This document shows, one piece after another, positions 1-64,000 of a stretch of 64,000 nt of DNA. How positions within the stretch are numbered: the stretch's first letter is position 1; each line of letters begins with the position of its first letter. The position numbers were made by a program, and so were the translations under genes. The DNA lies in contig MGEK01000004.1 in assembly GCA_001791325.1 (NCBI GenBank), forward strand, positions 8,566 through 72,565. Direction: 5' to 3'. The DNA comes from Candidatus Uhrbacteria bacterium RIFCSPLOWO2_01_FULL_47_25 (lineage in GTDB: Bacteria; Patescibacteriota; Patescibacteriia; GWA2-46-9). Below the pieces are notes generated by a model. The model searched no databases. It worked only from the letters and a program-made list of their open reading frames with translations, and had not been told where the DNA came from.

Positions 1-18
1 CCAGCCGTTGCCAGTGAC

Positions 19-339
19 TTGCTGACGCCGTCGCCTCAAGAGGCAGTTCTCATGCCGGCATCTTCAAAGAGTCAATTGGAAAAGGAAATAGAGGACGTAC
101 TAGCCGAAGATCTTGAAAAATTGTATTGGGAACTGCCGGAACCGGAACGTTTTATTTTTAAGTACAAAGGAGAAGAAACCGCTTCAAAAATTCGTCTGCT
201 TTTAGGAGAAACGGTTGTACGCGCGCAAGAGATATTCCGCTTAATAGTGGAATGGCTTAAACTTTTACCCGGTGTAAATAATTTTTTTATTGAACAGGAA
301 GCAAAGATTAAGACTGATAAATTGTTAAAATTTCGCTAG
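19..339 (+). CDS. Hypothetical protein, probably 5'-truncated by the window edge
   Basis: ORF directly upstream of and co-oriented with the ATPase gene; no recognisable motif. Confidence 0.6.
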   Translation: MLTPSPQEAVLMPASSKSQLEKEIEDVLAEDLEKLYWELPEPERFIFKYKGEETASKIRLLLGETVVRAQEIFRLIVEWLKLLPGVNNFFIEQEAKIKTDKLLKFR

Positions 340-357
340 CTTTTTGGTTTTTCTGAA

Positions 358-2916
358 ATGTTAGAAACTATTGTACCGCCACCACCGTCATTGCCGGATG
401 ATTTAACCGGTTCGTTTATGACTTTGGTCTTAATTGTATTGCCCTGGCTTTTGGCGGGAATTGTTTTGGCCGCGCTGTTCATGATTGGGCTATGGATAAT
501 ATATAAGCGCTTACACCATCGTTGGCTGTCAGCTTTTGGACAAGTCATTTTATTAGTAACCGTTCCTAAAGATAGCGCGAAAGAAAAGGAGCGGCAGGAA
601 ACACAGGAAGCAGTGAGGGAAGATATTTCAGTGGCCGAAACCTTTTTTTCTGCCATCGGCGGTATGCGGGCTGAACGGGGCTTAGGGGCTATATTTTTTG
701 GCCGACAGGATCATCTTGCTTTGGAAATAGTGGCGGCCAAGGGGCTTATTTCATTCTACGCGGCTGTGCCAAAACATTTACAGCGATTGATTGAGCAGCA
801 AATAGAAGCGCAATATCCGGAAGCGCAGATTGAAGAAGTGCATGACTATAATATGTTTGTGCCGCGCGGCGCGGCAGTTGGCGCAGTATTGAAATTCCGT
901 CGCCCTTATATTTTCCCCATTAAAACATACCGTGAAATTGAATCTGATCCAATGTCCGCGATAACGAACGCCATGAGCCGGCTGGGGGATGCTGGCGCGG
1001 CTATTCAAATTATCGTGCGTTCGGCCAAGCGTCGTTGGCACTGGTACGGCAAAAAGGTGGCTTCAGAAATGCATCAAGGCAAAACCGTGCTGGAGGCCCT
1101 GCGCCTTGGCCATCCCAACGCTTTTGTGAGAGGATGGTGGGCTGTCATTAAAACCTTGACCGCCAAACCAAAAAAGAAAGAAGAAGCGGAAAATATAAAG
1201 TCGCATCAACTGACCGCTCTTGAGCAAGAGATGGCTAAACGTTTGGAAGAAAAAACCAGTAAAGCCGGCATGGATGCCAATATCAGAGTTATTGTTTCAG
1301 CTGGCACTAAATCGGAGGCGGAACACAATCTTCGCAACATTTTAAACAGCTTTACTCAATATAATCTTTATCAATACGGTAACAGCTTTACCATACAGCG
1401 TCCCCGTAATCAGAAAAAATTGATGCAAGATTTCATTTACCGGCATTATGCAAAGCGACAGCGAGTATTATTGAATACGGAAGAACTTGCCAGTCTGTTT
1501 CATTTTCCTCTGCCCAAGACAGAAACACCAAATATTCGCTGGTTGCGGGCCAAAAAAGCGCCAGCCCCCTTGAATCTTTGTGCCGATGGAGCGATTTTGG
1601 GGCGCAATACTTATCGCGGCGTGACCCAAGCTGTACGCATTGGCCGCGATGACCGCCGCCGCCACGCTTATATTATCGGTACAACCGGTTCAGGTAAGTC
1701 AGTTTTAATGGGAGAGATGGCCAAACAGGATATTGCCGCCGGACATGGTGTTTGCGTGGTAGATCCGCACGGTTCTTTGGTTGACGACATTCTGGAATGT
1801 ATTCCCAAAGAGCGGACCGAAGATGTAATTTATTTTGATCCCTCTGACACGGAGCGCCCCATTGGTCTCAATATGTTGGAAGCGCGGACTGACGCGGAAA
1901 TGGATTTTGTCACTCAAGAAATGATTTCTATTTTCTATAAATTAGTGACTGATCCAGCTATGATTGGGCCGATGTTTGAACATAATATGCGAAACGCGAT
2001 GCTAACGTTAATGGCTGATAAAGAATATCCAGGAACCATTGCCGAAATTCCGCGGATGTTTACTGATCAGGCTTTCCAGAAGTATAAAGTCGACAAGCTT
2101 ACTGATCCTGTGGTCAGAGCCTTTTGGGAAAAAGAAATGGCTAAAACAACCGATTTTCACAAATCAGAAATGCTTGGTTACTTAATTTCAAAAGTTGGTC
2201 GCTTTGTGGAAAACACTATGATGCGCAACATCATCGGCCAGCCGGTTTCCGGTTTCAATGTTCGGCAGATTATGGATAACGGTAAAATATTATTGGTGAA
2301 TTTATCAAAGGGCAAAGTAGGGGAGATAAACAGCAATCTTTTGGGGCTTATTATTGTGAGTAAATTACAAATGGCCGCTTTTGGCCGCGCCGACCGGCCA
2401 GCCAATGAGATTAGCGATTTTTATCTGTATATTGATGAATTTCAGAATTTTATTACGGACTCTATCGCCGTTATTTTGTCTGAAGCTCGTAAATATCGTT
2501 TGAACTTAGTAATGGCTCACCAGTATCTCGGCCAGCTCTCGCAAGGGCAAGATACTAAGATTCGTGACGCTGTTTTGGGTAACGTTGGAACGATGGTGGC
2601 GTTTCGCATCGGGGTGGAAGATGCCGAGGTTTTGGCTAAACAGTTTGATCCGGTTTTTAATGAGTATGATTTGGTGAACATAGATCGGTATCATGCCTAT
2701 GTTCGTCTGCTTGTCAATAATTCAGTAGCTCGGCCGTTTGACATTGATACCTTGCCGCCAACTATCGGGCGGCGAGATCGTGCGGCGCTCTTAAAACAGA
2801 TTTCCCGCTTAAAATACGGCCGTGATCGGGCTATCGTGGAGGCCGAAATTCTTGAGCGCAGTAATTTAGGCGAGGTTAATAGGGCGCCCCAACTCACCAC
2901 GGAGAGCCGTTTATAG
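358..2916 (+). CDS. Membrane-anchored VirD4/TraD/HerA-like P-loop ATPase (type IV coupling-protein-like)
   Basis: N-terminal TM segment; Walker A GTTGSGKS; LYIDEFQNF; SEARKYRLNLVMAHQ; VLGNVGT motifs typical of coupling proteins. Confidence 0.8.
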   Translation: MLETIVPPPPSLPDDLTGSFMTLVLIVLPWLLAGIVLAALFMIGLWIIYKRLHHRWLSAFGQVILLVTVPKDSAKEKERQETQEAVREDISVAETFFSAIGGMRAERGLGAIFFGRQDHLALEIVAAKGLISFYAAVPKHLQRLIEQQIEAQYPEAQIEEVHDYNMFVPRGAAVGAVLKFRRPYIFPIKTYREIESDPMSAITNAMSRLGDAGAAIQIIVRSAKRRWHWYGKKVASEMHQGKTVLEALRLGHPNAFVRGWWAVIKTLTAKPKKKEEAENIKSHQLTALEQEMAKRLEEKTSKAGMDANIRVIVSAGTKSEAEHNLRNILNSFTQYNLYQYGNSFTIQRPRNQKKLMQDFIYRHYAKRQRVLLNTEELASLFHFPLPKTETPNIRWLRAKKAPAPLNLCADGAILGRNTYRGVTQAVRIGRDDRRRHAYIIGTTGSGKSVLMGEMAKQDIAAGHGVCVVDPHGSLVDDILECIPKERTEDVIYFDPSDTERPIGLNMLEARTDAEMDFVTQEMISIFYKLVTDPAMIGPMFEHNMRNAMLTLMADKEYPGTIAEIPRMFTDQAFQKYKVDKLTDPVVRAFWEKEMAKTTDFHKSEMLGYLISKVGRFVENTMMRNIIGQPVSGFNVRQIMDNGKILLVNLSKGKVGEINSNLLGLIIVSKLQMAAFGRADRPANEISDFYLYIDEFQNFITDSIAVILSEARKYRLNLVMAHQYLGQLSQGQDTKIRDAVLGNVGTMVAFRIGVEDAEVLAKQFDPVFNEYDLVNIDRYHAYVRLLVNNSVARPFDIDTLPPTIGRRDRAALLKQISRLKYGRDRAIVEAEILERSNLGEVNRAPQLTTESRL

Positions 2917-3035
2917 TCACCCCGCTCGGCGGGGCAATTTCTTGCAGAAGCTCAGATACACATTCTGGACTTAGTCGGCAGTTTGTTTTATACTGCTTTG
3001 GCGTAATTTATTAACTAAAATGAAGCACACATGGA

Positions 3036-3170
3036 TTTACGCCCATGGCATCCTTCATTTTTTCGGCGGAATCCGCCGAAGCACCCTCCTTTGCTCATCA
3101 GTGTCGGAGGGTCCGCCATTCGCATTCATCCACGGCTTTACAGCCTTGGTCTTCTGCAAAGGCGGATAAA
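3036..3170. mobile_element. Possible non-autonomous IS200/IS605-like end remnant
   Basis: Stacked hairpins (ttcggcggaatccgccgaa; ccctcc...ggaggg; ccacggctttacagccttgg, which resembles IS605-type CCACGGCTTTAGCCGTGG ends). Confidence 0.3.
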
Positions 3171-3185
3171 TTAAACAAAAAGCGT

Positions 3186-3893
3186 ATGGTTAGCCAAAAA
3201 ACACAAAGCAACGAGGAAACAAACATTTTACAGAACACGAATTCATCGGACGAATCAGTGGATAGTCCTGATGCTAATACTAATAGCGAAATAACAGCTA
3301 AGACGGCTAGTGCTAAATTGGCTCTTGTTGTGGAACTCATGACGCAAGCCGAGAATATGCTTGTTCAGGCGCGTCAGCTTATTCAAACAACGGTATCATT
3401 GCCGTTGCCTAAAATTGGCCGAACTATTGAGTCCGCTGATATAGGCAACGACGATTCTCCTGTGATTGAAGGAGTTTTTGACGGTCAGCAAATGATCGGC
3501 CCGGACGGCAAGCATTATTCCGTGCCAGCCAATTATGCTTCTAAGTCCAAACTGGTTGAGGGCGATCTCATGAAATTAACTATTACTCCCAAGGGAGCTT
3601 TTGTTTATAAACAAATTGGGCCGATTGCTCGTCGCCGCTTGCGCGGTATTTTAGTGTGCAATCAAGGGGGGAACGATTATTCAGCAAAAGTCAATGATCG
3701 CCTTTATCGTATTTTGACAGCCAGCGTCACTTATTTTCATGGGCGTGAAGGTGATGAAGTCATTATTTTAGTACCGGAAAACGGAGAGAGCAAATGGGCC
3801 GCGGTGGAAAATATAGTCAAGTCGTCAGAGCAGCTGGGGACCACGTTGGCTACTGGACAAGCAGTGTCCGATGAAGAAATAGATGGTATTTAA
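3186..3893 (+). CDS. Conserved hypothetical protein; start moved from 3045 to ATG 3186
   Basis: EGVFDGQQMIGPDGKHYSVPANYASKSKLVEGD block recalled as a CPR-conserved family; 3045-3185 only translates the hairpin region. Confidence 0.65.
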   Translation: MVSQKTQSNEETNILQNTNSSDESVDSPDANTNSEITAKTASAKLALVVELMTQAENMLVQARQLIQTTVSLPLPKIGRTIESADIGNDDSPVIEGVFDGQQMIGPDGKHYSVPANYASKSKLVEGDLMKLTITPKGAFVYKQIGPIARRRLRGILVCNQGGNDYSAKVNDRLYRILTASVTYFHGREGDEVIILVPENGESKWAAVENIVKSSEQLGTTLATGQAVSDEEIDGI

Positions 3894-3898
3894 TTAAA

Positions 3899-3973
3899 TC
3901 CCGCGCCACCCCTGCCTGACGGCAGTCAGGGGTGGCGCGGTACTCCGGACGGATGACTTTCTAGAATACGGGA
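3899..3973. repeat. Hairpin element TCCCG...CGGGA with internal cctgcc-type hairpin
   Basis: Flanks TAAA/CAAA; internal stem ccgcgccacccctg...caggggtggcgcgg; may also act as a terminator. Confidence 0.45.
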
Positions 3974-3984
3974 CAAACATGTCA

Positions 3985-4020
3985 TATCACCTTTTGTCGC
4001 AATTGCGACAAAAGGTGATA
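3985..4020. repeat. Perfect 36-bp palindrome
   Basis: tatcaccttttgtcgcaa|ttgcgacaaaaggtgata. Confidence 0.9.
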
Positions 4021-4031
4021 ATTAATCGCCA

Positions 4032-4061
4032 TTGACTCGTTTTATAGCCTAGTGCTAGGAT
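4032..4061 (+). promoter_or_regulatory. Sigma70-like promoter
   Basis: TTGACT-18 bp-TAGGAT with TG extension. Confidence 0.5.
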
Positions 4062-4067
4062 TATATC

Positions 4068-4270
4068 GGCTTCTGGAACGGATGCGATTGCGTAGCGCAC
4101 GAACCCCACGAACGTGGGGAGTGGGGCGTCCGCTCAAGAAGCGAAGGGGGGTTCGTTGGTTTGCCCCAACGGCAGCACCGCTCGACGGGGCGTCGCGCAA
4201 CACGCAACACGCGACACCAACGCAATCCTCTGGCCCGGCACCATTCTCTTCCTCTGGTGCCGGGCCCCTT
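4068..4270 (+). ncRNA. Candidate structured RNA upstream of dnaX
   Basis: GC-rich; stems gattgcgt(4086)/acgcaatc(4220), acgaacccc/ggggttcgt, cgttgg/ccaacg, gtcgcg/cgcgac; closing hairpin ggcccggcacca/tggtgccgggcc at 4232-4266. Confidence 0.35.
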
Positions 4271-4333
4271 CATTTTGGACATTCCTTCGCTTTTCATAGT
4301 AATATAATGGAGCTTAATCATTATAGTTAATTT

Positions 4334-5449
4334 ATGCCAACGGCAATTTATCAAAAATATCGTCCTCGCGTTTGGGCCGAGCTGGCTGATCAAAACCATA
4401 TTAAGACCACGCTGGAACATGAAATTTCCCGCGGTCAAATTACTCACGCCTATTTGTTCGTTGGACCGCGCGGCGTAGGCAAAACAACAGCCGCGCGGCT
4501 GCTGGCCAAATCCGTAAACTGCCAGAATCGCAAGCCGGGCGTTGCTGAACCGTGCAATGAGTGTGAAGTATGCGGTCGCATTCAGGCCGGTCGATCTTTT
4601 GACATTATTGAGATAGACGCCGCTTCGCATACAGGCGTTGATCACGTTCGTGAGCATATTTTGGAAAGCGCCGAGGTGTCCGCCGGGCATGGGACTTATC
4701 GTATTTTTATTATTGACGAAGTGCATATGCTCTCTACGGCGGCTTTTAACGCCATGCTCAAAATTTTAGAAGAACCGCCAGCGCACGTCATTTTTATATT
4801 AGCCACGACCGAAGTGCACAAAGTGCCAGCTACCATTATTTCCCGTTGTCAGCGTTTTAATTTCAAAAAAATTCCGGCTGACGCCATTCGCCAACGTTTG
4901 CGCTCAATCACGCAGGCGGAAAAAATGAACGTTGACGAAGAGGTGCTAAATGTTATTGCCGAACATTCAGACGGCTCATTGAGAGATGCCGAGAGTATGT
5001 TGGGGCAGGTGCTTGCTCTGGGCGGCAAAAAAATTACCATGCTGGAAGCTTCGCTCGTGATTCCTCGCTCCAATCTTAATGAAGCGGCAAATTTAGTAGG
5101 ATTAATTTTGAAAAACGACGCGGCTGGCGCTTTGTCATTGGCCAATAACTTAGTTGAGCAGGGGATATCAGTTTCGGTGTTTATGCAAGATATTATTGTC
5201 TGGTTAAGAAATATGCTTCTGGCTAAAGTAGGGGAACGATTGGATCTTTTTTCTCGCGACACTTTAGGAGAGTTGCAGAGTCGTCTGTTAAAAGACGCGG
5301 TTGGCGTTTCGGCGCGTGAGGCGCAGGAGCTAATAGACATTTTTTTGAGGCGACGACAGAATCTGGGAGAATCGCCCTTGCCGCAGCTGCCCCTGGAGCT
5401 TGCCATTATTGAGGCCTGTACTTTGAAGGCTGATGGAATGGAGTCATAA
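4334..5449 (+). CDS. dnaX: DNA polymerase III subunit gamma/tau (short form)
   Basis: YQKYRP, GPRGVGKTT, Zn-binding Cys cluster, EIDAAS, DEVHML, SRCQRF. Confidence 0.97.
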   Translation: MPTAIYQKYRPRVWAELADQNHIKTTLEHEISRGQITHAYLFVGPRGVGKTTAARLLAKSVNCQNRKPGVAEPCNECEVCGRIQAGRSFDIIEIDAASHTGVDHVREHILESAEVSAGHGTYRIFIIDEVHMLSTAAFNAMLKILEEPPAHVIFILATTEVHKVPATIISRCQRFNFKKIPADAIRQRLRSITQAEKMNVDEEVLNVIAEHSDGSLRDAESMLGQVLALGGKKITMLEASLVIPRSNLNEAANLVGLILKNDAAGALSLANNLVEQGISVSVFMQDIIVWLRNMLLAKVGERLDLFSRDTLGELQSRLLKDAVGVSAREAQELIDIFLRRRQNLGESPLPQLPLELAIIEACTLKADGMES

Positions 5450-5718
5450 CCGAGCTCTTCTTCTTTTTTCATAAGGTGTTTGAGCTGGGAGATCGTCTAA
5501 CTGGCCCCGTTAGAATTTACAAGGACTTCCTCCTAAAGCTGCCGGGTCGTCTAACGGTAGGACGCCAGGTTCTGGCCCTGGTAATCTAGGCCCGCCCCCA
5601 CACTAATAAGATCATCTCATAAATTTGTGGTGAAATGTAATAATGTAATGTTGTACATATGCCTGCGGGGTCGTCTAATGGTAGGACACGACGCTCTGGA
5701 CGTCGGTATCTAGGCACG

Positions 5719-5889
5719 CCCCGCACCAATTTAACTTTGTCTAGATGTTATTGTATTATACTTTTACATAAAAAGATCTAAGAAGCCGATCTGGGAGATC
5801 GTCTAATGGTAGGACACGACGCTCTGGACGTCGGTATCTAGGTTCGAATCCTAGTCTCCCAGATTGGTTTCTTAGAAATTGGTGCGGGG
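5719..5889. mobile_element. tRNA-carrying inverted-repeat element (inner layer)
   Basis: Perfect 14-bp TIR ccccgcaccaattt/aaattggtgcgggg. Confidence 0.8.
5792..5862 (+). tRNA. tRNA-Gln(CTG), intact innermost copy
   Basis: Complete cloverleaf with GGTTCGAATCC T-arm; no encoded CCA. Confidence 0.95.
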
Positions 5890-6117
5890 TGAAAGTCCTA
5901 GCCCCGCAGGCATGTGTACAATTTGAGAAAGTTGTTAATCTGAACGATTAGTGTGGGGGTGAAAGTCCTAGTCTCCCAGCTTAGCCACTTTATGAACAGT
6001 TAATTAGTGCTGGGTAAGATAGTCTGATTTCAAAAAATAAAAATGAAAGGGCTTGGCTAGAAAATGATATTTTGCTAAAATAGTCGCAGTAATTATTAAT
6101 CGTATAACGTAATCTTT

Positions 6118-6195
6118 ATGGGTGGAAACAGCGCCAAGCGCGCGAGAATGAAGCAGGAAGCAAAACGAGCCAAAAAGCGGCGAGCCAAAAAGTAG
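6118..6195 (+). CDS. 25-aa highly basic peptide MGGNSAKRARMKQEAKRAKKRRAKK
   Basis: ATG...TAG ORF, GC-richer than its AT-rich surroundings; below the ORF-track cutoff. Confidence 0.45.
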   Translation: MGGNSAKRARMKQEAKRAKKRRAKK

Positions 6196-6251
6196 TTTTT
6201 GATTATTTTTTTAAATGTCATTGACCACAGAATCAATGGCAAAATTGACTT

Positions 6252-7304
6252 ATGCTATATAATCCTAACCTCTATTCCGTAGAAAGCGTTACCGACGGTC
6301 ATCCTGATAAAATTTGCGATCAAATTTCTGACGCTATTCTTGACGAATGTTTGCGTCAAGATGCCAATAGCCGTGTAGCCATTGAAGCTTTTGGCAGTCA
6401 TGGCATTATTATTGTGGGCGGTGAATTAACGACAAAAGCATGGGTTGATGCGCCAGCGATAGTTAATGGGGTATTGAAAGACATAGGATATGATGATCAT
6501 TATGGCGTAATTTCAAATATCGTTGGCCAATCGCCAGATATAGCAATGGGCGTTGATACTGGCGGCGCTGGTGATCAGGGAATAATGTATGGATATGCCA
6601 CCAATGAAACGCCGGAGTATCTACCTATCGGCGTTGTGCTGGCGCACAAATTGACCAAAGGGCTGGCGGAACTTCGCCAGAGCGGGAAATTGAAATGGTT
6701 ACGGCCGGATGGCAAAGCAGAGGTCATCATACAAAACGGACGAGCGCATAAAGTATTGGTCAGCTGTCAGCACGATGAAGGTGTAAAACAAGAAGAGCTC
6801 AAAAAAGCTTTGATTGAAAATTTAATCATACCCACAATCCGTGATTCATCCGGCGTTGATATTTTTGTAAATCCAACTGGTAAATTTGTGCGCGGCGGTT
6901 TTGACGCGGATACGGGCCTGACTGGTAGAAAAATTATGGTTGATACTTATGGAGGTCTCATTCCGCATGGCGGAGGGTGTTTCTCTGGCAAGGATCCTAC
7001 AAAAGTTGACCGTTCTGCCGCCTATATGGCGAGATTCGCGGCAAAAAATATTGTCGCGAATGGCATGGCGAAAGAATGTTTAGTGTCGGTTGCTTATGCC
7101 ATCGGCATGGCCGATCCTCTAATGCTTGAGGCCGTGAATGAAAAAGGAGAAAGCGTGGTAAAATTGCTTAATCATAAATTTGATTTTCGCCCCTTGGCCA
7201 TTATTGAGCGGCTGAACCTTAGACGGCCGATTTATCGTCAAACCGCGGCTTATGGCCATTTTGGCAAAGCAGGTTTTCCTTGGGAAGAAATAATTAATCT
7301 TTAG
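6252..7304 (+). CDS. metK: S-adenosylmethionine synthetase
   Basis: ESVTDGHPDKICDQISD, GAGDQG, GLTGRKI, GGGCFSGKDPTKVDRS, YGHFG. Confidence 0.98.
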   Translation: MLYNPNLYSVESVTDGHPDKICDQISDAILDECLRQDANSRVAIEAFGSHGIIIVGGELTTKAWVDAPAIVNGVLKDIGYDDHYGVISNIVGQSPDIAMGVDTGGAGDQGIMYGYATNETPEYLPIGVVLAHKLTKGLAELRQSGKLKWLRPDGKAEVIIQNGRAHKVLVSCQHDEGVKQEELKKALIENLIIPTIRDSSGVDIFVNPTGKFVRGGFDADTGLTGRKIMVDTYGGLIPHGGGCFSGKDPTKVDRSAAYMARFAAKNIVANGMAKECLVSVAYAIGMADPLMLEAVNEKGESVVKLLNHKFDFRPLAIIERLNLRRPIYRQTAAYGHFGKAGFPWEEIINL

Positions 7305-7387
7305 TTCGGAATCTTGGGCGAATCCCGCACTGCGGGGCGAAGAGCATATAGAGTGACCTTGGTTATAATTTAGTTGATGAAACGTCA

Positions 7388-7425
7388 TATATACAAATTG
7401 TGACGATCGTCACAATTTGTATATA
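7388..7425. repeat. Perfect 38-bp palindrome
   Basis: tatatacaaattgtgacga|tcgtcacaatttgtatata. Confidence 0.9.
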
Positions 7426-7542
7426 AATGATTTTGTCTGGAATAATAGAATAGTAAAAATGGAGGAGTTTTTATCCCTATCCCCCGGGGCGGACTGGTTC
7501 GGCGGCAAAGTGCTGGATAAACAAAAAATATGTTATAATATA

Positions 7543-7663
7543 CCCCGTTAGAAGTCTGACTTAGCATAATAATTGCGGCTCTAGTCATGAATAAATACAT
7601 CAACCAGTTAAACACTATAATCATCACAGCCCCGCATAGCGGGGCCGAGGACTTCTAACGGGG
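7543..7663. mobile_element. Hairpin mini-element, subfamily A (CCCCGTTAGAAG)
   Basis: TIR ccccgttagaagtc/gacttctaacgggg; flanks TATA/TAGA; homologous to 34481-34602 and 40807-40952. Confidence 0.8.
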
Positions 7664-7685
7664 TAGATTTTTAAGGTTAGTTCTA

Positions 7686-10600
7686 TTGGTGAAAATGTCT
7701 AAATTATTGGGGGCAAAAAAAAGAAAAAACCCCGCACATCACGGACGCAATAAGCCAGTGGCGCGGGGCCAAAGACAAGAAACTCGCGCAAAAAAACGCC
7801 TCAAAGAACGTGTTTTGGGCGTTATTCAGCGTCAGGTCAAATTAAGGGAACTAAAAGTTTTGGCGCGGCGCGGCGTCATAGGTACGGTAGTGGTCGTTTT
7901 GTTTATTTCCAGTCTTTTTGTCAGAGCCGAGCCCAATCCGTTGCTTGTTCATGAAGTAATTTATCCGCAGTCTTGCCGTGGCACTTGGCAGGGGATGAAT
8001 AATATTTTTACGCAGGAGCTTGATGCCAGAGCCGAGGCCGATGATTTTAATAAGACCAATAGCGCCATGCCCGCCTTGGGCGAACCAACTGTTGCGGCAG
8101 TGCCGGGCAAGGAAGAGTACAACGCTTTCACGGTGTCATTGCCAATTCTTGACCAGCAGTCAAATGTTGATACGTTGATGGATCAGCCGTCAGATACAGA
8201 TCAGGATTTACAATTGATTATTCCACCCATTATTCCTTCTCAAGAGGAGTCGCCCGTTGAAAACGCGCCTTCTCAAAATACACCCATTGAAGATAATGAC
8301 AATAATAGTGAAAATAAGAGTTTAGAAAACGCTCCTTCAGAACAAGTTCTTGGGGAAGAGGACAAAGCAGATGATTCCAGTCAGCCGGTAACAGACGAAC
8401 AGCTGTCAACGGAGAAATCCAATGAGGAACAGGAACAGCCGTTATCGCCACCCTCACAACCTCAACCCCAAGAGCCGCTAGATACTCAATTATTTCCAGA
8501 ACCTGAAACAAAGCCATTGGCGCCACCCGACGATACGTTGCCAATGCCGACAGAACCGCCGGCAACAGAACCGTCAGGAGCGGAACCGTCGTCAACAGAC
8601 CAGCCGATAATCAATTTCAACAATTTGTTGGATAAACTGATTAATAAAGCTTTGGCCGAGGAAGACGCTATCCTGAATACAGATACCAACGCGAGTACGG
8701 CAGATACAAATGGCGCCGAAACTAAAGTTGATTCTAATAGCGAGGCAGACGGCTTTAGTGTTGAAGACATAGTGAAATCAGTGGCGGAAAAGATTGGAGA
8801 TATTGTTAGCGATTCTGCCGATAAGGTGAGTGAAATCATCGCGCCAATTACGGCGGAGCCAGTGGATATACAAAATTTAACACCCGGCACCCCGTCCCTA
8901 GAAACAAAACCGGAGGCTGAAGATTCGCCGTCTTTGCTCGGCACTTTATTTGATGCGGTGGGGCAGGCAATATCTGCAATTACGGATTTAATTTCGCCAT
9001 TGCCGCCGTCAGTTTTAGAGGCTCCATCATTCGCGATACAGGATAGTAATATCTTAAAAACGGAAAATGGCACAATGGCCTGTGCAGACTTCACCCCTCC
9101 TGCCACCACGCAAATTGAACAGGCGTCGCTCGGTCTATCATATACTTTAAAAGATCAATCGCCATTGCCAAACGAGCAGTCTGGATTTCTATGGGCTGAA
9201 TATACTCAAGATAGACAGAATTGGATGATATTAAGTTCCATTGAAGACACGAACTCATCAGTTGAATCGGCTTATCATTTATTTAATTTTCCTCCCGACT
9301 TTGACGCTGGACGCATAAGCGAGACCATTGTTCGTTTGCGCTGGTTTGGCAAATATGATGAGCCGGAAATTTTTATAGATAGTTTATGGCTAGATGTTGC
9401 TCGCCTTGGCGACAGTGAGCAGGAAAAGCCTTCGGAATTAAAAACCGCTAAAAAAGATTTTGCCGCTTTTGAGGACCCGGTTTTTAATTTAAGCTTTGAT
9501 CCGCAAGTGCCCCTATCAGCAAAGAGAGGCGTCATATTTGATAACAGCCAGTCGCAATCAATCATAGAAAAGTATAAAGAAAGATATAAGCAGTGGCTGG
9601 AATCATGGGCGAATTTTATTATTCAAAAACCATTGTCATTCGCGCGTAACGCGCTGGCGCAATCTCCGTCGGCTGATCAAGCGACGCCAAACGACGCGGC
9701 TCTATGGCATGAGACTAATCTGGATATTTCCGCGCGTCTATTGACTAAGGATTATGGACCCACTGACATTGTTCCAGAATTATTGCGCTTAAATTCCGGG
9801 CAATTCAAAATATCGCTTGCCGCGCGCGCCTTCCGCCCTGGCGCCTATATTTTACAAACAACAATTCAAAAAGGGGAGAGTGTCCAAACCCTAGAACAAG
9901 ATTTCACTTGGGGGGTACTCGTCGTAAATACTGACCAGTCGGTTTATAAAACCGGCGACGAAGCTTCATTCTTCTTTGGGGTCTTGAACGATAAGGGAGA
10001 GACTGCCTGCGACGCGACGCTTGAAGCGAAAATTACGGATCCTGCAGGACAGGCGGTGACACTAGCCACGGCTGACGGCACCATCAAGTCCTCTAGTTCA
10101 TGCGCGAAAAACAGCGTCACTGATACGCCTGACTATGGGGCGACTTATCATACAACCACGGCAGGCACCTATGCACTGGCAGTGACGGCTACGACGGTTG
10201 AGGGGAGCCACACCATCACTGACACTTTTTCAGCACAAGATGACCTTCCGTACCGCGTTCGTCGCAGAGGCGCGAGTCGTATTTATCCTTTGGCCAAGTA
10301 CGAGATGTCAATTGAAGTTACGGCACGCAATGATTTTAAGGGAACTGTTACCGAGCGCGTTCCGTTAGATTTTATTGTCACGCCGTCGTCGAATTTTGTA
10401 ATTACTGCAGTAGAAGACGCCCAAGCATTAACGTGGGATGTTGCGCTTCAAGCAGGAGAGAGCCAAAACTTCACGTACGAGTATAACGCACCTGACATTT
10501 CTCCAGCCATTTTTCATCTGGGAGAATTTTCTTTAACCGCTTCCGGCGCCGATCAGCCGATATTTATTGAACCCAATCAGTGGGAAATAGCGAGCGACGG

Positions 10601-13600
10601 ACTTGACCCAGTTATTATCCACGCGCCAGAGGTGGCGCTCCGTCCAGAAGTGCGCGGAAAGGCCGAGCGATTAGCAAGAGAGGTGCCGCTTCCCGAGAAC
10701 GTTCCGCATCACACCCGTTCAATGGAAGGAAATTTTGAAAGCCGGAAAATGAATAGACCCGTCAGTCTTGCTCTGGCTCGCGAGCAGGTGCCGCCAAACG
10801 CAAAGATTTCTGTTGTTGACGCTTATGGTAAAGAAATTACTGACGGTATCGTAGTAAATACAGAAGAAGATACTATGACCGTGGATATTAACCCCGATGC
10901 TAAAGGTATGCGCCCGGGAAAATATACTCTTTATGTGACGGATCCTGACACCGAAGAAGTGCTGGCTGAACAGGATTACACTTGGGGAGTGTTGGCTTTC
11001 AACCCTGATTATGCCGTGTATCCGCCTAACACAACAGCCAATCTCTCCTTTGGCGTGCTTGATGATGCCGGGCGGGTGCTTTGCGATGCGGCCTTGGTCG
11101 CTATTATTGCCGATCCTAGCGGGAATGAAACAGTGCTTGGCACTGGCGATGGTTCGATACGGGTAAACGAGGAATGCTATCAAATGGAAGATACGCAGAA
11201 ACCAGATTATGAAGCCAACTTTGACACAACTATTCCCGGTATCTATCAAATGACCATCATCGCCAAAAGTAAAAACGGCGAGCGGACGCTCAATGATTCG
11301 TTTTCTGTTGATCCAAACGCCGCGTTTTACCTCAAGCGCACAGGGCCGACCCGCACATATCATCCAGCCACTTACAATTATTCCCTCGACTTTACCGCCA
11401 AAGAGGCTGGCACTTATGACATAACGGAAAAAGTTCCTGCTTCATTTACTATAACGGGTGATGGTTTTACCGTAACCGAACAAGACCAAACAAAAATTTT
11501 ACACTGGCAAGTAACGGCCGTGGCGGGGGAAACTAAAACACTGGCTTATCGTTTCAAAGGACCGCCGCTCTCGCCGTATCTTTTTTTACTGGGAGCGGCG
11601 GAAGTAAAAACATCCAGCCCAAATCAAACATGGGTTGAGCCCAGAGAGTGGATGCTGGCCTCTGACAACGCTTGCTCTTCCGACGTTGATCCTTCTGGAA
11701 ACTGGAATACAGCTGGTTCATGGACCTCATGCGGTGGCGTGGTACCGACGACAACTGACACCGTCGCCATTGTTGACGGCGATACTATCACGATCGACTC
11801 CGCGCCTAATTCTGTCATTTCCGTCAACATCAATCTCGGTGGTACGTTAAATGGCGGCTCGGCGACTCTCAATATCAACAATACCGCCGCATCTGGCACT
11901 TCTTTTACCAATAGCGGTACGTGGACCTCCTCAACCGGCACCGTTAATTTTGGCAGCGACGTTGCGTTAACAATGCTTTCAGGAAGCTTTATTGGTTCTA
12001 ATAATTTCAATAACATTACCCATACTTTTACTCCCACTGCTGCAAGAACATACACCGTGGGCGCGGCAGTTGAGATTGGTGGTAATTGGACGTCAACTCC
12101 GGGGTCTACCAGTAACGCCCGCGATTTAACCATTAATTTAAGTGGAGCAACTACTGTTACTGGGACACTAACTCTTGATGGTCGAGGTTGTAATAATGGC
12201 GCTGCTGATGGCACCGCTTCTACCACGCAATTTTCTACCAATGGCCAGAACTTAACAGTTCGCGCGATAGTTGTTGATGGTATTACGAATGGGGATGGTT
12301 GCCGATTTACCACAGCTAACTCTTCTGTTGTTACGTTTACGGGGACGGGTACTACGACGCTTTTCACTTTAGGTCAGACAGGTAGCACCGCCTTGATGAC
12401 TACCGGGACTACTACTGAATGGGATGTTACTTCCGTGTCAGGCACCCCGACGCTTTTTTCCACTTCCGGGACAACAATTACCGTCCACATTTTAAAAATC
12501 GCTGCCTCCGCAACCATTGTCAACCTTGGCGCAGCCTTTACGATTGACGCCAATTCTGGAAATAAATTATGGATTAATTCTGGCATTTTAAATCAGGAAA
12601 ACAGAACTATTACCGCCGGAGCTAGCGCAACTCTGCAGATTGATTCTGGCGGCACTTTGTGCTTGGGCGGGACAACTGCTTCCACCACGGCTAATTGTGC
12701 GTCAGGCGCGACTCAAGCTACGGCTCAAGCAATGCCTTCGTTTACCACCTATACTTTTGACGCCGCCTCAACCGTTTCCTACCTTTCTAACGCTAACGTC
12801 GTGTTTTCCAGTACCCCGAACTATGGCAACTTAACGCTCAACCCGGTCTTGATCAGCACCAACCGTACCTATACACCTGGAGGAGCCATGACCATTAACG
12901 GTGATTTCACTATCAACCCTAATGAGTCGTTTACCGATACTCCCTCGCTCACCGTCGATCCACTTAATAACTATACCGTGGCCTCTGGTAAAACCACTAC
13001 CATTACGAAGACCAATGCCGCCACTTCTGTTCTTATTCTGCCGTTAGCAGTGAGCCAATACCTGTCAACAGGTAAGTTAGTCATTGCCAGTGGTGGAACA
13101 CTCAATGGTGCTATCAGTTCTGCCACGATTATCATTAAGGACACCGGCGCGGCTTTTACCAATAGCGGCACTTATACTTATGGCCTCACAAAAGTGTCTT
13201 ATACGAACACCACTAGCTCCACTGTGTTAGGCATGACCGGCACCAGTGGCACGAATGGATATTATGATTTAGACATAAATGGCACTGGAGGAACCCATAC
13301 GCTGGGGGCCAACACCACGGCCAATAATGCCACCACCATTACCGCCGGCACCTTAAACACTTCGGCAGCCAGCAGCTTCACTTTGACCACTAGCACCTTG
13401 AGCATCACGGGCGGTCTAACGGCCAATGCCTCGTTTATCAATATAACCGGAGCCGGCGCGGCTTTTACTAAGTCTGGCACATTTACTTATGGTACTTCAA
13501 CAGTTGAATATACTAATGCTACGGGAGCGACTGTTTTGTCTATGAACAATGTTGGCAGCACCAACGCCTATTACACTATTTGGGTTGCCAATGGCTCTCA

Positions 13601-16600
13601 TACTCTCGGAGGGGATATCCGAGTTTATGGCGATTTAGCATCAGTATCTGGCACCCTTTCTGACGCGACTGATAGCGTAACGGTAGTTGGTAGTGTTACT
13701 TGTTTTGCTGCGTTTGCGTGTGGAACCATTACATTTACGGGCGGCACTTTTACCCAGATCGTCGCTGCTAATCAGACTTTTGGCACGAATGCATCAGATA
13801 GTACTATAGATTGGACTTTTAATAACCTGACTTTTGATAGTTCTTCTGGATCAAACACTATTACTTTAGGTAATATAGGTTTGACTGGTACCGGTCAAAT
13901 TATTGTTAATGGAACATTAACAATTGGCACAGGGGGCACAATGACCACTCTGCAGGCTGATACCTATGACCGCATCATTGACGCGAACATCGTGACCATT
14001 ACCTCAAAAGGAATCTTGTTCGCCTCGTCTTCGGCGTTGTTCACCGTTGCCGGAGCATTTACTCATACTTCCGGCGGCACTTTCACTCACAGCAACGGCA
14101 TTGTCACATTTGACGGCACCGCGGCCTTGAATTTTGTAAATAATACAACGACTTTTTATGATGTGGTGGTTGCTACCGGGGTAACAAGAACAATTACCGC
14201 AGGAGCCAGCAATGTTCTTACTATAGCCAATACTCTGACAATTAATGGAACAGGAAGAATGGTCTCATTTTCTTCCGAACAATTGTATCTTACAAAAAAT
14301 GGTGAAACGCCGCTCATTGTGGGCGGGGCAACAGCAGTGAATGGACTAACCCTTGTTGTATATAGGCCAGCTGGCACGGCCACTAACGTCGCCGCCACGA
14401 CTTATAATTACCTCTATATATTACCGACCGCGGCGACGACATTAACCCTTCTCGGCGCAACCACAGTCAACGTCAACCTTTTAGTGACAGGTCCTGGTGC
14501 CGGTATAGTTGCCACTCTGGACACGAATGGCCAAACCCTCAATGTCGTCGGCGCTGTCGTCGCCGGTTTTGGTACACCGGGTGCTGTTATTATAGGCGCG
14601 AGCACAGTGGATGTGGACGGGGATGTATTAATTTGGGATGTTTCCGGAAGCTATATCAGCATGACTTCGGGCAGCTTGAATGTTGGCGGCAACTGGTCTA
14701 ATGGAGCGAATTCAGTCTTTACTGCCGGCACTGGCACCGTTACTTTTGACGCCGCGGACGCCGGTAACACCATCGCCACGGGCGGAACTGACAGTAACCA
14801 TGATTTTTACGATGTCATCTTTGATAATTCAGCCGGCTCTTGGATATTCCAGACAAACGACGTCTTAATCTCCAATAATTTAACCGTCACAAATACATCG
14901 GCCACAGGAGTTAACGCCTCGGTGAATGTGACGGTCAACGGCAGTGTTACTGGAGCGGGTGTAATTAACATTACTAATAGCGTGACCTTTACCCAAAAAG
15001 TGGCAGCCGTCAGTAAGACTTTCGGCACCACCTCTGGTGCCAATGATTGGACATTTTATAACTTAGCCTTTGAAAACTCCTCGGGACCCCGGACCATTGA
15101 TACTAATGGAGGGTCGGGACAAATTATCGTTTCCAATACCCTAACTATTGGTAATGCCGATGATTCCACGGTGACCACTCTTGACAACAACACTACTAAT
15201 GACCGCATCATTGACGCGAACATCGTGACTATTACCTCTAAAGGAAGCTTGACCGCTTCTTCCTCGGCTTTATTCACCATTGCCGGCGATTTCACCAATA
15301 ACGGCACCTTCACGCATAGTAGCGGCACAGTTACTTTTGACGGCGCGAGCGCCAACATTAACATACCAGACGCGGGCATAACATTTTATAAGGTTATTAT
15401 TGATATCAGTAGCCCCAATGCTAAAACCTTAGTGAACGGTGCCACGATTGCCGTGATGACTGTGGCTAACACCCTCACCGTTAATGGCACTGGCGCCTTG
15501 ACTTCCGGAGGAGGCAATGAACAGGTTAAGCTCACCAAAGACGGCGATACCGGAGGAGTGCCTTTAACGGTTGGCGGTGCCACAGCCGTTTCGGGGGTGG
15601 CCGCTTTTATTTACGCTCCGGCCGGCGCCGCCACCACGGTTACCGGAACTACTTACAGCTCTCTTACTATTAACCCTACTGCGGCTACCACGTTGACGTT
15701 AGGCGAGGCTGTCATAACAAGTGGCGCTTTGTATGTCTTTGGTCCCAATAGCACTACCGCCGCCACTCTAAATACAAATAACTACGACCTGACAGTTGGT
15801 GGAGCCTTGTTTGTCGGTGCATGGTATTTGGGTTATGCCGATGGAGTGGTTAATTTGGGAAGCAGTACGGTTACGGTGAGTGGGGACGTTTGGATAATGC
15901 AAGATACGGGATCCGAACTTGATGCCGGCTCATCTACCCTGACGGTTGGCGGAAACTGGGTTTGGTTTTCCGCCTTTAGCTCCGGCGGTATTTTTACGGC
16001 GGGCACGAGTACCGTCAAATTTAATGCCGGTGATGCAGGGAATACCATTGATGCCGGCGCCGGCGCGTTTAACAACGTTATATTTGACAACGCCGCCGGC
16101 TCCTGGACGTTTCAGACCACGGCGGCGACAATTTCTGGAGATCTCACCATGACCGCGGCCACGCAGGTTAACGCTTCGGTTAATGTTACAGTGAACGGCA
16201 ATGTATCGTGCGGTGTGACATGCGGAACGATTAATATCACAAACGCTGTTACGTTTACCCAATCCGTTGACGCGGCTAAGAATTTTGGCACCAGCGTTGT
16301 CGATGACGCAACAGTCTGGACATTTAGCAGTCTGACCTTTACAGCCACTACAGATACCATAACTACTAGCTCCAATGGCACCGGCAATATAAATGTTACT
16401 GGCACCTTAACTATTTCCGGCTCAACTACTCTGGATGCCGGCGATCGTAATTGGGTTCTATCCGGCGCTGGCACGCCCTTCGCGCGAACCGGAACTTTCA
16501 CCGGAAACACATCCACTTTTAATTATACTTCAACCACCGGAGTTGACGCCCTTTCCTCGGCCGCCATGACCGGTTCTAATGCCTACTACAATCTCACTAT

Positions 16601-19600
16601 CAACTCTTCCGGCGACACCTTCACGGCTGGTGTGGCTGTTGCGGCTACTAACAAAGTGCTCGTAACCGCCGGTATCCTTGCCATGGGTGCCAATGCTTTG
16701 ACCGCAGGCTCCACAGGTGTCACTGACTCTGGCCAAATTAGTGTGGCTTCCGGTCATTCTCTAACCTCAAGTGGCACCGTCACCATCGTTAGCTCGGCCG
16801 CAAGTACAGCGAGTTGCCTTGGCGGAACAACCCTGCCGGGGTGCACTGGCGCAGTGGGCACACTCACTTTATCCACTCTTGTTATCGGTGACGGAGCCAC
16901 CACCATGACCACGGCTTTTGGTGGTACCACTCCGAGCATGGCCATTTCTACGCTTCTCAATATCACTACGAACGCCACCTTCACCGCCGGTACGGGAAGT
17001 ACTATTACTTTGTCAGCGGCTGGCACTCCCATTACTCGAGACGGGAACTTCAGATGCGGTACAAGCACGGTTGCTTATACTTCCTCCACCGGAGTTGACG
17101 CCCTGTCTTCGGCCGCCATGACCGGTGACTGCACAACCGGAAACGCCTTCTACAACCTAGTTATAAACGGTACAAACAATTTTCCCGTTACTAACGATAT
17201 TATTGTTACTAATAATTTAACCGTGACGGCAGGGTCACTTACTGGTACAAGCAATGTAACCGCCAACAGTAATGTTGCCTGTGGCGTTACTTGCGGCTCG
17301 ATTACTTTGACCGGCGGCACGTTTCTCCAATCAGTAGGGGATGCCAAAAATTTTGGCACAAATGTAGACGAAGACGATACTTGGACATTTAACAATCTTA
17401 CTTTTACAGCCACCACAGATACCATAACCACGAGTTCCAATGGTACTGGCAACATAAATGTTACTGGCGACTTAACTATTTCCGGCTCAACCACTCTGGA
17501 CGCAGGAGACAGAACATTCGTTTTGTCAGGTAGTTCCGGCTCGCCGTTCGTGAAAACAGGCACTTTCACTTACAATACTTCCACGATTAAATATACTGGT
17601 ACGACAGTAACGGTATTATCTATGACCGGCACCGGTGGTAGTGATGGGTACTATAATCTCACGGTGGACGGCACCGGGCCATTTAACGCCGGCGGAGCAA
17701 TTGTAGCAAATAACGATGTCACGGTAACGTCCGGCACACTGGCTATGGGGGCGAACGCCCTCACAGTGAACGGCGGCGACATCTCGGTCAGCGGTATCTT
17801 CTCGCAAACCGCGGGCAGCGCCACCACAGTTGTCACTACTGGCTCCATTGGAGGCGCGGGTACTACGACCTTTGGCGAGCTTAACATTGGCACTGGTTCA
17901 AGTGACCAAACTACTACGGCTGGCGGCGACTTCACTGTCTCCGGCGTTCTGACCACTGTCTCATCTTCCAGCACCAACAATTTTGACGCTTCTTCTAAGA
18001 CCATCACCCTCTCGGGCACAGGCACGCCGTTTGTGAATAACGAGACGTTTACTTATGGGACTTCCACTATAAAATACACTGGCAGTGATACCACCACAGT
18101 TCTTGCGATGACTGGCACCGGTGGGACAAATGGATATTATAAATTGATAACTCAAGGCACAGGTCCGTTTAACGCTGGCGGAAGTATCACAGCCAACAAC
18201 AATATCAACATTACGAGCGGCACTTTTGCCGTTGGCGGAAACACCTTAATTGGTGCCAATATCACTGTTGACGGCGGTTCGTTGTCGGCAACAACGAGCG
18301 GCGGAAAAATTAAAATTTCCGGCGGCGGAGATTTGTCCGTCACGAGCGGAAGCATTGTTACGGCTGATGTGGCGACCCCGGTTGAAATCACAAGTTCTGA
18401 TACCGCTACGCCAACCTATGTTGGCGTGAGCGTTACTGGCGCTTCCAGTACAATAAATATCCCCGAATTGGATATTGATTATTTAAAGAGCACGGGATTT
18501 GTCGTTGGCGCGAGCGTTACCGTCACGGCCATGGATAAGGTGAGATGGGGCGGGAGCGGTGGAACATGGAATGGACAGGCGGCGGTGGGCGAAGTGCTGT
18601 TAGACGCCACGAGTTTAACTAAGACGCTTGATGGTCATGTTTTTCCAAATACATGGGCGAGCCAAGGCGGTTCTGATTGCAACGTCAGAGCGAATACTGA
18701 TGGTACTGTCACCATGACAAATTTTTCCGGAACATATAGTGGCGAAGACTATGATTGCGATAATGGCGGTACGGTAACATGGGTCAGCGGGCTCTCGATA
18801 GCCGGCACGGTTTATACTGACGAAGGGTCAACTCGTATGACCACTGGACCGACCGTGCGCGTAAAAGTTGATGGAGCAGGGGACTTCAGTGATGTGGCAG
18901 ATACTACCAATTGCCCGGGGAGTAGCCCCTGCGGTGAATACCTTATCACAGGTGTCACTCCTACGGACAGCGGAGCAGTGCTTACGATTTATCTTGATGA
19001 TGAAACAGAGAATGCCACCACTGTCACCATATCGAGCGGCTTGGATTTAACGGGCATAGACCTTTACCAAAATCGTGTCATCGTGCGATACGAAACCGGC
19101 AGCAGTATTACTAATACCAATTTAGACCAATATGACTGGGTTAACGAAGGTGATGCGAATATTGATGGAGACATTGGTTTCCAGGTGACAGCCGGCGCTT
19201 TGACAGTCTCTAAAGACAGAGAACTCCACATCTGGACAGGCAAGACTTTCACGCCGGGCGGAAGCGTTACCACAAATACCGGAGGCAGTGGAGTTGGTGG
19301 AGACGTCCATATTGTGGGAATTTTTACAGCCACGACTACCGAGAGTCATTCGGTCGGCGGCTCCTGGACTGATACTGGCACGTTCAATCCCGCCAGCTCA
19401 ACGGTCACGTTTGCCGCCACCTCTGGCACGAAAACCATCACTTCAACCGGCTCGTCATTTTATAATTTGATTATCAACGGTTCGGGCGGCGAGTTTCAGC
19501 CACAAGACGCCATGGTTGTTACAAACGACCTTACTATAACCGCGGGCACGCTGTCGGGAACGCAAAACGTGACGGTTAACGGCCATGCTGTAGGTACCGC

Positions 19601-21356
19601 CGGAATAATCAGTCTTACGGGGGGCACATTTGAGCAGCGAGTAATCGCTAACAAAAATTTTGGTCCAACGACCGCCAGCACCAGCTGGACGTTTAGCACG
19701 CTCATTTTTTCTAACAGCAATGCTGGAGCCACGGAAATTATGATTTTTACTGAACCCTGTAGTACTTGCGGCGTGACCGTTAGCAGTATTCTTTATATTG
19801 GAAAATCTGGCGATGCGGTTGACGCGACAACTACTCTAAATGCTGAAGACAAAATTTGGACACTATCGGGCACGGGCGGCGATCCTTTCCAGATTTTGGC
19901 CTCACCAGCGGGCGATTTAGCGCCAGCTGCTGCCACTTTTGTTTACACTGGCAATAACGAGGCGGGTAATACCACAGTGCAGTCCGAAACCTACATTGGG
20001 TTAGAGTTTAACAACGGTTCAGAAATATATGCCTTGGAAGGGGAAACTAGTGGCAGCACGACAGTGACAATTACTGCCGGCACTTTGAATCTTAATGGAC
20101 AAACATTAACTTCTAACGGCAATCTCATTGTCAATGGTACGTTGTCAGGAGCAACTGATGTTATGGTGAATGGCAATGTTACTGGCAGTGGCATAGTAAC
20201 CTTGACCGGCGGTACGTTTGAGCAGGTTGTGTTTACCGACAAAACGTTTGGCTCAAGCTCTGGTACGAATACGTGGACTTTTAGTGGTTTGAAATTTAAT
20301 AACTCTAGCGGTGCGGCTGGCCGCACGATTACGCCAAACGCCGGTACGGGCGATGTAGTGGTTTCTGGAACACTGACGCTTGGCGACAGCGGAACGCAGA
20401 TAATTACCTTTAATAATGATACTAATGATAGAGTCTTTGACTTGAATGGCGCGATTCTTATATCAACCCAAGGCTCCTTTACTGCTTCAAATAGTGTCGC
20501 GTTCTCTGTAGCAAGTAATTTTACCAATAACGGCGCCTTTGCCCATTCCAGCGGTACCGTGACATTTGACACGACAGGCATAAGCATTCTCGCTGGCACC
20601 GGTTCGCCCGCCATAACTTTTTTCAATTTCACTTCAACCACGGCCGGAAAAACAATCAATTTTACAGCCGGACAAACTTTTAGAATAAACGGCAAATTGA
20701 CTATTTTGGGCGCTGACCTAAATCCGGTTAATCTTCATTCAACTTCATCTCCGACGCTATGGACAATAAATCATCAAGGAACAGAAAGCGTGCAATACGC
20801 CGATATAGACGATAGCGCTTGCGACGGTAGTAGCAACATCAGTCTTGATAGCACGTCCACCGGCACTAACGATGGGACTTGTTGGCTTTTCCCGAGTTTG
20901 TCTTTCACCATCAGTCCGACAAGCGTTAGTCTTAATTTAACATCCCCGACTTTTACTACGACGGCCACTAATACATTGACCGTGACCGCGCGAGCTGAAT
21001 TTGGCTATACTTTGACTGCGTATGAAACTGGCGTGCTAACACATACGGCATATCCGAGCAAGACCATAGATGATTGGACTGGCATCCATCCAACTGGTTC
21101 GGCTTGGTCAAGTACTTGTATCGCGGCAAGTGAATGCGGTTTTGGTTATAATACGAGCGACGCTGATATTGGCATGAGTACTAATTATTCCGCTTTTGCC
21201 GGTTTATTAGACGCGCCCGGCGACGCCGTGGCGAGTTCCTCGGGACCAGTCACTGGCGAGGCCACCACCATCACCTACCGCTCTTCAGTTAGCGCCATTC
21301 AAGCCGCTGGGCCATATCAGACGACCATTATATATATAGTGACGCCACAGTTCTAG
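7686..21356 (+). CDS. Giant (4,556 aa) cell-surface adhesin-like protein; start may be ATG 7695
   Basis: Basic N-terminus plus TM; Pro/acidic linker; two homologous Ig-like modules (TWGVL..N.D..VY); about 3,000 aa of Thr/Gly/Ser beta-helix-like repeats; C-terminus YQTTIIYIVTPQF (WxL-like). Confidence 0.85.
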   Translation: MVKMSKLLGAKKRKNPAHHGRNKPVARGQRQETRAKKRLKERVLGVIQRQVKLRELKVLARRGVIGTVVVVLFISSLFVRAEPNPLLVHEVIYPQSCRGTWQGMNNIFTQELDARAEADDFNKTNSAMPALGEPTVAAVPGKEEYNAFTVSLPILDQQSNVDTLMDQPSDTDQDLQLIIPPIIPSQEESPVENAPSQNTPIEDNDNNSENKSLENAPSEQVLGEEDKADDSSQPVTDEQLSTEKSNEEQEQPLSPPSQPQPQEPLDTQLFPEPETKPLAPPDDTLPMPTEPPATEPSGAEPSSTDQPIINFNNLLDKLINKALAEEDAILNTDTNASTADTNGAETKVDSNSEADGFSVEDIVKSVAEKIGDIVSDSADKVSEIIAPITAEPVDIQNLTPGTPSLETKPEAEDSPSLLGTLFDAVGQAISAITDLISPLPPSVLEAPSFAIQDSNILKTENGTMACADFTPPATTQIEQASLGLSYTLKDQSPLPNEQSGFLWAEYTQDRQNWMILSSIEDTNSSVESAYHLFNFPPDFDAGRISETIVRLRWFGKYDEPEIFIDSLWLDVARLGDSEQEKPSELKTAKKDFAAFEDPVFNLSFDPQVPLSAKRGVIFDNSQSQSIIEKYKERYKQWLESWANFIIQKPLSFARNALAQSPSADQATPNDAALWHETNLDISARLLTKDYGPTDIVPELLRLNSGQFKISLAARAFRPGAYILQTTIQKGESVQTLEQDFTWGVLVVNTDQSVYKTGDEASFFFGVLNDKGETACDATLEAKITDPAGQAVTLATADGTIKSSSSCAKNSVTDTPDYGATYHTTTAGTYALAVTATTVEGSHTITDTFSAQDDLPYRVRRRGASRIYPLAKYEMSIEVTARNDFKGTVTERVPLDFIVTPSSNFVITAVEDAQALTWDVALQAGESQNFTYEYNAPDISPAIFHLGEFSLTASGADQPIFIEPNQWEIASDGLDPVIIHAPEVALRPEVRGKAERLAREVPLPENVPHHTRSMEGNFESRKMNRPVSLALAREQVPPNAKISVVDAYGKEITDGIVVNTEEDTMTVDINPDAKGMRPGKYTLYVTDPDTEEVLAEQDYTWGVLAFNPDYAVYPPNTTANLSFGVLDDAGRVLCDAALVAIIADPSGNETVLGTGDGSIRVNEECYQMEDTQKPDYEANFDTTIPGIYQMTIIAKSKNGERTLNDSFSVDPNAAFYLKRTGPTRTYHPATYNYSLDFTAKEAGTYDITEKVPASFTITGDGFTVTEQDQTKILHWQVTAVAGETKTLAYRFKGPPLSPYLFLLGAAEVKTSSPNQTWVEPREWMLASDNACSSDVDPSGNWNTAGSWTSCGGVVPTTTDTVAIVDGDTITIDSAPNSVISVNINLGGTLNGGSATLNINNTAASGTSFTNSGTWTSSTGTVNFGSDVALTMLSGSFIGSNNFNNITHTFTPTAARTYTVGAAVEIGGNWTSTPGSTSNARDLTINLSGATTVTGTLTLDGRGCNNGAADGTASTTQFSTNGQNLTVRAIVVDGITNGDGCRFTTANSSVVTFTGTGTTTLFTLGQTGSTALMTTGTTTEWDVTSVSGTPTLFSTSGTTITVHILKIAASATIVNLGAAFTIDANSGNKLWINSGILNQENRTITAGASATLQIDSGGTLCLGGTTASTTANCASGATQATAQAMPSFTTYTFDAASTVSYLSNANVVFSSTPNYGNLTLNPVLISTNRTYTPGGAMTINGDFTINPNESFTDTPSLTVDPLNNYTVASGKTTTITKTNAATSVLILPLAVSQYLSTGKLVIASGGTLNGAISSATIIIKDTGAAFTNSGTYTYGLTKVSYTNTTSSTVLGMTGTSGTNGYYDLDINGTGGTHTLGANTTANNATTITAGTLNTSAASSFTLTTSTLSITGGLTANASFINITGAGAAFTKSGTFTYGTSTVEYTNATGATVLSMNNVGSTNAYYTIWVANGSHTLGGDIRVYGDLASVSGTLSDATDSVTVVGSVTCFAAFACGTITFTGGTFTQIVAANQTFGTNASDSTIDWTFNNLTFDSSSGSNTITLGNIGLTGTGQIIVNGTLTIGTGGTMTTLQADTYDRIIDANIVTITSKGILFASSSALFTVAGAFTHTSGGTFTHSNGIVTFDGTAALNFVNNTTTFYDVVVATGVTRTITAGASNVLTIANTLTINGTGRMVSFSSEQLYLTKNGETPLIVGGATAVNGLTLVVYRPAGTATNVAATTYNYLYILPTAATTLTLLGATTVNVNLLVTGPGAGIVATLDTNGQTLNVVGAVVAGFGTPGAVIIGASTVDVDGDVLIWDVSGSYISMTSGSLNVGGNWSNGANSVFTAGTGTVTFDAADAGNTIATGGTDSNHDFYDVIFDNSAGSWIFQTNDVLISNNLTVTNTSATGVNASVNVTVNGSVTGAGVINITNSVTFTQKVAAVSKTFGTTSGANDWTFYNLAFENSSGPRTIDTNGGSGQIIVSNTLTIGNADDSTVTTLDNNTTNDRIIDANIVTITSKGSLTASSSALFTIAGDFTNNGTFTHSSGTVTFDGASANINIPDAGITFYKVIIDISSPNAKTLVNGATIAVMTVANTLTVNGTGALTSGGGNEQVKLTKDGDTGGVPLTVGGATAVSGVAAFIYAPAGAATTVTGTTYSSLTINPTAATTLTLGEAVITSGALYVFGPNSTTAATLNTNNYDLTVGGALFVGAWYLGYADGVVNLGSSTVTVSGDVWIMQDTGSELDAGSSTLTVGGNWVWFSAFSSGGIFTAGTSTVKFNAGDAGNTIDAGAGAFNNVIFDNAAGSWTFQTTAATISGDLTMTAATQVNASVNVTVNGNVSCGVTCGTINITNAVTFTQSVDAAKNFGTSVVDDATVWTFSSLTFTATTDTITTSSNGTGNINVTGTLTISGSTTLDAGDRNWVLSGAGTPFARTGTFTGNTSTFNYTSTTGVDALSSAAMTGSNAYYNLTINSSGDTFTAGVAVAATNKVLVTAGILAMGANALTAGSTGVTDSGQISVASGHSLTSSGTVTIVSSAASTASCLGGTTLPGCTGAVGTLTLSTLVIGDGATTMTTAFGGTTPSMAISTLLNITTNATFTAGTGSTITLSAAGTPITRDGNFRCGTSTVAYTSSTGVDALSSAAMTGDCTTGNAFYNLVINGTNNFPVTNDIIVTNNLTVTAGSLTGTSNVTANSNVACGVTCGSITLTGGTFLQSVGDAKNFGTNVDEDDTWTFNNLTFTATTDTITTSSNGTGNINVTGDLTISGSTTLDAGDRTFVLSGSSGSPFVKTGTFTYNTSTIKYTGTTVTVLSMTGTGGSDGYYNLTVDGTGPFNAGGAIVANNDVTVTSGTLAMGANALTVNGGDISVSGIFSQTAGSATTVVTTGSIGGAGTTTFGELNIGTGSSDQTTTAGGDFTVSGVLTTVSSSSTNNFDASSKTITLSGTGTPFVNNETFTYGTSTIKYTGSDTTTVLAMTGTGGTNGYYKLITQGTGPFNAGGSITANNNINITSGTFAVGGNTLIGANITVDGGSLSATTSGGKIKISGGGDLSVTSGSIVTADVATPVEITSSDTATPTYVGVSVTGASSTINIPELDIDYLKSTGFVVGASVTVTAMDKVRWGGSGGTWNGQAAVGEVLLDATSLTKTLDGHVFPNTWASQGGSDCNVRANTDGTVTMTNFSGTYSGEDYDCDNGGTVTWVSGLSIAGTVYTDEGSTRMTTGPTVRVKVDGAGDFSDVADTTNCPGSSPCGEYLITGVTPTDSGAVLTIYLDDETENATTVTISSGLDLTGIDLYQNRVIVRYETGSSITNTNLDQYDWVNEGDANIDGDIGFQVTAGALTVSKDRELHIWTGKTFTPGGSVTTNTGGSGVGGDVHIVGIFTATTTESHSVGGSWTDTGTFNPASSTVTFAATSGTKTITSTGSSFYNLIINGSGGEFQPQDAMVVTNDLTITAGTLSGTQNVTVNGHAVGTAGIISLTGGTFEQRVIANKNFGPTTASTSWTFSTLIFSNSNAGATEIMIFTEPCSTCGVTVSSILYIGKSGDAVDATTTLNAEDKIWTLSGTGGDPFQILASPAGDLAPAAATFVYTGNNEAGNTTVQSETYIGLEFNNGSEIYALEGETSGSTTVTITAGTLNLNGQTLTSNGNLIVNGTLSGATDVMVNGNVTGSGIVTLTGGTFEQVVFTDKTFGSSSGTNTWTFSGLKFNNSSGAAGRTITPNAGTGDVVVSGTLTLGDSGTQIITFNNDTNDRVFDLNGAILISTQGSFTASNSVAFSVASNFTNNGAFAHSSGTVTFDTTGISILAGTGSPAITFFNFTSTTAGKTINFTAGQTFRINGKLTILGADLNPVNLHSTSSPTLWTINHQGTESVQYADIDDSACDGSSNISLDSTSTGTNDGTCWLFPSLSFTISPTSVSLNLTSPTFTTTATNTLTVTARAEFGYTLTAYETGVLTHTAYPSKTIDDWTGIHPTGSAWSSTCIAASECGFGYNTSDADIGMSTNYSAFAGLLDAPGDAVASSSGPVTGEATTITYRSSVSAIQAAGPYQTTIIYIVTPQF

Positions 21357-21357
21357 T

Positions 21358-21512
21358 GAAGAATATGGAATATTGAATATGGAATATAGGGATGTGCTGT
21401 GAAGAATATGGAATATTGAATATGGAATATAGGGATCGTTGATTTGAGAAAATTAATTGAAGAATATAAAATTTAGAATATAGGGATCGAACGGTGGAGA
21501 ATATTGAATATA
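21358..21512 (+). repeat. GAATAT(N) heptamer arrays upstream of four-helix-bundle gene 1
   Basis: Several runs of gaatatg/gaatatt/gaatata; 21382-21527 is identical to 26922-27067. Confidence 0.9.
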
Positions 21513-21516
21513 CATT

Positions 21517-22953
21517 ATGAAAAGTGAGATTAAGTCATTTAGAGATTTGGTGGTATGGCAAAAAGCATCTGCTTTGGCAACTTTGCTGTATAAAGTTACG
21601 GAAAATTTTCCTAAAACAGAAATATATGGAATAACAAGTCAGATGCGACGGGCAGCGGTATCGGTTTCTTCTAATATTGCCGAGGGATTTAAAAGAAATT
21701 CAAAAAAAGAAAAAGTGCAGTTTTATTCAATGGCTTATGGGTCTCTTTCGGAATTGGAAAGTCAAATAGAAATTTCTTTTCGTCTGGAATATTTAACAAT
21801 TACTAACTACGATCAAATTTTATCCGCAATCAACGAAGTTTCTCGACTCCTAGACGGTATTATTAGGTCCACTAATAGAAATTATCAAAGTAGGTTTGAT
21901 GTTCTCGTTGCTGTATCTATATTCTATATTCTATATTCTATATTCCCAATCTCACCGGCTAATGCTGGTGAAATTGGTCTGGCTGTCACAAGAAACCGCT
22001 TTGATATTGAGATGCTCTCGGGCGACACATACAAGGGTGATTTAGCCGTGTATAATAAATCAGCAGACGCCGCCTTGCCTGTGCACGTGGAATTGGCGCT
22101 CTGGAACATTAAAGAGGATTCTGAAGATATTGAGTTTGTTCAAGCGGAGTCATTGCTTAATGCCACACGTTGGTTTGAGGTTCAGCCGAAAGATTTTATT
22201 TTAGACCAAGGCGGCGATAGGCAAATTAAGTTTGAGATCACGGCTCCCAAAGACGCTTCGCCCGGAGCGTACTTGGTAATGATGCGTTTTCAGGCGGTTT
22301 TGCCGGAACATTATTTTTTGAAAGAAGGTCCAAGATTTTTGCCCGAGATTGGCGTTTTGTTTTTCATCAATGTCAGAACACTGGCCATTGACAGCGCGGC
22401 AGAAAATAATCGCTTAAATATCGTTTCATTTGAACCCGAAGGGACGCATCGCTTAACTTTTATTGACCGTTACGTGGTAAGTCCTGCCAATGCTGGCGTA
22501 TTTGACGAAGCAGTAAAAAAATTAGTGGCTAAAATTGAAAATAAAAGCATCTATTATTTTAAAGCCTCCGGCTTTGTCGTTATTAAAAACTTGTTTGGCC
22601 AGACAGTGTCACTCATTAAAATTCCCGAAAAATTTTTACTTCCCAACCGTACTCGCAGCATCCCCATCACCGTTATCACACCACCAACGGAACAATCAAA
22701 ATCCAATATTCTATATTCCATATTCTATATTCTTCAACAACAAACATACCTCGGCCCCTACACCGCGACACTAACGCTCAACGTTCCATCAAGCAATGGG
22801 GGAGTAGAGCCAATTTCAGAATCAATCAATTTCTGGATTATCCCATGGAAGTTTTGGTCGGCCGTTATTATTATAGCGTTGTTAATCGCGTTCATTATAT
22901 TAAAATTGCGGCGTCGGCTTCGGCCGGCACTAAGTGCGCTGATCGGACGCTGA
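21517..22953 (+). CDS. Four-helix-bundle (23S rRNA IVP/Avd-like) domain fused to a DUF916/WxL-interacting-like surface protein
   Basis: FRDLVVWQKA, FPKTEIYGITSQMRRAAVSVSSNIAEG, YGSLSELESQ; then hydrophobic IFYILYSIFP-ISPANA; Ig-like body; C-terminal TM and basic tail. Confidence 0.85.
   Translation: MKSEIKSFRDLVVWQKASALATLLYKVTENFPKTEIYGITSQMRRAAVSVSSNIAEGFKRNSKKEKVQFYSMAYGSLSELESQIEISFRLEYLTITNYDQILSAINEVSRLLDGIIRSTNRNYQSRFDVLVAVSIFYILYSIFPISPANAGEIGLAVTRNRFDIEMLSGDTYKGDLAVYNKSADAALPVHVELALWNIKEDSEDIEFVQAESLLNATRWFEVQPKDFILDQGGDRQIKFEITAPKDASPGAYLVMMRFQAVLPEHYFLKEGPRFLPEIGVLFFINVRTLAIDSAAENNRLNIVSFEPEGTHRLTFIDRYVVSPANAGVFDEAVKKLVAKIENKSIYYFKASGFVVIKNLFGQTVSLIKIPEKFLLPNRTRSIPITVITPPTEQSKSNILYSIFYILQQQTYLGPYTATLTLNVPSSNGGVEPISESINFWIIPWKFWSAVIIIALLIAFIILKLRRRLRPALSALIGR
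21916..21945 (+). repeat. TCTATAT heptamer array (reverse complement of the upstream array), translated in frame
   Basis: tctatattctatattctatattctatattc encodes SIFYILYSIF. Confidence 0.9.
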
Positions 22954-23030
22954 ATATGTGGAACGCTGAATTTACGCTGATAACGACGCTGATCGGACGC
23001 TGAATATGTGGAACGCTGATATTTACGCCG
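22937..23030 (+). repeat. ACGCTGA array upstream of the GxxExxY gene
   Basis: About 9 cgctga/cgccga units, including a 33-bp direct repeat (22937-22969 = 22987-23019). Confidence 0.9.
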
Positions 23031-23031
23031 A

Positions 23032-23463
23032 ATGGATATGAACAAGGTTAAGGATTTCTTGTATGAAAAGGAGTCGTATCAGATTAGAGGAGCGTGTTTT
23101 GATGTTTATAAAGCATTTGGTGGAGCATTTAAGGAAAAAATAGTGGATCGGGCGCTTACTAAATCTCTGGCTAAACGCGGATTAAAAGTGGACGAACAAA
23201 AACGTATAAACATTTTGTATGATGGTGAAAAAATTGGTACCTATATTCCCGACAAAATCGTAAATGATGCTATTATTTTAGAAGTGAAGGCAAAAAGTTT
23301 TATCACCAAAGATGATATAGATCAATTTTGGAAATATTTGAAAGGGTCAGACTATAAATTAGGATTCCTTGTAAATTTCGGTCCGGCAAAATTAGAAATA
23401 AAAAGAGTGGTATATGATTCAGCCAGACCAGTTCGGCGTGTTTCGGCGTCCTTATCGGCGTGA
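23032..23463 (+). CDS. GxxExxY family protein (PD-(D/E)XK nuclease fold)
   Basis: SYQIRGACFDVY..FGGAFKEKIV; IPDKIV..IILEVKA; LGFLVNFG. Confidence 0.88.
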   Translation: MDMNKVKDFLYEKESYQIRGACFDVYKAFGGAFKEKIVDRALTKSLAKRGLKVDEQKRINILYDGEKIGTYIPDKIVNDAIILEVKAKSFITKDDIDQFWKYLKGSDYKLGFLVNFGPAKLEIKRVVYDSARPVRRVSASLSA

Positions 23464-23505
23464 ATCAGCGTTTATATCAGCGTATTCATCAGCGTAAGTC
23501 GGCGG
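23432..23505 (+). repeat. TCAGCGT/TCGGCGT array downstream of the GxxExxY gene
   Basis: About 7 units; reverse complement of the upstream unit. Confidence 0.9.
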
Positions 23506-23552
23506 TATTATGGTTATCCACAGGCGGGCTTGTGTCAATTCTATTACTTTTA

Positions 23553-23561
23553 TGATATAAT
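23553..23561 (+). promoter_or_regulatory. Extended -10 promoter element
   Basis: TGaTATAAT about 50 bp upstream of the ATG at 23614. Confidence 0.5.
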
Positions 23562-23613
23562 TCATTCAATATTAATAAGTCCTAATTATTAAAAATCGTA
23601 ATTCATTCTAAAT

Positions 23614-24882
23614 ATGGTCAAAAAACTACGCAAATATCAACGATTTACAGTAGTTTACGTTTTAATTTTTTCAATAATAACTTTCTTTTCGGGCGCGCAT
23701 ATTTGGGGGCTGTTGCCGCCAGCTCGTGCGGCTGCTCTCACCAGTGTGAAAGACGTGCTCTCGACGTCAGAGTCGGGCGCCAACGCGAACCATACAATTC
23801 AGTTCGTAACTCCTTCAGGAGTACTACTCTCAACCCATACAGTGACACTCACATTTGACGGCTCACCATTGTTTGACGTTAGCGGCCTTGATGAAGATGA
23901 TGTGGATATGAGCGAAGACACTACGGGTGATATTGGCGATTGTGGCTCATTTGCTACGGCTAAGACCACTATAGCTGGAGCACCTGACGGCACCAACTGG
24001 GGTGTTACTTTCTCCGGTCAGACCATTGTATTCACACATCCTTCTGGTGATGATAACCAAGACATTGCCGCCGGTGCGTGTGTTCAGATAAGGATCGGCG
24101 ATGGTACTGTGGCTATGGACTCAGGCACGGGCGATGCTCAGATTAATAATCCGGCTGGTAACGGCGATGGTGTGGCTGAAATTGAAACAATTGACATTGC
24201 CACCGATAGCACCGTAGACGACAGCGGCACAGCTATGACCGCCACCGTAGAGGGTGTGGCCGTGAGTGTTACTGTTGATGAAAGTTTAGCCTTCTCTATA
24301 GCGGTCGTAACATCCGGTAACTGTACAGAAGGCGGAGGCGGGACCGCGGTTACCACGACAGCAACAACCGTGCCGTTTGATAGTATCGCGCTTGCCGTGA
24401 ACACTTTTTATAGAGGTTGCCATGATTTGACGGTGAGCACTAATGCGGCAAACGGCTATACCACAACTGTCGAAGAAAATAAAAGTTTAATTCGCACCGG
24501 TACTGATGGGGGCGACAAGACAATCAATGATGCTATTTGTGATGCGGGTGACGACTGTACCTCGGCCATTGGTGCTGGGACGACGTCGCCTTGGGCCACG
24601 GCCACTGCCAATCACGGTTTTGGCTATACATGCAGTGGCAGCGCTTGTGACGCTGCTTTCGCTACAGCTGCTGAATTTAATGCCTTTCCTTGCCGTAGTT
24701 CAACAGCGTCAGATTGTGATCCTGTTGATGGACCACTGGCTCTGGCTACCCCGATTTCGTCAGGAGGAGTTCCCGTCAGTGCTCAAACTTCAAGAATTGT
24801 ATACAAGCTTTCGTTTTCCGCCACTCAACCGGCTGGAACTTACGGTAACACTATTACCTATATAACAACCCCGACATTTTAG
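23614..24882 (+). CDS. Secreted WxL-like surface protein
   Basis: Signal peptide ending PARA; LTVSTNAANGY, GFGY, QPAGTYGNTITYITTPTF homologous to the giant protein's C-terminus. Confidence 0.75.
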   Translation: MVKKLRKYQRFTVVYVLIFSIITFFSGAHIWGLLPPARAAALTSVKDVLSTSESGANANHTIQFVTPSGVLLSTHTVTLTFDGSPLFDVSGLDEDDVDMSEDTTGDIGDCGSFATAKTTIAGAPDGTNWGVTFSGQTIVFTHPSGDDNQDIAAGACVQIRIGDGTVAMDSGTGDAQINNPAGNGDGVAEIETIDIATDSTVDDSGTAMTATVEGVAVSVTVDESLAFSIAVVTSGNCTEGGGGTAVTTTATTVPFDSIALAVNTFYRGCHDLTVSTNAANGYTTTVEENKSLIRTGTDGGDKTINDAICDAGDDCTSAIGAGTTSPWATATANHGFGYTCSGSACDAAFATAAEFNAFPCRSSTASDCDPVDGPLALATPISSGGVPVSAQTSRIVYKLSFSATQPAGTYGNTITYITTPTF

Positions 24883-24959
24883 TTGAGCATTGGACGGTAT
24901 TGAATAATTTAATATCATTATCAACTCCGCCCACATGATACTATAGCGGTAATGTTGTC

Positions 24960-25904
24960 ATGAAAATTCGCTACTCGCCATCATCCTTTATTGCTTTTTT
25001 AGTCGGTGGATTAACGGTGGGCGTGATCATGTCGCCAACCGCAGTGATGGCGCAAGCAGTAAAAACTCTCACTATCTCACCCCTCACTTTTGAACTAACC
25101 GCCAATGCGGGCGAGACTATATCTAATGTCTTAAAGATATATAACAATAACGATTTTAATATATCAGCCAACATTGATGTTGAAGATTTTGCTCCGGCCG
25201 GAGAGACCGGTCAAGCAGTGGTTACCGAACCGCAGGAGGATAATACCTATTCTTTGGCTCGTTGGATTACGGTTGAGGAAGAAACATTTGAAATAGAGGC
25301 ACAAAATTTTCGGCCGATTACTTTTCATGTTAACGTTCCCCTGAACGCCGAGCCGGGAGGGCACTACGGAACAGTACTTGCTTCTATCGCCGATGGTGGT
25401 GGCGAGGGCGGAGTTAGCGTGGCATCTAAAGTAGGCGCGCTTTTACTGCTTCAGGTGGCTGGTACGGCTAAAGAGTCTCTAAACGTCGCCAGTATGGGAG
25501 CGCCGAATTTTTCCGAATACGGGCCCGTAACCATTGCCACGAGATTCCAAAATACTGGCACTGTCCATTTAAAGCCGCGGGGGTTTATTTTAGTGCAAAA
25601 TATGTTTGGCCAAGAAACAGCCAAATTAAATTTAGACCAGAAAAATGTGTTGCCTAACTCGGTGCGTAGGATAGAATCAAAATTAGACGAGAAATGGCTA
25701 TGGGGTAAATATACGGCGACCTTGACGGCGATTTACGGTTCAACCAATGAGCCACTTTCTTACACCACAACTTTTTGGGTGATCCCTTGGCGGGTGAGTT
25801 TGGCTGTCGGCCTCATACTATTGATCGTTTTCATTATTCTTTATCGGGCTCGTCGGCGGATATTTTTGGCGCTCAAAATTCTCTTAAAGGGTGAACATAG
25901 TTGA
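24960..25904 (+). CDS. DUF916/DUF3324-like (WxL-interacting-like) membrane-anchored protein
   Basis: Signal peptide; LTISP..FEL; PGGHYG; FQNTGTVHLKPRG; VLP..VR; C-terminal TM and RARRR. Confidence 0.7.
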   Translation: MKIRYSPSSFIAFLVGGLTVGVIMSPTAVMAQAVKTLTISPLTFELTANAGETISNVLKIYNNNDFNISANIDVEDFAPAGETGQAVVTEPQEDNTYSLARWITVEEETFEIEAQNFRPITFHVNVPLNAEPGGHYGTVLASIADGGGEGGVSVASKVGALLLLQVAGTAKESLNVASMGAPNFSEYGPVTIATRFQNTGTVHLKPRGFILVQNMFGQETAKLNLDQKNVLPNSVRRIESKLDEKWLWGKYTATLTAIYGSTNEPLSYTTTFWVIPWRVSLAVGLILLIVFIILYRARRRIFLALKILLKGEHS

Positions 25905-25970
25905 AGAATATAGAATACAGAATCTAGAATAGAGAACTTGGAACATGGAATTTAAAACATGGAATTTAAA
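25902..25970 (+). repeat. Degenerate GAA-heptamer array that includes the next gene's start codon
   Basis: gaatata gaataca gaatcta gaataga gaacttg gaacatg gaattta aaacATG gaattta. Confidence 0.8.
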
Positions 25971-26894
25971 ACACAGATTATCATTTTTTGCGGTTGTGTT
26001 GTCGTTGGTTCATTTTTCGTCATAGCGAGCAACCACGTTATTGCGCAATCAAATTCGCAGGGCGTAGGCGTTTCCATTACTATTGAGCAAACAACAACGC
26101 CGCCTCCCACTCCGCCGCCTAGCGGTGGCGGAGGAGGTGGTGGTGGAAGTACAGTTATTGTTCCATCGCCAACGGATATCGCCACATTTGTAATGAAAGG
26201 TAAGGCTTATCCAAAAGCGATAATAACGATACTGCGCAACGGCGCAGTTACTAAAACGCTGATTGCTGGAAACGACGGATTATTTGAAGCGACCATCTCC
26301 GGATTGCCTGCTGGTTTGCAGACTTTTGGCGTGTACGCGCAAGATACTGAAGGGAAAAAATCCGTCACTTTAAGTTTTACCTTAAGCCTATTGGCTAATA
26401 TGACGACCACGCTGGAGGGCTTAATTATACCGGTAACCATAGAAATATCTTCGCCGGTCGTAAATCAAGGTAATCCATTATTTATATATGGTCAGTCGTT
26501 TCCGGAAAGCAATATCAGTCTTTTTATTCAATCAAAAGAAGTAGTTAAAACGACAGCCACTAAGCCGAGCGGCAATTGGCGATATGAATTGGATACGGCG
26601 CCATTGGATTTGGGCGATCACGCGGTTCGCGCGAAAGCGCAGGCCTTAACCGGCGAGCAGAGTGAGTTTTCAGAAACCAAATTTTTTCGGGTAATACCGA
26701 AAGGAGCTCATGGGACGCCCGGCAGTTGTCCTGCGGATTTGAATGATGATAATCGTGTAGATATTACTGATTTAAGTATTTTATTGTATAATTGGGGCAC
26801 GCCAAAGAATACTCGCGCTGATTATAATAAGGATGGCAGGGTTGATATCGTTGACTTTTCAATTCTGCTTTACTATTGGGGAACGTGTGTATAG
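25959..26894 (+). CDS. Secreted Ig-like protein with a C-terminal dockerin domain
   Basis: Duplicated Ca-binding loops DLNDDNRVDITDLSILL / DYNKDGRVDIVDFSILL; Pro/Gly linker. Confidence 0.85.
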   Translation: MEFKTQIIIFCGCVVVGSFFVIASNHVIAQSNSQGVGVSITIEQTTTPPPTPPPSGGGGGGGGSTVIVPSPTDIATFVMKGKAYPKAIITILRNGAVTKTLIAGNDGLFEATISGLPAGLQTFGVYAQDTEGKKSVTLSFTLSLLANMTTTLEGLIIPVTIEISSPVVNQGNPLFIYGQSFPESNISLFIQSKEVVKTTATKPSGNWRYELDTAPLDLGDHAVRAKAQALTGEQSEFSETKFFRVIPKGAHGTPGSCPADLNDDNRVDITDLSILLYNWGTPKNTRADYNKDGRVDIVDFSILLYYWGTCV

Positions 26895-26898
26895 TTGT

Positions 26899-27052
26899 AA
26901 GAATATGGAATATAGAATATTGAATATAGGGATGTGCTGTGAAGAATATGGAATATTGAATATGGAATATAGGGATCGTTGATTTGAGAAAATTAATTGA
27001 AGAATATAAAATTTAGAATATAGGGATCGAACGGTGGAGAATATTGAATATA
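26899..27052 (+). repeat. GAATAT(N) heptamer arrays upstream of four-helix-bundle gene 2
   Basis: Same arrays as 21358-21512. Confidence 0.9.
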
Positions 27053-27056
27053 CATT

Positions 27057-28595
27057 ATGAAAAGTGAAATTAAGTCATTTCGAGATTTGATAGTTTGGCA
27101 AAAATCTTCCAATTTAGCAACTTTAATATATGGCATTACTAACGATTTTCCCAAGAGCGAAATGTATGGTTTGACCAGTCAAATGCGCCGAGCTGTTGTA
27201 TCAGTTTCATCTAACATTGCAGAAGGCTTCAAACGAAACTCTAGAAAGGAGAAGGTACAATTCTACACAATGGCCTATGGTTCTCTTTCAGAATTAGAAA
27301 GCCAGATTGATATTTCAAAAAATCTTCACTATTTATTGGAAAGCCAATACCAAACAATAATTGAGGCAATTAACGAGGCGTCAAGGCTTTTGGACGGTAT
27401 TATTAGAGCCACTAACAGAACTCACAACGATCGTTTTTTTTCGCCTGCCATCTCTGTACTACTTGCCGTTGCGATCTCTGTATTCTATATTCAATATTCT
27501 ATATTCCCAACAGCGCCTGCCGGCGCTGTTTCGTCCGTGCGGCTTTTTTTTATTCCGGAAAATTCCGAGGTCGTTGCCGGTGATATTATAAAAAGTGACA
27601 TTTGGGTAGACACGCAGGGAAATACTATCAATGCGGTGGATATTAGTGTTTCTTATGATTCAATGGTTGAGCTTTTAAGCGCGGAGAAAAATGATTCAAT
27701 TTTGAATTTATGGGTTGAGGAACCGAGCTTTTCCGATACTACGCGCCGCGCTAAATTTACCGGCGGCCGTACTGGCGGGTTTGAGGGTCGGGGAATAATT
27801 GGGCAGTTGTATTGGAGAAATGAAAACGCCGGGGGAAAAGCAACTTTAGGCTTTGATGAGTCGTCTGTTGTTTTATTAAATGATGGATTGGGTACTCCAG
27901 CGGAGCTAGAGAGACGACAATCGGATTATAATATATTGGCCAAGGGAGAGGGTTTATTGAATTTATCTTCGGCCTCGCACCCGGATGAAAATAAATGGTA
28001 TAATCAGCCGTTTGTGCGTTTAAGTTGGCCGACAATAGAAGGCGCGATTTACAGCTATTTAGTTACGAGGGATCCGGCTCAACTACCAGATGACACGTTG
28101 GACGAGCCAGTAGGCAATATTAAGCTAAGCGACCTGACGGACGGCGTATATTATTTTAAGCTTAAACAAAAAAAACTCGGCGAAGAAGGGTGGTCCAGTG
28201 TTGTTTCCAGACAAATTAAAATTGACAAAACGCCGCCGGAATTTATTGAGGCAAAGATTTCACGTGATTCGGAACTTGTTCAAAATAAGTATTTCGCGAG
28301 CTTTGCCGCTAACGACAAGGCATCTATAGCTCGTTATGAAATAATTGAAGGGGATAGCGCTCCGGAGCCGATATTGCAGCCGCCATTTATTTTAAAAAAT
28401 CAAGATAGAAGCGTGGCCGTTACAATTAGAGCCATTGACGCGGCCGGTAATTACAAGGACATAATTATACCGGCCCTGACTTGGTGGCAAAGGCCGTCAA
28501 TTATTTTATATGTGAAAATAGGGCTTATTGTCGGGCTAGCTCTAATTGCAGCGGTGATAATAATTGTGATTATCAGGAGAAAAAAATCAATATAA
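27057..28595 (+). CDS. Four-helix-bundle domain fused to a cohesin-like, membrane-anchored protein
   Basis: IVP motifs as at 21517; VFYIQYSIFP-TAPAGA; INAVDISVSYD..LWVEEP..VLLNDGLGT; SASHPDENKWY; C-terminal TM. Confidence 0.83.
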   Translation: MKSEIKSFRDLIVWQKSSNLATLIYGITNDFPKSEMYGLTSQMRRAVVSVSSNIAEGFKRNSRKEKVQFYTMAYGSLSELESQIDISKNLHYLLESQYQTIIEAINEASRLLDGIIRATNRTHNDRFFSPAISVLLAVAISVFYIQYSIFPTAPAGAVSSVRLFFIPENSEVVAGDIIKSDIWVDTQGNTINAVDISVSYDSMVELLSAEKNDSILNLWVEEPSFSDTTRRAKFTGGRTGGFEGRGIIGQLYWRNENAGGKATLGFDESSVVLLNDGLGTPAELERRQSDYNILAKGEGLLNLSSASHPDENKWYNQPFVRLSWPTIEGAIYSYLVTRDPAQLPDDTLDEPVGNIKLSDLTDGVYYFKLKQKKLGEEGWSSVVSRQIKIDKTPPEFIEAKISRDSELVQNKYFASFAANDKASIARYEIIEGDSAPEPILQPPFILKNQDRSVAVTIRAIDAAGNYKDIIIPALTWWQRPSIILYVKIGLIVGLALIAAVIIIVIIRRKKSI

Positions 28596-28601
28596 ACATA
28601 T

Positions 28602-29996
28602 ATGCGAGGGTGGGCGCTTAAATTATTCGTTTCAATTTGCCTAATAACGCTAACGAGTGTCACTGAAGTAAATGCTGCTGGCACCGCTTCTCTATCCCTC
28701 TCGCCGTCACAGGGCGCGTTTATTGTTGGCAACTCTTTTGATGTTTCCATATTTGTTAATACCAATGGCAATGATATTAATACGATAGAGGTTAATGTAA
28801 AATTTTCGCCAGATACCTTGCAAATAGTCAGTCCCAGCGCCGGTCAATCATTTATTTCGGTATGGATTACCCAACCTACGTTTTCCAATGAGCAGGGGAC
28901 TATTCATTTTGCCGGAGGGCTTCCTTCGCCAGGCATTAATACCACGGCTGGACTTGTTTCCACTATAACATTTAGGGCAAAAGCTCCGGGCACTGGCACC
29001 ATAGAAATTTTACCTAACTCAAAAGTTCTCTTGAACGACGGAAAGGGAACAAATATTTTAACTTCAGTTACCAAGGGCTCATACAGTCTAACTTTAGCGG
29101 CTCCTGGCGGTCCAGAAATTTCGTCCTCTACTCATCCTGACCAAAACGCCTGGTATAAAAACAATAATCCGGTTTTTAGCTGGACACGAGGTTTAAGCGC
29201 GGCGCAACCGGTTGAAAATATGACGGAATTTAGCTGGTGGTTTGATCAGGATCCAAGAGGGTATGCTGATAATAAAGCTGACGGAACGGGCTTAAACGCT
29301 TCATATAGCGACGTTCAGAGTGGTATTTGGTATTTCCACGTAAAAGGCAAAATTAGCGATTTATGGGGGCAACAAAGCTCATACGCGGTGCGTATAGATA
29401 ACACGCCGCCAGCCGCTTTTACGCCAAACATATCGCCGGACGGATCAAAGCCAAATGAGCGGCGCATCGTGTCATTTACTACTACTGATCAGCATTCCGG
29501 CCTTGATCATTACGAAGTTAAAGTATTGCCGCTTGATGAAAATACTGGCGCGGAGCCATTTTTTACTGAACATACGAGTCCGTGGCTGACCACTTCTTTG
29601 GGTATTGGTCGCTATCAAATAATTGTGCGCGCTTTTGACAAGGCTGGGAACTGGCAGGATGGGACTTTGACAATCACGAATGAACCGCCGCCGCCAACCT
29701 TAAAAGAGAAATTCAATCAGGGTATTATAGTGAATGGAAGATTCATTGCCTGGTGGATGATTCTTACCGGCAGTATTATTTTATTGCTGTTACTGCTGCT
29801 CATTTTGATATTGTGGCGCCGCGCGCATGAGGATGTTTCAGAGCAAATACAAGAGACTTTGGAAAAAGCGCACGAGCGCTTGCGGCGCCAGCATGGAAAA
29901 ATTGCCGCTGAACTTAAAGAAGAAGAGGAGGTTAAAGAAGTGTTAAGTCAGGAATTAAAAGATTTAGAAAAGGACGATCACGATAAGGGAGAGTAG
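28602..29996 (+). CDS. Cohesin-domain membrane-anchored surface protein
   Basis: Signal peptide; ASLSLSP..VG.SFDVSI; TITFRAK; VLLNDGKGT; SSTHPDQNAWY; TM and coiled-coil tail. Confidence 0.8.
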   Translation: MRGWALKLFVSICLITLTSVTEVNAAGTASLSLSPSQGAFIVGNSFDVSIFVNTNGNDINTIEVNVKFSPDTLQIVSPSAGQSFISVWITQPTFSNEQGTIHFAGGLPSPGINTTAGLVSTITFRAKAPGTGTIEILPNSKVLLNDGKGTNILTSVTKGSYSLTLAAPGGPEISSSTHPDQNAWYKNNNPVFSWTRGLSAAQPVENMTEFSWWFDQDPRGYADNKADGTGLNASYSDVQSGIWYFHVKGKISDLWGQQSSYAVRIDNTPPAAFTPNISPDGSKPNERRIVSFTTTDQHSGLDHYEVKVLPLDENTGAEPFFTEHTSPWLTTSLGIGRYQIIVRAFDKAGNWQDGTLTITNEPPPPTLKEKFNQGIIVNGRFIAWWMILTGSIILLLLLLLILILWRRAHEDVSEQIQETLEKAHERLRRQHGKIAAELKEEEEVKEVLSQELKDLEKDDHDKGE

Positions 29997-30018
29997 CGGG
30001 TAGTGGCAGTTTTGAGTT

Positions 30019-30122
30019 GAAGAATATAGAATATTGAATATGGAATATGGGTATTGAACCGCGAAGAATATAGAATTTAGAATATGGGTTTGAAATTAGA
30101 AGATATAGAATTCAGAATATAG
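30019..30122 (+). repeat. GAATAT(N) heptamer arrays
   Basis: gaatata gaatatt gaatatg gaatatg ... gaatata gaattta gaatatg. Confidence 0.88.
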
Positions 30123-30126
30123 GTGT

Positions 30127-31527
30127 ATGAAAAGCGAAATTAAATCGTTTAGAGATTTGATTGTGTGGCAGAAGGCAGCCGCCCTTGTGTTGATCGCTAT
30201 ATTCTATATTCTATATTCTATATTCCCAATCTCGCCAGCTAACGCTGGCTCTGCCTCACTCTCATTGGTTTCCTCAAAGCGAACTTACACCGTCGGCGAA
30301 AATGTCGCGGTTAGCGTTATTTTGAGCACGGGAGATGTTAGCATTAACGCGGCAAGCGCTACGATTACGTTTGACCAAAAGAAGCTCTCAGTAGTAAGCG
30401 TTTCTCGTTCCGGTTCAGTCTTCACTTTATGGGCGGAAGAACCAACCTTTTCAAATTCTCAAGGAGTAATTAGTTTGGGCGGAGGGTTGCCAACGCCGGG
30501 TTTTTCCGGTAGGGGAGCGATTATTATCAGAATTACTTTTCGGGCAAAAGAAGAAGGCACAACGGCTGTCAGATTTGCCGGCGGAACGGTTTTGGCGAAT
30601 GACGGACTGGGCACTAATGTTTTAGCAGGACTCACTGGTCTTGATTTAACTATTCAGGGAAGGGCGGTCGTTACAACGCCGCCGGAGAAACCCCTAGAAA
30701 GAGCGCCGGTTGTTACCCCACCAGGTCAAGTGCCGTTGGCGCCGGTTATTTTGTCGCGTACGCATCCTGACGAGTCTGGTTGGTATCGCAATGCCCAGCC
30801 GGGTATTATTTGGGAATTACCGTCTGATGCTAAGGGAGTAAGTGTTAGTATTGATCAAAACGCGAATGGTGATCCCGGCACAACCTCTGAAGGGCTATTT
30901 AACTTTTACAGCGCCAAGGAGCCGCTTAAAGATGGCGTTTGGTACGCCCATGTCAGGGTAAGCAATAGTCGCGGTTGGGGGGCGATTGGTCATTACCGCT
31001 TAGCTATTGATACCGCGCCGCCGATGATTACAACGGCAAAATTGGTGTTTGAAGCAGCCAGAACCAAGGCCATAGAATTTGCCACTAGCGACCCCTTATC
31101 ATCAACCGACTATGTATCTATTTTAGTCAATGGAGAACAGGTCGCCTCGCAAGCTAGCTCGCCATACACCTTACCGTCATTAATTCCCGGCAATCATGTG
31201 ATTACAGTAATAGCCTATGATAAAGCAGGCAATAAAGCGTCCCAGGATCTCTATTTGAGCATTTTGAGCCAAGAAATATCAAGCGCGCCAAGAACAAGTC
31301 TTTTAATCATTATCATTCTTATTCTCGCCTTGATTTTGCTGGTTATATTTATCATCTGGCACTTCTATGAACGCCATCATCGCCGGGCCATTTTGGAAGA
31401 ATTAGCCAAAACCAGGCGAGAGCTTAAAGGAATGTCGCAAAAGTTACGCTCACTGGAGGGTAAATTAAATGCCCATGCTAATGCAAATGTCAGTGAAAAG
31501 TCCCAAACAACAATTAAAAAAATATAG
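30127..31527 (+). CDS. Cohesin-domain surface protein whose signal peptide is a deleted four-helix-bundle cassette
   Basis: MKSEIKSFRDLIVWQKA joined to LVLIAIFYILYSIFPISPANA; cohesin-like body; TM and coiled-coil tail. Confidence 0.83.
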   Translation: MKSEIKSFRDLIVWQKAAALVLIAIFYILYSIFPISPANAGSASLSLVSSKRTYTVGENVAVSVILSTGDVSINAASATITFDQKKLSVVSVSRSGSVFTLWAEEPTFSNSQGVISLGGGLPTPGFSGRGAIIIRITFRAKEEGTTAVRFAGGTVLANDGLGTNVLAGLTGLDLTIQGRAVVTTPPEKPLERAPVVTPPGQVPLAPVILSRTHPDESGWYRNAQPGIIWELPSDAKGVSVSIDQNANGDPGTTSEGLFNFYSAKEPLKDGVWYAHVRVSNSRGWGAIGHYRLAIDTAPPMITTAKLVFEAARTKAIEFATSDPLSSTDYVSILVNGEQVASQASSPYTLPSLIPGNHVITVIAYDKAGNKASQDLYLSILSQEISSAPRTSLLIIIILILALILLVIFIIWHFYERHHRRAILEELAKTRRELKGMSQKLRSLEGKLNAHANANVSEKSQTTIKKI

Positions 31528-31578
31528 GTCGTAAGATGTCAGATAGTAGTTAGGAGTGTTTGTAATTAATATCAACCA

Positions 31579-31610
31579 GAAACTATCATACTATATAGTA
31601 TGATAGTTTC
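31579..31610. repeat. Perfect 32-bp palindrome, with a second copy at 51294-51325
   Basis: gaaactatcatactat|atagtatgatagtttc. Confidence 0.9.
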
Positions 31611-31661
31611 CGCACAAGAGGTGCTAGAAACACCCACAATGAACATGGGCATTCGCGTGCC

Positions 31662-31690
31662 TTGACTGTATCGTTAGGTTTTTGTAATAT
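31662..31690 (+). promoter_or_regulatory. Sigma70-like promoter for rplU
   Basis: TTGACT-17 bp-TAATAT. Confidence 0.5.
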
Positions 31691-31697
31691 GTATGAA

Positions 31698-31803
31698 TCC
31701 CGCACCATGGCTTAACGGCCATGGTATCTGATTAACACTCTTCGGGAATTTTTTAGACATTATGACCCACGCTGATGCGTGGGGTATCCTGCATGGTGCT
31801 GGA
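31698..31803. mobile_element. Hairpin mini-element, subfamily C (CCCGCACCATG)
   Basis: tcccgcaccatg/catggtgctgga; exact 4-bp duplication TGAA. Confidence 0.78.
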
Positions 31804-31833
31804 TGAACTTAAACTCGCATTATAAATAAAGAT

Positions 31834-32148
31834 ATGAATACAGCCGTCATCAAAACTGGGGGTAAACAATATTTGGTTAAGCCTGACCAACGACTTAAGG
31901 TTGAAAAACTAACCGGTGAAGTCGGCGCGGAGGTAGTTTTTAGCGACGTTTTGTTGGTTGCCAATAATGATCAGCTTATAGTCGGTCAACCAGTGGTAAA
32001 AGAGGCAAAAGTGACAGCCACGATTGCCAAGCAGGGTAGAGGCAAAAAAATTATCGTGCAAAAATATAAACCCAAAGTTCGTTATCAAAGGAAGCGCGGT
32101 CATCGTCAACCGTTCACAGAGATCGTTATTGGAAATATAGAGTATTAA
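31834..32148 (+). CDS. rplU: 50S ribosomal protein L21
   Basis: AVIKTGGKQYLV; GHRQPFT. Confidence 0.98.
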   Translation: MNTAVIKTGGKQYLVKPDQRLKVEKLTGEVGAEVVFSDVLLVANNDQLIVGQPVVKEAKVTATIAKQGRGKKIIVQKYKPKVRYQRKRGHRQPFTEIVIGNIEY

Positions 32149-32253
32149 CCCCATTAGAGAATGCCCCGCCCCGCTACGCCACGGCGGGGTGCGGGGTGCA
32201 ATTTTCCCATACGAGCACGGGGTCTAATGCCCCGTGCGAGTTCTCTAACGGGG
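32149..32253. mobile_element. Hairpin mini-element, subfamily B, at the rplU stop codon
   Basis: ccccattagagaa/ttctctaacgggg; TTAA duplicated; homologous to 35433-35533 and 62245-62348. Confidence 0.82.
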
Positions 32254-32259
32254 TTAACT

Positions 32260-32319
32260 TACGAAAATACGAAATAATACGAAAGTACGAAATTGATCTT
32301 GACTTACGAAAGTACGAAA
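32260..32319. repeat. Orphan TACGAAA array (6 copies)
   Basis: tacgaaa at 32260, 32268, 32278, 32286, 32305 and 32313. Confidence 0.85.
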
Positions 32320-32322
32320 AGA

Positions 32323-32922
32323 TTAGATTTCTTTTCTATTAAGGAAAGCGCTTTGCAATGTTGCTTCATCCGCGTATTCCAGCCGTGAGCCAGTGGGCAG
32401 GCCTCTGGCTAGACGCGTAATTTTGATTTTAGTTGGTTTTAATAGTTTGGCTAAGTATAAGGCCGTGGCGTCTCCTTCTAAATTGTTATTAAGCGCTAAA
32501 ATAATCTCAATAATTCCGTCTGATTTAATTCTTTCATAAAGCTCTTTAAATCTAAGCTGTTTAGGATTAATGCCCTCAATTGGGTTAAGTAGGCCCCCTA
32601 GCACAAAGTATAGCCCGTGGTAAAGATTTGTTTGTTCAATGGGAAAAATATCGCGCCCTTCGGCAACCACGCATAATTCCATCTTGTTTCTTTTGACATT
32701 ACCGCATATAGAGCAGATTGATTTCTCGCTAAATTGTCCGCATTGTTTACAGGCAGTGACTTGTTTGTGAAGATTTAAAATTGAAGTAGCCAACAGCGCG
32801 GCTGTTTCTTGTTTGCCTTGCAACAGCGAAAAGGCAAATCTTTCCGCGGTACGGCGTCCAATGCCGGGTAAAACCATAAAGGCTTCAATGGCGCGACGTA
32901 ATGGTTCTGGATAGCGAGACAT
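32323..32922 (-). CDS. recR: Recombination mediator RecR; start at MSRYP
   Basis: LPGIGRRTAER HhH motif; C4 Zn finger; Toprim CVVAE; EGDATALY; LEYADE. Confidence 0.96.
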   Translation of the reverse strand: MSRYPEPLRRAIEAFMVLPGIGRRTAERFAFSLLQGKQETAALLATSILNLHKQVTACKQCGQFSEKSICSICGNVKRNKMELCVVAEGRDIFPIEQTNLYHGLYFVLGGLLNPIEGINPKQLRFKELYERIKSDGIIEIILALNNNLEGDATALYLAKLLKPTKIKITRLARGLPTGSRLEYADEATLQSAFLNRKEI

Positions 32923-32923
32923 A

Positions 32924-33065
32924 CCCCGTATATCAACATTCATAGGCAAACACTGCACGGCGTTTGCCAATCAATATAAGCTGATACCCAATGTTTATTA
33001 GATATTGGTAATCAGCAAAGAAGTTCATATGATAACAATTTTGTAATGAATGTTGTATTACGGGG
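32924..33065. mobile_element. Hairpin mini-element at the recR start codon
   Basis: Imperfect 20-bp TIR ccccgtatatcaacattcat/atgaatgttgtattacgggg; CATA (TATG on the gene strand) duplicated. Confidence 0.75.
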
Positions 33066-33093
33066 CATAGCAGTTGGAGCTATAAGCCGTAAG

Positions 33094-34479
33094 CTAAAAT
33101 ACCGGCACTCCTTGATCCTGCTGCCGCTCAAGATTTTGGAAGCTTACTCGGCCTTCGTCAAAGTATAATTCCACGACACCAGTCGGTCCATTACGGTGTT
33201 TTTCTATTCTAATTTGAGCAATATTACGTTCCTCTGGCGATACATCGCGAACGCTGCGATCCATGGCCTTCCTGTATATAAATAAAACAACGTCCGCGTC
33301 TTGCTCTATGGTTCCAGAATCGCGCAAGTCGGCGAGTTTAGGAATGGCCGGACTACGAGCTTCCACCGCCCTAGACAGTTGCGACAACGCTAATATCGGT
33401 ATATTTAACTCACGCGCCAAGCTTTTAAGGGCTCTGGTGATTTCAGATATTTCTTGCACGCGGTTGTCTGATTTGGTGCGCGATTCCATAAGTTGTAAAT
33501 AATCAATTATCAGTAGCCCCAGTCCTTTTTCCATCTGTAAACGGCGGGCTCTGGCGCGTATTTCCATAATATTAGCCGTGGCTCCGTCGTCAATATATAT
33601 TGGAGCATTAGATAAAACATCCATAGCGTGACCAATTCGGCTAAAATCATTATCGTCGCCTTTGTCAGAAAGACGACCAGTGCGCATTCGCCAGAGATCA
33701 ACGCCCGCCTCAGCGCACAGCATTCTATCCACAAGCTGTTCTTTAGACATTTCCAGACTAAAAATACCAACCGGTATTTTTGACTGAATAGCGGCATGGC
33801 GAGCTATATCCAGAGCTAATGAGGTTTTACCAACCGAGGGCCGCGCGGCAAGTATAATTAAATCTGATTTTTGCATACCAGCCAGCTTAGCGTCCAACTC
33901 TTTAAATTGCGTTGGTATTCCCCTGAGCTTCCCTCCTTCATGATGTAATTCATCAATGCGTTCAAATGCTTCGTTGAGCAGTGATTTTATTGATATGAAG
34001 ACATGGCGAAGATATTTTTGAGTGACAGAAAACAATGTTCGTTCGGCTTGATCTAAAGTGTTATCAATATCTGGTTCCTCTTCGTATCCTAGACCAGTAA
34101 TTTTTACACCCGCTTCCAGTAGCCGCCGAAGAGTCGCCTTCCGTTGAACAATACCAGCATAGTTATCCGCATGGGCGGCCGTGGGCACGGCGTTTACCAA
34201 GCTGACTAGGTAACTTTGACCGCCTATAATTTGAAGTTGCTTTTTTTCATCCAGACGGTTGCTGATGCTTAGTATATCTATTGGTTCATGTTTTAAGAAA
34301 AGATCCATCATGGCCTCATAAATAAAGCGATGAGCATCCCTGTAAAAATCTTCTGCCGTGACAAGATCAATAACCCTAAAGACCGCTTCTTTGTCCAGCA
34401 ATAGGGCGCCCAGTAAGGACTGTTCAGCCTCCAAATTTTGGGGCGGTACTTTGATTACTTCATTTGTATCTGCGGGCAT
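33094..34479 (-). CDS. dnaB: Replicative DNA helicase
   Basis: PPQNLEAEQS; AARPSVGKT; IDYLQLM; LSQLSR; DLRDSGTIEQDAD; KHRNGPTG. Confidence 0.98.
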   Translation of the reverse strand: MPADTNEVIKVPPQNLEAEQSLLGALLLDKEAVFRVIDLVTAEDFYRDAHRFIYEAMMDLFLKHEPIDILSISNRLDEKKQLQIIGGQSYLVSLVNAVPTAAHADNYAGIVQRKATLRRLLEAGVKITGLGYEEEPDIDNTLDQAERTLFSVTQKYLRHVFISIKSLLNEAFERIDELHHEGGKLRGIPTQFKELDAKLAGMQKSDLIILAARPSVGKTSLALDIARHAAIQSKIPVGIFSLEMSKEQLVDRMLCAEAGVDLWRMRTGRLSDKGDDNDFSRIGHAMDVLSNAPIYIDDGATANIMEIRARARRLQMEKGLGLLIIDYLQLMESRTKSDNRVQEISEITRALKSLARELNIPILALSQLSRAVEARSPAIPKLADLRDSGTIEQDADVVLFIYRKAMDRSVRDVSPEERNIAQIRIEKHRNGPTGVVELYFDEGRVSFQNLERQQDQGVPVF

Positions 34480-34480
34480 A

Positions 34481-34602
34481 CCCCGTTAGAAGCCCTCGGC
34501 CCCGCTATGCGGGGCTGTGGTGATTAAAATATTTAATTGGTTGATAGATTGTACCATAACTATAAGGATTGATGATTATATTAAATTAGGCTTCTAACGG
34601 GG
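34481..34602. mobile_element. Hairpin mini-element, subfamily A, at the dnaB start codon
   Basis: ccccgttagaagcc/ggcttctaacgggg; CATA duplicated. Confidence 0.82.
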
Positions 34603-34713
34603 CATACTGTTAACTTTATAACGGGCTTATGCTTTGGGCAAGAGGAAAGAATGGGGGCTGTCTGTGGATTATTGCGTTTATGTGCCTTATGCTATCATAT
34701 AAAGCAGTAATAT

Positions 34714-35397
34714 ATGTATGAACACACATTGGGGCAAGTGCTTTGGTTGGCCTTTCGAGATACAATTGAAAGCCTGCTTATATATTTGCCTTTAGTTTTT
34801 GGGGGATTATTGATATTTGTAGGCGGATGGGTGGCGGCTGGATTGATTGGCCGAGGGGTAGAGCGTTTAGGGGAATATTTGGGGCTAGATTACGTTTGGG
34901 AAAGGTTACGACTGAATGAGCCATTGATGTATATATGGCCAAAGCAGGCCATATCTCACGCTTTGGGGATGCTTGTTCGCTGGCTTTTGATCTTTTTATT
35001 GCTATCGGCCGTAGCTGAGGCGTTACATTTGTCTGCCGTGACAGGCTTCCTGCAATCACTAGTTAGTTATCTGCCGCACCTCGTGTCGGCTATAGTAATT
35101 TTAATGATCGGCGTGCTAGCAGCCGGTGTTTTGGATAAATTGACGACCATTGGCGTGGTGGCTACTCGCTTTGGGCCGAGTGATTTGCTTGGGGCTGTTA
35201 TTCGCTGGAGTGTTTTGATTTTTTCTTTCTTGGCCGCCGCTAGAGAACTGGGCGTTTCTAATGATTTAATCCAAACGGTAATAACAGGATTTGTGGCTAT
35301 GTTGGCTATAGCCGGAGGCATTGCTTTTGGTCTTGGCGGTAAAGATTATGTGACTGGTCTTATCAGTAAAATTAATCGTGACTTCACGCGCCAATAA
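34714..35397 (+). CDS. MscS-associated TM-helix (CmpX-like) membrane protein
   Basis: Repeated YLP.....L.I..G TM motif; AGGIAFGLGGKD. Confidence 0.75.
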   Translation: MYEHTLGQVLWLAFRDTIESLLIYLPLVFGGLLIFVGGWVAAGLIGRGVERLGEYLGLDYVWERLRLNEPLMYIWPKQAISHALGMLVRWLLIFLLLSAVAEALHLSAVTGFLQSLVSYLPHLVSAIVILMIGVLAAGVLDKLTTIGVVATRFGPSDLLGAVIRWSVLIFSFLAAARELGVSNDLIQTVITGFVAMLAIAGGIAFGLGGKDYVTGLISKINRDFTRQ

Positions 35398-35432
35398 TTA
35401 AAACTAAAGCTTATCTTTATGCGCTTAATTTA

Positions 35433-35533
35433 CCCCGTTAGAGAATGCCCCGCTCCGCCCCGCCGCGGCGGGGTGCAATTTCCCCGTACGAGCACGACGG
35501 GGTCTAATGCCCCGTGCGAGTTCTCTAACGGGG
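35433..35533. mobile_element. Hairpin mini-element, subfamily B
   Basis: ccccgttagagaa/ttctctaacgggg; flanks TTTA/TTTG. Confidence 0.82.
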
Positions 35534-35573
35534 TTTGCTAGATTATTGGCATCTGTTTTATATTCAGATCCGT

Positions 35574-35648
35574 GGGTCCGTAGCTCAATGGTAGAGCAAG
35601 AGCCTTTTAAGCTCGAGGTTCTGGGTTCGAGTCCCAGCGGACCCACCA
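35574..35648 (+). tRNA. tRNA-Lys(TTT)
   Basis: gggtccg/cggaccc acceptor; ctTTTaa loop; GGTTCGAGTCC; encoded CCA. Confidence 0.95.
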
Positions 35649-35771
35649 TAGATAGAGATATAAATAAAATAAAAAGTTCTAGTTGTGATATTATTTTTTA
35701 TAATATGACACTATGGGGCGGGCATAGGGTATTCTGGAAGGTGCGGGATAAATCTATTTAGTAATTATCAA

Positions 35772-36446
35772 ATGGCATTTCTTGATAAGCTTATTCTTAA
35801 TGAAGGCGAGGAGCTTGTCAGCGTCACCAGAGCGCATTGGTTGGCGGTGCTTGCGCCTTATGTGATTATCGCGCTAATTTTCTTAGCGCCGTTCTTTTTT
35901 CTCTGGCCATTGTTTCAATTTGGCTCTATTGGAGTTTATGTTTTTTTCGTTATTATTTTTATTGCTATATTTTTGGCGGCGCGAGAAAATCGTCGCTGGC
36001 AACGCAGTATGCTAGTTTTAACATCAACCCGCCTTTTATGGTTTGAACAAAAAGGCTTTTTTGATCGTACGGTAACTGAAACTTTTTATCAAAACATCCA
36101 GGATATATCTTATCGCATTAAAGGATTTTTTCAGACTATGGCTCATTTCGGGTCATTGCGCGTTCAGATTGCCGGAGCTAGTGGGCCGCTTGAAATCAAA
36201 TATTTGCCCAATCCTGATAAAATTCAACATGTGATTCTTGATTTTCGGGAACAAAAAAGAGCAGTTGTATCTGGCGCCGATAATGAATGGTGGGAGGATC
36301 GTATATCAGCTATGAGTAAGGAGGAGCGGCAAATTTTTTTTAGCAATATTCGCAATCAAATTGGCGAGGAGGCTTGGTATAATTTATTCAGACCAAAAAC
36401 TCAAAGCAGTGTTAAAGACAGAAACTTGCCCGAGGCGCTCCTCTAA
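35772..36446 (+). CDS. Bacterial PH-domain membrane protein
   Basis: Two TM helices; LTSTRLL..EQKGFF; IQDIS...G..Q...HFG.L.VQ. Confidence 0.7.
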   Translation: MAFLDKLILNEGEELVSVTRAHWLAVLAPYVIIALIFLAPFFFLWPLFQFGSIGVYVFFVIIFIAIFLAARENRRWQRSMLVLTSTRLLWFEQKGFFDRTVTETFYQNIQDISYRIKGFFQTMAHFGSLRVQIAGASGPLEIKYLPNPDKIQHVILDFREQKRAVVSGADNEWWEDRISAMSKEERQIFFSNIRNQIGEEAWYNLFRPKTQSSVKDRNLPEALL

Positions 36447-36460
36447 AGTAAAATATCCGT

Positions 36461-36874
36461 ATGCATGTGGTCAATCGCCTAGGCGATCTTAAATCGTGGC
36501 TACCGTGGATTATAGGTATTTTGATAGCCTTAATGTCGCTGGCGATTGGAAAACTGGCGGTTAAGAGGTATAGTATACAGCAGGAAATTAAGGCCGAGCA
36601 ACGGGAAATATCCTTAGCGGGCGCTAGGAATGACGAGCTGTTAACGCTTTTGCAATACGTTCAATCGCCGATTTATGCCGAGGAGCAGGCGCGACTGAAG
36701 TTCGGTTTGGCTAAACCGGGCGAGAAGGCAGCTGTTGTGCCAGATGTTAATAGCGGAAATACTGATAATGGCGCGGGAACCCTGTTTGAGAAATCAAATG
36801 GCGACATTGAATCAGGGCAACCAAATTATCAAAAATGGTGGAATTATTTTTTTGCAAGTTATGAATGGCAATAA
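36461..36874 (+). CDS. Septum formation initiator (FtsB/DivIC-like)
   Basis: TM, coiled coil, EEQARLKFGLAKPGE. Confidence 0.75.
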   Translation: MHVVNRLGDLKSWLPWIIGILIALMSLAIGKLAVKRYSIQQEIKAEQREISLAGARNDELLTLLQYVQSPIYAEEQARLKFGLAKPGEKAAVVPDVNSGNTDNGAGTLFEKSNGDIESGQPNYQKWWNYFFASYEWQ

Positions 36875-37853
36875 AGTAACGGAAGATATAAATAAGGCCA
36901 GTGAATCATTTGATTCAAATAAAACTGCGGATAAAGAGAAAAGCCGAGAGGCCATGCGCTCAATAGTTTTACGATGGATTGAAAGCGAGGATGAAAAAAT
37001 AAAAAAACATAATATAGAAGAAGAATCCGTTGTTAAAGATGATAGGGGAAAAAGAATAATTGAAGCGCGGTCATTTGATATCGCCACCGTAGAAAAAACC
37101 GAAAGGGAAAAAGAAACTATTCACAAAGCTCGTCAGCCAAAAGCGTTGTCGGTCAAGAAAAGAGAGCAACCATCAGGAGAAATGGTGGATCGCCGAGAGC
37201 GCGACATTCCGGAATTCCATGTTACTCCCTCATTGCTACCGCGCCGTAAAGTGACCAACGGATTGGCAGTGCTGTATTCTTTTATATGGGTTACGTTTAT
37301 CGCGGGTATAATGATTTTAAGTTTTGGTGTTTACAAACTAGGGTGGAATGACCCTTTGACCAATCAATTATTGAACTACGTGCCATTGCCGTATGGTTTT
37401 GTTCGTTATCATCCAATTTGGTACAGTATTTATCGTCAGGAATACCAAGCCATTAGTCGTTTTCGCGGTCAACAAGCAGTAAGCACTCGTTTAACTGTTT
37501 CGCCCGAAGAGATTGAAGGGATTTTATTAAGGCGAACGATTGCCAATGATTTAGCGTGGAGTAATGGTTTATGGGTTACTAGCGAAGAAGTAGAGGGTGA
37601 ATTTGACAGTATTGCATCAAGGGCTGGATCAACAGAAGAGGTTGAACGTGCCATACAATCATTATGGGGATACAGCCTTGATGAATATAAGCAACGTGTA
37701 ATTAGACCGTATTTGCTCAAAAAGAAATTATTCGCTGTTTTGGCCGCCAACAATTTATTGCGTCGTAAAACCAGTGAGGCTAACGATTTACAAGTACTTG
37801 ACGCCTATCTTGATGGGCTTAGGGCATCAACGCCAGTGGTACTGTTTCGCTAA
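36861..37853 (+). CDS. Membrane protein with SurA/PrsA N-terminal-like domain; start probably ATG 36861
   Basis: Charged N-terminus; TM; VTSEEVEGEF; YSLDEYKQRVIRP. Confidence 0.55.
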   Translation: MNGNKVTEDINKASESFDSNKTADKEKSREAMRSIVLRWIESEDEKIKKHNIEEESVVKDDRGKRIIEARSFDIATVEKTEREKETIHKARQPKALSVKKREQPSGEMVDRRERDIPEFHVTPSLLPRRKVTNGLAVLYSFIWVTFIAGIMILSFGVYKLGWNDPLTNQLLNYVPLPYGFVRYHPIWYSIYRQEYQAISRFRGQQAVSTRLTVSPEEIEGILLRRTIANDLAWSNGLWVTSEEVEGEFDSIASRAGSTEEVERAIQSLWGYSLDEYKQRVIRPYLLKKKLFAVLAANNLLRRKTSEANDLQVLDAYLDGLRASTPVVLFR

Positions 37854-37955
37854 TCCCGTTAAAGCCCAAAGATAAAAATTTATATGGAGCTGGAGGCGAG
37901 ATTTGAACTCGCGACCCATCGCTTACGAAGCGATTGCCCCGCCTGCCATCGCCTA

Positions 37956-38137
37956 AGCTTCCTGTTAGAATTGAACTGACGTCCGCGGTTTACCTGCCCG
38001 CCATTTGCCTAAGCCAGCGGTGAGATTTGAACTCACGACCTCTGCTTTACGAAAGCATTGCTCTACCTCTGAGCTACGCTGGCAAATCGCGATGGCAGGC
38101 GGGCGATACCGCTGTTCTACCACTGAACTAAGGAGGC
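37956..38137 (-). pseudogene. Middle tRNA-Thr(CGT), interrupted inside the anticodon by 37993-38103
   Basis: gcctccttagttcagtggtagaacagcggtatCG|Taaaccgc...gttcaatt. Confidence 0.8.
38012..38083 (-). tRNA. tRNA-Thr(CGT), intact innermost copy
   Basis: gccagcg/cgctggc acceptor; ttCGTaa loop; GTTCAAAT T-loop. Confidence 0.95.
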
Positions 38138-38194
38138 TCGGGACATGGCGGGCAGGTCTACCGTTGAGCTACTCCGGCATGCTTTAATAAAATA

Positions 38195-38265
38195 AGCGGG
38201 ATACCGGGATCGAACCGGTGCTCTCAGCTTGGGAAGCTGATGTAATGCCACTATACTAATCCCGC
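38195..38265 (-). tRNA. tRNA-Gly(CCC)
   Basis: gcgggat/atcccgc acceptor; ttCCCaa loop; GGTTCGATCCC. Confidence 0.93.
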
Positions 38266-38271
38266 AAAAGA

Positions 38272-38342
38272 TACGGGTAACCCCGCTTAGCGGGGTGTTC
38301 CTAGCTTGGGAAGCTAGTGTACTGCCATTGTACTACACCCGC
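38272..38342 (-). pseudogene. tRNA-Gly(CCC)-like gene with the T-arm replaced by ccccgctaagcgggg
   Basis: Intact D and anticodon arms (ctagc-ttCCCaa-gctag); no TTCRA loop; acceptor has G-U pairs. Confidence 0.75.
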
Positions 38343-38540
38343 ACGATACACGACCATAGCCAATCGGTTCTTCTTTTGATATAATAAAAAACAAAACTTG
38401 TCAGAATACGTTATACGTTTCTAGAGTATAGAAAATGGAGCATTTATTGGCAAGGTGTTGGGTGATATTTGCCAGTCTGCCGCTCTTTTTTATTAAATTT
38501 CACGAATTCCCGAGCATAAGTTCGGAGATTATTTAGAAGA

Positions 38541-39221
38541 ATGATTCATCTAAAAGGCGTTACCAAACAATATCCCGGCAACATAGTTGCCATCCGTAAT
38601 ATAACCCTGCACATTGAACCGGGTGAGTTTGTTTCCGTAGTTGGTCAGTCGGGCGCCGGCAAAAGCACGATAGTGCGCCTATTGATGGCCGAAGAAGCGG
38701 CTAGCCGCGGTCGTATTATTGTGGGAGGCTGGGATATCACCGGCATTAAAAGACGAGAAATACCAGTTCTAAGACGCCAGATCGGCGTTGTGTTTCAAGA
38801 TTATAAGCTGCTGCGCAAGAAGACAATTTTTGAAAATGTTTCCTTTGCCCTAGAAGTATGCGGGGAGCCGCGCCAAAAAATTAAGACTCTCGTGCCGCAA
38901 CTCTTAAAAATAGTTGGGCTTGAAAATCAGCAGAGAAGATTCCCAGATCAACTATCTGGCGGAGAACAGCAAAGAGTGAGCATTGCGCGAGCGTTAGCCC
39001 ACAGACCCAAGCTTCTTTTGGCGGATGAACCAACGGGCAATCTTGATTCGCTTAATGCTCAAGAGATTGTTGACGTATTACGTAAAATCAATGAACTCGG
39101 CACCACTATTATGTTAGTGACGCACAATCGTGACATCGTTAACGCTTTAAAAAAGCGGGTAATTACGCTTGATCACGGCGAAATAATATCTGATCAAGCA
39201 GTAGGCCGTTATGTTTTATAG
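38541..39221 (+). CDS. ftsE: Cell division ATP-binding protein
   Basis: GQSGAGKST; [15 protein letters not shown]; LSGGEQQRV; adjacent to ftsX. Confidence 0.95.
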
Positions 39222-40128
39222 CATCTGGCGTATTATAAAATTTAGCAGCACAAATATCTGGAGAAATTTTTGGCTGTCTTTTATTACTACCAGTACGATC
39301 ATCATCACCCTCATGAGTGTTAGTCTGGTCTGGGCACTGCAGATTGGGTTAAAACAAATTATTAGCTCGGCCGAAAAACGAATTGATATGTCCGTGTATT
39401 TTTATCCATCAATCACTGATGCCCAGGCCAATAGCGTGATTACTGCCCTAAAGACTATCCCCGGTGTTCAAGAAATTGCTTTTGTGACAAAAGAACAGGC
39501 CCTAGCCAATTATGAAAAAATGGCCAAGGACTCTCCGGAGTTATTGGACCCGCTTTCTGCGATCGGTCAAAATCCTTTTGGTTCATCAATTATTATTAAA
39601 ACCAATGAACCATCGGCGTACTCCGGCGTCATTGAGGAATTAAACAAGCCGCAGTACAAGGATTTAATTGAAGGGCAGAAAAAAGACTATGAGGAGAACC
39701 GACTATTTATTGATTCATTCTCCGCATTTACAAATAAGGTTAGACTATCAGGATTAATCATAAGTTTCATTTTTGCTATTATAGCCGTGCTCTTAATTTT
39801 TAACGCGATCAGAGTGGCTATTTACACGCAACGCGAGGAAATCGCTATTATGAAACTGGTTGGCGCTTCCAACTGGTTTGTCCGCGTGCCATTCTTAATA
39901 GAAACCGCGATTTATAGCGCCATTGCCATTATCATAAGCGGGGGTTTATTCTTTGCTCTTTTATATTTTGTACAGCCATATTTAGGGATCTATTTTGGCG
40001 GAGATGTTGACCTTCTGGGTTATTTCACTGATAATGCAGTAACTTTTTTGGGGCTTGAATTTATAGTCCTAGCATCGTTGAATGTTTTAGTGGGCAGTTT
40101 GGCTCTGCGGCGTTATCTTAAAGTTTAG
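39211..40128 (+). CDS. ftsX: Cell division permease
   Basis: REEIAIMKLVGASNWFVRVPF; four-TM layout. Confidence 0.93.
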   Translation: MFYSIWRIIKFSSTNIWRNFWLSFITTSTIIITLMSVSLVWALQIGLKQIISSAEKRIDMSVYFYPSITDAQANSVITALKTIPGVQEIAFVTKEQALANYEKMAKDSPELLDPLSAIGQNPFGSSIIIKTNEPSAYSGVIEELNKPQYKDLIEGQKKDYEENRLFIDSFSAFTNKVRLSGLIISFIFAIIAVLLIFNAIRVAIYTQREEIAIMKLVGASNWFVRVPFLIETAIYSAIAIIISGGLFFALLYFVQPYLGIYFGGDVDLLGYFTDNAVTFLGLEFIVLASLNVLVGSLALRRYLKV

Positions 40129-40160
40129 GTTAGCGGCTGGCGCGAAGTCCCGCCCTCTTC

Positions 40161-40231
40161 TCGGGGGTCGTCTAATGGCAGGACATCACCCTTTGGAGGT
40201 GAGTATGATGGTTCGAATCCATCCCCCCGAG
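40161..40231 (+). tRNA. tRNA-Gln(TTG) enclosed by a 13-bp inverted repeat (40148-40243)
   Basis: tcggggg/cccccga acceptor; ctTTGga loop; GGTTCGAATCC. Confidence 0.95.
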
Positions 40232-40289
40232 AAGAGGGCGGGAGAGCCGTGAACTCAATAGTTTAGAAATGGCATAGAGCTATAAATAG

Positions 40290-40793
40290 ATGAGCATGGT
40301 TAGAAGAAATTATGTTATCGCCGCAAGTATCTGGTTAATTTTAATCTTAGCTGTTTTTTTAATTGCTTTTGCAATGGCCATTAATATCATCGTGTCTAAA
40401 AAACAAAGCAAGGAAATCATTGTTAACGGCGACAAGGCAGTGGTCAGTATTGGCAATACCCAACTGGTTGTTAGAATTGCCGACACACCGGCAAAACAAA
40501 ACAAAGGCTTGGGAGGCCAAACCAATCTGGGCGCAAACGAAGGCATACTTTTCGTTTTTACAAAATCAGATTACTATTCTTTTTGGATGAAAGATATGCT
40601 TTTCCCGATTGATATAATCTGGATAGGGGAGAACGGCCAAGTGATGGGGGTCACTGAACACGTCAAGCCCGATTCATTTCCACGAACGTATCAACCGCCA
40701 ACAGCCGCCCGATATGTTCTTGAGGTTCAAGATGGATGGGCACAACGGTACAAAATTAAAGTTGGTGATTTAGTTACTATTAAAGAAAATTAA
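40290..40793 (+). CDS. DUF192 family protein
   Basis: IADTP..QNKGL; GILFVF; FWMKDMLFPIDIIW; YVLEV. Confidence 0.9.
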   Translation: MSMVRRNYVIAASIWLILILAVFLIAFAMAINIIVSKKQSKEIIVNGDKAVVSIGNTQLVVRIADTPAKQNKGLGGQTNLGANEGILFVFTKSDYYSFWMKDMLFPIDIIWIGENGQVMGVTEHVKPDSFPRTYQPPTAARYVLEVQDGWAQRYKIKVGDLVTIKEN

Positions 40794-40806
40794 TTTTTAA
40801 GGTATG

Positions 40807-40952
40807 CCCCGTTAAAAGTCTGACTCAATATAATTATCGCATCTTTAACCATGACACTATCTATCAATCAATTAAATATCATCCCGCATGGCGGGACCAC
40901 AGAAGATAAAATTCTTTTGGGAATTTTATCTTCATAAGGACTTCTAACGGGG
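40807..40952. mobile_element. Hairpin mini-element, subfamily A, at the antiporter start codon, with a nested hairpin at 40902-40933
   Basis: ccccgttaaaagtc/gacttctaacgggg; TATG duplicated. Confidence 0.82.
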
Positions 40953-40953
40953 T

Positions 40954-42651
40954 ATGCCAATTTTTTTGCAATTAAGCGCCATCTTGGGCATTGCTTTGGC
41001 GGTTTCTTTTATTGTTAAACAATTACGTCAGCCTTTGGTAATTGGCTATATCATTACCGGCATTATCGTTGGACCTATGTTTTTGGGATTGGTGCGTCCT
41101 GGCGACACTATTGAGTCATTTGGACAGATAGGCGTAGCGCTTTTGTTGTTTATTGTCGGCCTCGGTCTTAAACCAGAAATAATTAAAGAGGTTGGGCGAA
41201 CATCTGTGGTGACCGGCCTTGGACAAATTATTTTCACCGCCGTTATTGGTTTCGCCATAGGAGTTGCCTTGCATTACGATGTTATTACGGCATTGTATCT
41301 TGCCATCGCTTTTACTTTTTCCAGCACCATTATTGTTTTGCAGCTGCTTTACAGCAAAGATGAGCAGGATACATTATATGGCCGCGTTGCTATCGGTTTT
41401 TTGTTAGTGCAGGATTTTGTCGCTCTTTTGTTATTTTTATTTTTAACCAGCGCTAGCGCAAACGATAGCGGTATTTATGGATTTTTTGCCGCTATGTCTT
41501 TTAAGGTTTTAGCGATTGGCTTAGCCGTTTATTTGTTGAGCCGCGAGTTAGTGCCGCGCATTGATATGGCCTTTGCTCGCAGTCGCGAGGTGTTATTTCT
41601 TTTTGCTTTGACGAGCGCCTTGAGCCTGGCCACGCTTTTTGAGGCTTTGGGATTTTCTTTTCAGCTCGGCGCCTTGTCGGCTGGCGTTATTCTCTCCAGT
41701 TCTCCTTATCAGCGCGAAATTGCCGCTCGTCTGGCTACCTTACGAGATTTTTTTCTTATTATGTTTTTTGTTATTCTTGGCGCGAGCGTATCATTAGACA
41801 TCATTCAAAATTTTTGGCCCGCTATTATAATTTTCTCCCTCTTTATTCTTATTGGGAATCCCTTAATTGTTATTATTTTGATGCGGCATTTGGGTTACAC
41901 TTTGGAGACAAGTTTTTTTGCGGGGTTAACAGTCGCCCAAATCAGTGAATTTTCCTTAATCTTATTAGCCTTAGGAGTGAGTTTAAAGCATATTGCCGCG
42001 CCGGTTATGGGGGCGGCTACCGTAGTTGGGTTAATAACGATTTTTTTCTCTTCTTATTTTATTATTAACAATCGTCGTTTGTTGCGACTAATAGAGCCAT
42101 TGCTCAGGCGTATTTTTGGCGTTGACAAAAATCAAGTCGCGACCATAACGACAGAGCAACCACAAGTGATTTTATTTGGTTGCCACCGACTCGGCGGCGG
42201 GATCGTCGCCACTTTAAAAGAAAGGGAGATATCGTTGCTGGTAATTGATCATGACCCCGATGTTGTGCAAGAGTTGGAAACCGCGCATACTTCCTGCCTT
42301 TTCGGTTCCGCTGACGACATTAATTTTTTGGAAACCCTGCCCGTGTCGCAGTGCCAAACGTTTATTTCAACAATACCAGAGGAGGATGTTAATTTCGTGT
42401 TAGTGGAGTACCTGCGTCGCCGCAATCCCACAGCCATTATTCTATGTATTTCTAATCACCATCACCAGGCTTCTTCTTTGTACACGGCCGGCGCGACTTA
42501 CGTGATTGTGCCCCCGTATCTTGGTCGACGTTATCTGATTGAATTATTGCGCGAACATGGGCTAAACAAGCAAGGGTATTTGGCTGAACGCGAATTGCAC
42601 GAGCGGGAATTAGGCTATATGCAAAACGGCATTAATTCATCTGTGCTATAA
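40954..42651 (+). CDS. Kef-type cation:proton antiporter (CPA2) with TrkA-N domain
   Basis: GYIITGIIVGP; FSSTII; LLVQD; LRDFF; AQISEFSLI; GCHRLG Rossmann motif. Confidence 0.92.
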   Translation: MPIFLQLSAILGIALAVSFIVKQLRQPLVIGYIITGIIVGPMFLGLVRPGDTIESFGQIGVALLLFIVGLGLKPEIIKEVGRTSVVTGLGQIIFTAVIGFAIGVALHYDVITALYLAIAFTFSSTIIVLQLLYSKDEQDTLYGRVAIGFLLVQDFVALLLFLFLTSASANDSGIYGFFAAMSFKVLAIGLAVYLLSRELVPRIDMAFARSREVLFLFALTSALSLATLFEALGFSFQLGALSAGVILSSSPYQREIAARLATLRDFFLIMFFVILGASVSLDIIQNFWPAIIIFSLFILIGNPLIVIILMRHLGYTLETSFFAGLTVAQISEFSLILLALGVSLKHIAAPVMGAATVVGLITIFFSSYFIINNRRLLRLIEPLLRRIFGVDKNQVATITTEQPQVILFGCHRLGGGIVATLKEREISLLVIDHDPDVVQELETAHTSCLFGSADDINFLETLPVSQCQTFISTIPEEDVNFVLVEYLRRRNPTAIILCISNHHHQASSLYTAGATYVIVPPYLGRRYLIELLREHGLNKQGYLAERELHERELGYMQNGINSSVL

Positions 42652-42689
42652 TAGTTTGTATTAATCATTATCTATAAATCTAAAAATAT

Positions 42690-43319
42690 ATGATCAAAGC
42701 TAGCATTATTATCATAACGACCATTATTTTATTATTTATTTTTTTATTTTATGCGCGTCTCAACAAGTCCAAACAAGGCCCTCCTTTATCTAGTGAAAAC
42801 ATTATAGAAAACATATCTGAAGATAATAATATGGTACAATCAACCTCAAAATATACTTTTCCCGGTATACTACCCAACGAACGTATCCATGGCAAACGCG
42901 CGACGATCGCCACTAATAAAGGAAATATCACAATTAAGCTTTTAGACGAGGAAGCGCCCCTAGCGGTAAGTAATTTTGTTTATTTGGTCGAAGCCGGCTT
43001 TTATAATGGTTTAACCTTTCATAGAGTGGTGCCGAATTTTGTGATACAGGGTGGAGACCCTGACGGCGATGGCACTGGCGGACCGGGGTATAAATTTTCT
43101 GACGAGCCGGTTAGCAAAGAATATAAGCGCGGCATTGTGGCCATGGCCAACGCCGGAGCAAATACCAATGGTTCACAATTTTTTATTGTTCTTAAGGATC
43201 AGCCAACATTACCCAAAAACTATACTATATTCGGTGAAGTTATTGATGGCATGGATATTGTTGATAAAATTATTATAGGCGATACAATGCAGACAATATC
43301 ATTAAGTAATAATAATTAG
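42690..43319 (+). CDS. Cyclophilin-type peptidyl-prolyl isomerase
   Basis: FYNGLTFHRVVPNFVIQGGDP; AMANAG.NTNGSQFFI. Confidence 0.95.
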   Translation: MIKASIIIITTIILLFIFLFYARLNKSKQGPPLSSENIIENISEDNNMVQSTSKYTFPGILPNERIHGKRATIATNKGNITIKLLDEEAPLAVSNFVYLVEAGFYNGLTFHRVVPNFVIQGGDPDGDGTGGPGYKFSDEPVSKEYKRGIVAMANAGANTNGSQFFIVLKDQPTLPKNYTIFGEVIDGMDIVDKIIIGDTMQTISLSNNN

Positions 43320-43330
43320 GGTACAAATGT

Positions 43331-44632
43331 ATGGAAAGATCTAAATTATCCTATATCCATCCCGCACCATGCAGGATACCTTCCGCCCGAGGCGCTCGCC
43401 TGCCGGACGGGCAGGGATCGGCGCGGGAGGGAATGCTAAAGAGATTCTTGAAGGGAATTATGCCAGATGCCGAGGTCCACAAGTCATGGTGCGGGATCCA
43501 TTTAGCGGCGGCTGTTTTAATTATCTCTTTTGTTTTGGGCGGTGTTTCTTTTTCGGCGCCTCCCGGGAATAAATCGCCGGCGGTGTCGGCGCCGTCTAAA
43601 GTAGCTGTCCAAAATACCAAACCGTCTGTGCCAGCGTCCTTACTGCCGGTGGCAACAGTGGATGAGGAAGAAAAAATAATCTCCTTGATTAATAAAGCTT
43701 TGCCCAGTGTTGTGAACATTGTGGGCAGCAAGCTTGACCAAAATGGCAATAAAGAAGTGATTACGAGAGGGACAGGTTTCGTAGTTGATCCAAAAGGACT
43801 TTTGCTAACGAATCGTCATGTGGTTAGTCAAGATAATCTAACCTATACTGTTTTCTTTTCTGATGGTTCTAAATACTTGGCTACTATTCTAGGACGCGAC
43901 CCCTTAAACGATCTTGCCATCGTGCAAATACTGGGCGATAAATTTCCGGCCCTACCGCTTGCCAACTCTGACAAAATTCGTATAGGTCAAACAGTTGTAG
44001 CCATTGGTAATTCACTCGGCCGTTACAGCAATACCGTTACCAAGGGTATTATTAGCGGTCTGGGCCGTTCCGTGGCAGCCAGTGATAACATTACTGGACA
44101 AACCGAAACGCTAGATGATGTTATTCAAACCGACGCGGCGATCAATTTAGGAAATTCCGGCGGCCCTCTCTTGAACTCCAAGGGTGAAGTCTTGGGCATT
44201 AACACCGCCATTGAACAATCTGGCCGCGGCGTTGGATTCGCCATTCCTATTAACGACGCTAAAAAAGTTTTGGAATCATACAGCCATTTTGGTAGAATAG
44301 TGCGACCGTACTTAGGGGTGAGATATGTCACGGTAACTTCCGATATTCAGGATGAATTCAAACTATCATATGATTATGGCGCGTTAATTAACGCCGGGGA
44401 ATTGGCTAGCGGACCGGCGGTAGTTCCCGGCAGTCCGGCCGAAAAAGCTGGCCTCAAAACAGGAGACGTGATCCTTGGGGTAAATGGTGTTTTAGTTCGC
44501 GGTAATATCACGCTCTTGAAACTTATACAGCAAAAAAAGCCAGGTGATTTTATAACCTTGCTAGTGGCAAGAGGCAAGGCCGTTTTAAATATTGAGGCAA
44601 CCATTGTGGAGTTGCCTGCCTATAAGCCATAA
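43331..44632 (+). CDS. htrA: HtrA/DegP-like serine protease with PDZ domain; carries an in-frame 47-aa insertion
   Basis: TNRHVV; DLAI; QTDAAINLGNSGGPL; SPAEKAGLK.GD. Confidence 0.92.
   Translation: MERSKLSYIHPAPCRIPSARGARLPDGQGSAREGMLKRFLKGIMPDAEVHKSWCGIHLAAAVLIISFVLGGVSFSAPPGNKSPAVSAPSKVAVQNTKPSVPASLLPVATVDEEEKIISLINKALPSVVNIVGSKLDQNGNKEVITRGTGFVVDPKGLLLTNRHVVSQDNLTYTVFFSDGSKYLATILGRDPLNDLAIVQILGDKFPALPLANSDKIRIGQTVVAIGNSLGRYSNTVTKGIISGLGRSVAASDNITGQTETLDDVIQTDAAINLGNSGGPLLNSKGEVLGINTAIEQSGRGVGFAIPINDAKKVLESYSHFGRIVRPYLGVRYVTVTSDIQDEFKLSYDYGALINAGELASGPAVVPGSPAEKAGLKTGDVILGVNGVLVRGNITLLKLIQQKKPGDFITLLVARGKAVLNIEATIVELPAYKP
43360..43496. mobile_element. Hairpin mini-element, subfamily C, in frame within htrA
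   Basis: Perfect tcccgcaccatg/catggtgcggga; TCCA duplicated; 137+4 = 141 bp. Confidence 0.85.
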
Positions 44633-44648
44633 TCAGCAGTATTAATCG

Positions 44649-44677
44649 TTGACAATTGAGCATATTTTTGGTATACC
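44649..44677 (+). promoter_or_regulatory. Sigma70-like promoter for the greA-lysS operon
   Basis: TTGACA-17 bp-TATACC with TG extension. Confidence 0.5.
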
Positions 44678-44713
44678 TAATCTTATTGTAGTAGGAAGAT
44701 AATAAATAGTTTC

Positions 44714-45193
44714 ATGAATAATTCCAATTTATTTACTAAAAAATATCTGACAACGGAAGGACGTCAAAAGGCAGAGGAAGAATTGTATTATCTTAAAACA
44801 GAGAAACGCCCGTTGATAGCTGAAAAAATAGAAACAGCCAAAGAATTAGGCGATCTTTCAGAAAATGCTGAATACGCTGAGGCTAAAGACGAACAAGCTT
44901 TTGTTGAAGCGCGCATTCTTGAGCTCACTAATCTTATAAAATATGCTGAAGTGGTTCCTCATCAAACTAAAGTTAGCGATATCGTGAACGTTGGTTCAAC
45001 GGTTACCATTGAAGATGAAACGGGACAACGCACCTATATTATTGTGGGTTTTAATGAAGCTAATCCATCGGCGGGGAAAATTTCTAACGAATCACCTTTG
45101 GGACAGGCCTTGCTTGGTCGCCGGGTAGGGGAGATTGTAAGTTTTCAAATCCCGAGTGGTTTTAAGAAACTTACCATAATAGCGATAAAATAA
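44714..45193 (+). CDS. greA: Transcription elongation factor GreA
   Basis: GDLSENAEY; ISNESPLGQALLG. Confidence 0.97.
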   Translation: MNNSNLFTKKYLTTEGRQKAEEELYYLKTEKRPLIAEKIETAKELGDLSENAEYAEAKDEQAFVEARILELTNLIKYAEVVPHQTKVSDIVNVGSTVTIEDETGQRTYIIVGFNEANPSAGKISNESPLGQALLGRRVGEIVSFQIPSGFKKLTIIAIK

Positions 45194-45201
45194 AGCGTCA
45201 T

Positions 45202-46665
45202 ATGGCCACAGACGAGCTAACCGCGAGAAGGCAAAGGCTTGAACAGTTGCGCAAGCAAGGGTTTGATCCTTACCCCAGCACGATTAAGCGTTCGCACAGT
45301 ATTAAGGAAGTACGAGAGCAGTTTGGAGAATTGCAGAAAAAAGTGGAGACGATCACGGTTTGTGGACGAATTATGGCCATAAGGAAACATGGCGGGTCAA
45401 CTTTTTTTACAGTGCGCGACGACGCTCATAATTTACAAGTATACTGCAAGCGTGATGTTATCGGGCAGGATGCATATACTTCTTTGGAAACGCTTGATGG
45501 GGGTGATTTTTTAGAAATTACCGGCACCCTTTTTGTAACCCATGCCGGCGAACAGACCGTTTTAGCTAAAATTGCTCCACGTATTATAGCTAAGGCTTTA
45601 AGACCTTTGCCGGAAAAATGGCATGGCTTAAGCGACGTGGAAACCAGATATCGCAAAAGATATCTTGATCTTTTAATGAATGAAAGTGTGAGAGTCGTTC
45701 ATGAACGTCGCACAGAGATATCAAGTCTTATTAGAAAATTCTTAGAAGAGCGTGGGTTTACTGAAGTGGAAACGCCTATTTTACAGCAAATCCCGGGTGG
45801 CGCTACCGCTCAACCTTTTATGACTCACTTGAATGCCTTGGATCTTGATTTGTATTTGCGTATCGCTCCCGAGCTTTATTTAAAGCGCTTGCTGGTGGGC
45901 GGATTTACTAAAATTTTTGAGATAGCCCGGTGTTTTCGCAACGAAGGTATAGACCATGCCCATAATCCAGAATTCACGAATGTAGAGTTATATCAGGCTT
46001 ATATTGATTATCGTGATTTAATGCGACTGGTAGAAGAGTTAATGGCTGATTTGGTAAGCAAATTAACCGGTTCTTTGGAGTTTAATTTTGAAAAATATCA
46101 CCTTGATTTTACTCCGCCCTACGCGGTCAAGGATTGGATGCTGGTTTTGGAAGAAATATTGGGCGAAACAATAGAGCATATGACTGATGATTCGCTACGG
46201 CTGGTGTTGATAGAACACGGTGTTGAACTGGAAACCGCAGACGGGTATGGGGCAATGCTTGATAAGGCCTACAAAAAATTAGTGCGCCCCAATATCATTC
46301 AGCCAACATTTCTGATAGACCATCCAATTAGATTATCTCCTTTAGCCAAGCGGCATAAAGACAAACCTAATCGGGCGGAAAGATTTCAGCTGGTGTTGGG
46401 CGGAGGCATTGAACTAGTGAACGGCTTCTCTGAATTAAATGATCCGCTTGATCAACGCTCTAGATTTGATGAACAGGAACGTTTAAGGCAGGCTGGCGAC
46501 AAAGAAGCACAACGAATTGATGAAGATTTTTTGGAATGCCTGGAATATGGAATGCCTCCGGCCGCCGGTTTGGGTCTTGGTCTTGATCGCCTGGCCGCTC
46601 TTCTAACTAATAATCATTCGCTAAAAGAGGTTATCCTTTTTCCGACCTTGAGGCCAAAATCGTAA
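45202..46665 (+). CDS. lysS: Lysine--tRNA ligase (class II)
   Basis: LRIAPELYLKRL; FRNEGID..HNPEFT; ELNDP; YGMPP.AG.GLGLDRL. Confidence 0.98.
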   Translation: MATDELTARRQRLEQLRKQGFDPYPSTIKRSHSIKEVREQFGELQKKVETITVCGRIMAIRKHGGSTFFTVRDDAHNLQVYCKRDVIGQDAYTSLETLDGGDFLEITGTLFVTHAGEQTVLAKIAPRIIAKALRPLPEKWHGLSDVETRYRKRYLDLLMNESVRVVHERRTEISSLIRKFLEERGFTEVETPILQQIPGGATAQPFMTHLNALDLDLYLRIAPELYLKRLLVGGFTKIFEIARCFRNEGIDHAHNPEFTNVELYQAYIDYRDLMRLVEELMADLVSKLTGSLEFNFEKYHLDFTPPYAVKDWMLVLEEILGETIEHMTDDSLRLVLIEHGVELETADGYGAMLDKAYKKLVRPNIIQPTFLIDHPIRLSPLAKRHKDKPNRAERFQLVLGGGIELVNGFSELNDPLDQRSRFDEQERLRQAGDKEAQRIDEDFLECLEYGMPPAAGLGLGLDRLAALLTNNHSLKEVILFPTLRPKS

Positions 46666-46666
46666 T

Positions 46667-47101
46667 TTGTTATTTATGCAAATTAATAATTTAGTAATGG
46701 TATTTGGAACATTTGACGTGCTCCATCCAGGGCATTTGTGGTTTCTTAAAAAAGCGTCTCAATATGGACGATTAATTGTGGCCTTGACGCCGGATAAAAT
46801 GTGCCTCAAATATAAAGATCATTTGCCATGTCATAGTTTTATCCAACGGAAAAGTCATCTAGAGGATATTATTTATTTAGATAAGGTGATTAGCGCTGAT
46901 ACTCGGGCGGGATCTTGGCAAACAGTGCAACAATTGCGCCCATCTATTATCGTTTTGGGTTATGACCAAAAATTATTGAGGCGCCATTTAGAAAAACGTT
47001 TAAGAGAGTTAAATCTAAATCCTAGAATAATCATGTTAAAAGCTTATCGTCAGCATTTTTATCAGTCATCGCGCCTGCGAGCGATAGCCGAAACAGTATG
47101 A
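46667..47101 (+). CDS. Cytidylyltransferase-family protein (RibL/TagD-like)
   Basis: GTFDVLHPGH (HxGH motif); IVLGYDQ. Confidence 0.8.
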   Translation: MLFMQINNLVMVFGTFDVLHPGHLWFLKKASQYGRLIVALTPDKMCLKYKDHLPCHSFIQRKSHLEDIIYLDKVISADTRAGSWQTVQQLRPSIIVLGYDQKLLRRHLEKRLRELNLNPRIIMLKAYRQHFYQSSRLRAIAETV

Positions 47102-48342
47102 TTGATCCGATCATTCTTAGAGAAAACTCCAAAATTATTGAAGAAACACTCAAAAAGCGCGGCTGGCGCACAGATATTACTGCCGTTCAATCGGCTGACG
47201 AAAAGTACCGGCAATTGCTTCAGACCGTTGAAAAAATGCGAGCAGCGATCAACGAACGATCAAAAAGTAAGGTGACAATCAAAGAACAGGAAATTTTGCG
47301 TGTCGATAAGCGCAAGTTGAAAGCCAGTGAAACAGCCCTAGCCAAGGCTAAGTTGAAAGCGGAAGCGCTTTTGAGGGAATTACCCAATTTGCTTAAAGAT
47401 GATGTGCCGGCAGGGCAAGATGAAAACGATAACGTGGTCATAAAAGTTGTTGGCAAGCCGCCTCATTTCCCTTTCCCTTTTAAAGATTATTTAACCTTAG
47501 CCGCCGAGCATGATCTTATTGATCTTGAGCGGGCCGCTAAAGTTTCTGGATCCCGTTTTTATTATCTTAAAAACGAAGCAGCTTTGTTAAGCATGGCTTT
47601 AGTGCATTATGGTCTTGATCTGGCGGTCAATGAAGGATTCGTGCCAATTTTACCACCAGTTATGATCGGTGAGGAAGCCATGAGTGGTATGGGCTATCTT
47701 GAGCATGGTGGTGAAGATGAAACGTATCATTTTATAAAAGACAACTTATACTTAGTTGGAACGTCGGAGCAGTCTATAGGGCCTATGCACAAGGATGAAA
47801 TCATTGAAGCCGATCGTCTGCCGCTTCGCTATGTTGCTTTTTCAACATGTTTCAGGCGCGAAGCCGGATCATATGGCAAGGACACGAAGGGCATTTTAAG
47901 AGTCCATCAATTTGATAAGTTGGAAATGTTTTCAATTACTACTCCTGAACGGTCTAACGAAGAACAAGAGTATTTATTGTCATTGCAAGAGAAATTCATG
48001 AACGGACTTGGTCTTGCCTATAGAGTGGTCAAACTTTGCGCTGGAGATTTGGGTGCTCCCAGCGCTCGTACCTATGACATAGAAACATGGATACCATCAC
48101 AGAATCGATATCGCGAAACCCACTCCACCTCAACCACGACAGATTTTCAATCCCGTCGTTTGCGTATTAGGTATCGCCGGCCGGATGGAACAGTCGCGCT
48201 CGTGCATATGCTGAACGGAACCTTGGTGGCGGTTAATCGTCCGTTAATTGCTATTTTAGAATATGGCCAGAAAGAGAATGGAACAATTAATTTGCCGTTG
48301 GTATTGAAGCCCTACCTCTTTGGGAAAGAATATATTGCATAA
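47098..48342 (+). CDS. serS: Serine--tRNA ligase
   Basis: AAKVSGSRF; GTSEQ; FRREAGSYGKDTKGILRVHQFDKLE; HMLNGT. Confidence 0.98.
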   Translation: MIDPIILRENSKIIEETLKKRGWRTDITAVQSADEKYRQLLQTVEKMRAAINERSKSKVTIKEQEILRVDKRKLKASETALAKAKLKAEALLRELPNLLKDDVPAGQDENDNVVIKVVGKPPHFPFPFKDYLTLAAEHDLIDLERAAKVSGSRFYYLKNEAALLSMALVHYGLDLAVNEGFVPILPPVMIGEEAMSGMGYLEHGGEDETYHFIKDNLYLVGTSEQSIGPMHKDEIIEADRLPLRYVAFSTCFRREAGSYGKDTKGILRVHQFDKLEMFSITTPERSNEEQEYLLSLQEKFMNGLGLAYRVVKLCAGDLGAPSARTYDIETWIPSQNRYRETHSTSTTTDFQSRRLRIRYRRPDGTVALVHMLNGTLVAVNRPLIAILEYGQKENGTINLPLVLKPYLFGKEYIA

Positions 48343-48344
48343 GC

Positions 48345-49520
48345 ATGGCTGGTTTAGGTGATACTATTGAGCTATCTCTCATAAAGCAAATGGAGATGCT
48401 GGCTATGAGCCAGCCGGGAGTTATATCATTAGCTCAAGGTATTCCTTCGTTTGATACGCCAGAGCCAATTAAACGCCGTTCTGTTGAGGCTATTAATGAA
48501 GGGCGTGTTGCTCAATATTCATCCAGCTCTGGATTATCGGATTTAAGAGAGGACATTGAGGACGAGCTTGAAAGAGACGGCATGTCGTATGACTTTGCAA
48601 AAGAAATTATCGTGACTGCCGGATCAATTGAGGCTATTTGCGCGACTTTGCTGGCTATTTTAGATCCGGGCGATGAGGTGATATTGCCATCGCCAACCTA
48701 TACTTCATATGTACAAGCTATTTTGGTTGCTCGCGGAGTGCCGATTTTCATTCCGCTTCATGAAGAAAGTGGCTGGACACTTGATTTAGATTGTTTAAAG
48801 AATAAATTAACTTCAAGAACACGCGCCATTCTTTTATGCAACCCCAATAATCCCACGGGCTCTATTTTCTCCAAAAAACAATTATTAGCTATTGGAGCAA
48901 TCGCTGAATCGTATAATTTAATTATTTTGACTGATGAAGTATATAAAGATTTTATATATGATAAAGAGGCAAAAAATAATTTTTTTACCTTAGCCAGCAT
49001 ATCTGCTTTGCGACACCGCGTAGTACGTATTTTTAGTTTTTCTAAGGCCTACGCAATGACCGGATGGCGTATTGGTTATTTGCATACTGACCGCGCTCTA
49101 GCACAACGTATTCTTAGAGTTCATGATAGCTTAATTACTTGCGCTCCCGTGGTCTCGCAACATGCGGCTATGGCCGCTCTGCGGTTAAAGCCGCATGAAC
49201 TACAACATTATATTGACGAATACATGGTAAGGCGACAAATACTTTGCGATGGGCTTAATGCTTTGGACGAGTATTTTAGTCATACTGTTCCGGCGGCGAC
49301 TTATTTTGTTTTTCCGAAAATTAAGATTAAAATGTTTCCTGCCTATAATGGGTCCTTCTCTTTTGCCAAAGAGCTGCTGGAAAAAGTAAACTTGGCTGTT
49401 GTTCCGGGAATCGCTTTTGGTCCAGAAGGGGAGCATCATTTGCGATTATCCTTCGGCCGTTCACGCCATGATATAAACGAGGGGTTGCGAAGATTGAGCG
49501 TATTCATTAAGATGATTTAA
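48345..49520 (+). CDS. PLP-dependent aminotransferase, class I/II
   Basis: NPNNPTG; DEVY; SFSKAYAMTGWRIGY; LRLSF. Confidence 0.93.
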   Translation: MAGLGDTIELSLIKQMEMLAMSQPGVISLAQGIPSFDTPEPIKRRSVEAINEGRVAQYSSSSGLSDLREDIEDELERDGMSYDFAKEIIVTAGSIEAICATLLAILDPGDEVILPSPTYTSYVQAILVARGVPIFIPLHEESGWTLDLDCLKNKLTSRTRAILLCNPNNPTGSIFSKKQLLAIGAIAESYNLIILTDEVYKDFIYDKEAKNNFFTLASISALRHRVVRIFSFSKAYAMTGWRIGYLHTDRALAQRILRVHDSLITCAPVVSQHAAMAALRLKPHELQHYIDEYMVRRQILCDGLNALDEYFSHTVPAATYFVFPKIKIKMFPAYNGSFSFAKELLEKVNLAVVPGIAFGPEGEHHLRLSFGRSRHDINEGLRRLSVFIKMI

Positions 49521-49521
49521 T

Positions 49522-50250
49522 ATGCGTATCATGCTAAAAAAATTAGTGGAGCGTTATCTGCGATTTTTGACCGGTATAGTAATTTATCGCCATCAGCCAG
49601 ACATAATAGCGATAGCCGGAATTACCAGCAAAACCACCACAAAAAAATATATTGTTGATCATCTGCGTCAAATTGGTCTGGATGTAAGAGCCAATCCCAA
49701 AAGCTACAATACGGAGATAGGGCTACCCTTGGCGGTTTTATACGTGGAAGTATCAGGATATGCCTGGAAATCCTGGTTAAAAACGATTTGGCAATGTACG
49801 ACAATAGCCTTATTTTCCAAAAGATTTCCTAAAATACTGGTTCTGGAATTCGGGGTAAGCGGGGTGGGGGATATGAAGCACTTACTCAATATCGTTAAGC
49901 CACGCATAGCTGTATTTACGAATATTAGGCCATCTGATTTTAACCCAAACACAACGATTGATGAGCTAAATTCTGAAATGCTTGATCTTATGAAAGTAAT
50001 CCTCAATAACGGGTTGGTTATTTATAATTGGGATGACAATAATTTGCGTGCTTTGGCTAATCAATTTTCAGGGCAAAAGATCAGTTATGGTATCGGAGAA
50101 GGGGCAGATATTCAAGCAACCAATATTCAGCAGCATCTTGATGGGTTGTCCTGGGCTGTCTATGGTCAAAAAAGAAAGACGATAAAGTCCGGTCTGCACC
50201 ATATTTATGCTGAGTTGGCAGCCGATGCGGTGGCTAGAAGTTTTAAGTAA
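49522..50250 (+). CDS. Mur-ligase central-domain protein (MurF-like, short)
   Basis: IAGITSKTTTK; SYNTEIGLPL; VLEFG; PRIAVFTN; NWDD; lacks the C-terminal domain. Confidence 0.7.
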   Translation: MRIMLKKLVERYLRFLTGIVIYRHQPDIIAIAGITSKTTTKKYIVDHLRQIGLDVRANPKSYNTEIGLPLAVLYVEVSGYAWKSWLKTIWQCTTIALFSKRFPKILVLEFGVSGVGDMKHLLNIVKPRIAVFTNIRPSDFNPNTTIDELNSEMLDLMKVILNNGLVIYNWDDNNLRALANQFSGQKISYGIGEGADIQATNIQQHLDGLSWAVYGQKRKTIKSGLHHIYAELAADAVARSFK

Positions 50251-50358
50251 CCTATGAATAAAAAATATGCGCGGCAATATCGCGCACTGTGGCTATAATC
50301 TGGCTTCTTCTAGAAGTCTATAAAAATAAAAGGCTCCCTTTAGCTCAAATTTCTGCTT

Positions 50359-51210
50359 ATGCTGGTTTCGCGCTGGGGTCGCCAACCTATAAAGAAAAAA
50401 TGGCCAACTTTGAATTATCCAACAAATAGAAGAAACTATTCAGTAAGAGGCTTTCGGTCATTCAAGAGATATTTTGTGGCGTTATTTCTTTTATTTAGCG
50501 TCTATTTTTTTATTTATTCTTCTATTTTTGACATTAATCGTATCATTATATTGGGTAACGCCACTATAAATGCAAAAATCATAGAAGATATAGTTGATCA
50601 AATAAAAAAAGAAAAAAGATGGTTTATTTTTCCGCAGAAGAATATTTTATTTTTTGACGATAATTTTTTGAAATCTGAATTGATGAACAATATCCATTTA
50701 GATTCTGTACAAATTAAAAAACGTCCATGGGGTACGTTATATATATCTATTTCCGAAAAAACAGCCGTTGCTTTGTGGTTGAATCGTGGTCGTCACTATA
50801 CCCTTGACAAACAGGGAAAAATAATTGATGAAATTGGTTCTGTCTCCAATGATCAAGTTGATAATTTTGTAAAGATTACGAATAACTCATTAATACAAGA
50901 AACTAAAATAGGGGAGAGGGTAATGTCAGACCACGTTCTGGAAACTATCAAAAATATTAATTCCAAACTGCCGCCACAGATTGGAATTAAATTTAATTTA
51001 TTTGATATAAGTGAGGCTGAACAAGGAAAAATTATCGCTCGTACGGCTGAGAATTTTGCGGTTTACTTTAGTACCATTGCTGATGTAGCTCCTGAATTAA
51101 ACAAGCTAATCGCTTTTGTTTTAGAGAAAGATCGAGTTGATCGTAATTGGCGTGATAATATAAGCTATATTGACCTGCGTTTTGGCAGTACGAGAATTTA
51201 TTACAAGTGA
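50359..51210 (+). CDS. FtsQ/DivIB-like POTRA protein
   Basis: TM; F.I..I.I.GN; C-terminal YIDLRFG. Confidence 0.75.
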   Translation: MLVSRWGRQPIKKKWPTLNYPTNRRNYSVRGFRSFKRYFVALFLLFSVYFFIYSSIFDINRIIILGNATINAKIIEDIVDQIKKEKRWFIFPQKNILFFDDNFLKSELMNNIHLDSVQIKKRPWGTLYISISEKTAVALWLNRGRHYTLDKQGKIIDEIGSVSNDQVDNFVKITNNSLIQETKIGERVMSDHVLETIKNINSKLPPQIGIKFNLFDISEAEQGKIIARTAENFAVYFSTIADVAPELNKLIAFVLEKDRVDRNWRDNISYIDLRFGSTRIYYK

Positions 51211-51293
51211 ATCTCAGTTTGCGTCGACAGACATAGGGAAGTAACCTTTAAAATAGATTAATTTGTACTAGAATATCCGATATTTATTATGTA

Positions 51294-51325
51294 AAAACTC
51301 TCATACTACATAGTATGATAGTTTT
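51294..51325. repeat. Near-perfect palindrome, copy of 31579-31610
   Basis: aaaactctcatactacatagtatgatagtttt. Confidence 0.8.
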
Positions 51326-51419
51326 AGATCATTATAATATTGTACGACACAAAAATTACTGTTAATAATTGATCAATGAGTGCTATACTGAATACAGCCC
51401 ATAATCAAGGAGGGACAAA

Positions 51420-51608
51420 ATGAGACAACAGACGGCGAAAGTTACCCGTCAAAAAACTAAGCTGGCTGGCAAGGAGGCTGATCGTACAGTAAGGCAAGTT
51501 ATGAATCGCATGGTCAAGTTCGTAGGCTGGCCTAAATCAAGGGCAAGGCGTGCCGCCCGAAATTGGGTTAAGGCAATCAATAAGGGTGAGGTGGAATTTG
51601 GCAGTTAA
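51420..51608 (+). CDS. Small basic protein (62 aa)
   Basis: AAGGAGG Shine-Dalgarno; TGcTATACT extended -10 at 51381; downstream hairpin. Confidence 0.6.
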   Translation: MRQQTAKVTRQKTKLAGKEADRTVRQVMNRMVKFVGWPKSRARRAARNWVKAINKGEVEFGS

Positions 51609-51633
51609 CTGGTGCTGTCAGCCGGGCTTGTTC

Positions 51634-51660
51634 AAGGAAGATACCTCTAGTATCTTCCTT
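51634..51660 (+). terminator. Hairpin, probable terminator
   Basis: aaggaagatac-ctcta-gtatcttcctt. Confidence 0.5.
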
Positions 51661-51742
51661 TATCTTCCTTATGATGTCGTAAAAGGTATATTGTGCGACG
51701 CAATATACATATTGTAATAATGTTTTTTTACCTCTCCCCTAG

Positions 51743-52150
51743 TTAAAATCGCTCAACAAACAATCTTTTGCCAGCAAAGAAAGTTATTAGAGCAACTATG
51801 GCTTGCGCTAAACTTATCACAGTGATTCCTGAAGGGGATATTAAGGCCAAGGTTATAATTATTATAAACACAGACCAACCCAATAAATCATATTGCAATT
51901 CAGCCAATGGTGACCACCGTAAGTATGTTTTTGCTTCATTCTCCCCTATTCCGGCGCCTTGCTTGGTTTGTTTGTGATATTTATAGATTGAAAACCAGCC
52001 GCTAAAAATGATGGCGGTTAAGCCCATAATAATCATCGCGGTTTTTGTCAGATTTTCTAGGGCCTCATAATAAGCGATATAAAAAACAAAAAAAGCAACC
52101 AATAAAAATAACCAAAGTAATTGTTTTATCATTTCCGCAAATTGATTCAT
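51743..52150 (-). CDS. Hypothetical four-TM membrane protein
   Basis: Four hydrophobic segments. Confidence 0.6.
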   Translation of the reverse strand: MNQFAEMIKQLLWLFLLVAFFVFYIAYYEALENLTKTAMIIMGLTAIIFSGWFSIYKYHKQTKQGAGIGENEAKTYLRWSPLAELQYDLLGWSVFIIIITLALISPSGITVISLAQAIVALITFFAGKRLFVERF

Positions 52151-52162
52151 ATTAATTATTTA

Positions 52163-52261
52163 CCTCGCACCATGCCTGCTGAATAGGCAGGGCTTGTGCT
52201 GTGTATTTGAGTATTCCTCCTCACGCTACGCTGACGCGTGGTAATTCTGCATGGTGCGGGG
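52163..52261. mobile_element. Hairpin mini-element, subfamily C
   Basis: cctcgcaccatgc/gcatggtgcgggg; flanks TTTA/TTCA; 3' part similar to 31698-31803. Confidence 0.75.
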
Positions 52262-52306
52262 TTCATTTACGGCTTTACAGGCATAATTTTGGTGGTACGG
52301 GGGGTT

Positions 52307-53521
52307 TTACGGCAAAAATGGCAAAGGATCCTGGGGAATTCCGCTGAGACGCGTCTCAAAGTGTAAATGCGGGCCAGTACTAAACGGCCCGGCTCCCGGG
52401 GTGCCTGGAATGCCTCCAGACAAAGCAATTACTTCGCCCTGCGCCACAAATGAATCTTGCTTAACCATTATTTTTGAAACATGGCCATATACGGTGGCCA
52501 GCCCGCCATTGTGAATAATCATGACAAAGCCATAACCTCGCTTGCCGCCGGTTTGGACGCGGGCTACATAACCAGAGGCGGCCGTTCTAATGGGCGTTCC
52601 CTGATAAGCGCGTATATCAATACCAGAATGCTCAAACAGGCGGCGAAATGGGTAATCTGGATCATGAAATAGCGTAGATAATCCGCGATTGCGAGGCACG
52701 GGCCAGATTAAAACCGGTTTCTCGCCGTCCGTGGTTAATCCTTCTTGGCGTAAGCGTTCCCGCACTTCACGTTCAAGATTTGTTATTTCTTGATTGGTTT
52801 GCTCTTGCTCACGACGCGCCTCCTCTAGGAGAGCAGAAAAACGCTGTTCTGATGAACGGGTTTCTTGTAATAAATAAGCTTTGCTCTCTTGTTGTGCCTC
52901 AAATGATAGCTGTTGCTCTTCCAAAATGCTAAGTTCCTCAACCAGTCCTTGCCGTTTATCCTCTAATTGTTTTTTATCATCATTGAGTCTATTTTTTAGA
53001 GCTTCAACATCACTTACTAGACGCCCGATACTGATTTGTACTGTTTTAATTTGTTTCAGTTCTCCATAAAAATCAGCAAACGACGACCGTGTAAATAGGA
53101 TTTGAATTATGCTTCTGCTCTGTTCACGAGCAAGCCATCTCACCAAGGCCCCCAACTGCTCTTTATACTCCGAAATTTGTTTTTCTTTAGCACGAATGCT
53201 GTTTTCTAATCCGCTAATTTCTAAATTAGTAACCTCCACATTAGTTCGCCCCATCTCTATATCAAGAGCTGTTTTATTAAGGCGATCCGTTAGAATAGTA
53301 AGTTGATTTGATAAGGTCAGTCGTTCTTGCCTTTTTTGTTGAAGATTGATTTCGTAAATGGCCGCTTTTTTCTTAAGATCTTCTACTCTTTGCAATTTTT
53401 CTCGCAGAGTGGCTTGCAGGTCATTAACTTCCTCGGCCAAAACAATGGTTGGTAAGATAATAATAAGGGCACTGAAAGTCATTATGAATGTTGTAGAATA
53501 TCTCTGCTTAAAAATACGCAT
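52307..53521 (-). CDS. Coiled-coil M23 peptidase (EnvC/CwlO-like)
   Basis: Signal peptide; long coiled coil; HSGID; YGH; STGPHLHFE. Confidence 0.9.
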   Translation of the reverse strand: MRIFKQRYSTTFIMTFSALIIILPTIVLAEEVNDLQATLREKLQRVEDLKKKAAIYEINLQQKRQERLTLSNQLTILTDRLNKTALDIEMGRTNVEVTNLEISGLENSIRAKEKQISEYKEQLGALVRWLAREQSRSIIQILFTRSSFADFYGELKQIKTVQISIGRLVSDVEALKNRLNDDKKQLEDKRQGLVEELSILEEQQLSFEAQQESKAYLLQETRSSEQRFSALLEEARREQEQTNQEITNLEREVRERLRQEGLTTDGEKPVLIWPVPRNRGLSTLFHDPDYPFRRLFEHSGIDIRAYQGTPIRTAASGYVARVQTGGKRGYGFVMIIHNGGLATVYGHVSKIMVKQDSFVAQGEVIALSGGIPGTPGAGPFSTGPHLHFETRLSGIPQDPLPFLP

Positions 53522-53522
53522 A

Positions 53523-54989
53523 TTAACTCAATTTTTTTATGGCTTGAGTAATTCTGGATAACGTTTTGGTCTTACCCAAAATAGAGGCGGTGATAAATGG
53601 GCCAGGACTTTCTTTTAAGCCGGTTAAAGCGACTCGCAGAGGCCACAAGGTCTCCCCTACTCCTAATTTTTCTTCATTGATTACCGTCTTAATAATATCT
53701 TCAAGATTGGTTTCGCTAAAATCAGATTCAGGGCAGCTCTCTAAAAGTTTAATCAAGCGCTTTAATTTTTGTAAAGTAACGGCCGGATTAGTGGTTTTCC
53801 AATTTAACAGTTTGGCCTCATAATCCGGTTGGCGAAACAAGAAACCGACGATATCTGGCACTTCGGAAAATTTTTTAGCTCTCTCGGCTACAAGTAAACT
53901 AATTTGCTCAAGCTGGTTATCTGTCAGATTTTTAGCACCAACTTGTTCAAGGTATGGTTTTGCCAAGCGAATGATCTCAAGGGTTGGTAAAGATTTCAAA
54001 TAATGGGCATTAAACCAATCAAGCTTCTGGTTATCAAAAATGGCCCCTGATTTGTTCACGGTGTTAAGATCAAATTTATCAATTAATTCTTCCCGAGTAA
54101 AAAACTCTTTTGATGTTTTTGGATTCCAGCCCAGCAAAGCCAGGTAGTTAATTATGGCCCCTGGCAGATAACCGTCATCACGAAATTTGAGAATATCGGT
54201 GCTACCATGGCGTTTGCTTAATTTGGAACGATCACGGCCTAGGATTAATGGTAAATGAGCGAAGCGGGGGGGTGTCCAGCCAAGAGCTTTGTACATAATC
54301 AGTTGTTTGGGCGTGGAAGGCAGCCATTCTTCGGCACGAATAACTGGATCAATATTCATAAGATGATCGTCAACAACCGAAGCAAGATGATAAGTGGGCC
54401 AACCATCGCTTTTTAAGAGCACCTGGTCATCAATAACGGCATTCTTAAAGTGAACACGTCCGCGTATCAAATCATTAACAGTGGTCTCCCCTATTTTTGG
54501 TATTTTCAAACGAATTATTGATAGTTCTCCAGATTGGACGCGCTTAAATGATTCTTGTGCATTAAGAGATCGACAATGACCATCATAACCTACTGGTTTT
54601 TTTGTTTTTTCTTGTTCCAGTCGTAGTTTTTGCAATCGCTCCGGCGCGCAAAAACAATAATAAGCATCCTCACTCGTCACTAAACGATCAGCGTAATCTT
54701 TATATAATATCAATCGTTCCGATTGACGATATGGGCCGTACGGACCGCCAATATCGGGCCCCTCATCATAATTGATCTGAAACCAGCGTAAAGCCTCAAT
54801 TATTTTGTTCTCAGCGCCCGGCCTCAATCTTGTTTGATCTGTATCTTCAATTCTTAAAATAAAATTGCCGTGATGGTGTTTAGCGTAAAGCCAATTAAAA
54901 AGAGCCGTCCAAATACTGCCAATATGCGGGTCGCCTGTTGGCGAAGGCGCAAAACGGGTACGAACTTTTGTGGGTTTTTTGTTCGGCAT
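53523..54989 (-). CDS. gltX: Glutamate--tRNA ligase
   Basis: RFAPSPTG.PHIG; LRIEDTD; KLSKR. Confidence 0.97.
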   Translation of the reverse strand: MPNKKPTKVRTRFAPSPTGDPHIGSIWTALFNWLYAKHHHGNFILRIEDTDQTRLRPGAENKIIEALRWFQINYDEGPDIGGPYGPYRQSERLILYKDYADRLVTSEDAYYCFCAPERLQKLRLEQEKTKKPVGYDGHCRSLNAQESFKRVQSGELSIIRLKIPKIGETTVNDLIRGRVHFKNAVIDDQVLLKSDGWPTYHLASVVDDHLMNIDPVIRAEEWLPSTPKQLIMYKALGWTPPRFAHLPLILGRDRSKLSKRHGSTDILKFRDDGYLPGAIINYLALLGWNPKTSKEFFTREELIDKFDLNTVNKSGAIFDNQKLDWFNAHYLKSLPTLEIIRLAKPYLEQVGAKNLTDNQLEQISLLVAERAKKFSEVPDIVGFLFRQPDYEAKLLNWKTTNPAVTLQKLKRLIKLLESCPESDFSETNLEDIIKTVINEEKLGVGETLWPLRVALTGLKESPGPFITASILGKTKTLSRITQAIKKLS

Positions 54990-54991
54990 TA

Positions 54992-56236
54992 CTAATTGGT
55001 AATTAAGCCCAGGCGACGTAAATCTTTGATAATAATTTTTGCCAGTGAACGGCGAACCGGATGAATAAAATCTAATAATTTATTTGGTGTTACCCACCGG
55101 AAATCAACCAATTCATGCTGGTCAACCTTGACAGTATCATTCTTGCCATCAAATTTCAAATAAAAAACAGTAACGCTCTGGCCGGCATAACCATGATAAA
55201 GTTTTCGCTTGGCGGTATCACTATCATTTTTAGACCAAATTTTTTGCCAACGGTATTTATATACGTCTGGTTTACTTTGCCCAATAATAGTTAAATTAGT
55301 AAGATTGAGCTCCTCTGCCATTTCTCTTAGCACGGCATTAGACGGCGTCTCATCCGGCTCCCGACCGCCTTGTGGAAATTGCCAATGATTGGGCACCCCA
55401 GCCCTTTCAACCAGAAGTATTTCTCCCTTTTTATTAATTATACAGCCGACCGTTAATGGTCTGTATTTGAATTTCATACTTAATAACCATCCTACCGTTT
55501 TTATCAAAAAAACGATAGTAGCTGTAAAAATTCTTCGCCAGCGACTGGGTGTATAAACGAAACGCCATGACCATTCTAATCCGATGCGTCTCATCCACCA
55601 AGGAGCTCTAACGACGCGATTGGCTAAATAATCAAGAGCGCCGCCCACCCCAATACCAACTTTAACGCTTGGACAGTAGGATAAAAATTTAGCTAACCAT
55701 TTTTCCTGCTGTCCATGTCCCAGGGCCACCACCAAAAAATCTGGTTTAACCTTATTTATGTGTTTGATTAGGCGGTCGTGCAGAGGATGATTAATTATAA
55801 AAATTTCACCCTTCATACTATAGACACCTCCTTTCGGTGGTTCGTTCGTACCGACTATGTTAATGCCATATTTAGCATGCACGTTTTTTGCCGCCTCTTT
55901 GGCCACACCATTCTCTCCGCCCAAAAAGAAAAATGACGTATCCTTTGGCACGCCAGCAAAGATCAAATTTAGAAAATCAGACCCCGTTACTCGTTCCTTT
56001 AAGCGATACCCGGCCAAGCGCAAAGCCAAGATTAAACCAAAACCGTCTACTAGCGCTAAATTAGCTCGCAGAAGAGCATCTCTGAAAGTTAAATCTTTAC
56101 TTGCTAAAACAACCATCTCTGGATTGGGAGTGACAATATAATGTTGTTTGCCGTCATTAAGAAATTTTTGTACTAATTTCAGCGCTTCATCTTGTGATAC
56201 GTTATCAACGGCTATGTTAAAACAATAAATCCGCAT
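54992..56236 (-). CDS. WecB/TagA/CpsF glycosyltransferase fused to a Nudix (RppH-like) domain
   Basis: TPNPEM; ERVTGSD; QEKW; GVGGA; RAP; GLEW; then WQFPQGG..ETP..A.LREMAEEL. Confidence 0.88.
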   Translation of the reverse strand: MRIYCFNIAVDNVSQDEALKLVQKFLNDGKQHYIVTPNPEMVVLASKDLTFRDALLRANLALVDGFGLILALRLAGYRLKERVTGSDFLNLIFAGVPKDTSFFFLGGENGVAKEAAKNVHAKYGINIVGTNEPPKGGVYSMKGEIFIINHPLHDRLIKHINKVKPDFLVVALGHGQQEKWLAKFLSYCPSVKVGIGVGGALDYLANRVVRAPWWMRRIGLEWSWRFVYTPSRWRRIFTATIVFLIKTVGWLLSMKFKYRPLTVGCIINKKGEILLVERAGVPNHWQFPQGGREPDETPSNAVLREMAEELNLTNLTIIGQSKPDVYKYRWQKIWSKNDSDTAKRKLYHGYAGQSVTVFYLKFDGKNDTVKVDQHELVDFRWVTPNKLLDFIHPVRRSLAKIIIKDLRRLGLITN

Positions 56237-56237
56237 A

Positions 56238-56786
56238 TCAGTTTAAACGTGCCGATTCAACGATACTGTAAATTGGGCCAGAAGCGCGTAATTTGCTTTC
56301 CATAAGATGAATTTCGTTAACTGACCAAGATATCGGTCTCGAAACATACCATTCGGTTGTCAGGGATTTTGTTTGCCGCAGGCGTCCAAGCGTGATATGA
56401 GGCACAAAACGTCGCTCATCTATAACAAAACCCAATGATTTTAGCTGATTAGATAGATTTTTATGCAGGGTATTCAAGACATGGCTCTTAATCTCTTCTA
56501 CGTTAATATACACAACTCTGGCGTTAGACGGTTGAGGAAAAGTCCCAAGACCCTTTAGTACCAATAAAAAAGGCCTTACCTTTATCGTACTCTCTTTTAT
56601 AATCTTAATAATCTCCGGCACTGTCCCCTCTTCCGTGTCGCCAAGAAAATGTAATGTTAGATGAGCTTGTTCAGGATTAACCCATTTAACATCATGGCCC
56701 GCCAACTTTTCCCATTCATGTTCTATCTCGCTGATAATCTTTTGGATAGTTATTGGCGACGGCACAGCAATAAAAAGACGTTTCAT
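56238..56786 (-). CDS. thpR: RNA 2',3'-cyclic phosphodiesterase (2H family)
   Basis: MKRLFIA; HLTLHFLG; PHITLGR; GPIY. Confidence 0.9.
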   Translation of the reverse strand: MKRLFIAVPSPITIQKIISEIEHEWEKLAGHDVKWVNPEQAHLTLHFLGDTEEGTVPEIIKIIKESTIKVRPFLLVLKGLGTFPQPSNARVVYINVEEIKSHVLNTLHKNLSNQLKSLGFVIDERRFVPHITLGRLRQTKSLTTEWYVSRPISWSVNEIHLMESKLRASGPIYSIVESARLN

Positions 56787-56836
56787 AATTCTGTTATTGT
56801 GATATATTTTTTTCATTTTGGCAAATCCAGGGATGC

Positions 56837-56865
56837 TTGACATCTATTTGGGCATTTGATAATCT
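56837..56865 (+). promoter_or_regulatory. Sigma70-like promoter for clpB
   Basis: TTGACA-17 bp-TAATCT with TG extension. Confidence 0.6.
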
Positions 56866-56869
56866 AGCA

Positions 56870-56896
56870 TTAGCACTCAAAGTATGAGAGTGCTAA
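56870..56896. promoter_or_regulatory. CIRCE operator (HrcA binding site)
   Basis: Perfect TTAGCACTC-N9-GAGTGCTAA upstream of clpB. Confidence 0.95.
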
Positions 56897-57101
56897 CCCC
56901 GCACCTTTCGGCGTTACGAACGCCAGTACTAAAGCATATTTTTCTTTATGACTTATTATAATACCTATTCAATTCAACCAAGCGTTAATGCCAGCGTTCG
57001 TCATGAAGGCCGTGGCCTTGCAGTTTCAGTTATTGATTCTTTGTGGTCACCCGCGCTAGTGCGGTCAAGCCAAAGAACGCTAACGCCGTAAAGGTGCGGG
57101 G
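56897..57101. mobile_element. 205-bp hairpin element between CIRCE and the clpB ATG
   Basis: ccccgcacctttcggcgtta/taacgccgtaaaggtgcgggg; flanks CTAA/TATG. Confidence 0.78.
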
Positions 57102-57102
57102 T

Positions 57103-59754
57103 ATGCCGGTGAATAATTTTACGACAAAATCACAAGAGGCTCTTCAGCGCGCTTATCAATTAGCCAGCGAGCGTAACCATCAGCAAATAGAACCATTGCA
57201 CCTGTTGGCGGCTCTGCTTAGTCAAGAAGAGGGCATTGTTTTGCCGGTTTTAAAGCAATTAGAGGGACCCACAGCGACGATCAAGGAGGCCATCGCGACA
57301 GCTTTGGAATCCTTGCCGCATGTTCAATCGGGGGGTCTTTTGCAGGTTTACTTGAGTCCAGAAATGGCAGAAGTCTTGAAGCGGGCGGACGTTGAAGCCG
57401 GTCGTCTTAATGATGAATTTATCAGTACTGAACATCTGTTTTTGGCTATCTCTGAGGTTTCAAGTTCAGCCGCCGATATATTGCGGCGTTTTAAAATATC
57501 CTACGATAAAATTCTGCAGGTTTTGGTAAGTGTGCGCGGCACGCAGCGTATCACTGACGCTGAACCAGAATCAAAGTTTCAGGCCATGGAAAAATACGCG
57601 CGCAACCTGACTGCTCTGGCTCGTCAAAAAAAGTTGGATCCGGTGATCGGCCGTGATGATGAAATACGCAGAGTCATGCAAGTTTTGTCTCGGCGCACAA
57701 AAAATAATCCGGTGCTAATTGGCGAAGCGGGCACGGGTAAAACCGCCATCGTAGAGGGCTTAGCTCAGCGTATCACCGACGGTGATGTTCCAGAATCGCT
57801 GAAAGACAAAGAATTAATCGCGCTTGACCTTGGTTCCGTGCTGGCTGGCGCCAAATTTCGCGGTGAATTTGAAGATAGATTGAAGGCCGTATTGAAAGAA
57901 ATCAGCAACGCCGCTGGCAAAGTAATTTTATTTATTGATGAACTTCATACGTTGGTTGGCGCCGGCGCGGCCGAAGGAGCGATTGACGCTTCTAACATGC
58001 TAAAGCCCCCCTTGGCGCGTGGCGAACTGCATGCTATTGGCGCCACGACCTTGAAGGAGTATCAAAAATATATTGAAAAAGATCCGGCTCTAGAGAGACG
58101 TTTCCAGCCGGTTTATGTGGGCGAGCCGACGTTGGAAGATACGATCGCTATCCTGCGCGGGATTAAAGAAAGATATGAAGTTCATCACGGCGTCCGCATC
58201 ACGGACGCGGCCATTATCGCAGCGGCCAATTTGTCGGCGCGCTATATAACGGATAGATTTCTTCCAGACAAAGCAATTGACCTGATTGATGAAGCTGCTT
58301 CGTCGCTTCGTATGGAAATTGACAGCATGCCAACAGAGCTAGATAAACTCAAACGGCGAATTATTCAATTGGAGATAGAAAAACAGGCCATGCTAAACGA
58401 AACGGACGCGTCTTCATTGGAGCGTCGTCGCACCCTAGAGACAGAATTAGCTTCTTTACAGGAGAAAAATAATCAATTGGCGGTTCATTGGAAAAACGAA
58501 AAGGAAGCAATCGGTAAAATACGTGAAGCCAAAAAGAAAATTAACGCTTTCAAACAAGAGGCCGATATTGCCGAGCGACAGGCACAGTTTCAGCGTGTGG
58601 CTGAAATACGCTATGGTCTAATTCCCGATTTAGAAAAGGAAGTGAAAAAACAAGAGAACAAGCTTCTCTCTATCCAAAAAGAAAGCGGACAAAGCATACT
58701 GAAGGAAGAAATCACAGAACGCGACATCGCCCTTGTGGTGGCGCGCTGGACAGGTATACCTGTCGCTAAAATGCTTGAGGAAGAAACTCAAAAACTTGCG
58801 CGTGCCGAAGAAGAGCTGGGCCGACGAGTAGTTGGTCAAGAACCCGCTATTATATCGGTCGCTAATGCGCTCAGGCGTTCACGCGTAGGCATTAGTGAAG
58901 AAAATAGGCCGATTGGTAGTTTTATGTTTGTTGGGCCAACTGGTGTTGGCAAAACAGAATTGGCTAAAGCTTTGGCAGAATTCATGTTTAATGACGAGCA
59001 AGCGTTGGTGCGCGTGGATATGTCCGAATACATGGAAAAGCACAGTGTGGCCAAATTAATTGGCTCGCCGCCAGGATATGTTGGCTATGAGGAAGGAGGA
59101 CAATTAACGGAAAAAATCAGGCGTCGACCATATGCCGTTATTTTATTTGATGAGATAGAAAAAGCGCATCCAGATGTATTTAATATACTCTTACAAATAC
59201 TTGATGATGGCCGCCTGACTGACGCCAAGGGTCGCGTTACTAATTTCAAAAACACCATTATTATTATGACTTCTAATCTTGGCAATCAGATTATTCAAGA
59301 ATACACTTTGGGGTTTGCTGCGGCCGCTAAAAGCGATACGATGGCAAGCAAAGAAGACGAAATGGAACAAAAAATTATGACTATCATTAAAGAGCATTTT
59401 AAGCCGGAATTCTTAAACCGCGTTGATGATATTATTGTTTTTCATCATTTAACAGAAAAGCATCTCAGAGAAATAGTTGAAAAACAGCTTATAAAGGTTC
59501 AGGAACGGCTGCAGGGCAAGGGCATAATGCTCAAATTTACCGAGCAGGCTAAAATATTATTAAGTAGGGAAGGTTTTAATCCAGAATATGGAGCTCGACT
59601 ACTAAAGCGAGCTATTCAAACTCATCTGCTCGACCCTTTGGCTAAAAAAATCGTTGAAGGAAAGATGCATGAAAATATGACCATAATTGTTGATAGTGAT
59701 GGTAAAAAAATTACGATCAAGGCAGAGAACAAAAAAGCCATGGCCAATATCTAA
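57103..59754 (+). CDS. clpB: ATP-dependent chaperone ClpB; start at ATG 57103
   Basis: Two AAA+ modules ([16 protein letters not shown]); M-domain; [13 protein letters not shown]. Confidence 0.97.
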
Positions 59755-59866
59755 CTCACGTGTCTTGAATTATTAACCGTCATGGCTTTATCCCTGCCGG
59801 CCGCCTACCTGCCGCAGGCAGGGTTGGTGCGGCGCCCGAGGCGGATGGCTTTCTCAAGGCGTGGGG
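59755..59866. mobile_element. Degenerate hairpin element at the clpB stop codon
   Basis: ctcacgtgtcttga/tcaaggcgtgggg; flanks CTAA/TAAA; nested cctacctgccgcaggcagg. Confidence 0.55.
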
Positions 59867-59906
59867 TAAATTTAACTTGGCAGGTGGCTTTTAATCAACT
59901 ATAATA

Positions 59907-61295
59907 TTGAGCATGAAAACCGGGATATATTATCTATTGATGTGCTTATTTATTTTTTCTGCAGCACTACATGGTGCGCAAGCGCAAGAATTGAATAATC
60001 ATACTCAAGCCAGGCCATTTAATCCAAATTTTATCATTGATGATTATGAATTTATCGACGTTAGTTCAATGTCGGTGGAAGCAATTAGAAGATTTCTTAA
60101 CAGCAAAAGCGGTATTTTAAAATCATATAGCGTAATTGACATAGACGGGGTAGAGCGCGATGCTGCAGAAATCATTGGACGCGCCGCCCTTAATTACTCT
60201 ATAAATCCAAAATTCATCCTTGCCCTCCTGCAAAGGGAACAAAGTTTAATTGAAGATTCCAATCCCTCCACTCGCGATCTTGATTGGGCTACGGGTTATG
60301 CGGTTTGCGATAGTTGCAGTACGGATGATCCGGGTATTCAAAAGTTTAAGGGCTTTGCCATTCAAGTTGATCGCGCCGCTTGGAGGCAACGATATTATTA
60401 TGAACATCCTTTTGAATTTGGGGTTCGCGTCGGCGGAACGAGTCTTATTGATAATACGCTTATCACGCCCGTCAACCAGGCAACGGCCAACCTTTACATT
60501 TACACGCCACATCTTAACGGAAACCGAAATTTTTGGACTATTTGGAATGATTATTTTTCTAGAAATTATCCCGACGGCACTATTCTAAAAGAGCGAGACA
60601 CTGACAATATCTGGCTTTTAACAAATGGGAAATTGCGATTAGTTACTTCGCGCGCCACTATGATGGCAGACTATGATCCTAATAAAATTATAATCGTTTC
60701 CACGAACGATATCATGCGTTATGACATTGGTGTCCCTATAAAATTTCCTAACTATTCACTCCTACGTTCGCCCCGGGGGACAGTTTACTTATTAGTGAAT
60801 GACGTTCGCCGAGGTATTACCTCGCGCGAAATATTCCGAGGCTTGGGTTTTAACCCAGAAGAAATCATTGATGCCTCATGGGAAGATCTAAACCTATATA
60901 GCGAGGGGGTACCAATCACTTCCACTGAAGCTCAACCGCTTGGAGAATTACTGCAAAATAAAATAACAGGCGGCGTTTATTACGTGGCTTATGGCGTACG
61001 TCATCCGATTAAATCACGAGAAATATTGCGCAATCGCTTCTCCCGCTATCCCATAAAACCTGTATCTCCAGAAATGTTGTCAAAATATTATCTTGGAGAT
61101 GCTGTAAAATTTAAGGACGGCGAGCTGGTAACTACGTCTGGTGAGACAACCGTTTACGTTATATCCAACGGACAAAAAAGACCAGTAGTATCAAGCGAAG
61201 TATTCACCGAGCTTGGCTACAGATGGTCTAATATTATCCATACGACTCCCGATGCTGTAGCAGTTCATCCTGATGGAGCGCCCATAACAGGTTAA
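59907..61295 (+). CDS. Secreted protein, putative cell-wall-related, with C-terminal repeats
   Basis: Signal peptide; INPKFILALLQREQSL; NQATANLYIYTPH; repeated VY.I....KR.I.S.E.F..LG units. Confidence 0.6.
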   Translation: MSMKTGIYYLLMCLFIFSAALHGAQAQELNNHTQARPFNPNFIIDDYEFIDVSSMSVEAIRRFLNSKSGILKSYSVIDIDGVERDAAEIIGRAALNYSINPKFILALLQREQSLIEDSNPSTRDLDWATGYAVCDSCSTDDPGIQKFKGFAIQVDRAAWRQRYYYEHPFEFGVRVGGTSLIDNTLITPVNQATANLYIYTPHLNGNRNFWTIWNDYFSRNYPDGTILKERDTDNIWLLTNGKLRLVTSRATMMADYDPNKIIIVSTNDIMRYDIGVPIKFPNYSLLRSPRGTVYLLVNDVRRGITSREIFRGLGFNPEEIIDASWEDLNLYSEGVPITSTEAQPLGELLQNKITGGVYYVAYGVRHPIKSREILRNRFSRYPIKPVSPEMLSKYYLGDAVKFKDGELVTTSGETTVYVISNGQKRPVVSSEVFTELGYRWSNIIHTTPDAVAVHPDGAPITG

Positions 61296-61306
61296 TCTAA
61301 ACATCT

Positions 61307-62113
61307 ATGGCTCTGGTTTTTGCTGCTATTGTTCCCCACTCACCTATTTTTATTCCCGATATCGGTAAAGATAACCTTGCGGAGCTTCAACATACTATTC
61401 AGGCCCTCCAACAAATCAGTAAACAACTAGTTATGGCTAGCCCAGAAACGATTATATGCATAACTAATCATCCCGTCGGTAAAGACAATTTAAACAATGC
61501 TCTCGTTTTTAATTTAAATTCACACTACCAAACAAATTTTGAAGAATTCGGCGAATATGGTAATACTTTTATGATTCCCGGAGACCCGGCTCTAACTTAT
61601 CATTTGAAGCATCGCTTTGATTCAGAGCGTGATAAATACCCTATCGCTGTGACCAGCGAACAAAAATTGGATGGCAGCATAAGCTCTCCGCTTTTTTATC
61701 TTTTGAAAGGACAGCCCAATATACATCTGGTGCCAATGAGCGACACCATAGAGGATGATCGTCCAGAATTTGTGCTTGGCGGGAGGCTGCGGCGACCTAT
61801 TTATCAGGAAAAAAAAAGAATTGGGCTTTTCGCTATAATGAACTTATCTCATCGCCTGAACGATAAATCTCCGGCTGGTTATTCGCCAAAAGCTAAATCG
61901 TTTGATCAACGCGTGATCGCGGCTATTACTAAGAATAAAGTTACTACACTTCTTCGCCTCAAGAAAGAAACCTTGCTGGAAGTCAAAGAATGTGCTGTGC
62001 GTCCCCTATTGTTATTGTTCGGTATATTGAAAAATACCAATTACACACCGGATTTATTATCTTATGAAAGTCCTTTTGGCATAGGCCACGCTGTAATAAA
62101 TCTTAAACTCTAA
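61307..62113 (+). CDS. Memo/LigB-fold protein (AmmeMemoRadiSam protein B-like)
   Basis: AAIVPHSP..IP.IG; LSHRL...SPAGY; EC; LSYESPFGIGH. Confidence 0.8.
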   Translation: MALVFAAIVPHSPIFIPDIGKDNLAELQHTIQALQQISKQLVMASPETIICITNHPVGKDNLNNALVFNLNSHYQTNFEEFGEYGNTFMIPGDPALTYHLKHRFDSERDKYPIAVTSEQKLDGSISSPLFYLLKGQPNIHLVPMSDTIEDDRPEFVLGGRLRRPIYQEKKRIGLFAIMNLSHRLNDKSPAGYSPKAKSFDQRVIAAITKNKVTTLLRLKKETLLEVKECAVRPLLLLFGILKNTNYTPDLLSYESPFGIGHAVINLKL

Positions 62114-62131
62114 TGTAGAAAACAGTGAGCT

Positions 62132-64000
62132 ATGTCAATCAGGCGTTCGTCTAATGATCAATTTGCCAGCATAGTTCCGTTAGTTTATATACCTCGCGGA
62201 TTTGATCAGGAGTTTATTTATCGCATACCACGAACAGTGGTAAACCCCGTTAGAGAACTGGCACGGGGCATTAGACCCAGTGCTCGTACTGGTAAATTAC
62301 ACCCCGCGGAATCCACCAGCTGGCGGAGTGGGGCATTCTCTAACGGGGTAAATATAGTCGCCGGTCAGCCGGTCACGGTTAATTTTCGCAAAAAAACAAT
62401 TCAAGGAATAGTGCGTCGCACGTTTAATAAGCCGGCATCTTTAAAAACAATACTAGATATTAAATCAGTACTTCCATATCTCCCGTTAACAAAGGGGCAA
62501 TTGGCGATCATAGATACATTAGAAAATTATTATGGCGCTAGCAGGACTTTAGCCTATAAGACGGTGGTTGTAAAATTCGCTATGAATCTAAGGTTGGAGC
62601 ATAAGCGATCTCATCAAAAAATTAAATATCCAGCGCTTACTGAAACAAATCAACAAACGCTCCTTTTACTTCTTCGGGCTAAACCCAAACTTACCATCAG
62701 CGGCGCGCTTTATGATCCGCGCCATTCTTTATTTATTGAGTATATACGCCAACGCATCAAAAACAAGGGCCAGATCCTTTTGCTTTTTCCAGATAATGAG
62801 TCAGCAGAAATTGTTAAAGAGTCTTATGAAAAATATTTTAATGAGGCCGCTTTGGTAATTTGGTCATCTCAAGCGCCTATTGGTCAGCTCAGTCGAGACT
62901 GGATGCGCATTAGCACGGGAGAGGCTAGCATCATATTAGCCACGCGGAGCGGGCCATTTTTACCATTTAAATCTTTGCGAGCGATCATCCTTTTTGATGA
63001 AGCCGACAATAATTATAAATCATGGGATCAACAGCCATATTACGATACAAGGCTACTTGCCGAAAAGTTATCGGAGACTGAACAAATACCTTTGCTGACA
63101 ACACGGCTTTTGCCGCCCTTACAATCACGTCACCAAGTGCTTAGTATAATTTCCAGAAAAAAAGCTGCTTTAGTAACTATTTTTGATCGTCAAACGCTTT
63201 ATAAAGAAAACCCCAAGGCTATTATCCCCGAAGAAGTAATGACCTTCATTGGAAAATCGTCGCCAAGCGAGCAGAGCTTGGTTTTTATTAATCGTCTCGG
63301 TTACGCGGCTCTTTTTTGTCGCGATTGCGGCTATATTTTTCGCTGCCAGAATTGCGATACACCGTTAATACATGTTTCAAACCAATCCAATGGAGCGAAT
63401 ATACGATGTTACAAATGCAGTCACGTTGCCATAACACCTGTCTTTTGTCCACAGTGTCGTTGTGTCCACCTGCGATATTTTGGCGTCGGAGTAGAAAGAA
63501 TACACGAAGAGTTAATTAAACAATTCCCCCATAAACGTATTCAACGCCTAGACCGCGCTTATTTAAAAACCGGCCCCAGTCTTCAGCAGTTGCTTGATAA
63601 TATTAGAAACCATCGCGTTGATATTACAATAGCTACCTCTATTATTCTGCCGCGTCTGTGGTCTTTACCTTTATTCAACACGACAGTGGTCTTACAGGCC
63701 GAAAGCTTATTTTTGACAACGGGTTGGCGGGCTTATGAAAATGGATTAACCGCTCTTCGTCAACTGCGAACAGCTACTAAAGGGCATTTTTACGTTGAAA
63801 CAAGTTTGCCCAATCATCCAGTGATTAAATCTTTGCAGTCAACAAATCTAAAAAACTTTTTCACTAGTGAGCTTGCTGAAAGAAAAAGATTTAACTATCC
63901 TCCATATTCCAGGTTGATCAAATTAATTGCCAAAAGAAGTGACGCTGGCATAAGCTCTAATGAAATTGGCAGATTGGGCAATATTGAAACGATTGAAATA
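62132..64000 (+). CDS. priA: Primosomal protein N', 3'-truncated by the window edge, with an in-frame 36-aa insertion
   Basis: Absent from the ORF track because it has no stop in the window. FIYRIP..GQPVTVNF..GIV; TRSGPFLP; FINRLGY; CRDC/CQNC Zn knuckles (in frame with ATG 62132); FNYPPY. Confidence 0.9.
   Translation, partial: MSIRRSSNDQFASIVPLVYIPRGFDQEFIYRIPRTVVNPVRELARGIRPSARTGKLHPAESTSWRSGAFSNGVNIVAGQPVTVNFRKKTIQGIVRRTFNKPASLKTILDIKSVLPYLPLTKGQLAIIDTLENYYGASRTLAYKTVVVKFAMNLRLEHKRSHQKIKYPALTETNQQTLLLLLRAKPKLTISGALYDPRHSLFIEYIRQRIKNKGQILLLFPDNESAEIVKESYEKYFNEAALVIWSSQAPIGQLSRDWMRISTGEASIILATRSGPFLPFKSLRAIILFDEADNNYKSWDQQPYYDTRLLAEKLSETEQIPLLTTRLLPPLQSRHQVLSIISRKKAALVTIFDRQTLYKENPKAIIPEEVMTFIGKSSPSEQSLVFINRLGYAALFCRDCGYIFRCQNCDTPLIHVSNQSNGANIRCYKCSHVAITPVFCPQCRCVHLRYFGVGVERIHEELIKQFPHKRIQRLDRAYLKTGPSLQQLLDNIRNHRVDITIATSIILPRLWSLPLFNTTVVLQAESLFLTTGWRAYENGLTALRQLRTATKGHFYVETSLPNHPVIKSLQSTNLKNFFTSELAERKRFNYPPYSRLIKLIAKRSDAGISSNEIGRLGNIETIEI
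62245..62348. mobile_element. Hairpin mini-element, subfamily B, in frame within priA
   Basis: ccccgttagagaa/ttctctaacgggg; TAAA duplicated; 104+4 = 108 bp. Confidence 0.88.

Follow-up and report, generated by a model that had tools for sequence, protein, structure and literature searches.

The short hairpin-ended inserts that recur through the 64,000-nucleotide stretch of DNA analysed here (the window) are real mobile DNA, with sites that are occupied in one genome but vacant in another. We give even chances to the reading that they are gene-less miniatures of mobile elements of ~280–300 bp, the sole gene of which encodes an 86-residue GIY-YIG nuclease, and that this nuclease likely moves the miniatures through a cut-and-join reaction on single-stranded DNA, at the 4-nt words that adjoin the paired ends. 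Thirteen of the 15 elements listed by an earlier, sequence-only reading have inverted-repeat ends; the one at 59755 is degenerate and that at 3899 doubtful. These elements, and the tRNA sequences associated with them, are as follows (4-bp flanks given as left / right).

3899..3973, doubtful member; a local 44-bp hairpin with at best a 5-bp match to CGGGA at 3969-3973
5485..5516, + strand, oldest tRNA-Gln 5' fragment (~5485-5504), interrupted at 5505 by an unpaired A-type end; read by eye
5539..5594, + strand, 5' part of the outer broken tRNA-Gln(CTG); 3' tRNA part at ~5960-5979, after the D-type element
5595..5959, D-type element, 365 bp, ends CCCCCACACTAAT, flanks CCCG / TGAA, in the T-loop of a tRNA-Gln(CTG) relic
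5663..5718, + strand, 5' part of the inner broken tRNA-Gln(CTG); its 3' part at ~5890-5910
5719..5889, C-type element, 171 bp, ends CCCCGCACCAATTT, flanks CACG / TGAA, inserted into the T-loop of another tRNA-Gln(CTG) relic
5791..5863, + strand, intact tRNA-Gln(CTG), cargo of the C-type element 5719..5889; the sole one called in the genome
7543..7663, A-type element, subfamily cluster 0, 121 bp, flanks TATA / TAGA (3-of-4 match)
31698..31803, C-type element, 106 bp, flanks TGAA / TGAA
32149..32253, A-type ends, cluster 2 (group B of the earlier reading), 105 bp, flanks TTAA / TTAA, directly past the rplU stop
32924..33065, E-type element, 142 bp, ends CCCCGTATATC / CCCCGTAATAC, flanks CATA / CATA, over the likely recR start
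34481..34602, A-type element, cluster 0, 122 bp, flanks CATA / CATA, over the dnaB start codon
35433..35533, A-type ends, cluster 2, 101 bp, flanks TTTA / TTTG (3-of-4 match)
40210..40220, + strand, T-loop of an intact tRNA-Gln(TTG); exact empty site for the congener's C-type element plus an extra TGAA
40807..40952, A-type element, cluster 0, 146 bp, flanks TATG / TATG, over the start codon of a Na/H exchanger gene
43360..43496, C-type element, 137 bp, flanks TCCA / TCCA, within an HtrA-like protease gene
52163..52261, C-type element, 99 bp, flanks TTTA / TTCA (3-of-4 match)
56897..57101, C-type element, cluster 4, 205 bp, flanks CTAA / TATG, between an operator arm and the Clp ATPase start
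59755..59866, degenerate possible member, past the Clp ATPase stop
62245..62348, A-type ends, cluster 2, 104 bp, flanks TAAA / TAAA

The seven exact flank matches reported earlier were all recovered: TATG on the gene strand at 32924, 34481, and 40807, TTAA at 32149, TAAA at 62245, TCCA at 43360, and TGAA at 31698, together with the three 3-of-4 matches at 7543, 35433, and 52163. By a generic rule, 10 end pairs were found in the window, compared with 0–1 per run in 30 second-order Markov simulations. The ends had been described as sharing only a 5-bp base. This did not hold: within each family the inverted-repeat ends agree over ~9–16 bp, groups A and B have the end CCCCGTTAGA in common, and the element at 5595, which surrounds the C-type element 5719..5889, starts with CCCCC.

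The genome of the host, an ultra-small bacterium, contains ~180 such end pairs: 183 in one count, 86 of them with identical 4-bp flanks. In a set of 178 pairs, with ends 26–365 bp apart, 84 had identical flanks, relative to 12.1 (maximum 22) in 500 flank shuffles; matches of other lengths were few (3 bp, n = 6; 5 bp, n = 1), and 7-bp matches were seen as well. The proposed YNNR rule was upheld in 83/83 exact flank matches (elements of at least 60 bp) and in 31/31 in the congener. The base ahead of the target was a purine in 64 of 72 cases, and the junctions follow the order R-element-Y with YNNR flanks. Each subfamily retains its own 4-mer and, mostly, its orientation (cluster 1 was found in both), while rare 4-mers of many kinds make up 17 of the 84 exact matches. 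Where ends abut, they lie 4 nt apart in seven of eight cases.

If the elements were conserved RNA hairpins with a regulatory role, or terminators, and not mobile DNA, their placement at gene boundaries would fit, as would the fold predictions, in which the ends pair in 11 of 12 elements. Against such a reading, 56 of 71 alignable junctions lack the element in the congener (automatic call), and an Rfam search of the window at gathering score returned tRNAs and no other RNA family. Further, nested insertions have empty paralogs that carry a single CGAG or TCTA, the net gain being 4 bp. We consider this explanation highly improbable, and it is already largely refuted by the empty sites. The search for such sites in relatives, which the sequence-only reading had proposed, bore out its view of a MITE-like mobile family at both orthologous and paralogous positions. 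Of the elements in the window, those at the rplU junction and at the likely recR start are absent from these sites in the congener; its dnaB start codon is empty, and its HtrA-like protein lacks the insert corresponding to 43360..43496, which together with 4 bp amounts to 141 bp, or 47 codons, and keeps the reading frame. At other junctions the congener holds a different element: a 39-bp A-type element ~4 bp from the place of 52163..52261, and an A-type element at the junction occupied here by 56897..57101, where the operator arm is CIRCE-like. In four of 18 listed sequencing runs, all four in contig form, neither an empty allele nor a circle junction was found; a single joint, which leads from 33065 backwards to 32922 and has the depth of the genome, may reflect a tandem copy.

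Twelve of the 48 tRNA genes in the genome are enclosed by these ends, and what surrounds the element is often a disrupted copy of the tRNA that it carries. Arbitrary cargo, tRNAs included, had been proposed; the interiors are indeed unrelated to each other and to the nuclease gene, but the tRNA carried often corresponds to the gene that the element breaks. The left flanks in tRNA loops (CACG, CCCG, CCTG, CTTG) often equal neither the target nor the subfamily word. We considered self-splicing tRNA introns as an account of the T-loop inserts and rejected it because an intact tRNA copy lies within the insert.

A Pfam search of the window's 43 ORFs revealed no transposase, as had been stated, and the elements would therefore be mobilised in trans; a candidate enzyme is, however, encoded by a family member elsewhere in the genome. 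This member occupies contig C13:7615-7899: a 285-bp A-type element flanked by TATG, with an intact ORF for an 86-aa GIY-YIG protein. Among the closest homolog loci, 70 of 80 are bracketed by such ends in units of 274–324 bp, the ORF stop falling mostly within the right end or within the 4-mer. C-type ends bracket 59 of 65 GIY-YIG loci (by a pattern that required only the left end and the gene start) and enclose a different GIY-YIG clade from that within A-type ends. Protein identity is 43% between A-type and C-type and 63% within A, a comparison that is partly circular, as the A set was picked by protein similarity. Five further end types bracket related GIY-YIG genes. With 9–16 bp of end conserved and each end family having its own GIY-YIG clade, the notion of an enzyme that reads the hairpin base alone is not supported.

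A close homolog is present in 9 of 22 genomes with at least 10 end words compared with 9 of 278 others (kin among them not being independent), and 13 of the 22 burst genomes, the congener included, lack one in their assemblies. The 4-mer clusters along the nuclease tree, with 20 changes relative to 28.9 when shuffled. Five other small GIY-YIG genes in the genome lack these ends. No homology was detected between the interiors of the mini-elements and the nuclease gene (lowest E-values 1.1 with nhmmer and 0.026 with tblastn), which lends no support to descent of those interiors from the gene. For the D type, no autonomous element was clearly found, the pattern yielding CCCCCCACC and CCCCGCAC ends.

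The Tyr, Tyr, Gly, Arg, His, and Glu core is invariant in 118/118 proteins, except for one His. NCBIfam gave the nuclease only a sub-threshold TIGR01453 match. The nearest solved structure by sequence is 1zg2 (E 5.8e-6; Foldseek E 2.5e-3), with Slx1 also near, and Foldseek with the predicted nuclease returned no match at E 0.001 or better; the modelled fold is predicted to be Slx1-like. The nuclease is also predicted to form a homodimer (score 0.55 compared with 0.00 for the best control, 100% contact agreement between runs, partner pLDDT of at least 83), at a mark reached by 20 of 30 pairs with solved structures but by just 1 of 23 single chains. The predicted interface takes in the invariant residues Y48, E50, and R61, although this prediction may pass through likeness to solved GIY-YIG complexes. 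Stand-alone Slx1-like/UPF0213 nucleases are the nearest relatives in solved sequence and fold, and enclosure in inverted repeats is not described for them in the excerpts available of PMC1564403.

Ordinary MITEs would instead be moved in trans by an unfound DDE or HUH transposase, the GIY-YIG gene being a passenger. The architecture agrees with that of type II MITEs (Correia, QMITE, Chunjie) as described in the available part of PMC10969869: elements of <500 bp with terminal inverted repeats and direct repeats on either side, which form stable stem-loops, resemble their parent at the ends alone, and occur nested. Insertion polymorphism, in the form of empty orthologous sites, is present too. 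Moreover, the assembly is in 40 contigs, a state in which repeats are often lost, the transposase search covered six families, and IS4/IS5-type genes occur in three of five burst genomes. Yet PF01797 (HUH Y1) had no match in the genome, with the control positive in 6 of 14 genomes, nor had DDE_Tnp_1 or IS1380; IS110 (PF02371) gave one weak partial match, and the genome's own IS1595 has different ends and an 8-bp duplication. None of 12 DDE/IS110/IS1595 loci carries the ends described here. In genome G028, two true IS110 loci lack them. The match to a described IS family, which the sequence-only reading had named as grounds for refutation, was not seen among the transposases checked, all of which have other ends. 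A passenger, furthermore, would not be expected to be the only gene, and a conserved one, in several end families, and we regard this explanation as quite improbable. Long members carrying a known transposase were sought and set aside, the long end pairs listed being mostly neighbouring miniatures around housekeeping genes. The genome has two tyrosine recombinases. In contrast to type II MITEs, the parent here encodes an 86-aa GIY-YIG protein and nothing recognised as a transposase, the flank repeat appears at times to travel with the element instead of being duplicated, and copies are found on start codons and bring replacement tRNAs.

The flank matches are genuine, but not every one need be the target duplication that had been proposed. 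Where the two flanks disagree, TGAA is the 3' flank in 19 cases and the 5' flank in two (p = 0.0002). The filled counterpart of the empty T-loop at 40210-40220 (G001:C11:17833 in the congener) keeps the target 4-mer at left and has gained TGAA at right. Judged from these sequences, TGAA appears to travel with the 3' end, so that the "duplication" is sometimes not one. The side bias of TATG (14 vs. 1) is equally explained by start-codon selection.

A true duplication could arise if a GIY-YIG dimer made nicks staggered by 4 nt at R^YNNRY in double-stranded DNA, with host fill-in, and mismatched flanks arose later through adjacent deletions and recombination between copies. Flanks are identical in about half of all cases, and the match lengths peak sharply at 4 bp; a dimer would be suited to the symmetric YNNR target; the single 4-mers in the empty paralogs of nested copies are as expected; and at C38:8680 an 8-bp spacer is absent relative to the congener, as from a deletion. 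The 3-, 5-, and 7-bp matches and the rare 4-mers also suit a staggered cut better. Left unexplained are the gain of precisely 4 nt of foreign sequence, TGAA, relative to an exact empty site, and the 19:2 bias, while subfamily-specific 4-mers in fixed orientation need added selection; we judge the proposal unlikely. In a homing or gene-conversion scheme, the nuclease would only nick empty or occupied sites, and host recombination would copy the element from another allele or incoming DNA, also swapping elements in place and importing replacement tRNAs. Seven start codons bear a different element in the congener compared with ~2 expected (p = 0.002, with proxy denominators), two of them with mismatched flanks that are identical in both genomes, and the correspondence of tRNA cargo to broken gene fits as well. 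In the available portions of the two papers, GIY-YIG is a homing-endonuclease fold (PMC1564403) and transforming DNA is a substrate of SsnA (PMC11893778). Homing alone, however, cannot seed >150 unrelated sites with flank homology of only 4 bp, and hot spots (purine-rich context, conserved genes) may account for the coincidences, which in a stricter count number 5 of 24 (p = 0.03). We regard homing as improbable.

Under the preferred reading, in which the nuclease acts on single-stranded DNA, the two ends would pair into a stem when a single strand is exposed, and a nuclease dimer would cut 3' of the 4-mer on each side. The excised unit would take its 3' 4-mer along and be joined 3' of a target 4-mer that is usually, but not always, identical to the one carried; matching words would mimic a target duplication, and a mismatch would leave a foreign 4-mer such as TGAA. 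Insertions would persist mainly where harmless (start codons, stop codons, RNA helix ends, or in frame) and where the cargo substitutes for a broken tRNA gene. GIY-YIG enzymes are regarded as hydrolytic nucleases and are not known as strand-transfer enzymes; the joining step would call for either (i) a strand-transfer activity of a new sort or (ii) host ligase and repair. More tentatively, and expecting sooner to be wrong than right, we suggest that the homodimer acts on its own as a transposase, one belonging to a new chemical class, that lifts hairpin-ended units from single-stranded DNA with one flanking tetranucleotide, the word selecting a matching site; it could swap units in place, and units would become indispensable by carrying the sole working copy of the tRNA gene they break.

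Elements that target tRNA genes, such as integrative phages and genomic islands, likewise break the gene and supply a replacement; the units here, by contrast, are 100–370 bp, have no integrase, and carry a whole tRNA gene, not a partial att copy. IS200/IS605 and REP/TnpA-REP HUH systems, in the accessible text of PMC6006769, resemble the proposed model in single-strand substrate, hairpin recognition, a tetranucleotide at the element end with a target tetranucleotide, and many gene-less copies. They differ in having subterminal hairpins with guide sequences where the present elements have true terminal inverted repeats; here, moreover, the genome has no HUH/Y1 protein and the 4-mer varies between subfamilies. 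The TGAA sites fit insertion 3' of a target tetranucleotide, whereas matched sites look alike under duplication. Similar in gene content are the Ssn nucleases and their NTS/SRM repeats (Chenal et al. 2025, PMC11893778), which, in the part available, combine a small single-domain GIY-YIG gene flanked by its own repeats with hundreds of gene-less, hairpin-linked copies; a single-domain GIY-YIG protein of <150 aa with its own flanking repeats is present here too. In single-stranded DNA, SsnA cuts a few bases upstream of a hairpin and acts on just one of the strands, and those authors remark that NTS-ssnA-NTS looks like an insertion sequence. Ssn repeats, however, are 20–50-nt hairpins, unlike the two long-range ends that here enclose a gene or cargo and have 4-bp flank matches; and the accessible text, from which the words "duplication" and "Patescibacteria" are absent, demonstrates cleavage and control of transformation, not mobility.

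The literature searched, in which subscription journals are largely missing, contained no description of these elements and no GIY-YIG protein described as a DNA transposase. If the GIY-YIG nuclease moves the elements, it would be a new kind of transposase, and a 280-bp element with an 86-residue enzyme would be among the smallest autonomous transposons and a compact tool needing only two short ends. It would also make testable the open suggestion, in the available text of PMC11893778, that such repeats are spread by the small GIY-YIG genes to which they belong. The family has affected at least 57 likely start codons and surrounds a quarter of the tRNA genes, which makes it a principal driver of change in a streamlined genome, one thought to leave little space for mobile DNA.

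In the 1.2-Mb genome that hosts the window (40 contigs, the window lying on contig C4), three types of short terminal inverted repeat form 178 end pairs, or 183 once a fourth type is added.

A-type end, CCCCGTTAGA: 111 pairs
C-type end, YCCCGCACC: 62 pairs
D-type end, CCCCCACACT: 8 pairs
E-type end: 2 pairs

Identical 4-bp flanks occur in 84 of the 178 pairs where shuffles give 12.1, and matches peak sharply at this length. A purine precedes the target in 64 of 72 cases when cluster 1, whose copies lie inside another repeat and in both orientations, is excluded. Element interiors sort into subfamilies, each with its own 4-mer and orientation: the right-hand 4-mer is TATG in 36/50 copies of one subfamily and 10/13 of another, and TTTA is found in 8/11 of one and 10/11 of another, the counts for cluster 0 taking in a few mis-joined nested copies. 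An open frame of at least 60 codons accompanies TATG after an element end in 57 of 62 cases, compared with 2391 of 8862 for all TATG sites. At least 10 copies of the A-type end word are present in 23 of the 301 genomes of the class, with a patchy spread.

The sequence-only reading had listed 15 such elements in the window and proposed that their flanking 4-mers follow the pattern YNNR. Thirteen hold up clearly as inverted-repeat elements and measure 99-365 bp, while the one at 59755 is degenerate and the one at 3899 doubtful; the flank matches (seven exact over 4 bp, three at 3 of 4 positions) were as claimed, and the pattern holds for all 83 exact matches among elements of at least 60 bp genome-wide, shorter ones being excluded. 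A generic rule returned 10 end pairs in the window, against 0-1 per run in 30 Markov simulations. Two elements of unlike end types (G000:C4:224-460, of this genome, and window 56897) each abut the right arm of an operator with a CIRCE-like motif as well as a TATG.

The window also holds a separate family of heptamer repeats of the GAATATAG type. They surround 23S-IVP/bAvd four-helix-bundle domains that are fused to larger ORFs at their start; identity between two 300-bp copies is 87%, and a PD-(D/E)XK (PF13366) gene (23032-23463) lies near the repeats.

21354-21572, heptamer repeats
22696-22755, heptamer repeats
25899-25944, heptamer repeats
26897-27112, heptamer repeats
27462-27529, heptamer repeats
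30009-30248, heptamer repeats

A 4556-aa ORF (7686-21356) with many internal repeats and only weak Pfam matches likely encodes a giant surface protein. Two palindromic 30-bp boxes (31580-31609 and 51295-51324), 93% complementary with 19.7 kb between them, are possibly the operator of a regulator.

One A-type element (C13:7615-7899, 285 bp, TATG on each side) encloses an intact 86-aa GIY-YIG ORF whose stop codon falls within the right end; none of the other five small GIY-YIG genes in this genome has such ends. Among the best 80 of 434 confirmed homologue loci, 70 are bracketed by ends, 41 of them with exact 4-bp matches; 66 start with the A word, and shuffling the flanks of those gave 9.7 matches. 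The homologue records are mostly from Patescibacteria, with some from other phyla. When the search pattern required a C-type left end and the beginning of a GIY-YIG gene but no right end, 99 distinct loci came back, 65 of them GIY-YIG-like; of these, 59 are closed by a right end, and exact flank matches were found in 16 C-type GIY-YIG loci. Protein identity is 43% between the A and C groups, 63% within A and 49% within C, a partly circular comparison, and related genes are bracketed by five more end types. A homologue at E < 1e-25 is present in 9 of 22 genomes rich in the A word versus 9 of 278 others, tallied by hand, with kin among the genomes not being independent. Two results count against the enzyme link: (i) 13 of the 22 A-word-rich genomes, a congener (G001) among them, have no such homologue, and (ii) no homology to the nuclease gene was found in the interiors of the gene-less elements. 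We regard a family link between the mini-elements and the GIY-YIG element as very probable, and consider it fairly likely that the nuclease mobilises them.

Several settings of GIY-YIG genes and elements were also recorded. Four free small genes adjoin tRNA-like sequence and lack these ends, one having an internal TAG. Where an element is inserted after ATGAA, the end plus TGAA recreates an ATG or GTG for the host gene, and the nuclease ORF is joined in frame to the host start codon. Eleven of the 59 C-type GIY-YIG elements share one position near the 5' end of an apparent RNase P RNA, apparently replacing a helix without duplication; Rfam, applied to three of these hosts, gave weak support for one (L274, E 3.6e-7, below gathering). 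The element at G000:C7:12967-13079 (L166) occupies the position of a short hairpin in the congener and in two family members.

Free GIY-YIG genes: G000:C34:20678-20923, C34:5366-5572, C25:8025-8243, C21:488-715
Loci with elements after ATGAA: L043, L047, L048, L054, L061-L063, L065, L067, L094, L107
Loci with elements at the apparent RNase P RNA site: L264, L271, L274, L285, L289, L292, L293, L296, L301, L325, L358

The residues Y5, Y16, G18, R26, H30 and E62 are unchanged across 118 proteins, except for one His. By eye alignment, Y6, Y17 and E64 of SsnA, of which mutants were tested (available part of PMC11893778), match residues of this set by position. The predicted model has a mean pLDDT of 89.9; its closest folds are UPF0213 and Slx1, none reaching E 0.001. 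The homodimer prediction scored 0.55 (best of three controls, 0.00) and passed a mark that solved pairs attained in 20 of 30 cases and single chains in 1 of 23, although this pass may reflect likeness to solved complexes. The predicted interface (residues 47-57, 60-61 and 77-81) includes invariant non-catalytic residues.

The sequence-only reading had asked for empty sites in relatives, and empty sites exist: nested copies have unoccupied paralogs with a single CGAG or TCTA. Comparison with all 62 contigs (772 kb) of the congener gave an alignable junction for 71 of 172 outermost elements, called automatically as empty or other (56), same type (12) or different type (3). In the congener the dnaB and recR start sites are unoccupied and a 47-codon insert of an HtrA-like gene is missing. 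Inspection by hand found seven start codons occupied there by a different element.

Window 56897, Clp gene: C-type here, A-type in the congener
C7:6735, different element in the congener
C7:9169, different element in the congener
C20:22493, different element in the congener
C27:20374, different element in the congener
C28:4729, different element in the congener
C38:9288, different element in the congener

About 2 such coincidences were expected (p = 0.002 on proxy counts), and a stricter count gave 5 of 24 (p = 0.03); either hot spots or in-place exchange could explain them.

Twelve of the 48 tRNA genes are enclosed by 11 catalogued A or C elements, with no exact flank matches; if any GC-rich inverted repeat is allowed, 15 of 48 are bracketed here and 9 of 38 in the congener. 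At a chosen threshold, the flanks of six bracketed genes here and four in the congener best match a tRNA for the same amino acid. Ends of C type surround tRNA-Val(TAC) here and ends of D type in the congener, the flanks being identical, and in the nest at window 5485-5979 broken tRNA-Gln(CTG) copies enclose a D element, then a C element, then the sole intact copy. The arrival of a matching tRNA at its own gene may be due to homology-led events or to strong selection. Within 37888-38154, ends of yet another type, CCCGCCTGCCATCGC, enclose tRNA-Thr(CGT) (38012-38083), and this unit sits inside a broken tRNA-Thr; Rfam recognises the relic at 37888-37946. Two tRNA-Gly(CCC) calls overlap at 38195-38344, one likely a relic holding a hairpin insert. 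A 12-13-bp inverted repeat lengthens the acceptor stem of tRNA-Gln(TTG) (40148-40243), and in the congener a tRNA-Gln(TTG) carries a 96-bp unit whose arms differ from these, a broken copy lying close by.

The flanking word TGAA makes up only 3 of 86 exact matches, yet is common at mismatched sites, where it lies 3' versus 5' in 13 versus 2 cases here (73 sites) and 6 versus 0 in the congener (31 sites; combined p = 0.0002). In the clearest case the intact T-loop of tRNA-Gln(TTG) at window 40210-40220 is the empty site, and its congener counterpart has the target 4-mer left of a C-type element and an additional TGAA on the right. In this genome, 4 nt separate abutting ends in 7 of 8 cases, and nucleases that share a right-hand 4-mer tend to group in their tree (20 changes versus 28.9 shuffled, over 64 rows of a poorly resolved tree). 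The 4-mer appears sometimes to travel with the element, a detail that we rate below the nuclease's role as mobiliser. The outcome resembles that of IS200/IS605, whose final tetranucleotide is part of the element (available part of PMC6006769), but here there is no HUH protein. Against a carried 4-mer, rare words make up 17 of 84 exact matches, 3-, 5- and 7-bp matches are also found, and left flanks at tRNA-loop sites are often unaccounted for. That the same GIY-YIG enzyme instead makes a true target duplication is conceivable but doubtful, the 3'-side bias of TGAA having to be set against those exact matches.

Homing or gene conversion, which would suit the tRNA-matched flanks and the start codons with different elements, we think improbable, and a classical transposase as yet unfound about equally so. 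The elements resemble type II MITEs (as presented in the available part of PMC10969869), but differ in having no parent with a known transposase; the six known transposase families tested do not account for them, and none of the 43 window ORFs matches any transposase family, in keeping with the sequence-only reading. An IS1595-family element at G000:C39:56470-57305 is bounded by different ends, which belong to it alone, and shows a duplication of 8 bp. That the hairpins act as regulatory RNA is very improbable, for all their position at gene boundaries; an Rfam search of the window matched only tRNAs.

No description of such elements was found in the literature searched, chiefly open-access journals. 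The Ssn system, as far as the available part of PMC11893778 goes, is close in spirit, but is set apart by the recognised unit. For the full mechanism, to which we give an even chance, the element ends would pair in single-stranded DNA, a GIY-YIG dimer would cleave and then join that DNA at the 4-mers flanking the paired ends, and selection would retain those insertions that are either harmless or self-complementing.

Follow-up and report, generated by a model that had tools for sequence, protein, structure and literature searches.

In an ultra-small groundwater bacterium, the interval between two genes that we take to be dnaX and metK homologs raises the question of how an intact tRNA-Gln(CTG) gene came to lie inside the split remains of other tRNA-Gln genes, and whether these remains are the scar of repeated selfish insertions or part of a new RNA-splicing route. 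In the window (the whole stretch of 64,000 nt analyzed here), the upstream neighbor is a 371-aa ORF on the forward strand (4334..5449), presumably dnaX-like according to sequence motifs and not to a family search, with a homolog upstream of the equivalent tRNA gene in G003 and G004. Downstream, on the same strand, lie a basic ORF of 25 codons (6118..6195), with similar ORFs at the equivalent place in G001, G003 and G004, and a 350-aa ORF (6252..7304) that we assume to be metK-like, following the initial annotation and sequence motifs. No ORF of 60 aa or more was found in 5450-6250 except a frame antisense to dnaX, so the cassettes described below are gene-less. The initial annotation had described the interval as three tRNA-Gln(CTG) genes nested through their T loops. 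The intact gene and the split gene around it, referred to here as a shell, were confirmed with ARAGORN and Rfam, while the third, proposed as one tRNA spanning 5486-5979, was not. All features of the locus given below are on the forward strand.

The intact tRNA-Gln(CTG) gene (5792..5862) was called by ARAGORN and scored 60.7 bits with the Rfam tRNA model; it is the sole Gln(CTG) call of ARAGORN in the source assembly (G000; 1.2 Mb, 40 contigs, completeness 100). Its acceptor stem is extended on the 5′ side by 5777..5791, which pairs with 5862-5876 at 15/15 positions, including two G-T pairs. Upstream of this extension, we localized an AT-rich leader (5731..5776, 20% GC), in which a sigma-70-like site matching at 9/12 positions (5731-5759) is at chance level, since two sites were found versus 1.3 +/- 1.0 in shuffled sequences. 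The whole is enclosed by a left arm (5719..5732) and a right arm (5876..5889) that form the perfect 14-bp inverted repeat previously proposed, and it is followed by the tetramer TGAA (5890..5893), which we read as the cassette's own end.

This inner cassette splits a second tRNA-Gln(CTG), the middle shell. Its 5′ part (5664..5714), identical to the inner gene over 5671-5714, is followed by the left tetramer CACG (5715..5718), and its 3′ part (5894..5921) consists of AGT, the 3′ strand of the T stem, the acceptor 3′ strand (5902-5908), the discriminator and an extension. The latter pairs with 5651..5663 at 13/13 positions, including one G-T pair. The middle shell is itself the cargo of an outer cassette, with a left arm (5595..5607) and a right arm (5947..5959) forming a perfect 13-bp inverted repeat, again as initially annotated, an AT-rich leader (5608..5650, 26% GC) where no sigma-70-like site was called and which may act as a promoter, and a right tetramer TGAA (5960..5963). 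Both cassettes, units of 171-365 nt without any ORF, thus share one order. A left arm and an AT-rich leader precede a complete tRNA with its lengthened acceptor stem, and the right arm and TGAA follow. In both, the insertion point separates the first four bases of the 7-nt T loop, up to base 57, from the remaining three. The shared junction geometry that had been reported is present in both layers: the left side reads CTAGG+CACG or CTAGG+CCCG, and the right side TGAA+AGT+CCTAG. The 546-nt region folds with a z score of -12.6 relative to shuffled sequences; by eye, the predicted fold at the junction is an asymmetric internal loop and lacks the look of the bulge-helix-bulge of archaeal-type tRNA introns, in which a helix of 4 bp lies between a pair of 3-nt bulges.

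The outermost layer is a composite, in which pieces of two different 5′ halves are combined, so that the locus holds four 5′ starts and three 3′ ends in total. A first 5′ fragment (5486..5504), with the acceptor strand TGGGAGA and the start of a D arm, pairs at 7/7 positions with 5972-5978, and its 18-nt extension (5468..5485) pairs with 5979-5996 at 17/18 positions, including three G-T pairs. The three extended stems of the initial annotation were therefore recovered, and the inner and middle acceptor stems are likewise paired at 7/7 positions. The first fragment runs only into the D loop, where a remnant of 35 nt (5505..5539), overlooked in the initial annotation, separates it from the second 5′ half. 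We read this remnant as an orphan left arm of a genome-wide family, CCCCGTTAGAA (5505-5515), identified in an arm-family scan, followed by TTTA, a piece resembling the 3′ side of a D arm (5520-5526) and 13 further nt to which we assign no origin. The second 5′ half (5540..5590) provides the acceptor strand TGCCGGG, the D arm, the CTG anticodon arm and the 5′ strand of the T stem that precede the outer junction; its own acceptor 3′ strand is missing, it scores 19 bits with the Rfam tRNA model, below the cut-off, and its acceptor strand matches the outer 3′ end with 2/7 mismatches and two G-T pairs. It ends in the left tetramer CCCG (5591..5594), at tRNA positions 54-57, which read TTCG in the intact gene. 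The outermost 3′ part (5964..5996) comprises AGT, the T-stem 3′ strand, the acceptor 3′ strand (5972-5978, the partner of the fragment at 5486), the discriminator and the extension. We infer that this composite is an older layer whose inner boundaries were lost by deletion between T-arm repeats.

Other genomes place the locus in a series. G003 and G004, members of the same family, have a plain tRNA-Gln gene with an extended acceptor stem at the equivalent dnaX-metK site, and G001, of the same genus, has one nested layer upstream of metK, with other arms and another cut point. In the comparison of relatives that the initial annotation had proposed, these genomes thus carry zero or one layer, against two here. 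Since the plain genes of G003 and G004 have extended stems, such stems are normal here, and each layer corresponds to a whole gene plus its flanks. In 12 further genomes, we identified a tRNA-Gln gene that interrupts the T loop at this same position and is enclosed by CCC...GGG arms, of which there are several subtypes. These genomes are G029, G047 and G031; L052, L053, L054, L059, L060 and L063, which are six of the 14 matches of a GTDB-wide pattern scan; L078 and L079, found with a right-junction pattern; and L116, found with a longer pattern. Two complete layers occur only at the present locus among the cassettes found, L060 having a second right arm, and the cassettes of G029 and G047 have no leader. 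Shells are further damaged in 5/14 cases (the outer one of G000, G031, L054, L063 and L116), with additional hairpin insertions and lost ends in shells elsewhere.

The GTDB-wide pattern matches came mostly from Patescibacteria. A strict left-junction pattern gave no match besides G000 in 400 genomes of the class, yet G029, G047 and G031, which are in that sample, carry the cassette; the pattern is too tight, and the result gives no estimate of prevalence. The right-junction pattern matched 3/400 genomes of the phylum, as a lower bound (L078, L079 and L076, which repeats L059), and a pattern one base longer matched 4/400 genomes of the class, also a lower bound, and misses G000 itself. One of these four matches, in G175 (L114), fell in a coding region and was rejected as chance. 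The right-junction scan of viral contigs gave three matches, none at a tRNA gene, and therefore no vector was found.

Within the source genome, the arms of the Gln cassettes belong to a family of 116 CCCC...GGGG mini-elements (scan for units of 26-320 nt). Fifteen of the 48 ARAGORN tRNA calls lie between inverted CCC...GGG arms, compared with 29/2000 random windows. By visual inspection, tRNAs for Lys, Thr, Pro, Val and Arg lie in split shells of the same amino acid, with the insertion in the D or anticodon loop, and several of these loci have two concentric arm pairs and extra hairpins in their shells. The proposal that a tRNA-carrying element repeatedly targets its own isoacceptor gene is supported by this locus and the 12 further Gln cassettes, though not as a property of Gln genes or of the T loop, since the D and anticodon loops of other tRNAs are also entered.

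The tetramers at the cassette ends bear on how the cassettes moved. The initial annotation had noted that the junctions have the size expected from a 4-bp duplication in a TTCG-AGT loop, although neither tetramer is now TTCG; the size fits, and the comparative data point not to a decayed copy of TTCG but to a tetramer borne by the cassette. Thirteen junctions retain a right arm, and their right tetramers are TGAA (nine), TGAG (three) and TAAA (one), with TTCG in none, whereas on the left, TTCG is found in 1/14 junctions and the final base is G in all; these counts are partly shaped by the patterns, as the GTDB scan fixed the left side and the two later scans the right, and the unselected sides agree. 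The one junction with an intact TTCG on the left, L053, has TGAA on the right nonetheless. Among the 116 units of the genome-wide family, the flanking 4-mers are identical in 57 (shuffled pairing: mean 9.3, maximum 18), while identical flanks number 4 at width 3 and 1 at width 5, which indicates that the 4-nt geometry is real. Fifty units have an outward TATG end; the other side differs in 21 of them, in 14 by two to four bases, and the mirror case was found in none. This one-sided conservation (21:0) argues against a decaying duplication, which would be symmetric. TGAA is also an end tetramer of the family (12 units, three with a matching other side) and occurs at cassette ends in D loops, in anticodon loops and outside tRNAs; for this reason, we dropped the idea that TGAA+AGT had been selected as a substitute T loop. 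At the Gln locus, the cassette flanks differ at 4/4 positions, so there is no symmetric target-site duplication. We read the moving unit as the two arms with the sequence between them plus its own tetramer, inserted after a target tetramer that is often similar, though not at tRNA loops. Bases 54-55 are changed in 13/14 shells, most acceptor stems being still paired, and this change is best explained if the donor also brings the left tetramer.

An alternative that we regard as unlikely is that the cassettes are ordinary MITE-like non-autonomous transposons moved by a conventional transposase or recombinase with a 4-bp duplication, the GIY-YIG genes described below and the tRNAs being passengers and the Gln tetramers having decayed. 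Perfect direct repeats of 4 nt at 57/116 family members and perfect terminal inverted repeats are features of such elements, and the source genome encodes two tyrosine recombinases (integrase family), both on other contigs. The one-sidedness of tetramer conservation and the TGAA of L053 beside an intact TTCG speak against it, as does the absence from the G000 assembly of any match to Y1 (PF01797), IS110 (PF01548) or DDE_Tnp_1 (PF01609), the three transposase families searched. Additionally, the only ORF that we found tightly framed by a full arm pair is a GIY-YIG gene.

This gene, an 86-aa GIY-YIG ORF, is the sole content of a family element at C13:7615-7899, and homologs with E <= 1e-15 are present in 32/81 genomes of the class, including G000. 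We examined 30 loci, counting that of the query. A script reported arm pairs at 11 of them; by eye, eight of these pairs are tight, two distant and probably due to chance, and one doubtful. The script missed the arms of the query itself, where the ORF overlaps an arm. A tRNA gene lies within 400 nt at 12 of these loci, and at L088, the nuclease gene has the same CGCG...TGAA ends as the Gln cassette L079. In G000, 5/6 small GIY-YIG genes adjoin a gene for a tRNA or for tmRNA, and two of these five lie within shells. Among proteins of solved structure, UPF0213 proteins and an SLX1 homolog are closest in sequence; NCBIfam gave only weak matches, below the cut-off, for 2/4 nucleases, and no relative of the C13 nuclease was found in the viral contigs. 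That a small GIY-YIG nuclease mobilizes the cassettes in trans is, on these sequence associations, a candidate role to which we give roughly even chances. In none of the 14 Gln T-loop cassettes did we find a GIY-YIG gene enclosed by the arms, which counts against it, and where the GTDB matches include a nuclease gene (four by script and two by eye, of 14), the layout differs from that of the gene-less cassettes, with a short double hairpin in the T loop and the gene outside. Reverse transcriptase matches were also seen; nothing ties them to the cassettes.

It is quite improbable, in our judgment, that the shells are kept as an RNA device, in which one transcript would carry helices acting as processing signals, or would be cut and rejoined (e.g., by RtcB), to yield extra tRNA-Gln species. 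In the shells, pairing is complete in the acceptor stem, the T stem and the extension, counting G-U, RtcB is encoded in G000, and the leaderless cassettes of G029 and G047 would rely on the promoter of the shell. Moreover, when the inner cassette is excised in silico together with TGAA, the middle layer becomes a tRNA that ARAGORN calls, with a score of 107.3 versus 117.9 for the intact gene. The recursive excision suggested in the initial annotation goes no further, however: the other excision choice for the middle layer scores 98.9, below the threshold, the rejoined middle tRNA has neither T54 nor T55, no excision restores TTCG, and the outer layer gave no ARAGORN tRNA in 3/3 excisions. Shells elsewhere gain hairpins and lose ends, and TGAA, being an end of cassettes in other loops and outside tRNAs, is no substitute for T-loop bases. 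As had been anticipated, a group I intron does not fit, since no Rfam intron family matched 5300-6300 at E<=10, no Rfam intron or ribozyme family matched at the gathering score in 10 related loci, and the boundaries are wrong: the base before each insert is G (before the inner one, under both boundary choices) and not the U described for group I boundaries in PMC11915505. The tRNA splicing endonuclease (PF01974) has no match in G000, in a search whose control matched four archaea. Rejoining of the outer halves at the RNA level, which had been offered as an alternative, is therefore unlikely. Rfam matches to MIR774, rli22, manA-II and CRISPR-DR47 were far below their cut-offs and were rejected.

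A purely local origin, by tandem tRNA duplications and unrelated palindromic repeats rearranged in place with no mobile unit, appears very improbable. Such an origin would suit a genome rich in palindromic repeats and the 44-51 nt over which shell and inner copy are identical, both here and at L052, L054 and L063, but not the recurrence of one insertion point with one end tetramer across 12 other genomes of several families. It also leaves aside that neither the arms nor the leaders are shared between the layers, that their extensions and acceptor stems differ as well and show compensating changes, and that the arms always enclose a whole gene with its own extension.

Regarding the assembly, Logan unitigs with 0 mismatches cover 5250-5573, 5561-5700, 5685-5828 and 5833-6329 in run X1, the possible source, and 5250-5500, 5561-5695, 5685-5818 and 5837-6329 in run X7, from a separate study; runs X6 and X8 list all pieces except 5561-5700. 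Each junction is thus crossed, as the initial annotation had proposed to confirm with reads, while no single Logan record spans the locus, the identical 44-nt repeat (5671-5714 = 5799-5842) being unbridged by one molecule. A contig of run X6 joins 5607 to 5946 through 11 other letters, with 24 nt on its shorter side; it may represent the outer cassette in an empty state, contributed by a different organism. A second, filtered search of the runs did not return it, and it is not counted as evidence. That second search has cover holes at 5600-5659 (X6, X9 and X10) and 5880-6020; the latter is covered in X6 by the first search, and we leave the holes uninterpreted. Misassembly of short tRNA repeats from a metagenome, to which three near-copies of a 51-nt repeat, the lack of a spanning record and the listing of the 5561-5700 unitig in only 2/4 runs might lend color, is barely credible given mismatch-free unitigs across each junction with at least 31 nt on either side, at depths of 9-24 and from different studies, a concentric complementarity (the z score of -12.6) not expected from collapsed repeats, and an equivalent layout in other assemblies.

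We therefore consider that the locus probably arose by serial insertion, at the DNA level, of gene-less, tRNA-carrying selfish cassettes into the T loop of the copy that was then intact. A cassette with a whole tRNA-Gln gene would insert after base 57; the resident gene would die and the cargo would take over its function. The cargo, as the only intact T arm left, would then receive the next cassette, so that the inner layer would be the youngest. The moving unit would include its terminal tetramer and make no target duplication. The shells would be dead genes that look fresh, presumably through having worked until the last insertion and through gene conversion over the 44-nt repeat. Working in trans, the small GIY-YIG nuclease is predicted to act on either the arms or the intact T loop, and the homology of the cargo with the resident tRNA would guide a cassette to the gene that matches its own; if the transfer were homology-guided and started from an occupied allele, both the left tetramer of the donor and the cognate match would follow. 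Since arms, leaders, extensions and acceptor stems are not the same in the two layers, they would have had different donors, and we depart here from the initial annotation, which spoke of one mini-element acting repeatedly: two cassettes are involved. Its suggestion that the full copy complements the damage is plausible and not forced at this locus, since a tRNA-Gln(TTG) gene exists elsewhere in the window (40160-40232, ARAGORN); such a tRNA can read CAG by wobble. Several points count against the model. A nuclease alone leaves strand joining unexplained, half of the arm family has perfect 4-bp direct repeats, some of rare tetramers, as a true duplication would give, and the altered bases 54-55 of the shells, most of which keep a paired acceptor stem, are accounted for only if the left tetramer is taken to come from the donor.

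Several known systems share features with these cassettes. In the geometry of IS608-type elements, insertion takes place next to a tetranucleotide and the element keeps its own terminal tetranucleotide. The cassettes likewise keep their terminal tetranucleotide without a duplication, as IS200/IS605 elements do; unlike IS200/IS605 elements and REPINs, they have true terminal inverted repeats and a whole tRNA as cargo, and no Y1 match was found in the G000 assembly. With DDE-type MITEs, they share terminal inverted repeats, the lack of coding capacity and many dispersed relatives, but not a symmetric target-site duplication, although about half of the family pairs are identical. The abundance of short non-coding palindromic copies is common to IS200/IS605, REP/REPIN and MITEs, a likeness touched on in PMC11893778. 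That work describes the Ssn nucleases, single-domain GIY-YIG proteins of ~90 aa. Inverted repeats rich in GC (NTS/SRM) lie on both sides of the nuclease gene and also exist as many gene-less copies; the authors compare NTS-ssnA-NTS to an insertion sequence, transposition being only hypothesized, and cleavage occurs in ssDNA a few bases upstream of the hairpin (PMC11893778). The element at C13:7615-7899 and its homolog loci resemble this arrangement in having a single-domain GIY-YIG gene between inverted repeats, which the Gln locus does not. Furthermore, the NTS are short hairpins that flank the gene (PMC11893778), whereas the cassette arms are the two halves of a long terminal repeat; a shortened pattern of the NTS consensus had no match in G000 at 3 mismatches, and the word tRNA is absent from the main text of PMC11893778, unlike the tRNA-carrying cassettes here.

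The T arm is also known as a target. The GIY-YIG nuclease SegB of phage T4 recognizes the T-arm motif GGTTCRANTCC and spreads with neighboring tRNA genes (PMC2330249). The cassettes destroy this motif in each shell and keep it in the cargo. Unlike the cassettes, SegB, in the account given in PMC2330249, is a free-standing nuclease whose cuts leave 2-nt overhangs and fall mostly close to the 3′ end of the tRNA. It replaces the region by homing, with no terminal repeats, loop insertion or nested genes. Integrative elements that use the tRNA T stem-loop as attB (Williams 2002, cited in PMC8371274) similarly target a symmetric T arm and let a working tRNA gene survive; they restore the target with a partial gene and encode an integrase, whereas here the target stays split in both shells and the whole, working gene lies inside, so that restoration of the phage or ICE type does not fit, as initially stated. 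Group I introns inserted in the T loop of tmRNA are self-splicing, with U(-1)/omega-G boundaries and genes of 545 bp or more (PMC11915505); the position is similar, and neither an intron model nor such a boundary is present here. One tRNA-Ala lies inside the intervening sequence of a permuted tmRNA, in a different arrangement (PMC11915505). The locus is set apart by at least one defining feature from each of group I and archaeal-type introns, integrative elements, DDE MITEs, IS200/IS605 elements and the NTS consensus. By analogy, our working likeness is a non-autonomous terminal-repeat element with IS608-like ends, a putative tie to an Ssn-like nuclease and a T-arm target of the kind recognized by SegB.

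Most likely, the locus is the scar of repeated selfish insertions; a novel pathway of RNA splicing is the less likely reading. Full-text literature searches, which covered few subscription papers, gave no account of terminal-repeat cassettes that enter tRNA loops and so nest one tRNA gene in another. The arrangement is real and recurrent and seems to be undescribed; what is new at this locus is the presence of two full layers at one site together with the remnant of an older one and a junction rule. tRNA scanners detect the inner gene only and miss the shells. Whether small single-domain GIY-YIG proteins can drive transposition, as suspected in PMC11893778, becomes a testable question, for which the locus supplies known ends and an exact target site in the T loop, following base 57, and the same genome a candidate enzyme. 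A bolder proposal, which we put forward only tentatively, is an undescribed class of bacterial mobile DNA, in which a lone GIY-YIG nuclease of ~85 aa would mobilize terminal-repeat cassettes with whole tRNA genes. These would keep their end tetramer, locate the cognate gene through the homology of their cargo and enter its loops repeatedly, and a large share of the host's tRNA set would have been delivered by them and shuffled between lineages. If the reading of serial insertion is right, the tRNA genes of these ultra-small bacteria would be the cargo of selfish cassettes rather than a stable core, an essential gene would be targeted harmlessly by carrying the whole gene and leaving the old copy split, and a layered record of past invasions would be preserved.

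The most layered tRNA locus observed in the source genome (G000) is that of tRNA-Thr(TGT), at contig C17:5000-5620 on the reverse strand, where several shells, i.e., split tRNA copies around an arm-bounded intact tRNA, are stacked around the gene, together with two additional 5′ copies that carry D-loop hairpins. In the window, at 37815-38385 (reverse strand; C4:46380-46950), tRNA-Thr(CGT) is enclosed by two concentric CCTGCCCGCC-type arm pairs, which are themselves located within Thr-like shells. This nested locus adjoins a tRNA-Gly(CCC) gene; ahead of that gene lies a 5′ copy whose T loop contains a hairpin.

At tRNA-Gln(TTG), an 11-bp GC-rich repeat beginning with CCCGCCC lengthens the acceptor stem, and no shell was seen around this gene (window 40145-40245). 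The arms of the family, the CCCC...GGGG inverted-repeat mini-elements found genome-wide, also flank a tRNA-Ile with the anticodon TAT (C32:11253-11328, reverse strand); such a tRNA-Ile is unusual among bacteria. Additionally, ARAGORN, run with introns allowed, called a tRNA-Asn(GTT) that is interrupted at position 35 by 626 nt of inserted sequence (C6:35835-36535).

Two ORFs of the window were also noted. A lysine/arginine-rich ORF of 25 codons (6118-6195) is located between the tRNA on one side and metK on the other, and similar ORFs were found in G001, of the same genus, and in G003 and G004, of the same family. The second, a 4556-aa ORF with many Thr/Gly/Ser repeats (7686-21356), likely encodes a giant surface protein.

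The sole content of a 285-nt element at C13:7615-7899, with TATG at both sides, is an 86-aa GIY-YIG ORF, and we consider this element a candidate autonomous member of the family. Another small GIY-YIG gene (C34:20720-20923, reverse strand), which has an in-frame TAG close to its end, lies between a tRNA-Gly and a tRNA-Leu. Five tRNA-Gln loci from the GTDB-wide pattern scan (L051, L056, L057, L058 and L062) show a second type of layout, in which a 5′ tRNA-Gln copy, whose T loop holds a double hairpin, is followed by a small GIY-YIG gene and then by the intact tRNA; the pattern match is at position 304 in L056 and at position 901 in the other four.

In the relative G026, the sequence directly downstream of a small GIY-YIG gene (locus L110; GIY-YIG match at C5:65438-65647) resembles the start of RNase P RNA, and a partial copy is located upstream. 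Other structured-RNA genes may be further targets of the cassettes.

Follow-up and report, generated by a model that had tools for sequence, protein, structure and literature searches.

The locus analysed here raises the question of how a four-helix bundle came to stand in frame ahead of predicted surface proteins, and what the repeats at the joints contribute. The window (the whole stretch of DNA that was analysed, 64,000 nucleotides) contains three such genes, named by the first base of their ORFs. As the preliminary description had reported, 21517, 27057 and 30127 share an MKSEIK-type start, are preceded by GAATAT-type arrays, and carry TCTATAT-type arrays in frame, followed by PANA or PAGA. 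The ORFs at 21517-22953 (478 aa), 27057-28595 (512 aa) and 30127-31527 (466 aa) are unbroken. Contigs from other runs span the junctions of 21517 (X12 21829-22282, X10 21661-21946, X9 21498-21945), 27057 (X9 27038-27779, X12 27337-27607) and 30127 (X9 29670-30226) with 0 differences. Features are collected in the table.

Features of the cassettes and their host genes (positions in the window)
Feature	Position	Strand	Remarks
Left heptamer arm and 5' leader, cassette 1	21357..21516	+	four GAATAT blocks
Four-helix bundle (PF05635/TIGR02436), N-terminal part of ORF 21517-22953	21517..21876	+	profiles, fold model
Predicted signal segment, codons 129-150, with right arm and A-N-A site	21901..21966	+	
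Right arm, cassette 1	21916-21945	+	TCTATAT-type, in frame, codons 134-143, then PANA
Mature two-Ig-domain protein and C-terminal membrane helix	21967..22953	+	fold nearest WxLIP
Second right-arm array within 21517, codons 397-406	22703..22736	+	in frame
Standalone GxxExxY (TIGR04256) cassette	22937..23496	+	arms 22937-23020 and 23432-23496 around gene 23032-23463
Lone left-type arm over stop of gene 24960 and start of gene 25959	25902..25973	+	
Left arm and leader, cassette 2	26897..27056	+	
Four-helix bundle, N-terminal part of ORF 27057-28595	27057..27416	+	PF05635/TIGR02436
Right arm (27477-27506, codons 141-150) and A-G-A site of predicted signal	27477..27527	+	arm then PAGA
Mature cohesin-like/Ig surface protein and C-terminal membrane helix	27528..28595	+	
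Left arm, cassette 3	30018..30126	+	GAATAT-type
Remnant leader: in-frame junction of the first ~20 bundle codons with right arm and A-N-A site	30127..30246	+	
Mature cohesin/Ig surface protein and C-terminal membrane helix	30247..31527	+	

Residues 9-113 of 21517 and 27057 matched PF05635 with 129 and 125 bits (cut-off 33.8) and TIGR02436 with 119 and 116 bits (cut-off 24), and the full bundle ascribed to both genes was thus borne out. Helices were modelled with high confidence at residues 8-28, 39-59, 63-89 and 95-120, and in the model the bundle folds independently, ahead of a separate hydrophobic helix. The model superposed on Xcc0516 (PDB 2gsc) with a TM-score of 0.92 by target and an rmsd of 0.7 (E 1e-20 by sequence), and the domain is basic (pI 9.2-9.4). 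The bundles did not reach the threshold for Avd: they scored 39 and 36 bits against the Avd model NF033474 (cut-off 80), and 34 and 37 against PF22296 (cut-off 40). No linked reverse transcriptase was found, PF00078 matches being confined to contigs C26 and C6 with zero on this contig; the DGR-like reverse transcriptase of the genome is located elsewhere, with its own Avd-like ORF. The bundles of 21517 and 27057 differ with a dN/dS of 0.064 (dS saturated). The leaders of cassettes 1 and 2 are identical at 156 of 158 bases, which, beside synonymous-saturated bundles, was counted for gene conversion; that both copies are real is supported by a doubled contig depth.

Nine GAATAT/TCTATAT-type arrays lie within 21358-30245 (mean 0.002, maximum 1, in 500 codon shuffles). 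The general plan is a left arm, a passenger ORF and an inverted right arm; such cassettes are usually standalone and stand before all kinds of genes. Most left arms start at or near the upstream stop codon, and that of cassette 1 begins directly after the stop of a 4556-aa gene. The TCTATAT strand is stop-free in all frames and reads as a hydrophobic peptide, so the right arm can be read through. The idea that stops are present in every left arm and absent from every right arm was set aside, the counts (56 and 43 of 83 loci) giving no more than a weak tendency; even at this locus, stops occur in the GAATATA unit only and not in GAATATG. A sigma70-like match at 21444-21472 in the cassette 1 leader is a lead only, the promoter scan being inflated by the arrays (53 matches, 23 expected).

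Three further features had escaped the preliminary description: the arm at 22703-22736, the lone arm over the start of 25959 and the GxxExxY cassette at 22937-23496. Where the first of these lies, a short helical segment, often aromatic, is present in some homologues and absent from others. Beside the lone arm no bundle and no matching right arm were seen, and gene 24960 matched PF06030 weakly, below the cut-off. The GxxExxY protein matched a PD-(D/E)XK nuclease family. The C-terminal part of 23614, considered as a candidate donor-strand pilin subunit, gave a single-sequence model with a pLDDT of 33, its nearest named atlas cluster being WxL (22%, score 0.85; a lead only).

The export signal is predicted from sequence pattern and homology: a basic region, a hydrophobic core and an A-x-A site aligned with the mature start of homologues. 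It lies about 125 residues from the N-terminus in 21517 and 27057. In 30127, whose bundle is reduced to about its first 20 residues, as had been described, the right arm (30197-30225, in frame, codons 24-33) falls within an N-terminal predicted signal of 40 residues. The arm-derived peptide occupies the signal-peptide position in 21517, since in the alignment the A-x-A site falls where the mature part begins in 45 homologues with ordinary signals. That the array forms the signal core held in part: it lies within the hydrophobic stretch, but encodes only the C-terminal 10 of its 16-21 residues. In 27057 the most hydrophobic 17-residue window (127-143) is mostly upstream of the array.

Homologues lacking the cassette were then compared. 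The 61 homologues of 21517 fall into 45 with short leaders, 13 with a fused bundle, two with a fused GxxExxY domain and one without a leader. Mature starts align, and in the 45 the ordinary signals, 18-50 residues long, have their predicted cleavage at the same place. Both P0066 and L021, the orthologue from the same genus, have GxxExxY and another heptamer-type hydrophobic segment instead of the bundle, with mature parts 80% (L021) and 86% (P0066) identical to that of 21517. In L021 the leaders of the 27057 and 30127 orthologues (69% and 71%) are short and bundle-free, and the FYILYS arm, missing from 28602, is present in the L021 counterpart of that gene. At the same host family, bundle and host gene are separate ORFs in L035, L062 and L063, the host ORF having its own ATG. 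In 30127 and P0147 (mature parts 68% identical) different stretches of the bundle were deleted, the first start and frame being kept in both. The passenger is, as this comparison of sequences shows, exchangeable (several bundle types or GxxExxY) and deletable. A 2x2 set of leaders and mature parts (P0019, P0020, P0071, P0075) was set aside as proof of switching, because an identical block of ~120 residues common to them makes assembly chimeras possible.

The cassettes are thus patchily present and exchanged at orthologous sites; no mobilising enzyme or target-site duplication was identified for them. The bundle tree carries seven changes of label, at least three of them forced by well-supported branches, and a single clade of fused bundles was rejected (p-AU 0.00076, one long-branch row left out), so that on the tree the fused bundles have more than one origin. 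The 22 sampled fused bundles group together with moderate support. In 62 of 73 non-independent pairs, conservation is higher in the fused bundle than in the mature part, and the core motif is intact in 58 of 65 fused bundles. This conservation and the grouping on the tree are compatible with either a useful or a selfish role.

The fusion recurs. Among 277 candidates of 262-837 aa, 65 carry a bundle, two being 21517 and 27057 and 63 representing further protein clusters. A hydrophobic segment follows the bundle directly in all 65; 46 have a C-terminal membrane helix (Sec-type surface protein), 16 a prepilin-like motif and three, by the rules applied, neither. Pfam N_methyl matched 12 of the 63 other clusters, seven over the cut-off. 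Of 41 genes lying behind standalone cassettes, only 13 begin with a hydrophobic or prepilin sequence, the fused (65) and standalone-downstream (41) sets coming from different searches with non-independent relatives. Fused forms make up about 3% of bundles in the class. In 400 genomes of the phylum all 32 non-self bundle matches were standalone and only 44-55% identical to those here, and no other genome matched mature 21517 at E 1e-25 in a phylum-wide search; the protein searches took in proteins of at least 256-262 residues. Existing annotation names the fused surface proteins 'four helix bundle protein' only. In the literature searched (mostly outside subscription journals, without supplements) nothing relevant was found on the fusion or on bundles with arms in CPR.

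The locus is probably best explained by a cassette of the 23S rRNA intervening-sequence (IVS) type, armed with heptamers, that came to lie between genes of a surface operon, was fused in frame to the downstream gene and was tolerated before a predicted leader-peptidase site. Tolerance is likely because the passenger precedes the site that would cut it off. The arm is best read as having replaced a portion of a signal that was already there, and not as the source of export. Where the next gene was exported, the passenger stop and host start would have been lost, the arm replacing part of the host signal while the cleavage site stayed. The preprotein would be inserted via SecA/SecYEG and cut by signal peptidase I, so that the bundle would stay behind facing the cytoplasm, anchored by the used signal helix; for prepilin-like fusions, a free bundle would be the product of prepilin peptidase. 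Genes for SecA, signal peptidase I and prepilin peptidase are present, and SRP54 was not found over the cut-off in a profile search of the genome. Exchange through the arms may occur by recombination or gene conversion, and the bundle would be under selection for an activity of its own, most likely serving the cassette rather than export. The idea that the cassette was domesticated as a needed export module was not sustained, given plain signals in most homologues, the GxxExxY swap and the two different deletions.

A possible but less probable reading is a selfish cassette lineage specialised in cleavable leaders. Its repeat arm encodes a signal-like sequence, so the cassette could insert before secreted proteins and prepilins and be expressed along with them, the signal or prepilin peptidase of the host then excising it from the product. 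If true, this would be an intein-like way of life without splicing chemistry of its own, and new signal peptides would keep arising from it, as is seen in the deleted forms.

It is unlikely that one frame is read from two starts, an internal one in the last bundle helix giving a normal signal of 40-45 residues and the long ORF being a by-product of a lost stop codon. Methionine occurs within residues 101-135 in 59 of the 65 fused proteins and codon 112 of 27057 is TTG, so most of these proteins could start internally, and split forms with their own ATG exist. Against this, methionine is the usual residue at that place in standalone bundles too, both deletion derivatives retain the first ATG, and 21517 has no in-frame ATG, GTG or TTG beyond codon 80 in its first 152 codons, although purifying selection acts on its mature part (dN/dS 0.064 relative to L021, dS saturated).

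A domesticated control module, in which the bundle binds the arms, a hairpin gates translation and both are kept for regulation of the operon, is likewise improbable. Bundles are conserved while fused, and each of the three cassettes has pairing arms (30005-30250, z -5.2; the two long cassettes, about -2). In 21517 two identical left blocks face two right arms, both paired in the predicted fold, and the internal arm has two synonymous changes at about 12 sites relative to the same-genus orthologue, compared with 70% elsewhere in the gene. However, arm mismatches in 130 stems have no G-U bias (155 G-T, 156 A-C), the sense duplex is the more stable in 81 loci and the antisense in 66, and the start region is not consistently occluded (unpaired probability 0.32-0.67, compared with 0.34-0.46 for whole fragments). 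The passenger is absent, swapped or deleted in homologues, and across 30 loci a fusion was seen in only one of 58 cohesin-type host ORFs. The earlier proposal that arm pairing gates translation finds no support in the mismatch and start-region results.

There is little likelihood that the arms are RNase III sites at which operon mRNA is cut or untranslated copies are destroyed, translation through the right arm protecting the message. The Coxiella burnetii 23S rRNA IVS, with heptamer repeats and a 28-bp stem, is cut by RNase III (accessible part of PMC4990558); the genome here encodes RNase III, stems are 27-50 bp, and left arms mostly begin at or close to upstream stops. A cut in the right arm, however, would fall inside the signal coding sequence, and the pairing shows no strand bias. 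That a standalone bundle gene was joined to its neighbour by an error of assembly or sequencing is scarcely credible: repeats flank the junctions and contigs break there, but contigs of other runs cross them unchanged and the same architecture is found in 63 other clusters.

Under the favoured reading of a tolerated cassette, the graded series at orthologous genes (none, split, fused, swapped, deleted) shows a repeat element writing part of a signal peptide; it also suggests that passenger domains can be carried safely in a cleavable leader. The long-orphan S23p/four-helix-bundle family gains a testable setting; if the reading holds, one bundle would be released per pilin or surface protein. 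Predictors restricted to the N-terminus would miss the export signal of the fused surface proteins.

In inteins and other self-removing insertions, a foreign ORF lies in frame with a host gene and is harmless after translation. The cassettes resemble them in the foreign in-frame ORF and its predicted harmlessness after translation. They differ in that no splicing domain or motif was seen here, and removal would need host leader peptidases, which serve N-termini only.

The predicted exported partner of cassette 1 also resembles known proteins in fold. The best fold matches of mature 21517 were WxLIP structures (E about 1e-10, low identity), and on its modelled fold the product is likely a pilus chaperone. 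Chaperones of the Pam pilus of CPR bacteria (PMC13278184) and the WxL/Elr pilus (bioRxiv 10.64898/2026.10.17.759780), as the accessible portions of these sources describe them, have two beta-sandwich domains and a C-terminal membrane helix, and the 21517 product is predicted to share both, with a WxLIP-like fold. The terms four helix, cohesin and dockerin do not occur in the main text of PMC13278184.

A close known arrangement is the ORF-bearing 23S rRNA IVS (S23p), in which, in the portion of the literature seen, a PF05635 ORF likewise lies inside inverted arms with tandem heptamers upstream of the start codon. Here, in contrast, the cassette occupies a protein-coding operon, with protein genes on both sides and a fusion to the downstream one, and the right arm is translated, the ORF running in frame into a predicted exported protein. 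The Coxiella S23p was reported as probably not made and decaying (PMC4990558, accessible part), whereas the bundles here are conserved. The basic bundle has the same fold as DGR Avd (PMC5758913, seen in part) and Xcc0516, and unlike Avd it falls below the Avd cut-off and has no reverse transcriptase on its contig.

A long N-terminal element ahead of a targeting helix has precedents in RodZ and the autotransporter EspP, which are handled by SecA (accessible part of PMC5674894), as is predicted here; RodZ has a 111-residue element before its membrane helix. According to the same part of that source, RodZ is uncleaved and its N-terminal domain is a functional part of its own. In the proteins described here, by contrast, the N-terminal element can be exchanged as a passenger, and the repeat encodes half of the hydrophobic helix.

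The sequence of the window was re-read, and the three ORFs of the preliminary description (genes 21517, 27057 and 30127, named by start position) were borne out with their common start, heptamer arrays and A-x-A sites. Contigs from other sequencing runs spanned the junctions with zero differences, and the three frames are unbroken. Nine arrays were present versus essentially none in codon shuffles. A perfect TCTATAT array is stop-free in all frames and gives an identical hydrophobic seven-residue cycle in any of them, and can therefore be read through. The array had been taken as the signal-peptide core; it encodes the C-terminal 10 residues of the hydrophobic stretch and not the remainder. 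In the model of 21517, a four-helix bundle predicted with confidence is followed by a separate helix at 124-142, then by two beta-sandwich domains and finally a C-terminal helix. The leaders of 21517 and 27057 had 2 differences over 158 bases, and synonymous sites of their bundles were saturated. The contig common to both leaders had doubled depth, indicating two real copies, and we infer recent gene conversion via the arms. The internal arm of 21517 carried 2 synonymous changes at about 12 sites versus 70% elsewhere in the gene, which, on codon comparison, shows constraint or homogenisation at the nucleic-acid level. Array-like peptides at the matching segment of several homologues indicate that arrays overwrite internal helices too.

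Sixty-one homologues of 21517 were compared: 45 had ordinary short signals, 13 the bundle, 2 a GxxExxY domain and 1 was leaderless. Predicted cleavage points coincided in the alignment, and fused leaders were dispersed over the mature-domain tree. Locus L064, from one relative, has the same gene order with the cassette entirely absent. In L035, L062 and L063 the bundle is its own ORF, just upstream of or overlapping the host start, and the separate bundle of L063 has the fused bundle of protein cluster P0071 as its sister. The 21517 orthologue in L021 (same genus) has an 80% identical mature part; its N-terminus is a GxxExxY domain, behind which another heptamer array is translated as the hydrophobic core, as also in cluster P0066 (mature part 86% identical to 21517). 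In L021 the 27057 and 30127 orthologues carry short leaders made from other heptamers, and the FYILYS arm was found in that of 28602. P0147, orthologous to 30127 (68%), retains the first 21 residues and last helix of the bundle; the in-frame deletions of the two differ and both retain the first ATG.

The bundle tree contained 7 label changes, at least 3 of them forced, and a single clade of fused bundles gave p-AU 0.00076 (29 vs 54 rows, one long-branch row removed). Fused bundles do not form one clade on this tree; 22 of them cluster with moderate support. In clusters P0019, P0020, P0071 and P0075, two bundle leaders and two mature variants occur in every pairing, joined via an identical ~120-residue block; this represents either real recombination or assembly chimera.

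With the bundle as query among proteins of 262-837 residues, 65 bundle-bearing clusters were found among 277 candidates, two from the window. A hydrophobic segment directly followed the bundle in all 65, with a C-terminal membrane helix in 46 and a prepilin-like motif (hand-made pattern) in 16. Three lacked both membrane helix and prepilin motif, one pilin-like in appearance and two apparently truncated. Pfam N_methyl matched 12 of the 63 other clusters (7 above cut-off). For the prepilin class, the peptide read from the arm is upstream of the cleavage motif, within the portion that would be discarded. Genes downstream of standalone cassettes were mostly cytoplasmic enzymes, and the same crude rule assigned a hydrophobic or prepilin start to 13/41; this contrast with fused clusters is indicative only, the sets coming from different searches and relatives being non-independent. 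Class genomes yielded three more fusions, of which two were prepilin-like and one was Sec-type. In the class, 5 of 150 PF05635 matches among the matches listed (448 further) lay in frames >250 residues, two of these from the window, and in 400 phylum genomes none of the 32 matches other than self was fused. Across 30 loci, 1/58 cohesin-type ORFs was fused, that one from the window, and 5/58 had a period-7 signal region. By these counts the fusion is rare and optional.

The cassette itself is widespread. PF05635 was present in 175/251 genomes of the class, and a complementary stem joined the flanks of 130/145 bundle loci in other genomes versus 4/145 shuffled controls. The source genome (1.2 Mb, 40 contigs) held 91 period-7 arrays at our own threshold, about 40 of the GAATAT/TCTATAT family; many are short hairpins without a gene. 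Two standalone bundle genes in this genome have other heptamer arms. In class relatives (L163-L171), GxxExxY cassettes were in frame within RecG (three genomes), LepA, RadA and leucyl-tRNA ligase; a MurB-like protein, a prepilin and a second RadA-like protein carry one N-terminally. All these genes were named, and the insertions judged, from the appearance of translations and not profile matches. For GxxExxY, in-frame tolerance is thus not limited to leaders.

Coordinates of features in the window and on contigs (C) of the source genome (G000)
Position	Feature	Remark
21444-21472; 26984-27012	sigma70-like match, 10 of 12	identical, within both long left arms
22703-22736	right arm read in frame	inside chaperone-like domain of 21517
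7686-31527	surface-gene region	similar C-terminus common to 4556-aa protein and 23614
25959	dockerin-bearing gene	
27057; 28602; 30127	cohesin-type genes	
G000:C1:18027-18069	in-frame heptamer array	in leucyl-tRNA-ligase-like gene, at site of whole GxxExxY cassette in L166
G000:C6:13897-14029	GAATAT hairpin without gene	right arm encodes first residues of pilin-like protein
G000:C24:38442-38548	GAATAT hairpin without gene	right arm encodes first residues of membrane protein
G000:C26:3477-5684	DGR-like reverse transcriptase, split across two frames	candidate target gene upstream; Avd-like ORF on opposite strand

The surface genes form a co-oriented run (4556-aa protein, 21517, GxxExxY gene, 23614, 24960, 25959, 27057, 28602, 30127). 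The best fold likeness of the modelled 21517 mature part was to WxL-interacting proteins, so the region is probably a Pam/WxL-type operon for a chaperone-assembled pilus, as such systems are described in PMC13278184 and bioRxiv 10.64898/2026.10.17.759780. The latter (Elr) paper restricts the WxL system to Bacillota on a RefSeq genus screen and does not mention Patescibacteria, the origin of named homologues of the fused proteins; one member of the closest GxxExxY-bearing homologue's cluster is named Candidatus Uhrbacteria.

Identity of the bundles with DGR Avd was rejected by profile and by the lack of a linked reverse transcriptase (Avd properties as outlined in PMC5758913). Translation gating by arm pairing, suggested earlier, fared poorly. 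Folding prediction allows pairing in RNA, but 130 stems had no G-U bias (mismatches G-T 155 vs A-C 156), the sense duplex was not consistently stabler (81 loci sense vs 66 antisense) and the start region was not consistently buried in predicted folds. These comparisons give no preference to an mRNA switch over pairing or conversion at the DNA level. The sigma70-like matches could yield a transcript without most of the arm. Host benefit could account for conservation of the fused bundle: dN/dS between the two window bundles was 0.064 (dS saturated), the bundle was better conserved than the mature part in 62/73 related pairs, and its core motif was intact in 58/65 fused proteins. By these measures the fused bundle is not decaying, which counts against the tolerated-passenger reading.

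From codon 80 up to the signal, 21517 has no canonical in-frame start, and purifying selection acts on its mature part, so 21517 would most simply be made as the full fusion, although 59/65 fused proteins contain an internal Met. SecA, signal peptidase I and prepilin peptidase are all encoded; SRP54/FtsY gave zero matches above cut-off across this genome, rated 100% complete. RodZ is described as SecA-targeted, with a 111-residue element preceding its membrane helix, and RodZ-type N-terminal elements as disfavouring SRP (PMC5674894); by analogy, a folded domain ahead of the signal may be no barrier in principle. The full fusion would enter the export pathway as a preprotein, and A-x-A cleavage would leave a mature protein identical to that of unfused homologues.

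Bundle fusion into predicted cleavable leaders is real and recurrent. Neither the joining of a complete bundle in frame to Sec or prepilin leaders nor the replacement of one passenger by an unrelated one at the same leader was found described in the open-licence literature (main texts). Of the components, the protein family and the armed cassette are already known; so are heptamer repeats, close to start codons and within ORFs, with no mechanism given in the account of PMC4679880. In its fused form the cassette, a recurrent IVS-like variant, most likely rides in cleavable leaders as a tolerated passenger; the Coxiella intervening sequence, as described in PMC4990558, is built alike: it carries heptamer repeats, and its stem is cut by RNase III.

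Follow-up and report, generated by a model that had tools for sequence, protein, structure and literature searches.

Nested tRNA-Thr(CGT) genes in a CPR bacterium and a family of palindromic cassettes whose cargo matches the tRNA gene that they interrupt

In Candidatus Uhrbacteria bacterium RIFCSPLOWO2_01_FULL_47_25, an intact threonine tRNA gene lies inside a second threonine tRNA gene, which in turn lies inside a third, all three with the anticodon CGT. The inserts are cargo-bearing members of a short palindromic repeat family that is also found empty in this genome, and we are confident that the nest arose by serial insertion at the DNA level, with only the innermost gene working. Such cargo-matched tRNA cassettes are real and general, and we found no description of them in the mostly open-access literature that we searched. 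Each is likely a selfish element, one that breaks a gene and at the same time brings a substitute for it. Essential genes are in this way replaced from within, time after time, by an element of ~110 bp that the cell can no longer do without, since the spare copy lies inside it.

Results

A tRNA-Thr(CGT) gene nested twice within genes of the same anticodon

We analysed a stretch of 64,000 nucleotides (contig MGEK01000004.1 of assembly GCA_001791325.1, positions 8,566 to 72,565), hereafter the window, to which the coordinates of the nest refer. A preliminary description, made from the letters alone, had placed three tRNA-Thr(CGT) genes one inside another on the minus strand; when we re-extracted the nest from the window, all of its coordinates proved correct. 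ARAGORN calls the inner gene (38012-38083) an intact tRNA-Thr(CGT). Excising the 111-bp insert 37993-38103 rejoins a middle tRNA-Thr that is split within its anticodon, CG|T, and excising the 219-bp insert 37938-38156 rejoins an outer tRNA-Thr with an encoded CCA; both joined forms are again called Thr(CGT). As proposed, exact excision rebuilds the middle and outer genes with zero target duplication at either junction. The outer gene is interrupted at GGTAGA|GC, in the 3' strand of its D arm. In the order of transcription, the locus contains the following features:

38425..38453, minus strand: sigma-70-like promoter match TTGCCA-17-TATACT upstream of the Gly-Thr cluster, by match to the consensus only
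38195..38265, minus strand: intact tRNA-Gly(CCC), given for context
38157..38178, minus strand: 5' half of the outer (oldest) tRNA-Thr(CGT), positions 1-23; the joined form is called Thr(CGT)
38138..38156, minus strand: left end of cassette 1, arm CCTGCCCGCCAT and 7-nt linker; 19/19 bases identical in the same-genus genome G001
38104..38137, minus strand: 5' half of the middle tRNA-Thr(CGT), split at anticodon positions 35/36; cargo of cassette 1 and target of cassette 2
38084..38103, minus strand: left end of cassette 2, arm CCCGCCTGCCAT and 8-nt linker, inverted relative to cassette 1; end motif
38012..38083, minus strand: inner intact tRNA-Thr(CGT), no encoded CCA; Rfam 68.1 bits, ARAGORN
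37993..38011, minus strand: right end of cassette 2, linker and ATGGCGGGCAGG; end motif
37956..37992, minus strand: 3' half of the middle tRNA-Thr, with two changes that break stems, G63>A and G70>A, when compared with G001, where this copy is intact
37938..37955, minus strand: right end of cassette 1, linker and ATGGCAGGCGGG; end motif
37885..37937, minus strand: 3' half of the outer tRNA-Thr, with anticodon arm, T arm, encoded CCA and the A70 mismatch; Rfam 31 bits

Both inserts are cassettes, of 108 or 111 bp, built from a 12-bp arm, a linker of 7-8 nt, a whole tRNA, a second linker and the complementary arm. The arms are imperfect inverted repeats that include one G-T and one C-A pair, and the cassette therefore has a direction. 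The outer cassette is oriented oppositely to the inner one, with CCTGCCCGCC at the left of the former and CCCGCCTGCC at the left of the latter, and both cargos lie in sense. Across the window we counted four copies of the end motif, exactly at the four cassette ends, against an expectation of 0.35; none of 100 shuffled sequences reached four. The 219-bp insert contains no ORF, and the window gave no Rfam intron match.

The three genes are clearly different, as had been noted, with pairwise identities of 61%, 71% and 76%; the cargo and target of each insertion are 61% and 71% identical. Also as first described, the outer and middle genes share a C3-A70 mispair whereas the acceptor stem of the inner gene is perfect. 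The middle gene has a further mismatch in its T stem, C51-A63. The assembly has no intact Thr(CGT) gene other than the inner one.

Relatives usually have a tRNA-Gly(CCC) adjoining tRNA-Thr(CGT). In this genome the intact tRNA-Gly(CCC) is immediately preceded, on its upstream side, by a second, dead-looking one (38268-38342, minus strand), in which a short palindrome with a CTAAG loop stands in place of the T arm.

Plain, singly nested and doubly nested states occur in one family

Three family relatives carry a plain tRNA-Thr(CGT) gene with CCA. In G001, the syntenic locus, between the same neighbours, holds cassette 1 alone, with its cargo intact. The two genomes agree at 100 of 108 positions of cassette 1. 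Two differences, G63>A and G70>A, disrupt stems, and they do so solely in the copy that subsequently received an insert. The order of events was thus likely plain gene, then cassette 1, then cassette 2, as read from these alignments, and the nest offers a clean record of serial replacement within one family. Because the outer 5' halves differ between this genome and G001, and the outer 3' half has been lost in G001, two separate insertions of cassette 1 are possible.

We compared alleles of the Thr copies by pairwise identity. Closest to the middle gene (80-90%) are five alleles, every one of them borne by a cassette, and the targets in which they sit differ in their acceptor stems. Cassettes like cassette 2, with its end orientation and its CG|T site, turn up at two loci of the survey described below (L077 and L277), the first of which also has the same type of linker.

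Cassettes with these ends carry tRNAs of 26 anticodons, matched to their targets

We searched for cassettes with two patterns, neither of which included the flanks. A pattern of the ends only matched 123 GTDB loci in the 8 of 64 parts scanned; among 129 ends-only matches, including 2 viral ones, 23 held a tRNA, 16 of these in CPR-labelled records. A pattern of the ends plus the T loop matched 120 metagenome loci in 26 of 64 parts. Both patterns combined yielded 143 tRNA cassettes, of which 132 are distinct, with 26 anticodons.

Exact excision restored a tRNA, as called by ARAGORN, in 84 of the 132 distinct cassettes; the other 48 targets, which are decayed, were not restored. The cargo's anticodon is shared by 77 of the 84 restorable targets, where chance predicts a fraction of 0.087, or ~0.5 within one amino acid. 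Some entries come from the same or close organisms, and 71/76 matched pairs were left after collapsing these. Nesting of the same isoacceptor, which the preliminary description had inferred to be a general process in this genome, holds here and far beyond, and is not random with respect to the identity of the host tRNA. On reading the seven non-matching targets, we found three to be cognate (with an extra palindrome or a 1-nt insertion) and three to have a destroyed anticodon; the last has a Pro-type body one transition away.

Best hits of all 132 flanks classed 94 as cognate, 20 as the same amino acid, 15 as weak and three as another amino acid, these three being cognate by eye. With the weak cases judged by eye, none of the 132 lies clearly in a tRNA gene for another amino acid or at a non-tRNA site. 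Genuine mismatches may exist at two loci, L244 and L234, the latter with a Thr(CGT) cargo inside a remnant that reads TGT. A related pattern surrounds a tRNA in 31 of 401 genomes of the class, against none for a reversed control; 28 of these loci comprised 11 matched targets, four called different (three cognate by eye, one unreadable) and 13 unrestored.

Insertion sites range across cassettes from tRNA position 19 to 55 and cluster at positions 19-24, 33-39 and 55, in the D, anticodon and T loops, with the cargo in the target's sense. Junction repeats are rare: two, one and one of the 132 repeat 2, 3 and 4 bases, respectively. Viral contigs gave 2 and 52 pattern matches, none of them a cassette of this end family, and yielded no viral carrier.

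On both sides, the linker commonly closes with CCT(G/A)A, immediately ahead of G1-C2 of the tRNA (L045, L111, L184, L276 and others), so that the acceptor stem continues the stem of the element. This continuity may explain a bias toward Thr, Arg and Pro cargos.

The same ends also enclose other cargo. In 106 of the 129 GTDB matches the cargo is not a tRNA, and apart from tandem repeats these cargos did not resemble the joined flanks. Many repeats of 100-120 bp that have similar ends but lack a tRNA are present in records labelled Pyrinomonadaceae and Desulfobacterales (L038, L044, L064; L032, L037, L049; and others).

Within the 1.2-Mb genome, the end motif occurs 60 times, several times as empty hairpins and in some cases in dead tRNA halves. 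It also surrounds tRNA-Arg(CCG), tRNA-Leu(TAG) and tRNA-Gly(TCC). Empty elements sit at many intergenic sites. A remnant for the same amino acid, scoring above all 60 random windows, lies within 300 bp of 20 of the 45 intact tRNAs, although a few of these are neighbour effects; several other end families are also represented among the remnants beside intact tRNAs.

Homology and survival may together match cargo to target

We favour, with moderate confidence, a DNA-level mechanism in which homology and survival act together on a hairpin cassette. The cassette would enter the cell by natural transformation and move as a single-stranded hairpin, with its ends as the stem and the tRNA as the loop. 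Its own tRNA sequence would pair loosely with the most similar resident gene, and a hairpin-recognising nuclease, acting in trans, would join it into a loop of the exposed strand. Homology would lead the cassette to related tRNA genes, and survival would remove landings in single-copy tRNA genes that the cargo cannot replace. The candidate enzymes would be small Ssn-like GIY-YIG nucleases in the first place and HUH (Y1) transposases in the second. ComEC is present in the genome.

Both components are favoured because neither alone readily explains the match. The identity of a cargo to its own target is 0.732, compared with 0.699 when pairs are permuted within an anticodon (0/5000), a small excess drawn from pairs that are not independent, and one that near-kin donors would also produce. 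Identity falls to 0.64 where the amino acid is shared but not the anticodon, and to 0.53 between different amino acids, with broad overlap, and a near-identical anticodon arm (at least 16 of 17 bases) is present in only 16 of 68 cargo-target pairs; homology alone therefore cannot easily account for the match. At the Thr nest itself, the 61% and 71% identity of cargo and target is low for strand pairing. Position by position, cargo-target identity has no peak at the junction. Survival alone does not easily account for it either, since neutral landings would be expected to be common and none is clear among the 132. As for the cost of losing a gene, the genome has a single intact gene per anticodon and no MnmG match, so that each tRNA is plausibly needed; the lack of an MnmG match makes C34 tRNAs such as Thr(CGT) in particular probably necessary.

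A more specific possibility, which we hold only tentatively, is that the element is protein-free and its cargo is its address: the carried tRNA would guide it, through pairing of loops or of strands in single-stranded DNA, to the gene with the same anticodon, which would be destroyed and replaced. If the cargo were the address, exchanging it would reprogram the insertion site without duplication or scar, and repeated rounds would turn over nearly half of the tRNA set in some CPR genomes. Guidance by the cargo would amount to a natural programmable, duplication-free insertion system.

It is unlikely, in our view, that the elements simply favour any tRNA-like hairpin loop, with the cargo irrelevant to targeting and lethality leaving only the cognate landings. 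Such a hot spot would fit the accumulation of empty palindromes in dead tRNA halves, the many cargo-target pairs that are no closer than random same-anticodon pairs, and D-loop sites such as GGTAGA|GC, which are common to many tRNAs. Neutral landings should then dominate, however, given the many occupied intergenic sites and the neutrality of dead remnants, and yet 0/132 cassettes lie clearly at a non-tRNA site or in a tRNA gene for another amino acid. The identity of cargos to their own targets also exceeds permutation. Oriented empty elements usable for a comparison of target preference numbered only three.

We regard as improbable a two-step route in which an empty palindrome lands in a tRNA gene and the tRNA of a donor cassette is later recombined between its arms. 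Thr remnants at L215 and L248 do contain empty elements, at this very D-loop site, but these can be deletion products; moreover, the intermediate would be without a working gene, and a cargo keeps its linkers from one target allele to another.

Candidate enzymes are not enriched beside cassettes

Under the mechanism of homology plus survival, the nuclease would act in trans. GIY-YIG genes lie within 1.5 kb of 1/28 cassette loci and of 1/28 plain loci, which is no enrichment. The genome has six small GIY-YIG genes; on reading, this end family brackets none of them. For one GIY-YIG stretch, NCBIfam gave no match. Five of the six adjoin a tRNA or tmRNA. At two places in this assembly (G000 C34:5366-5687 and C25:8025-8327) a small GIY-YIG gene and an intact tRNA (Phe and Val CAC, respectively) lie inside remnants of the same tRNA, with other ends.

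Searches for the Y1 transposase PF01797 found none in this draft genome or in four family relatives, and the end motif occurs near 2/30 Y1 loci as against 4/28 plain tRNA loci. No IS110 transposase was found in the genome, no cassette form of 282-342 bp in the 401 genomes. Two PF00589 genes are present, both on other contigs than the nest.

Targets decay and cargos do not

Stem mismatches affect 35/76 targets as compared with 12/76 cargos. That targets decay and cargos do not favours replacement at the DNA level and disfavours introns. At the Thr nest, likewise, the stem mismatches suggest that only the innermost, newest copy likely works, in agreement with the preliminary description.

The inserts could in principle represent tRNA introns of a novel type. 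The RNA would lose its terminal stem and have its halves ligated, so that one transcript would yield up to three tRNAs. Removal restores the genes precisely, the 294-nt RNA of the nest folds as nested cloverleaves (z = -4.7) and RtcB is present in the genome, all of which would suit such an intron. CCA, furthermore, is encoded by the outer gene but missing from the inner one, and searches of the assembly did not detect a CCA-adding enzyme. This last absence is likely an assembly gap, because 32/45 tRNAs of the genome, the inner Thr gene among them, have no encoded CCA, and the enzyme was found in 18/21 genomes searched, including all four family relatives. (In G001, the match to the enzyme comes in two pieces, C47:5457-5858.) Beyond the decay of targets in general, the middle gene acquired two stem breaks after its interruption, the outer 3' half is gone in G001, and extra palindromes litter the outer tRNA halves; no tRNA splicing endonuclease (PF01974) was found in the genome, and the spread of sites from position 19 to 55 also speaks against splicing. 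We therefore consider introns very improbable.

Independent contigs support the nest

Two contigs of run X3, which comes from a different study than the two runs flagged as potential sources, bear out the assembly: they bridge all eight junctions with 0 differences and at least 31 bases per side, covering 37600-38056 and 38038-38325. Runs X6 and X9 confirm the 3' junctions, and runs X10 and X18 have little coverage of the nest; the 18 runs listed included no RNA data set that holds the locus. No single public contig crosses the whole nest; the break falls at 38038-38067, a region made of words common to the tRNAs of many other organisms. Some joints in public contigs skip 111 or 219 bases, and we rejected these as evidence of excision, as they had short sides or lay in contigs with seven differences and were taken to come from other organisms. 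Although no one contig spans the nest, a chimera of strain variants or a local tandem duplication is hardly credible, given the eight junctions bridged in another study's run, the pairing with each other of the halves on either side of the contig break, the singly nested state in G001 and, against tandem duplication, the identities of only 61-76% among the three copies.

Discussion

The Thr cassettes miss a defining feature of each family with which we compared them: MITEs and MICs, REPINs, tRNA islands and introns. MICs are short cassettes bounded by inverted repeats that carry a passenger gene. MITEs are short and non-autonomous, with inverted repeats of 10-15 bp (PMC11602168). The cassettes resemble both in their terminal inverted repeats (here 12-bp arms), in the lack of a transposase gene and in a length of 108-111 bp. 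In contrast to both, they have no target-site duplication, which in MITEs and MICs is 2-10 bp; their ends are imperfect and oriented, their insertions nest, the passenger is a whole tRNA and the target is a gene equivalent to it.

Transposition of IS200/IS605 elements through single-stranded DNA leaves no target duplication. To our knowledge, REPINs neither carry a gene nor choose a target by their cargo. REP elements are linked to a transposase (PMC11893778). Like REPs and REPINs, the cassettes are dispersed, imperfect, GC-rich palindromes with empty and spacer-bearing forms and no duplication, but a cognate Y1 (RAYT) gene flanked by the repeat was not found here.

The same paper reports that SsnA cuts single-stranded DNA beside a hairpin and tolerates any loop in vitro, and that Ssn has been shown to cut single-stranded DNA and to modulate transformation, not to insert DNA (PMC11893778). 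Its main text makes no mention of tRNA or CPR, and its supplements could list Ssn repeats of CPR. This genome resembles the Ssn and NTS/SRM systems in combining small single-domain GIY-YIG genes with oriented hairpin repeats and ComEC; it differs in that GIY-YIG genes are not enriched beside this end family.

Islands that integrate into tRNA genes split the gene and restore its function from carried sequence, with subsites in the anticodon and T loop; they carry a fragment, use an on-board tyrosine integrase for recombination at an identical core, and leave one gene and a displaced fragment (PMC4383910). The cassettes likewise split a tRNA gene and supply its function from within. They differ in placing a whole foreign tRNA, 61-76% identical, between both halves of the target with no shared core, in having no integrase in the insert, in size (cassettes of 108-111 bp and 219 bp in total, as opposed to more than 2 kb for an island) and in commonly using D-loop sites. 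In the parts of these sources that we had, a match between cargo and target, here over 26 anticodons, is not a described feature of MITEs, REPINs or tRNA islands.

Introns of tRNA genes (group I and bulge-helix-bulge) and the intervening sequences of rRNA interrupt at D or anticodon loops, have ends that pair and restore the gene upon removal. In the cassettes, by contrast, the halves of the host gene decay and a splicing endonuclease was not found in the genome; as for group I introns, the insert, less its tRNA, has too little length left for a core. Fragments of tRNA genes in CPR genomes are accordingly easy to misread as introns or prophage scars. Because CPR tRNA genes move between lineages, they are poor phylogenetic markers.

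Other nested and bracketed tRNA genes in this genome

We excised all inverted repeats near each tRNA and ran ARAGORN in a permissive setting (-ps92), an approach that we dropped because it produced many false joins. On the plus strand of the window, tRNA-Gln(CTG) at 5539-5980 is enclosed twice, by shells that have ends of the CCCCGCACC type, located at the T loop, and its middle and inner copies share their D and anticodon arms exactly. An 11-bp inverted repeat brackets tRNA-Gln(TTG) at about 40149-40243 (plus strand), with no clear Gln remnant outside. Elsewhere in the assembly, ARAGORN gives tRNA-Asn(GTT) (C6:35835-36535) a 626-nt intron at position 35. A tRNA-Thr(TGT) nest (C17:5000-5600, minus strand) has four or five shells, in which the same cassette recurs and the dead halves hold empty palindromes. 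In a tRNA-Met nest (C40:7050-7400, minus strand), 17 nt are identical to the beginning of the Thr(TGT) cassette, which may reflect a landing in a similar but non-cognate gene.
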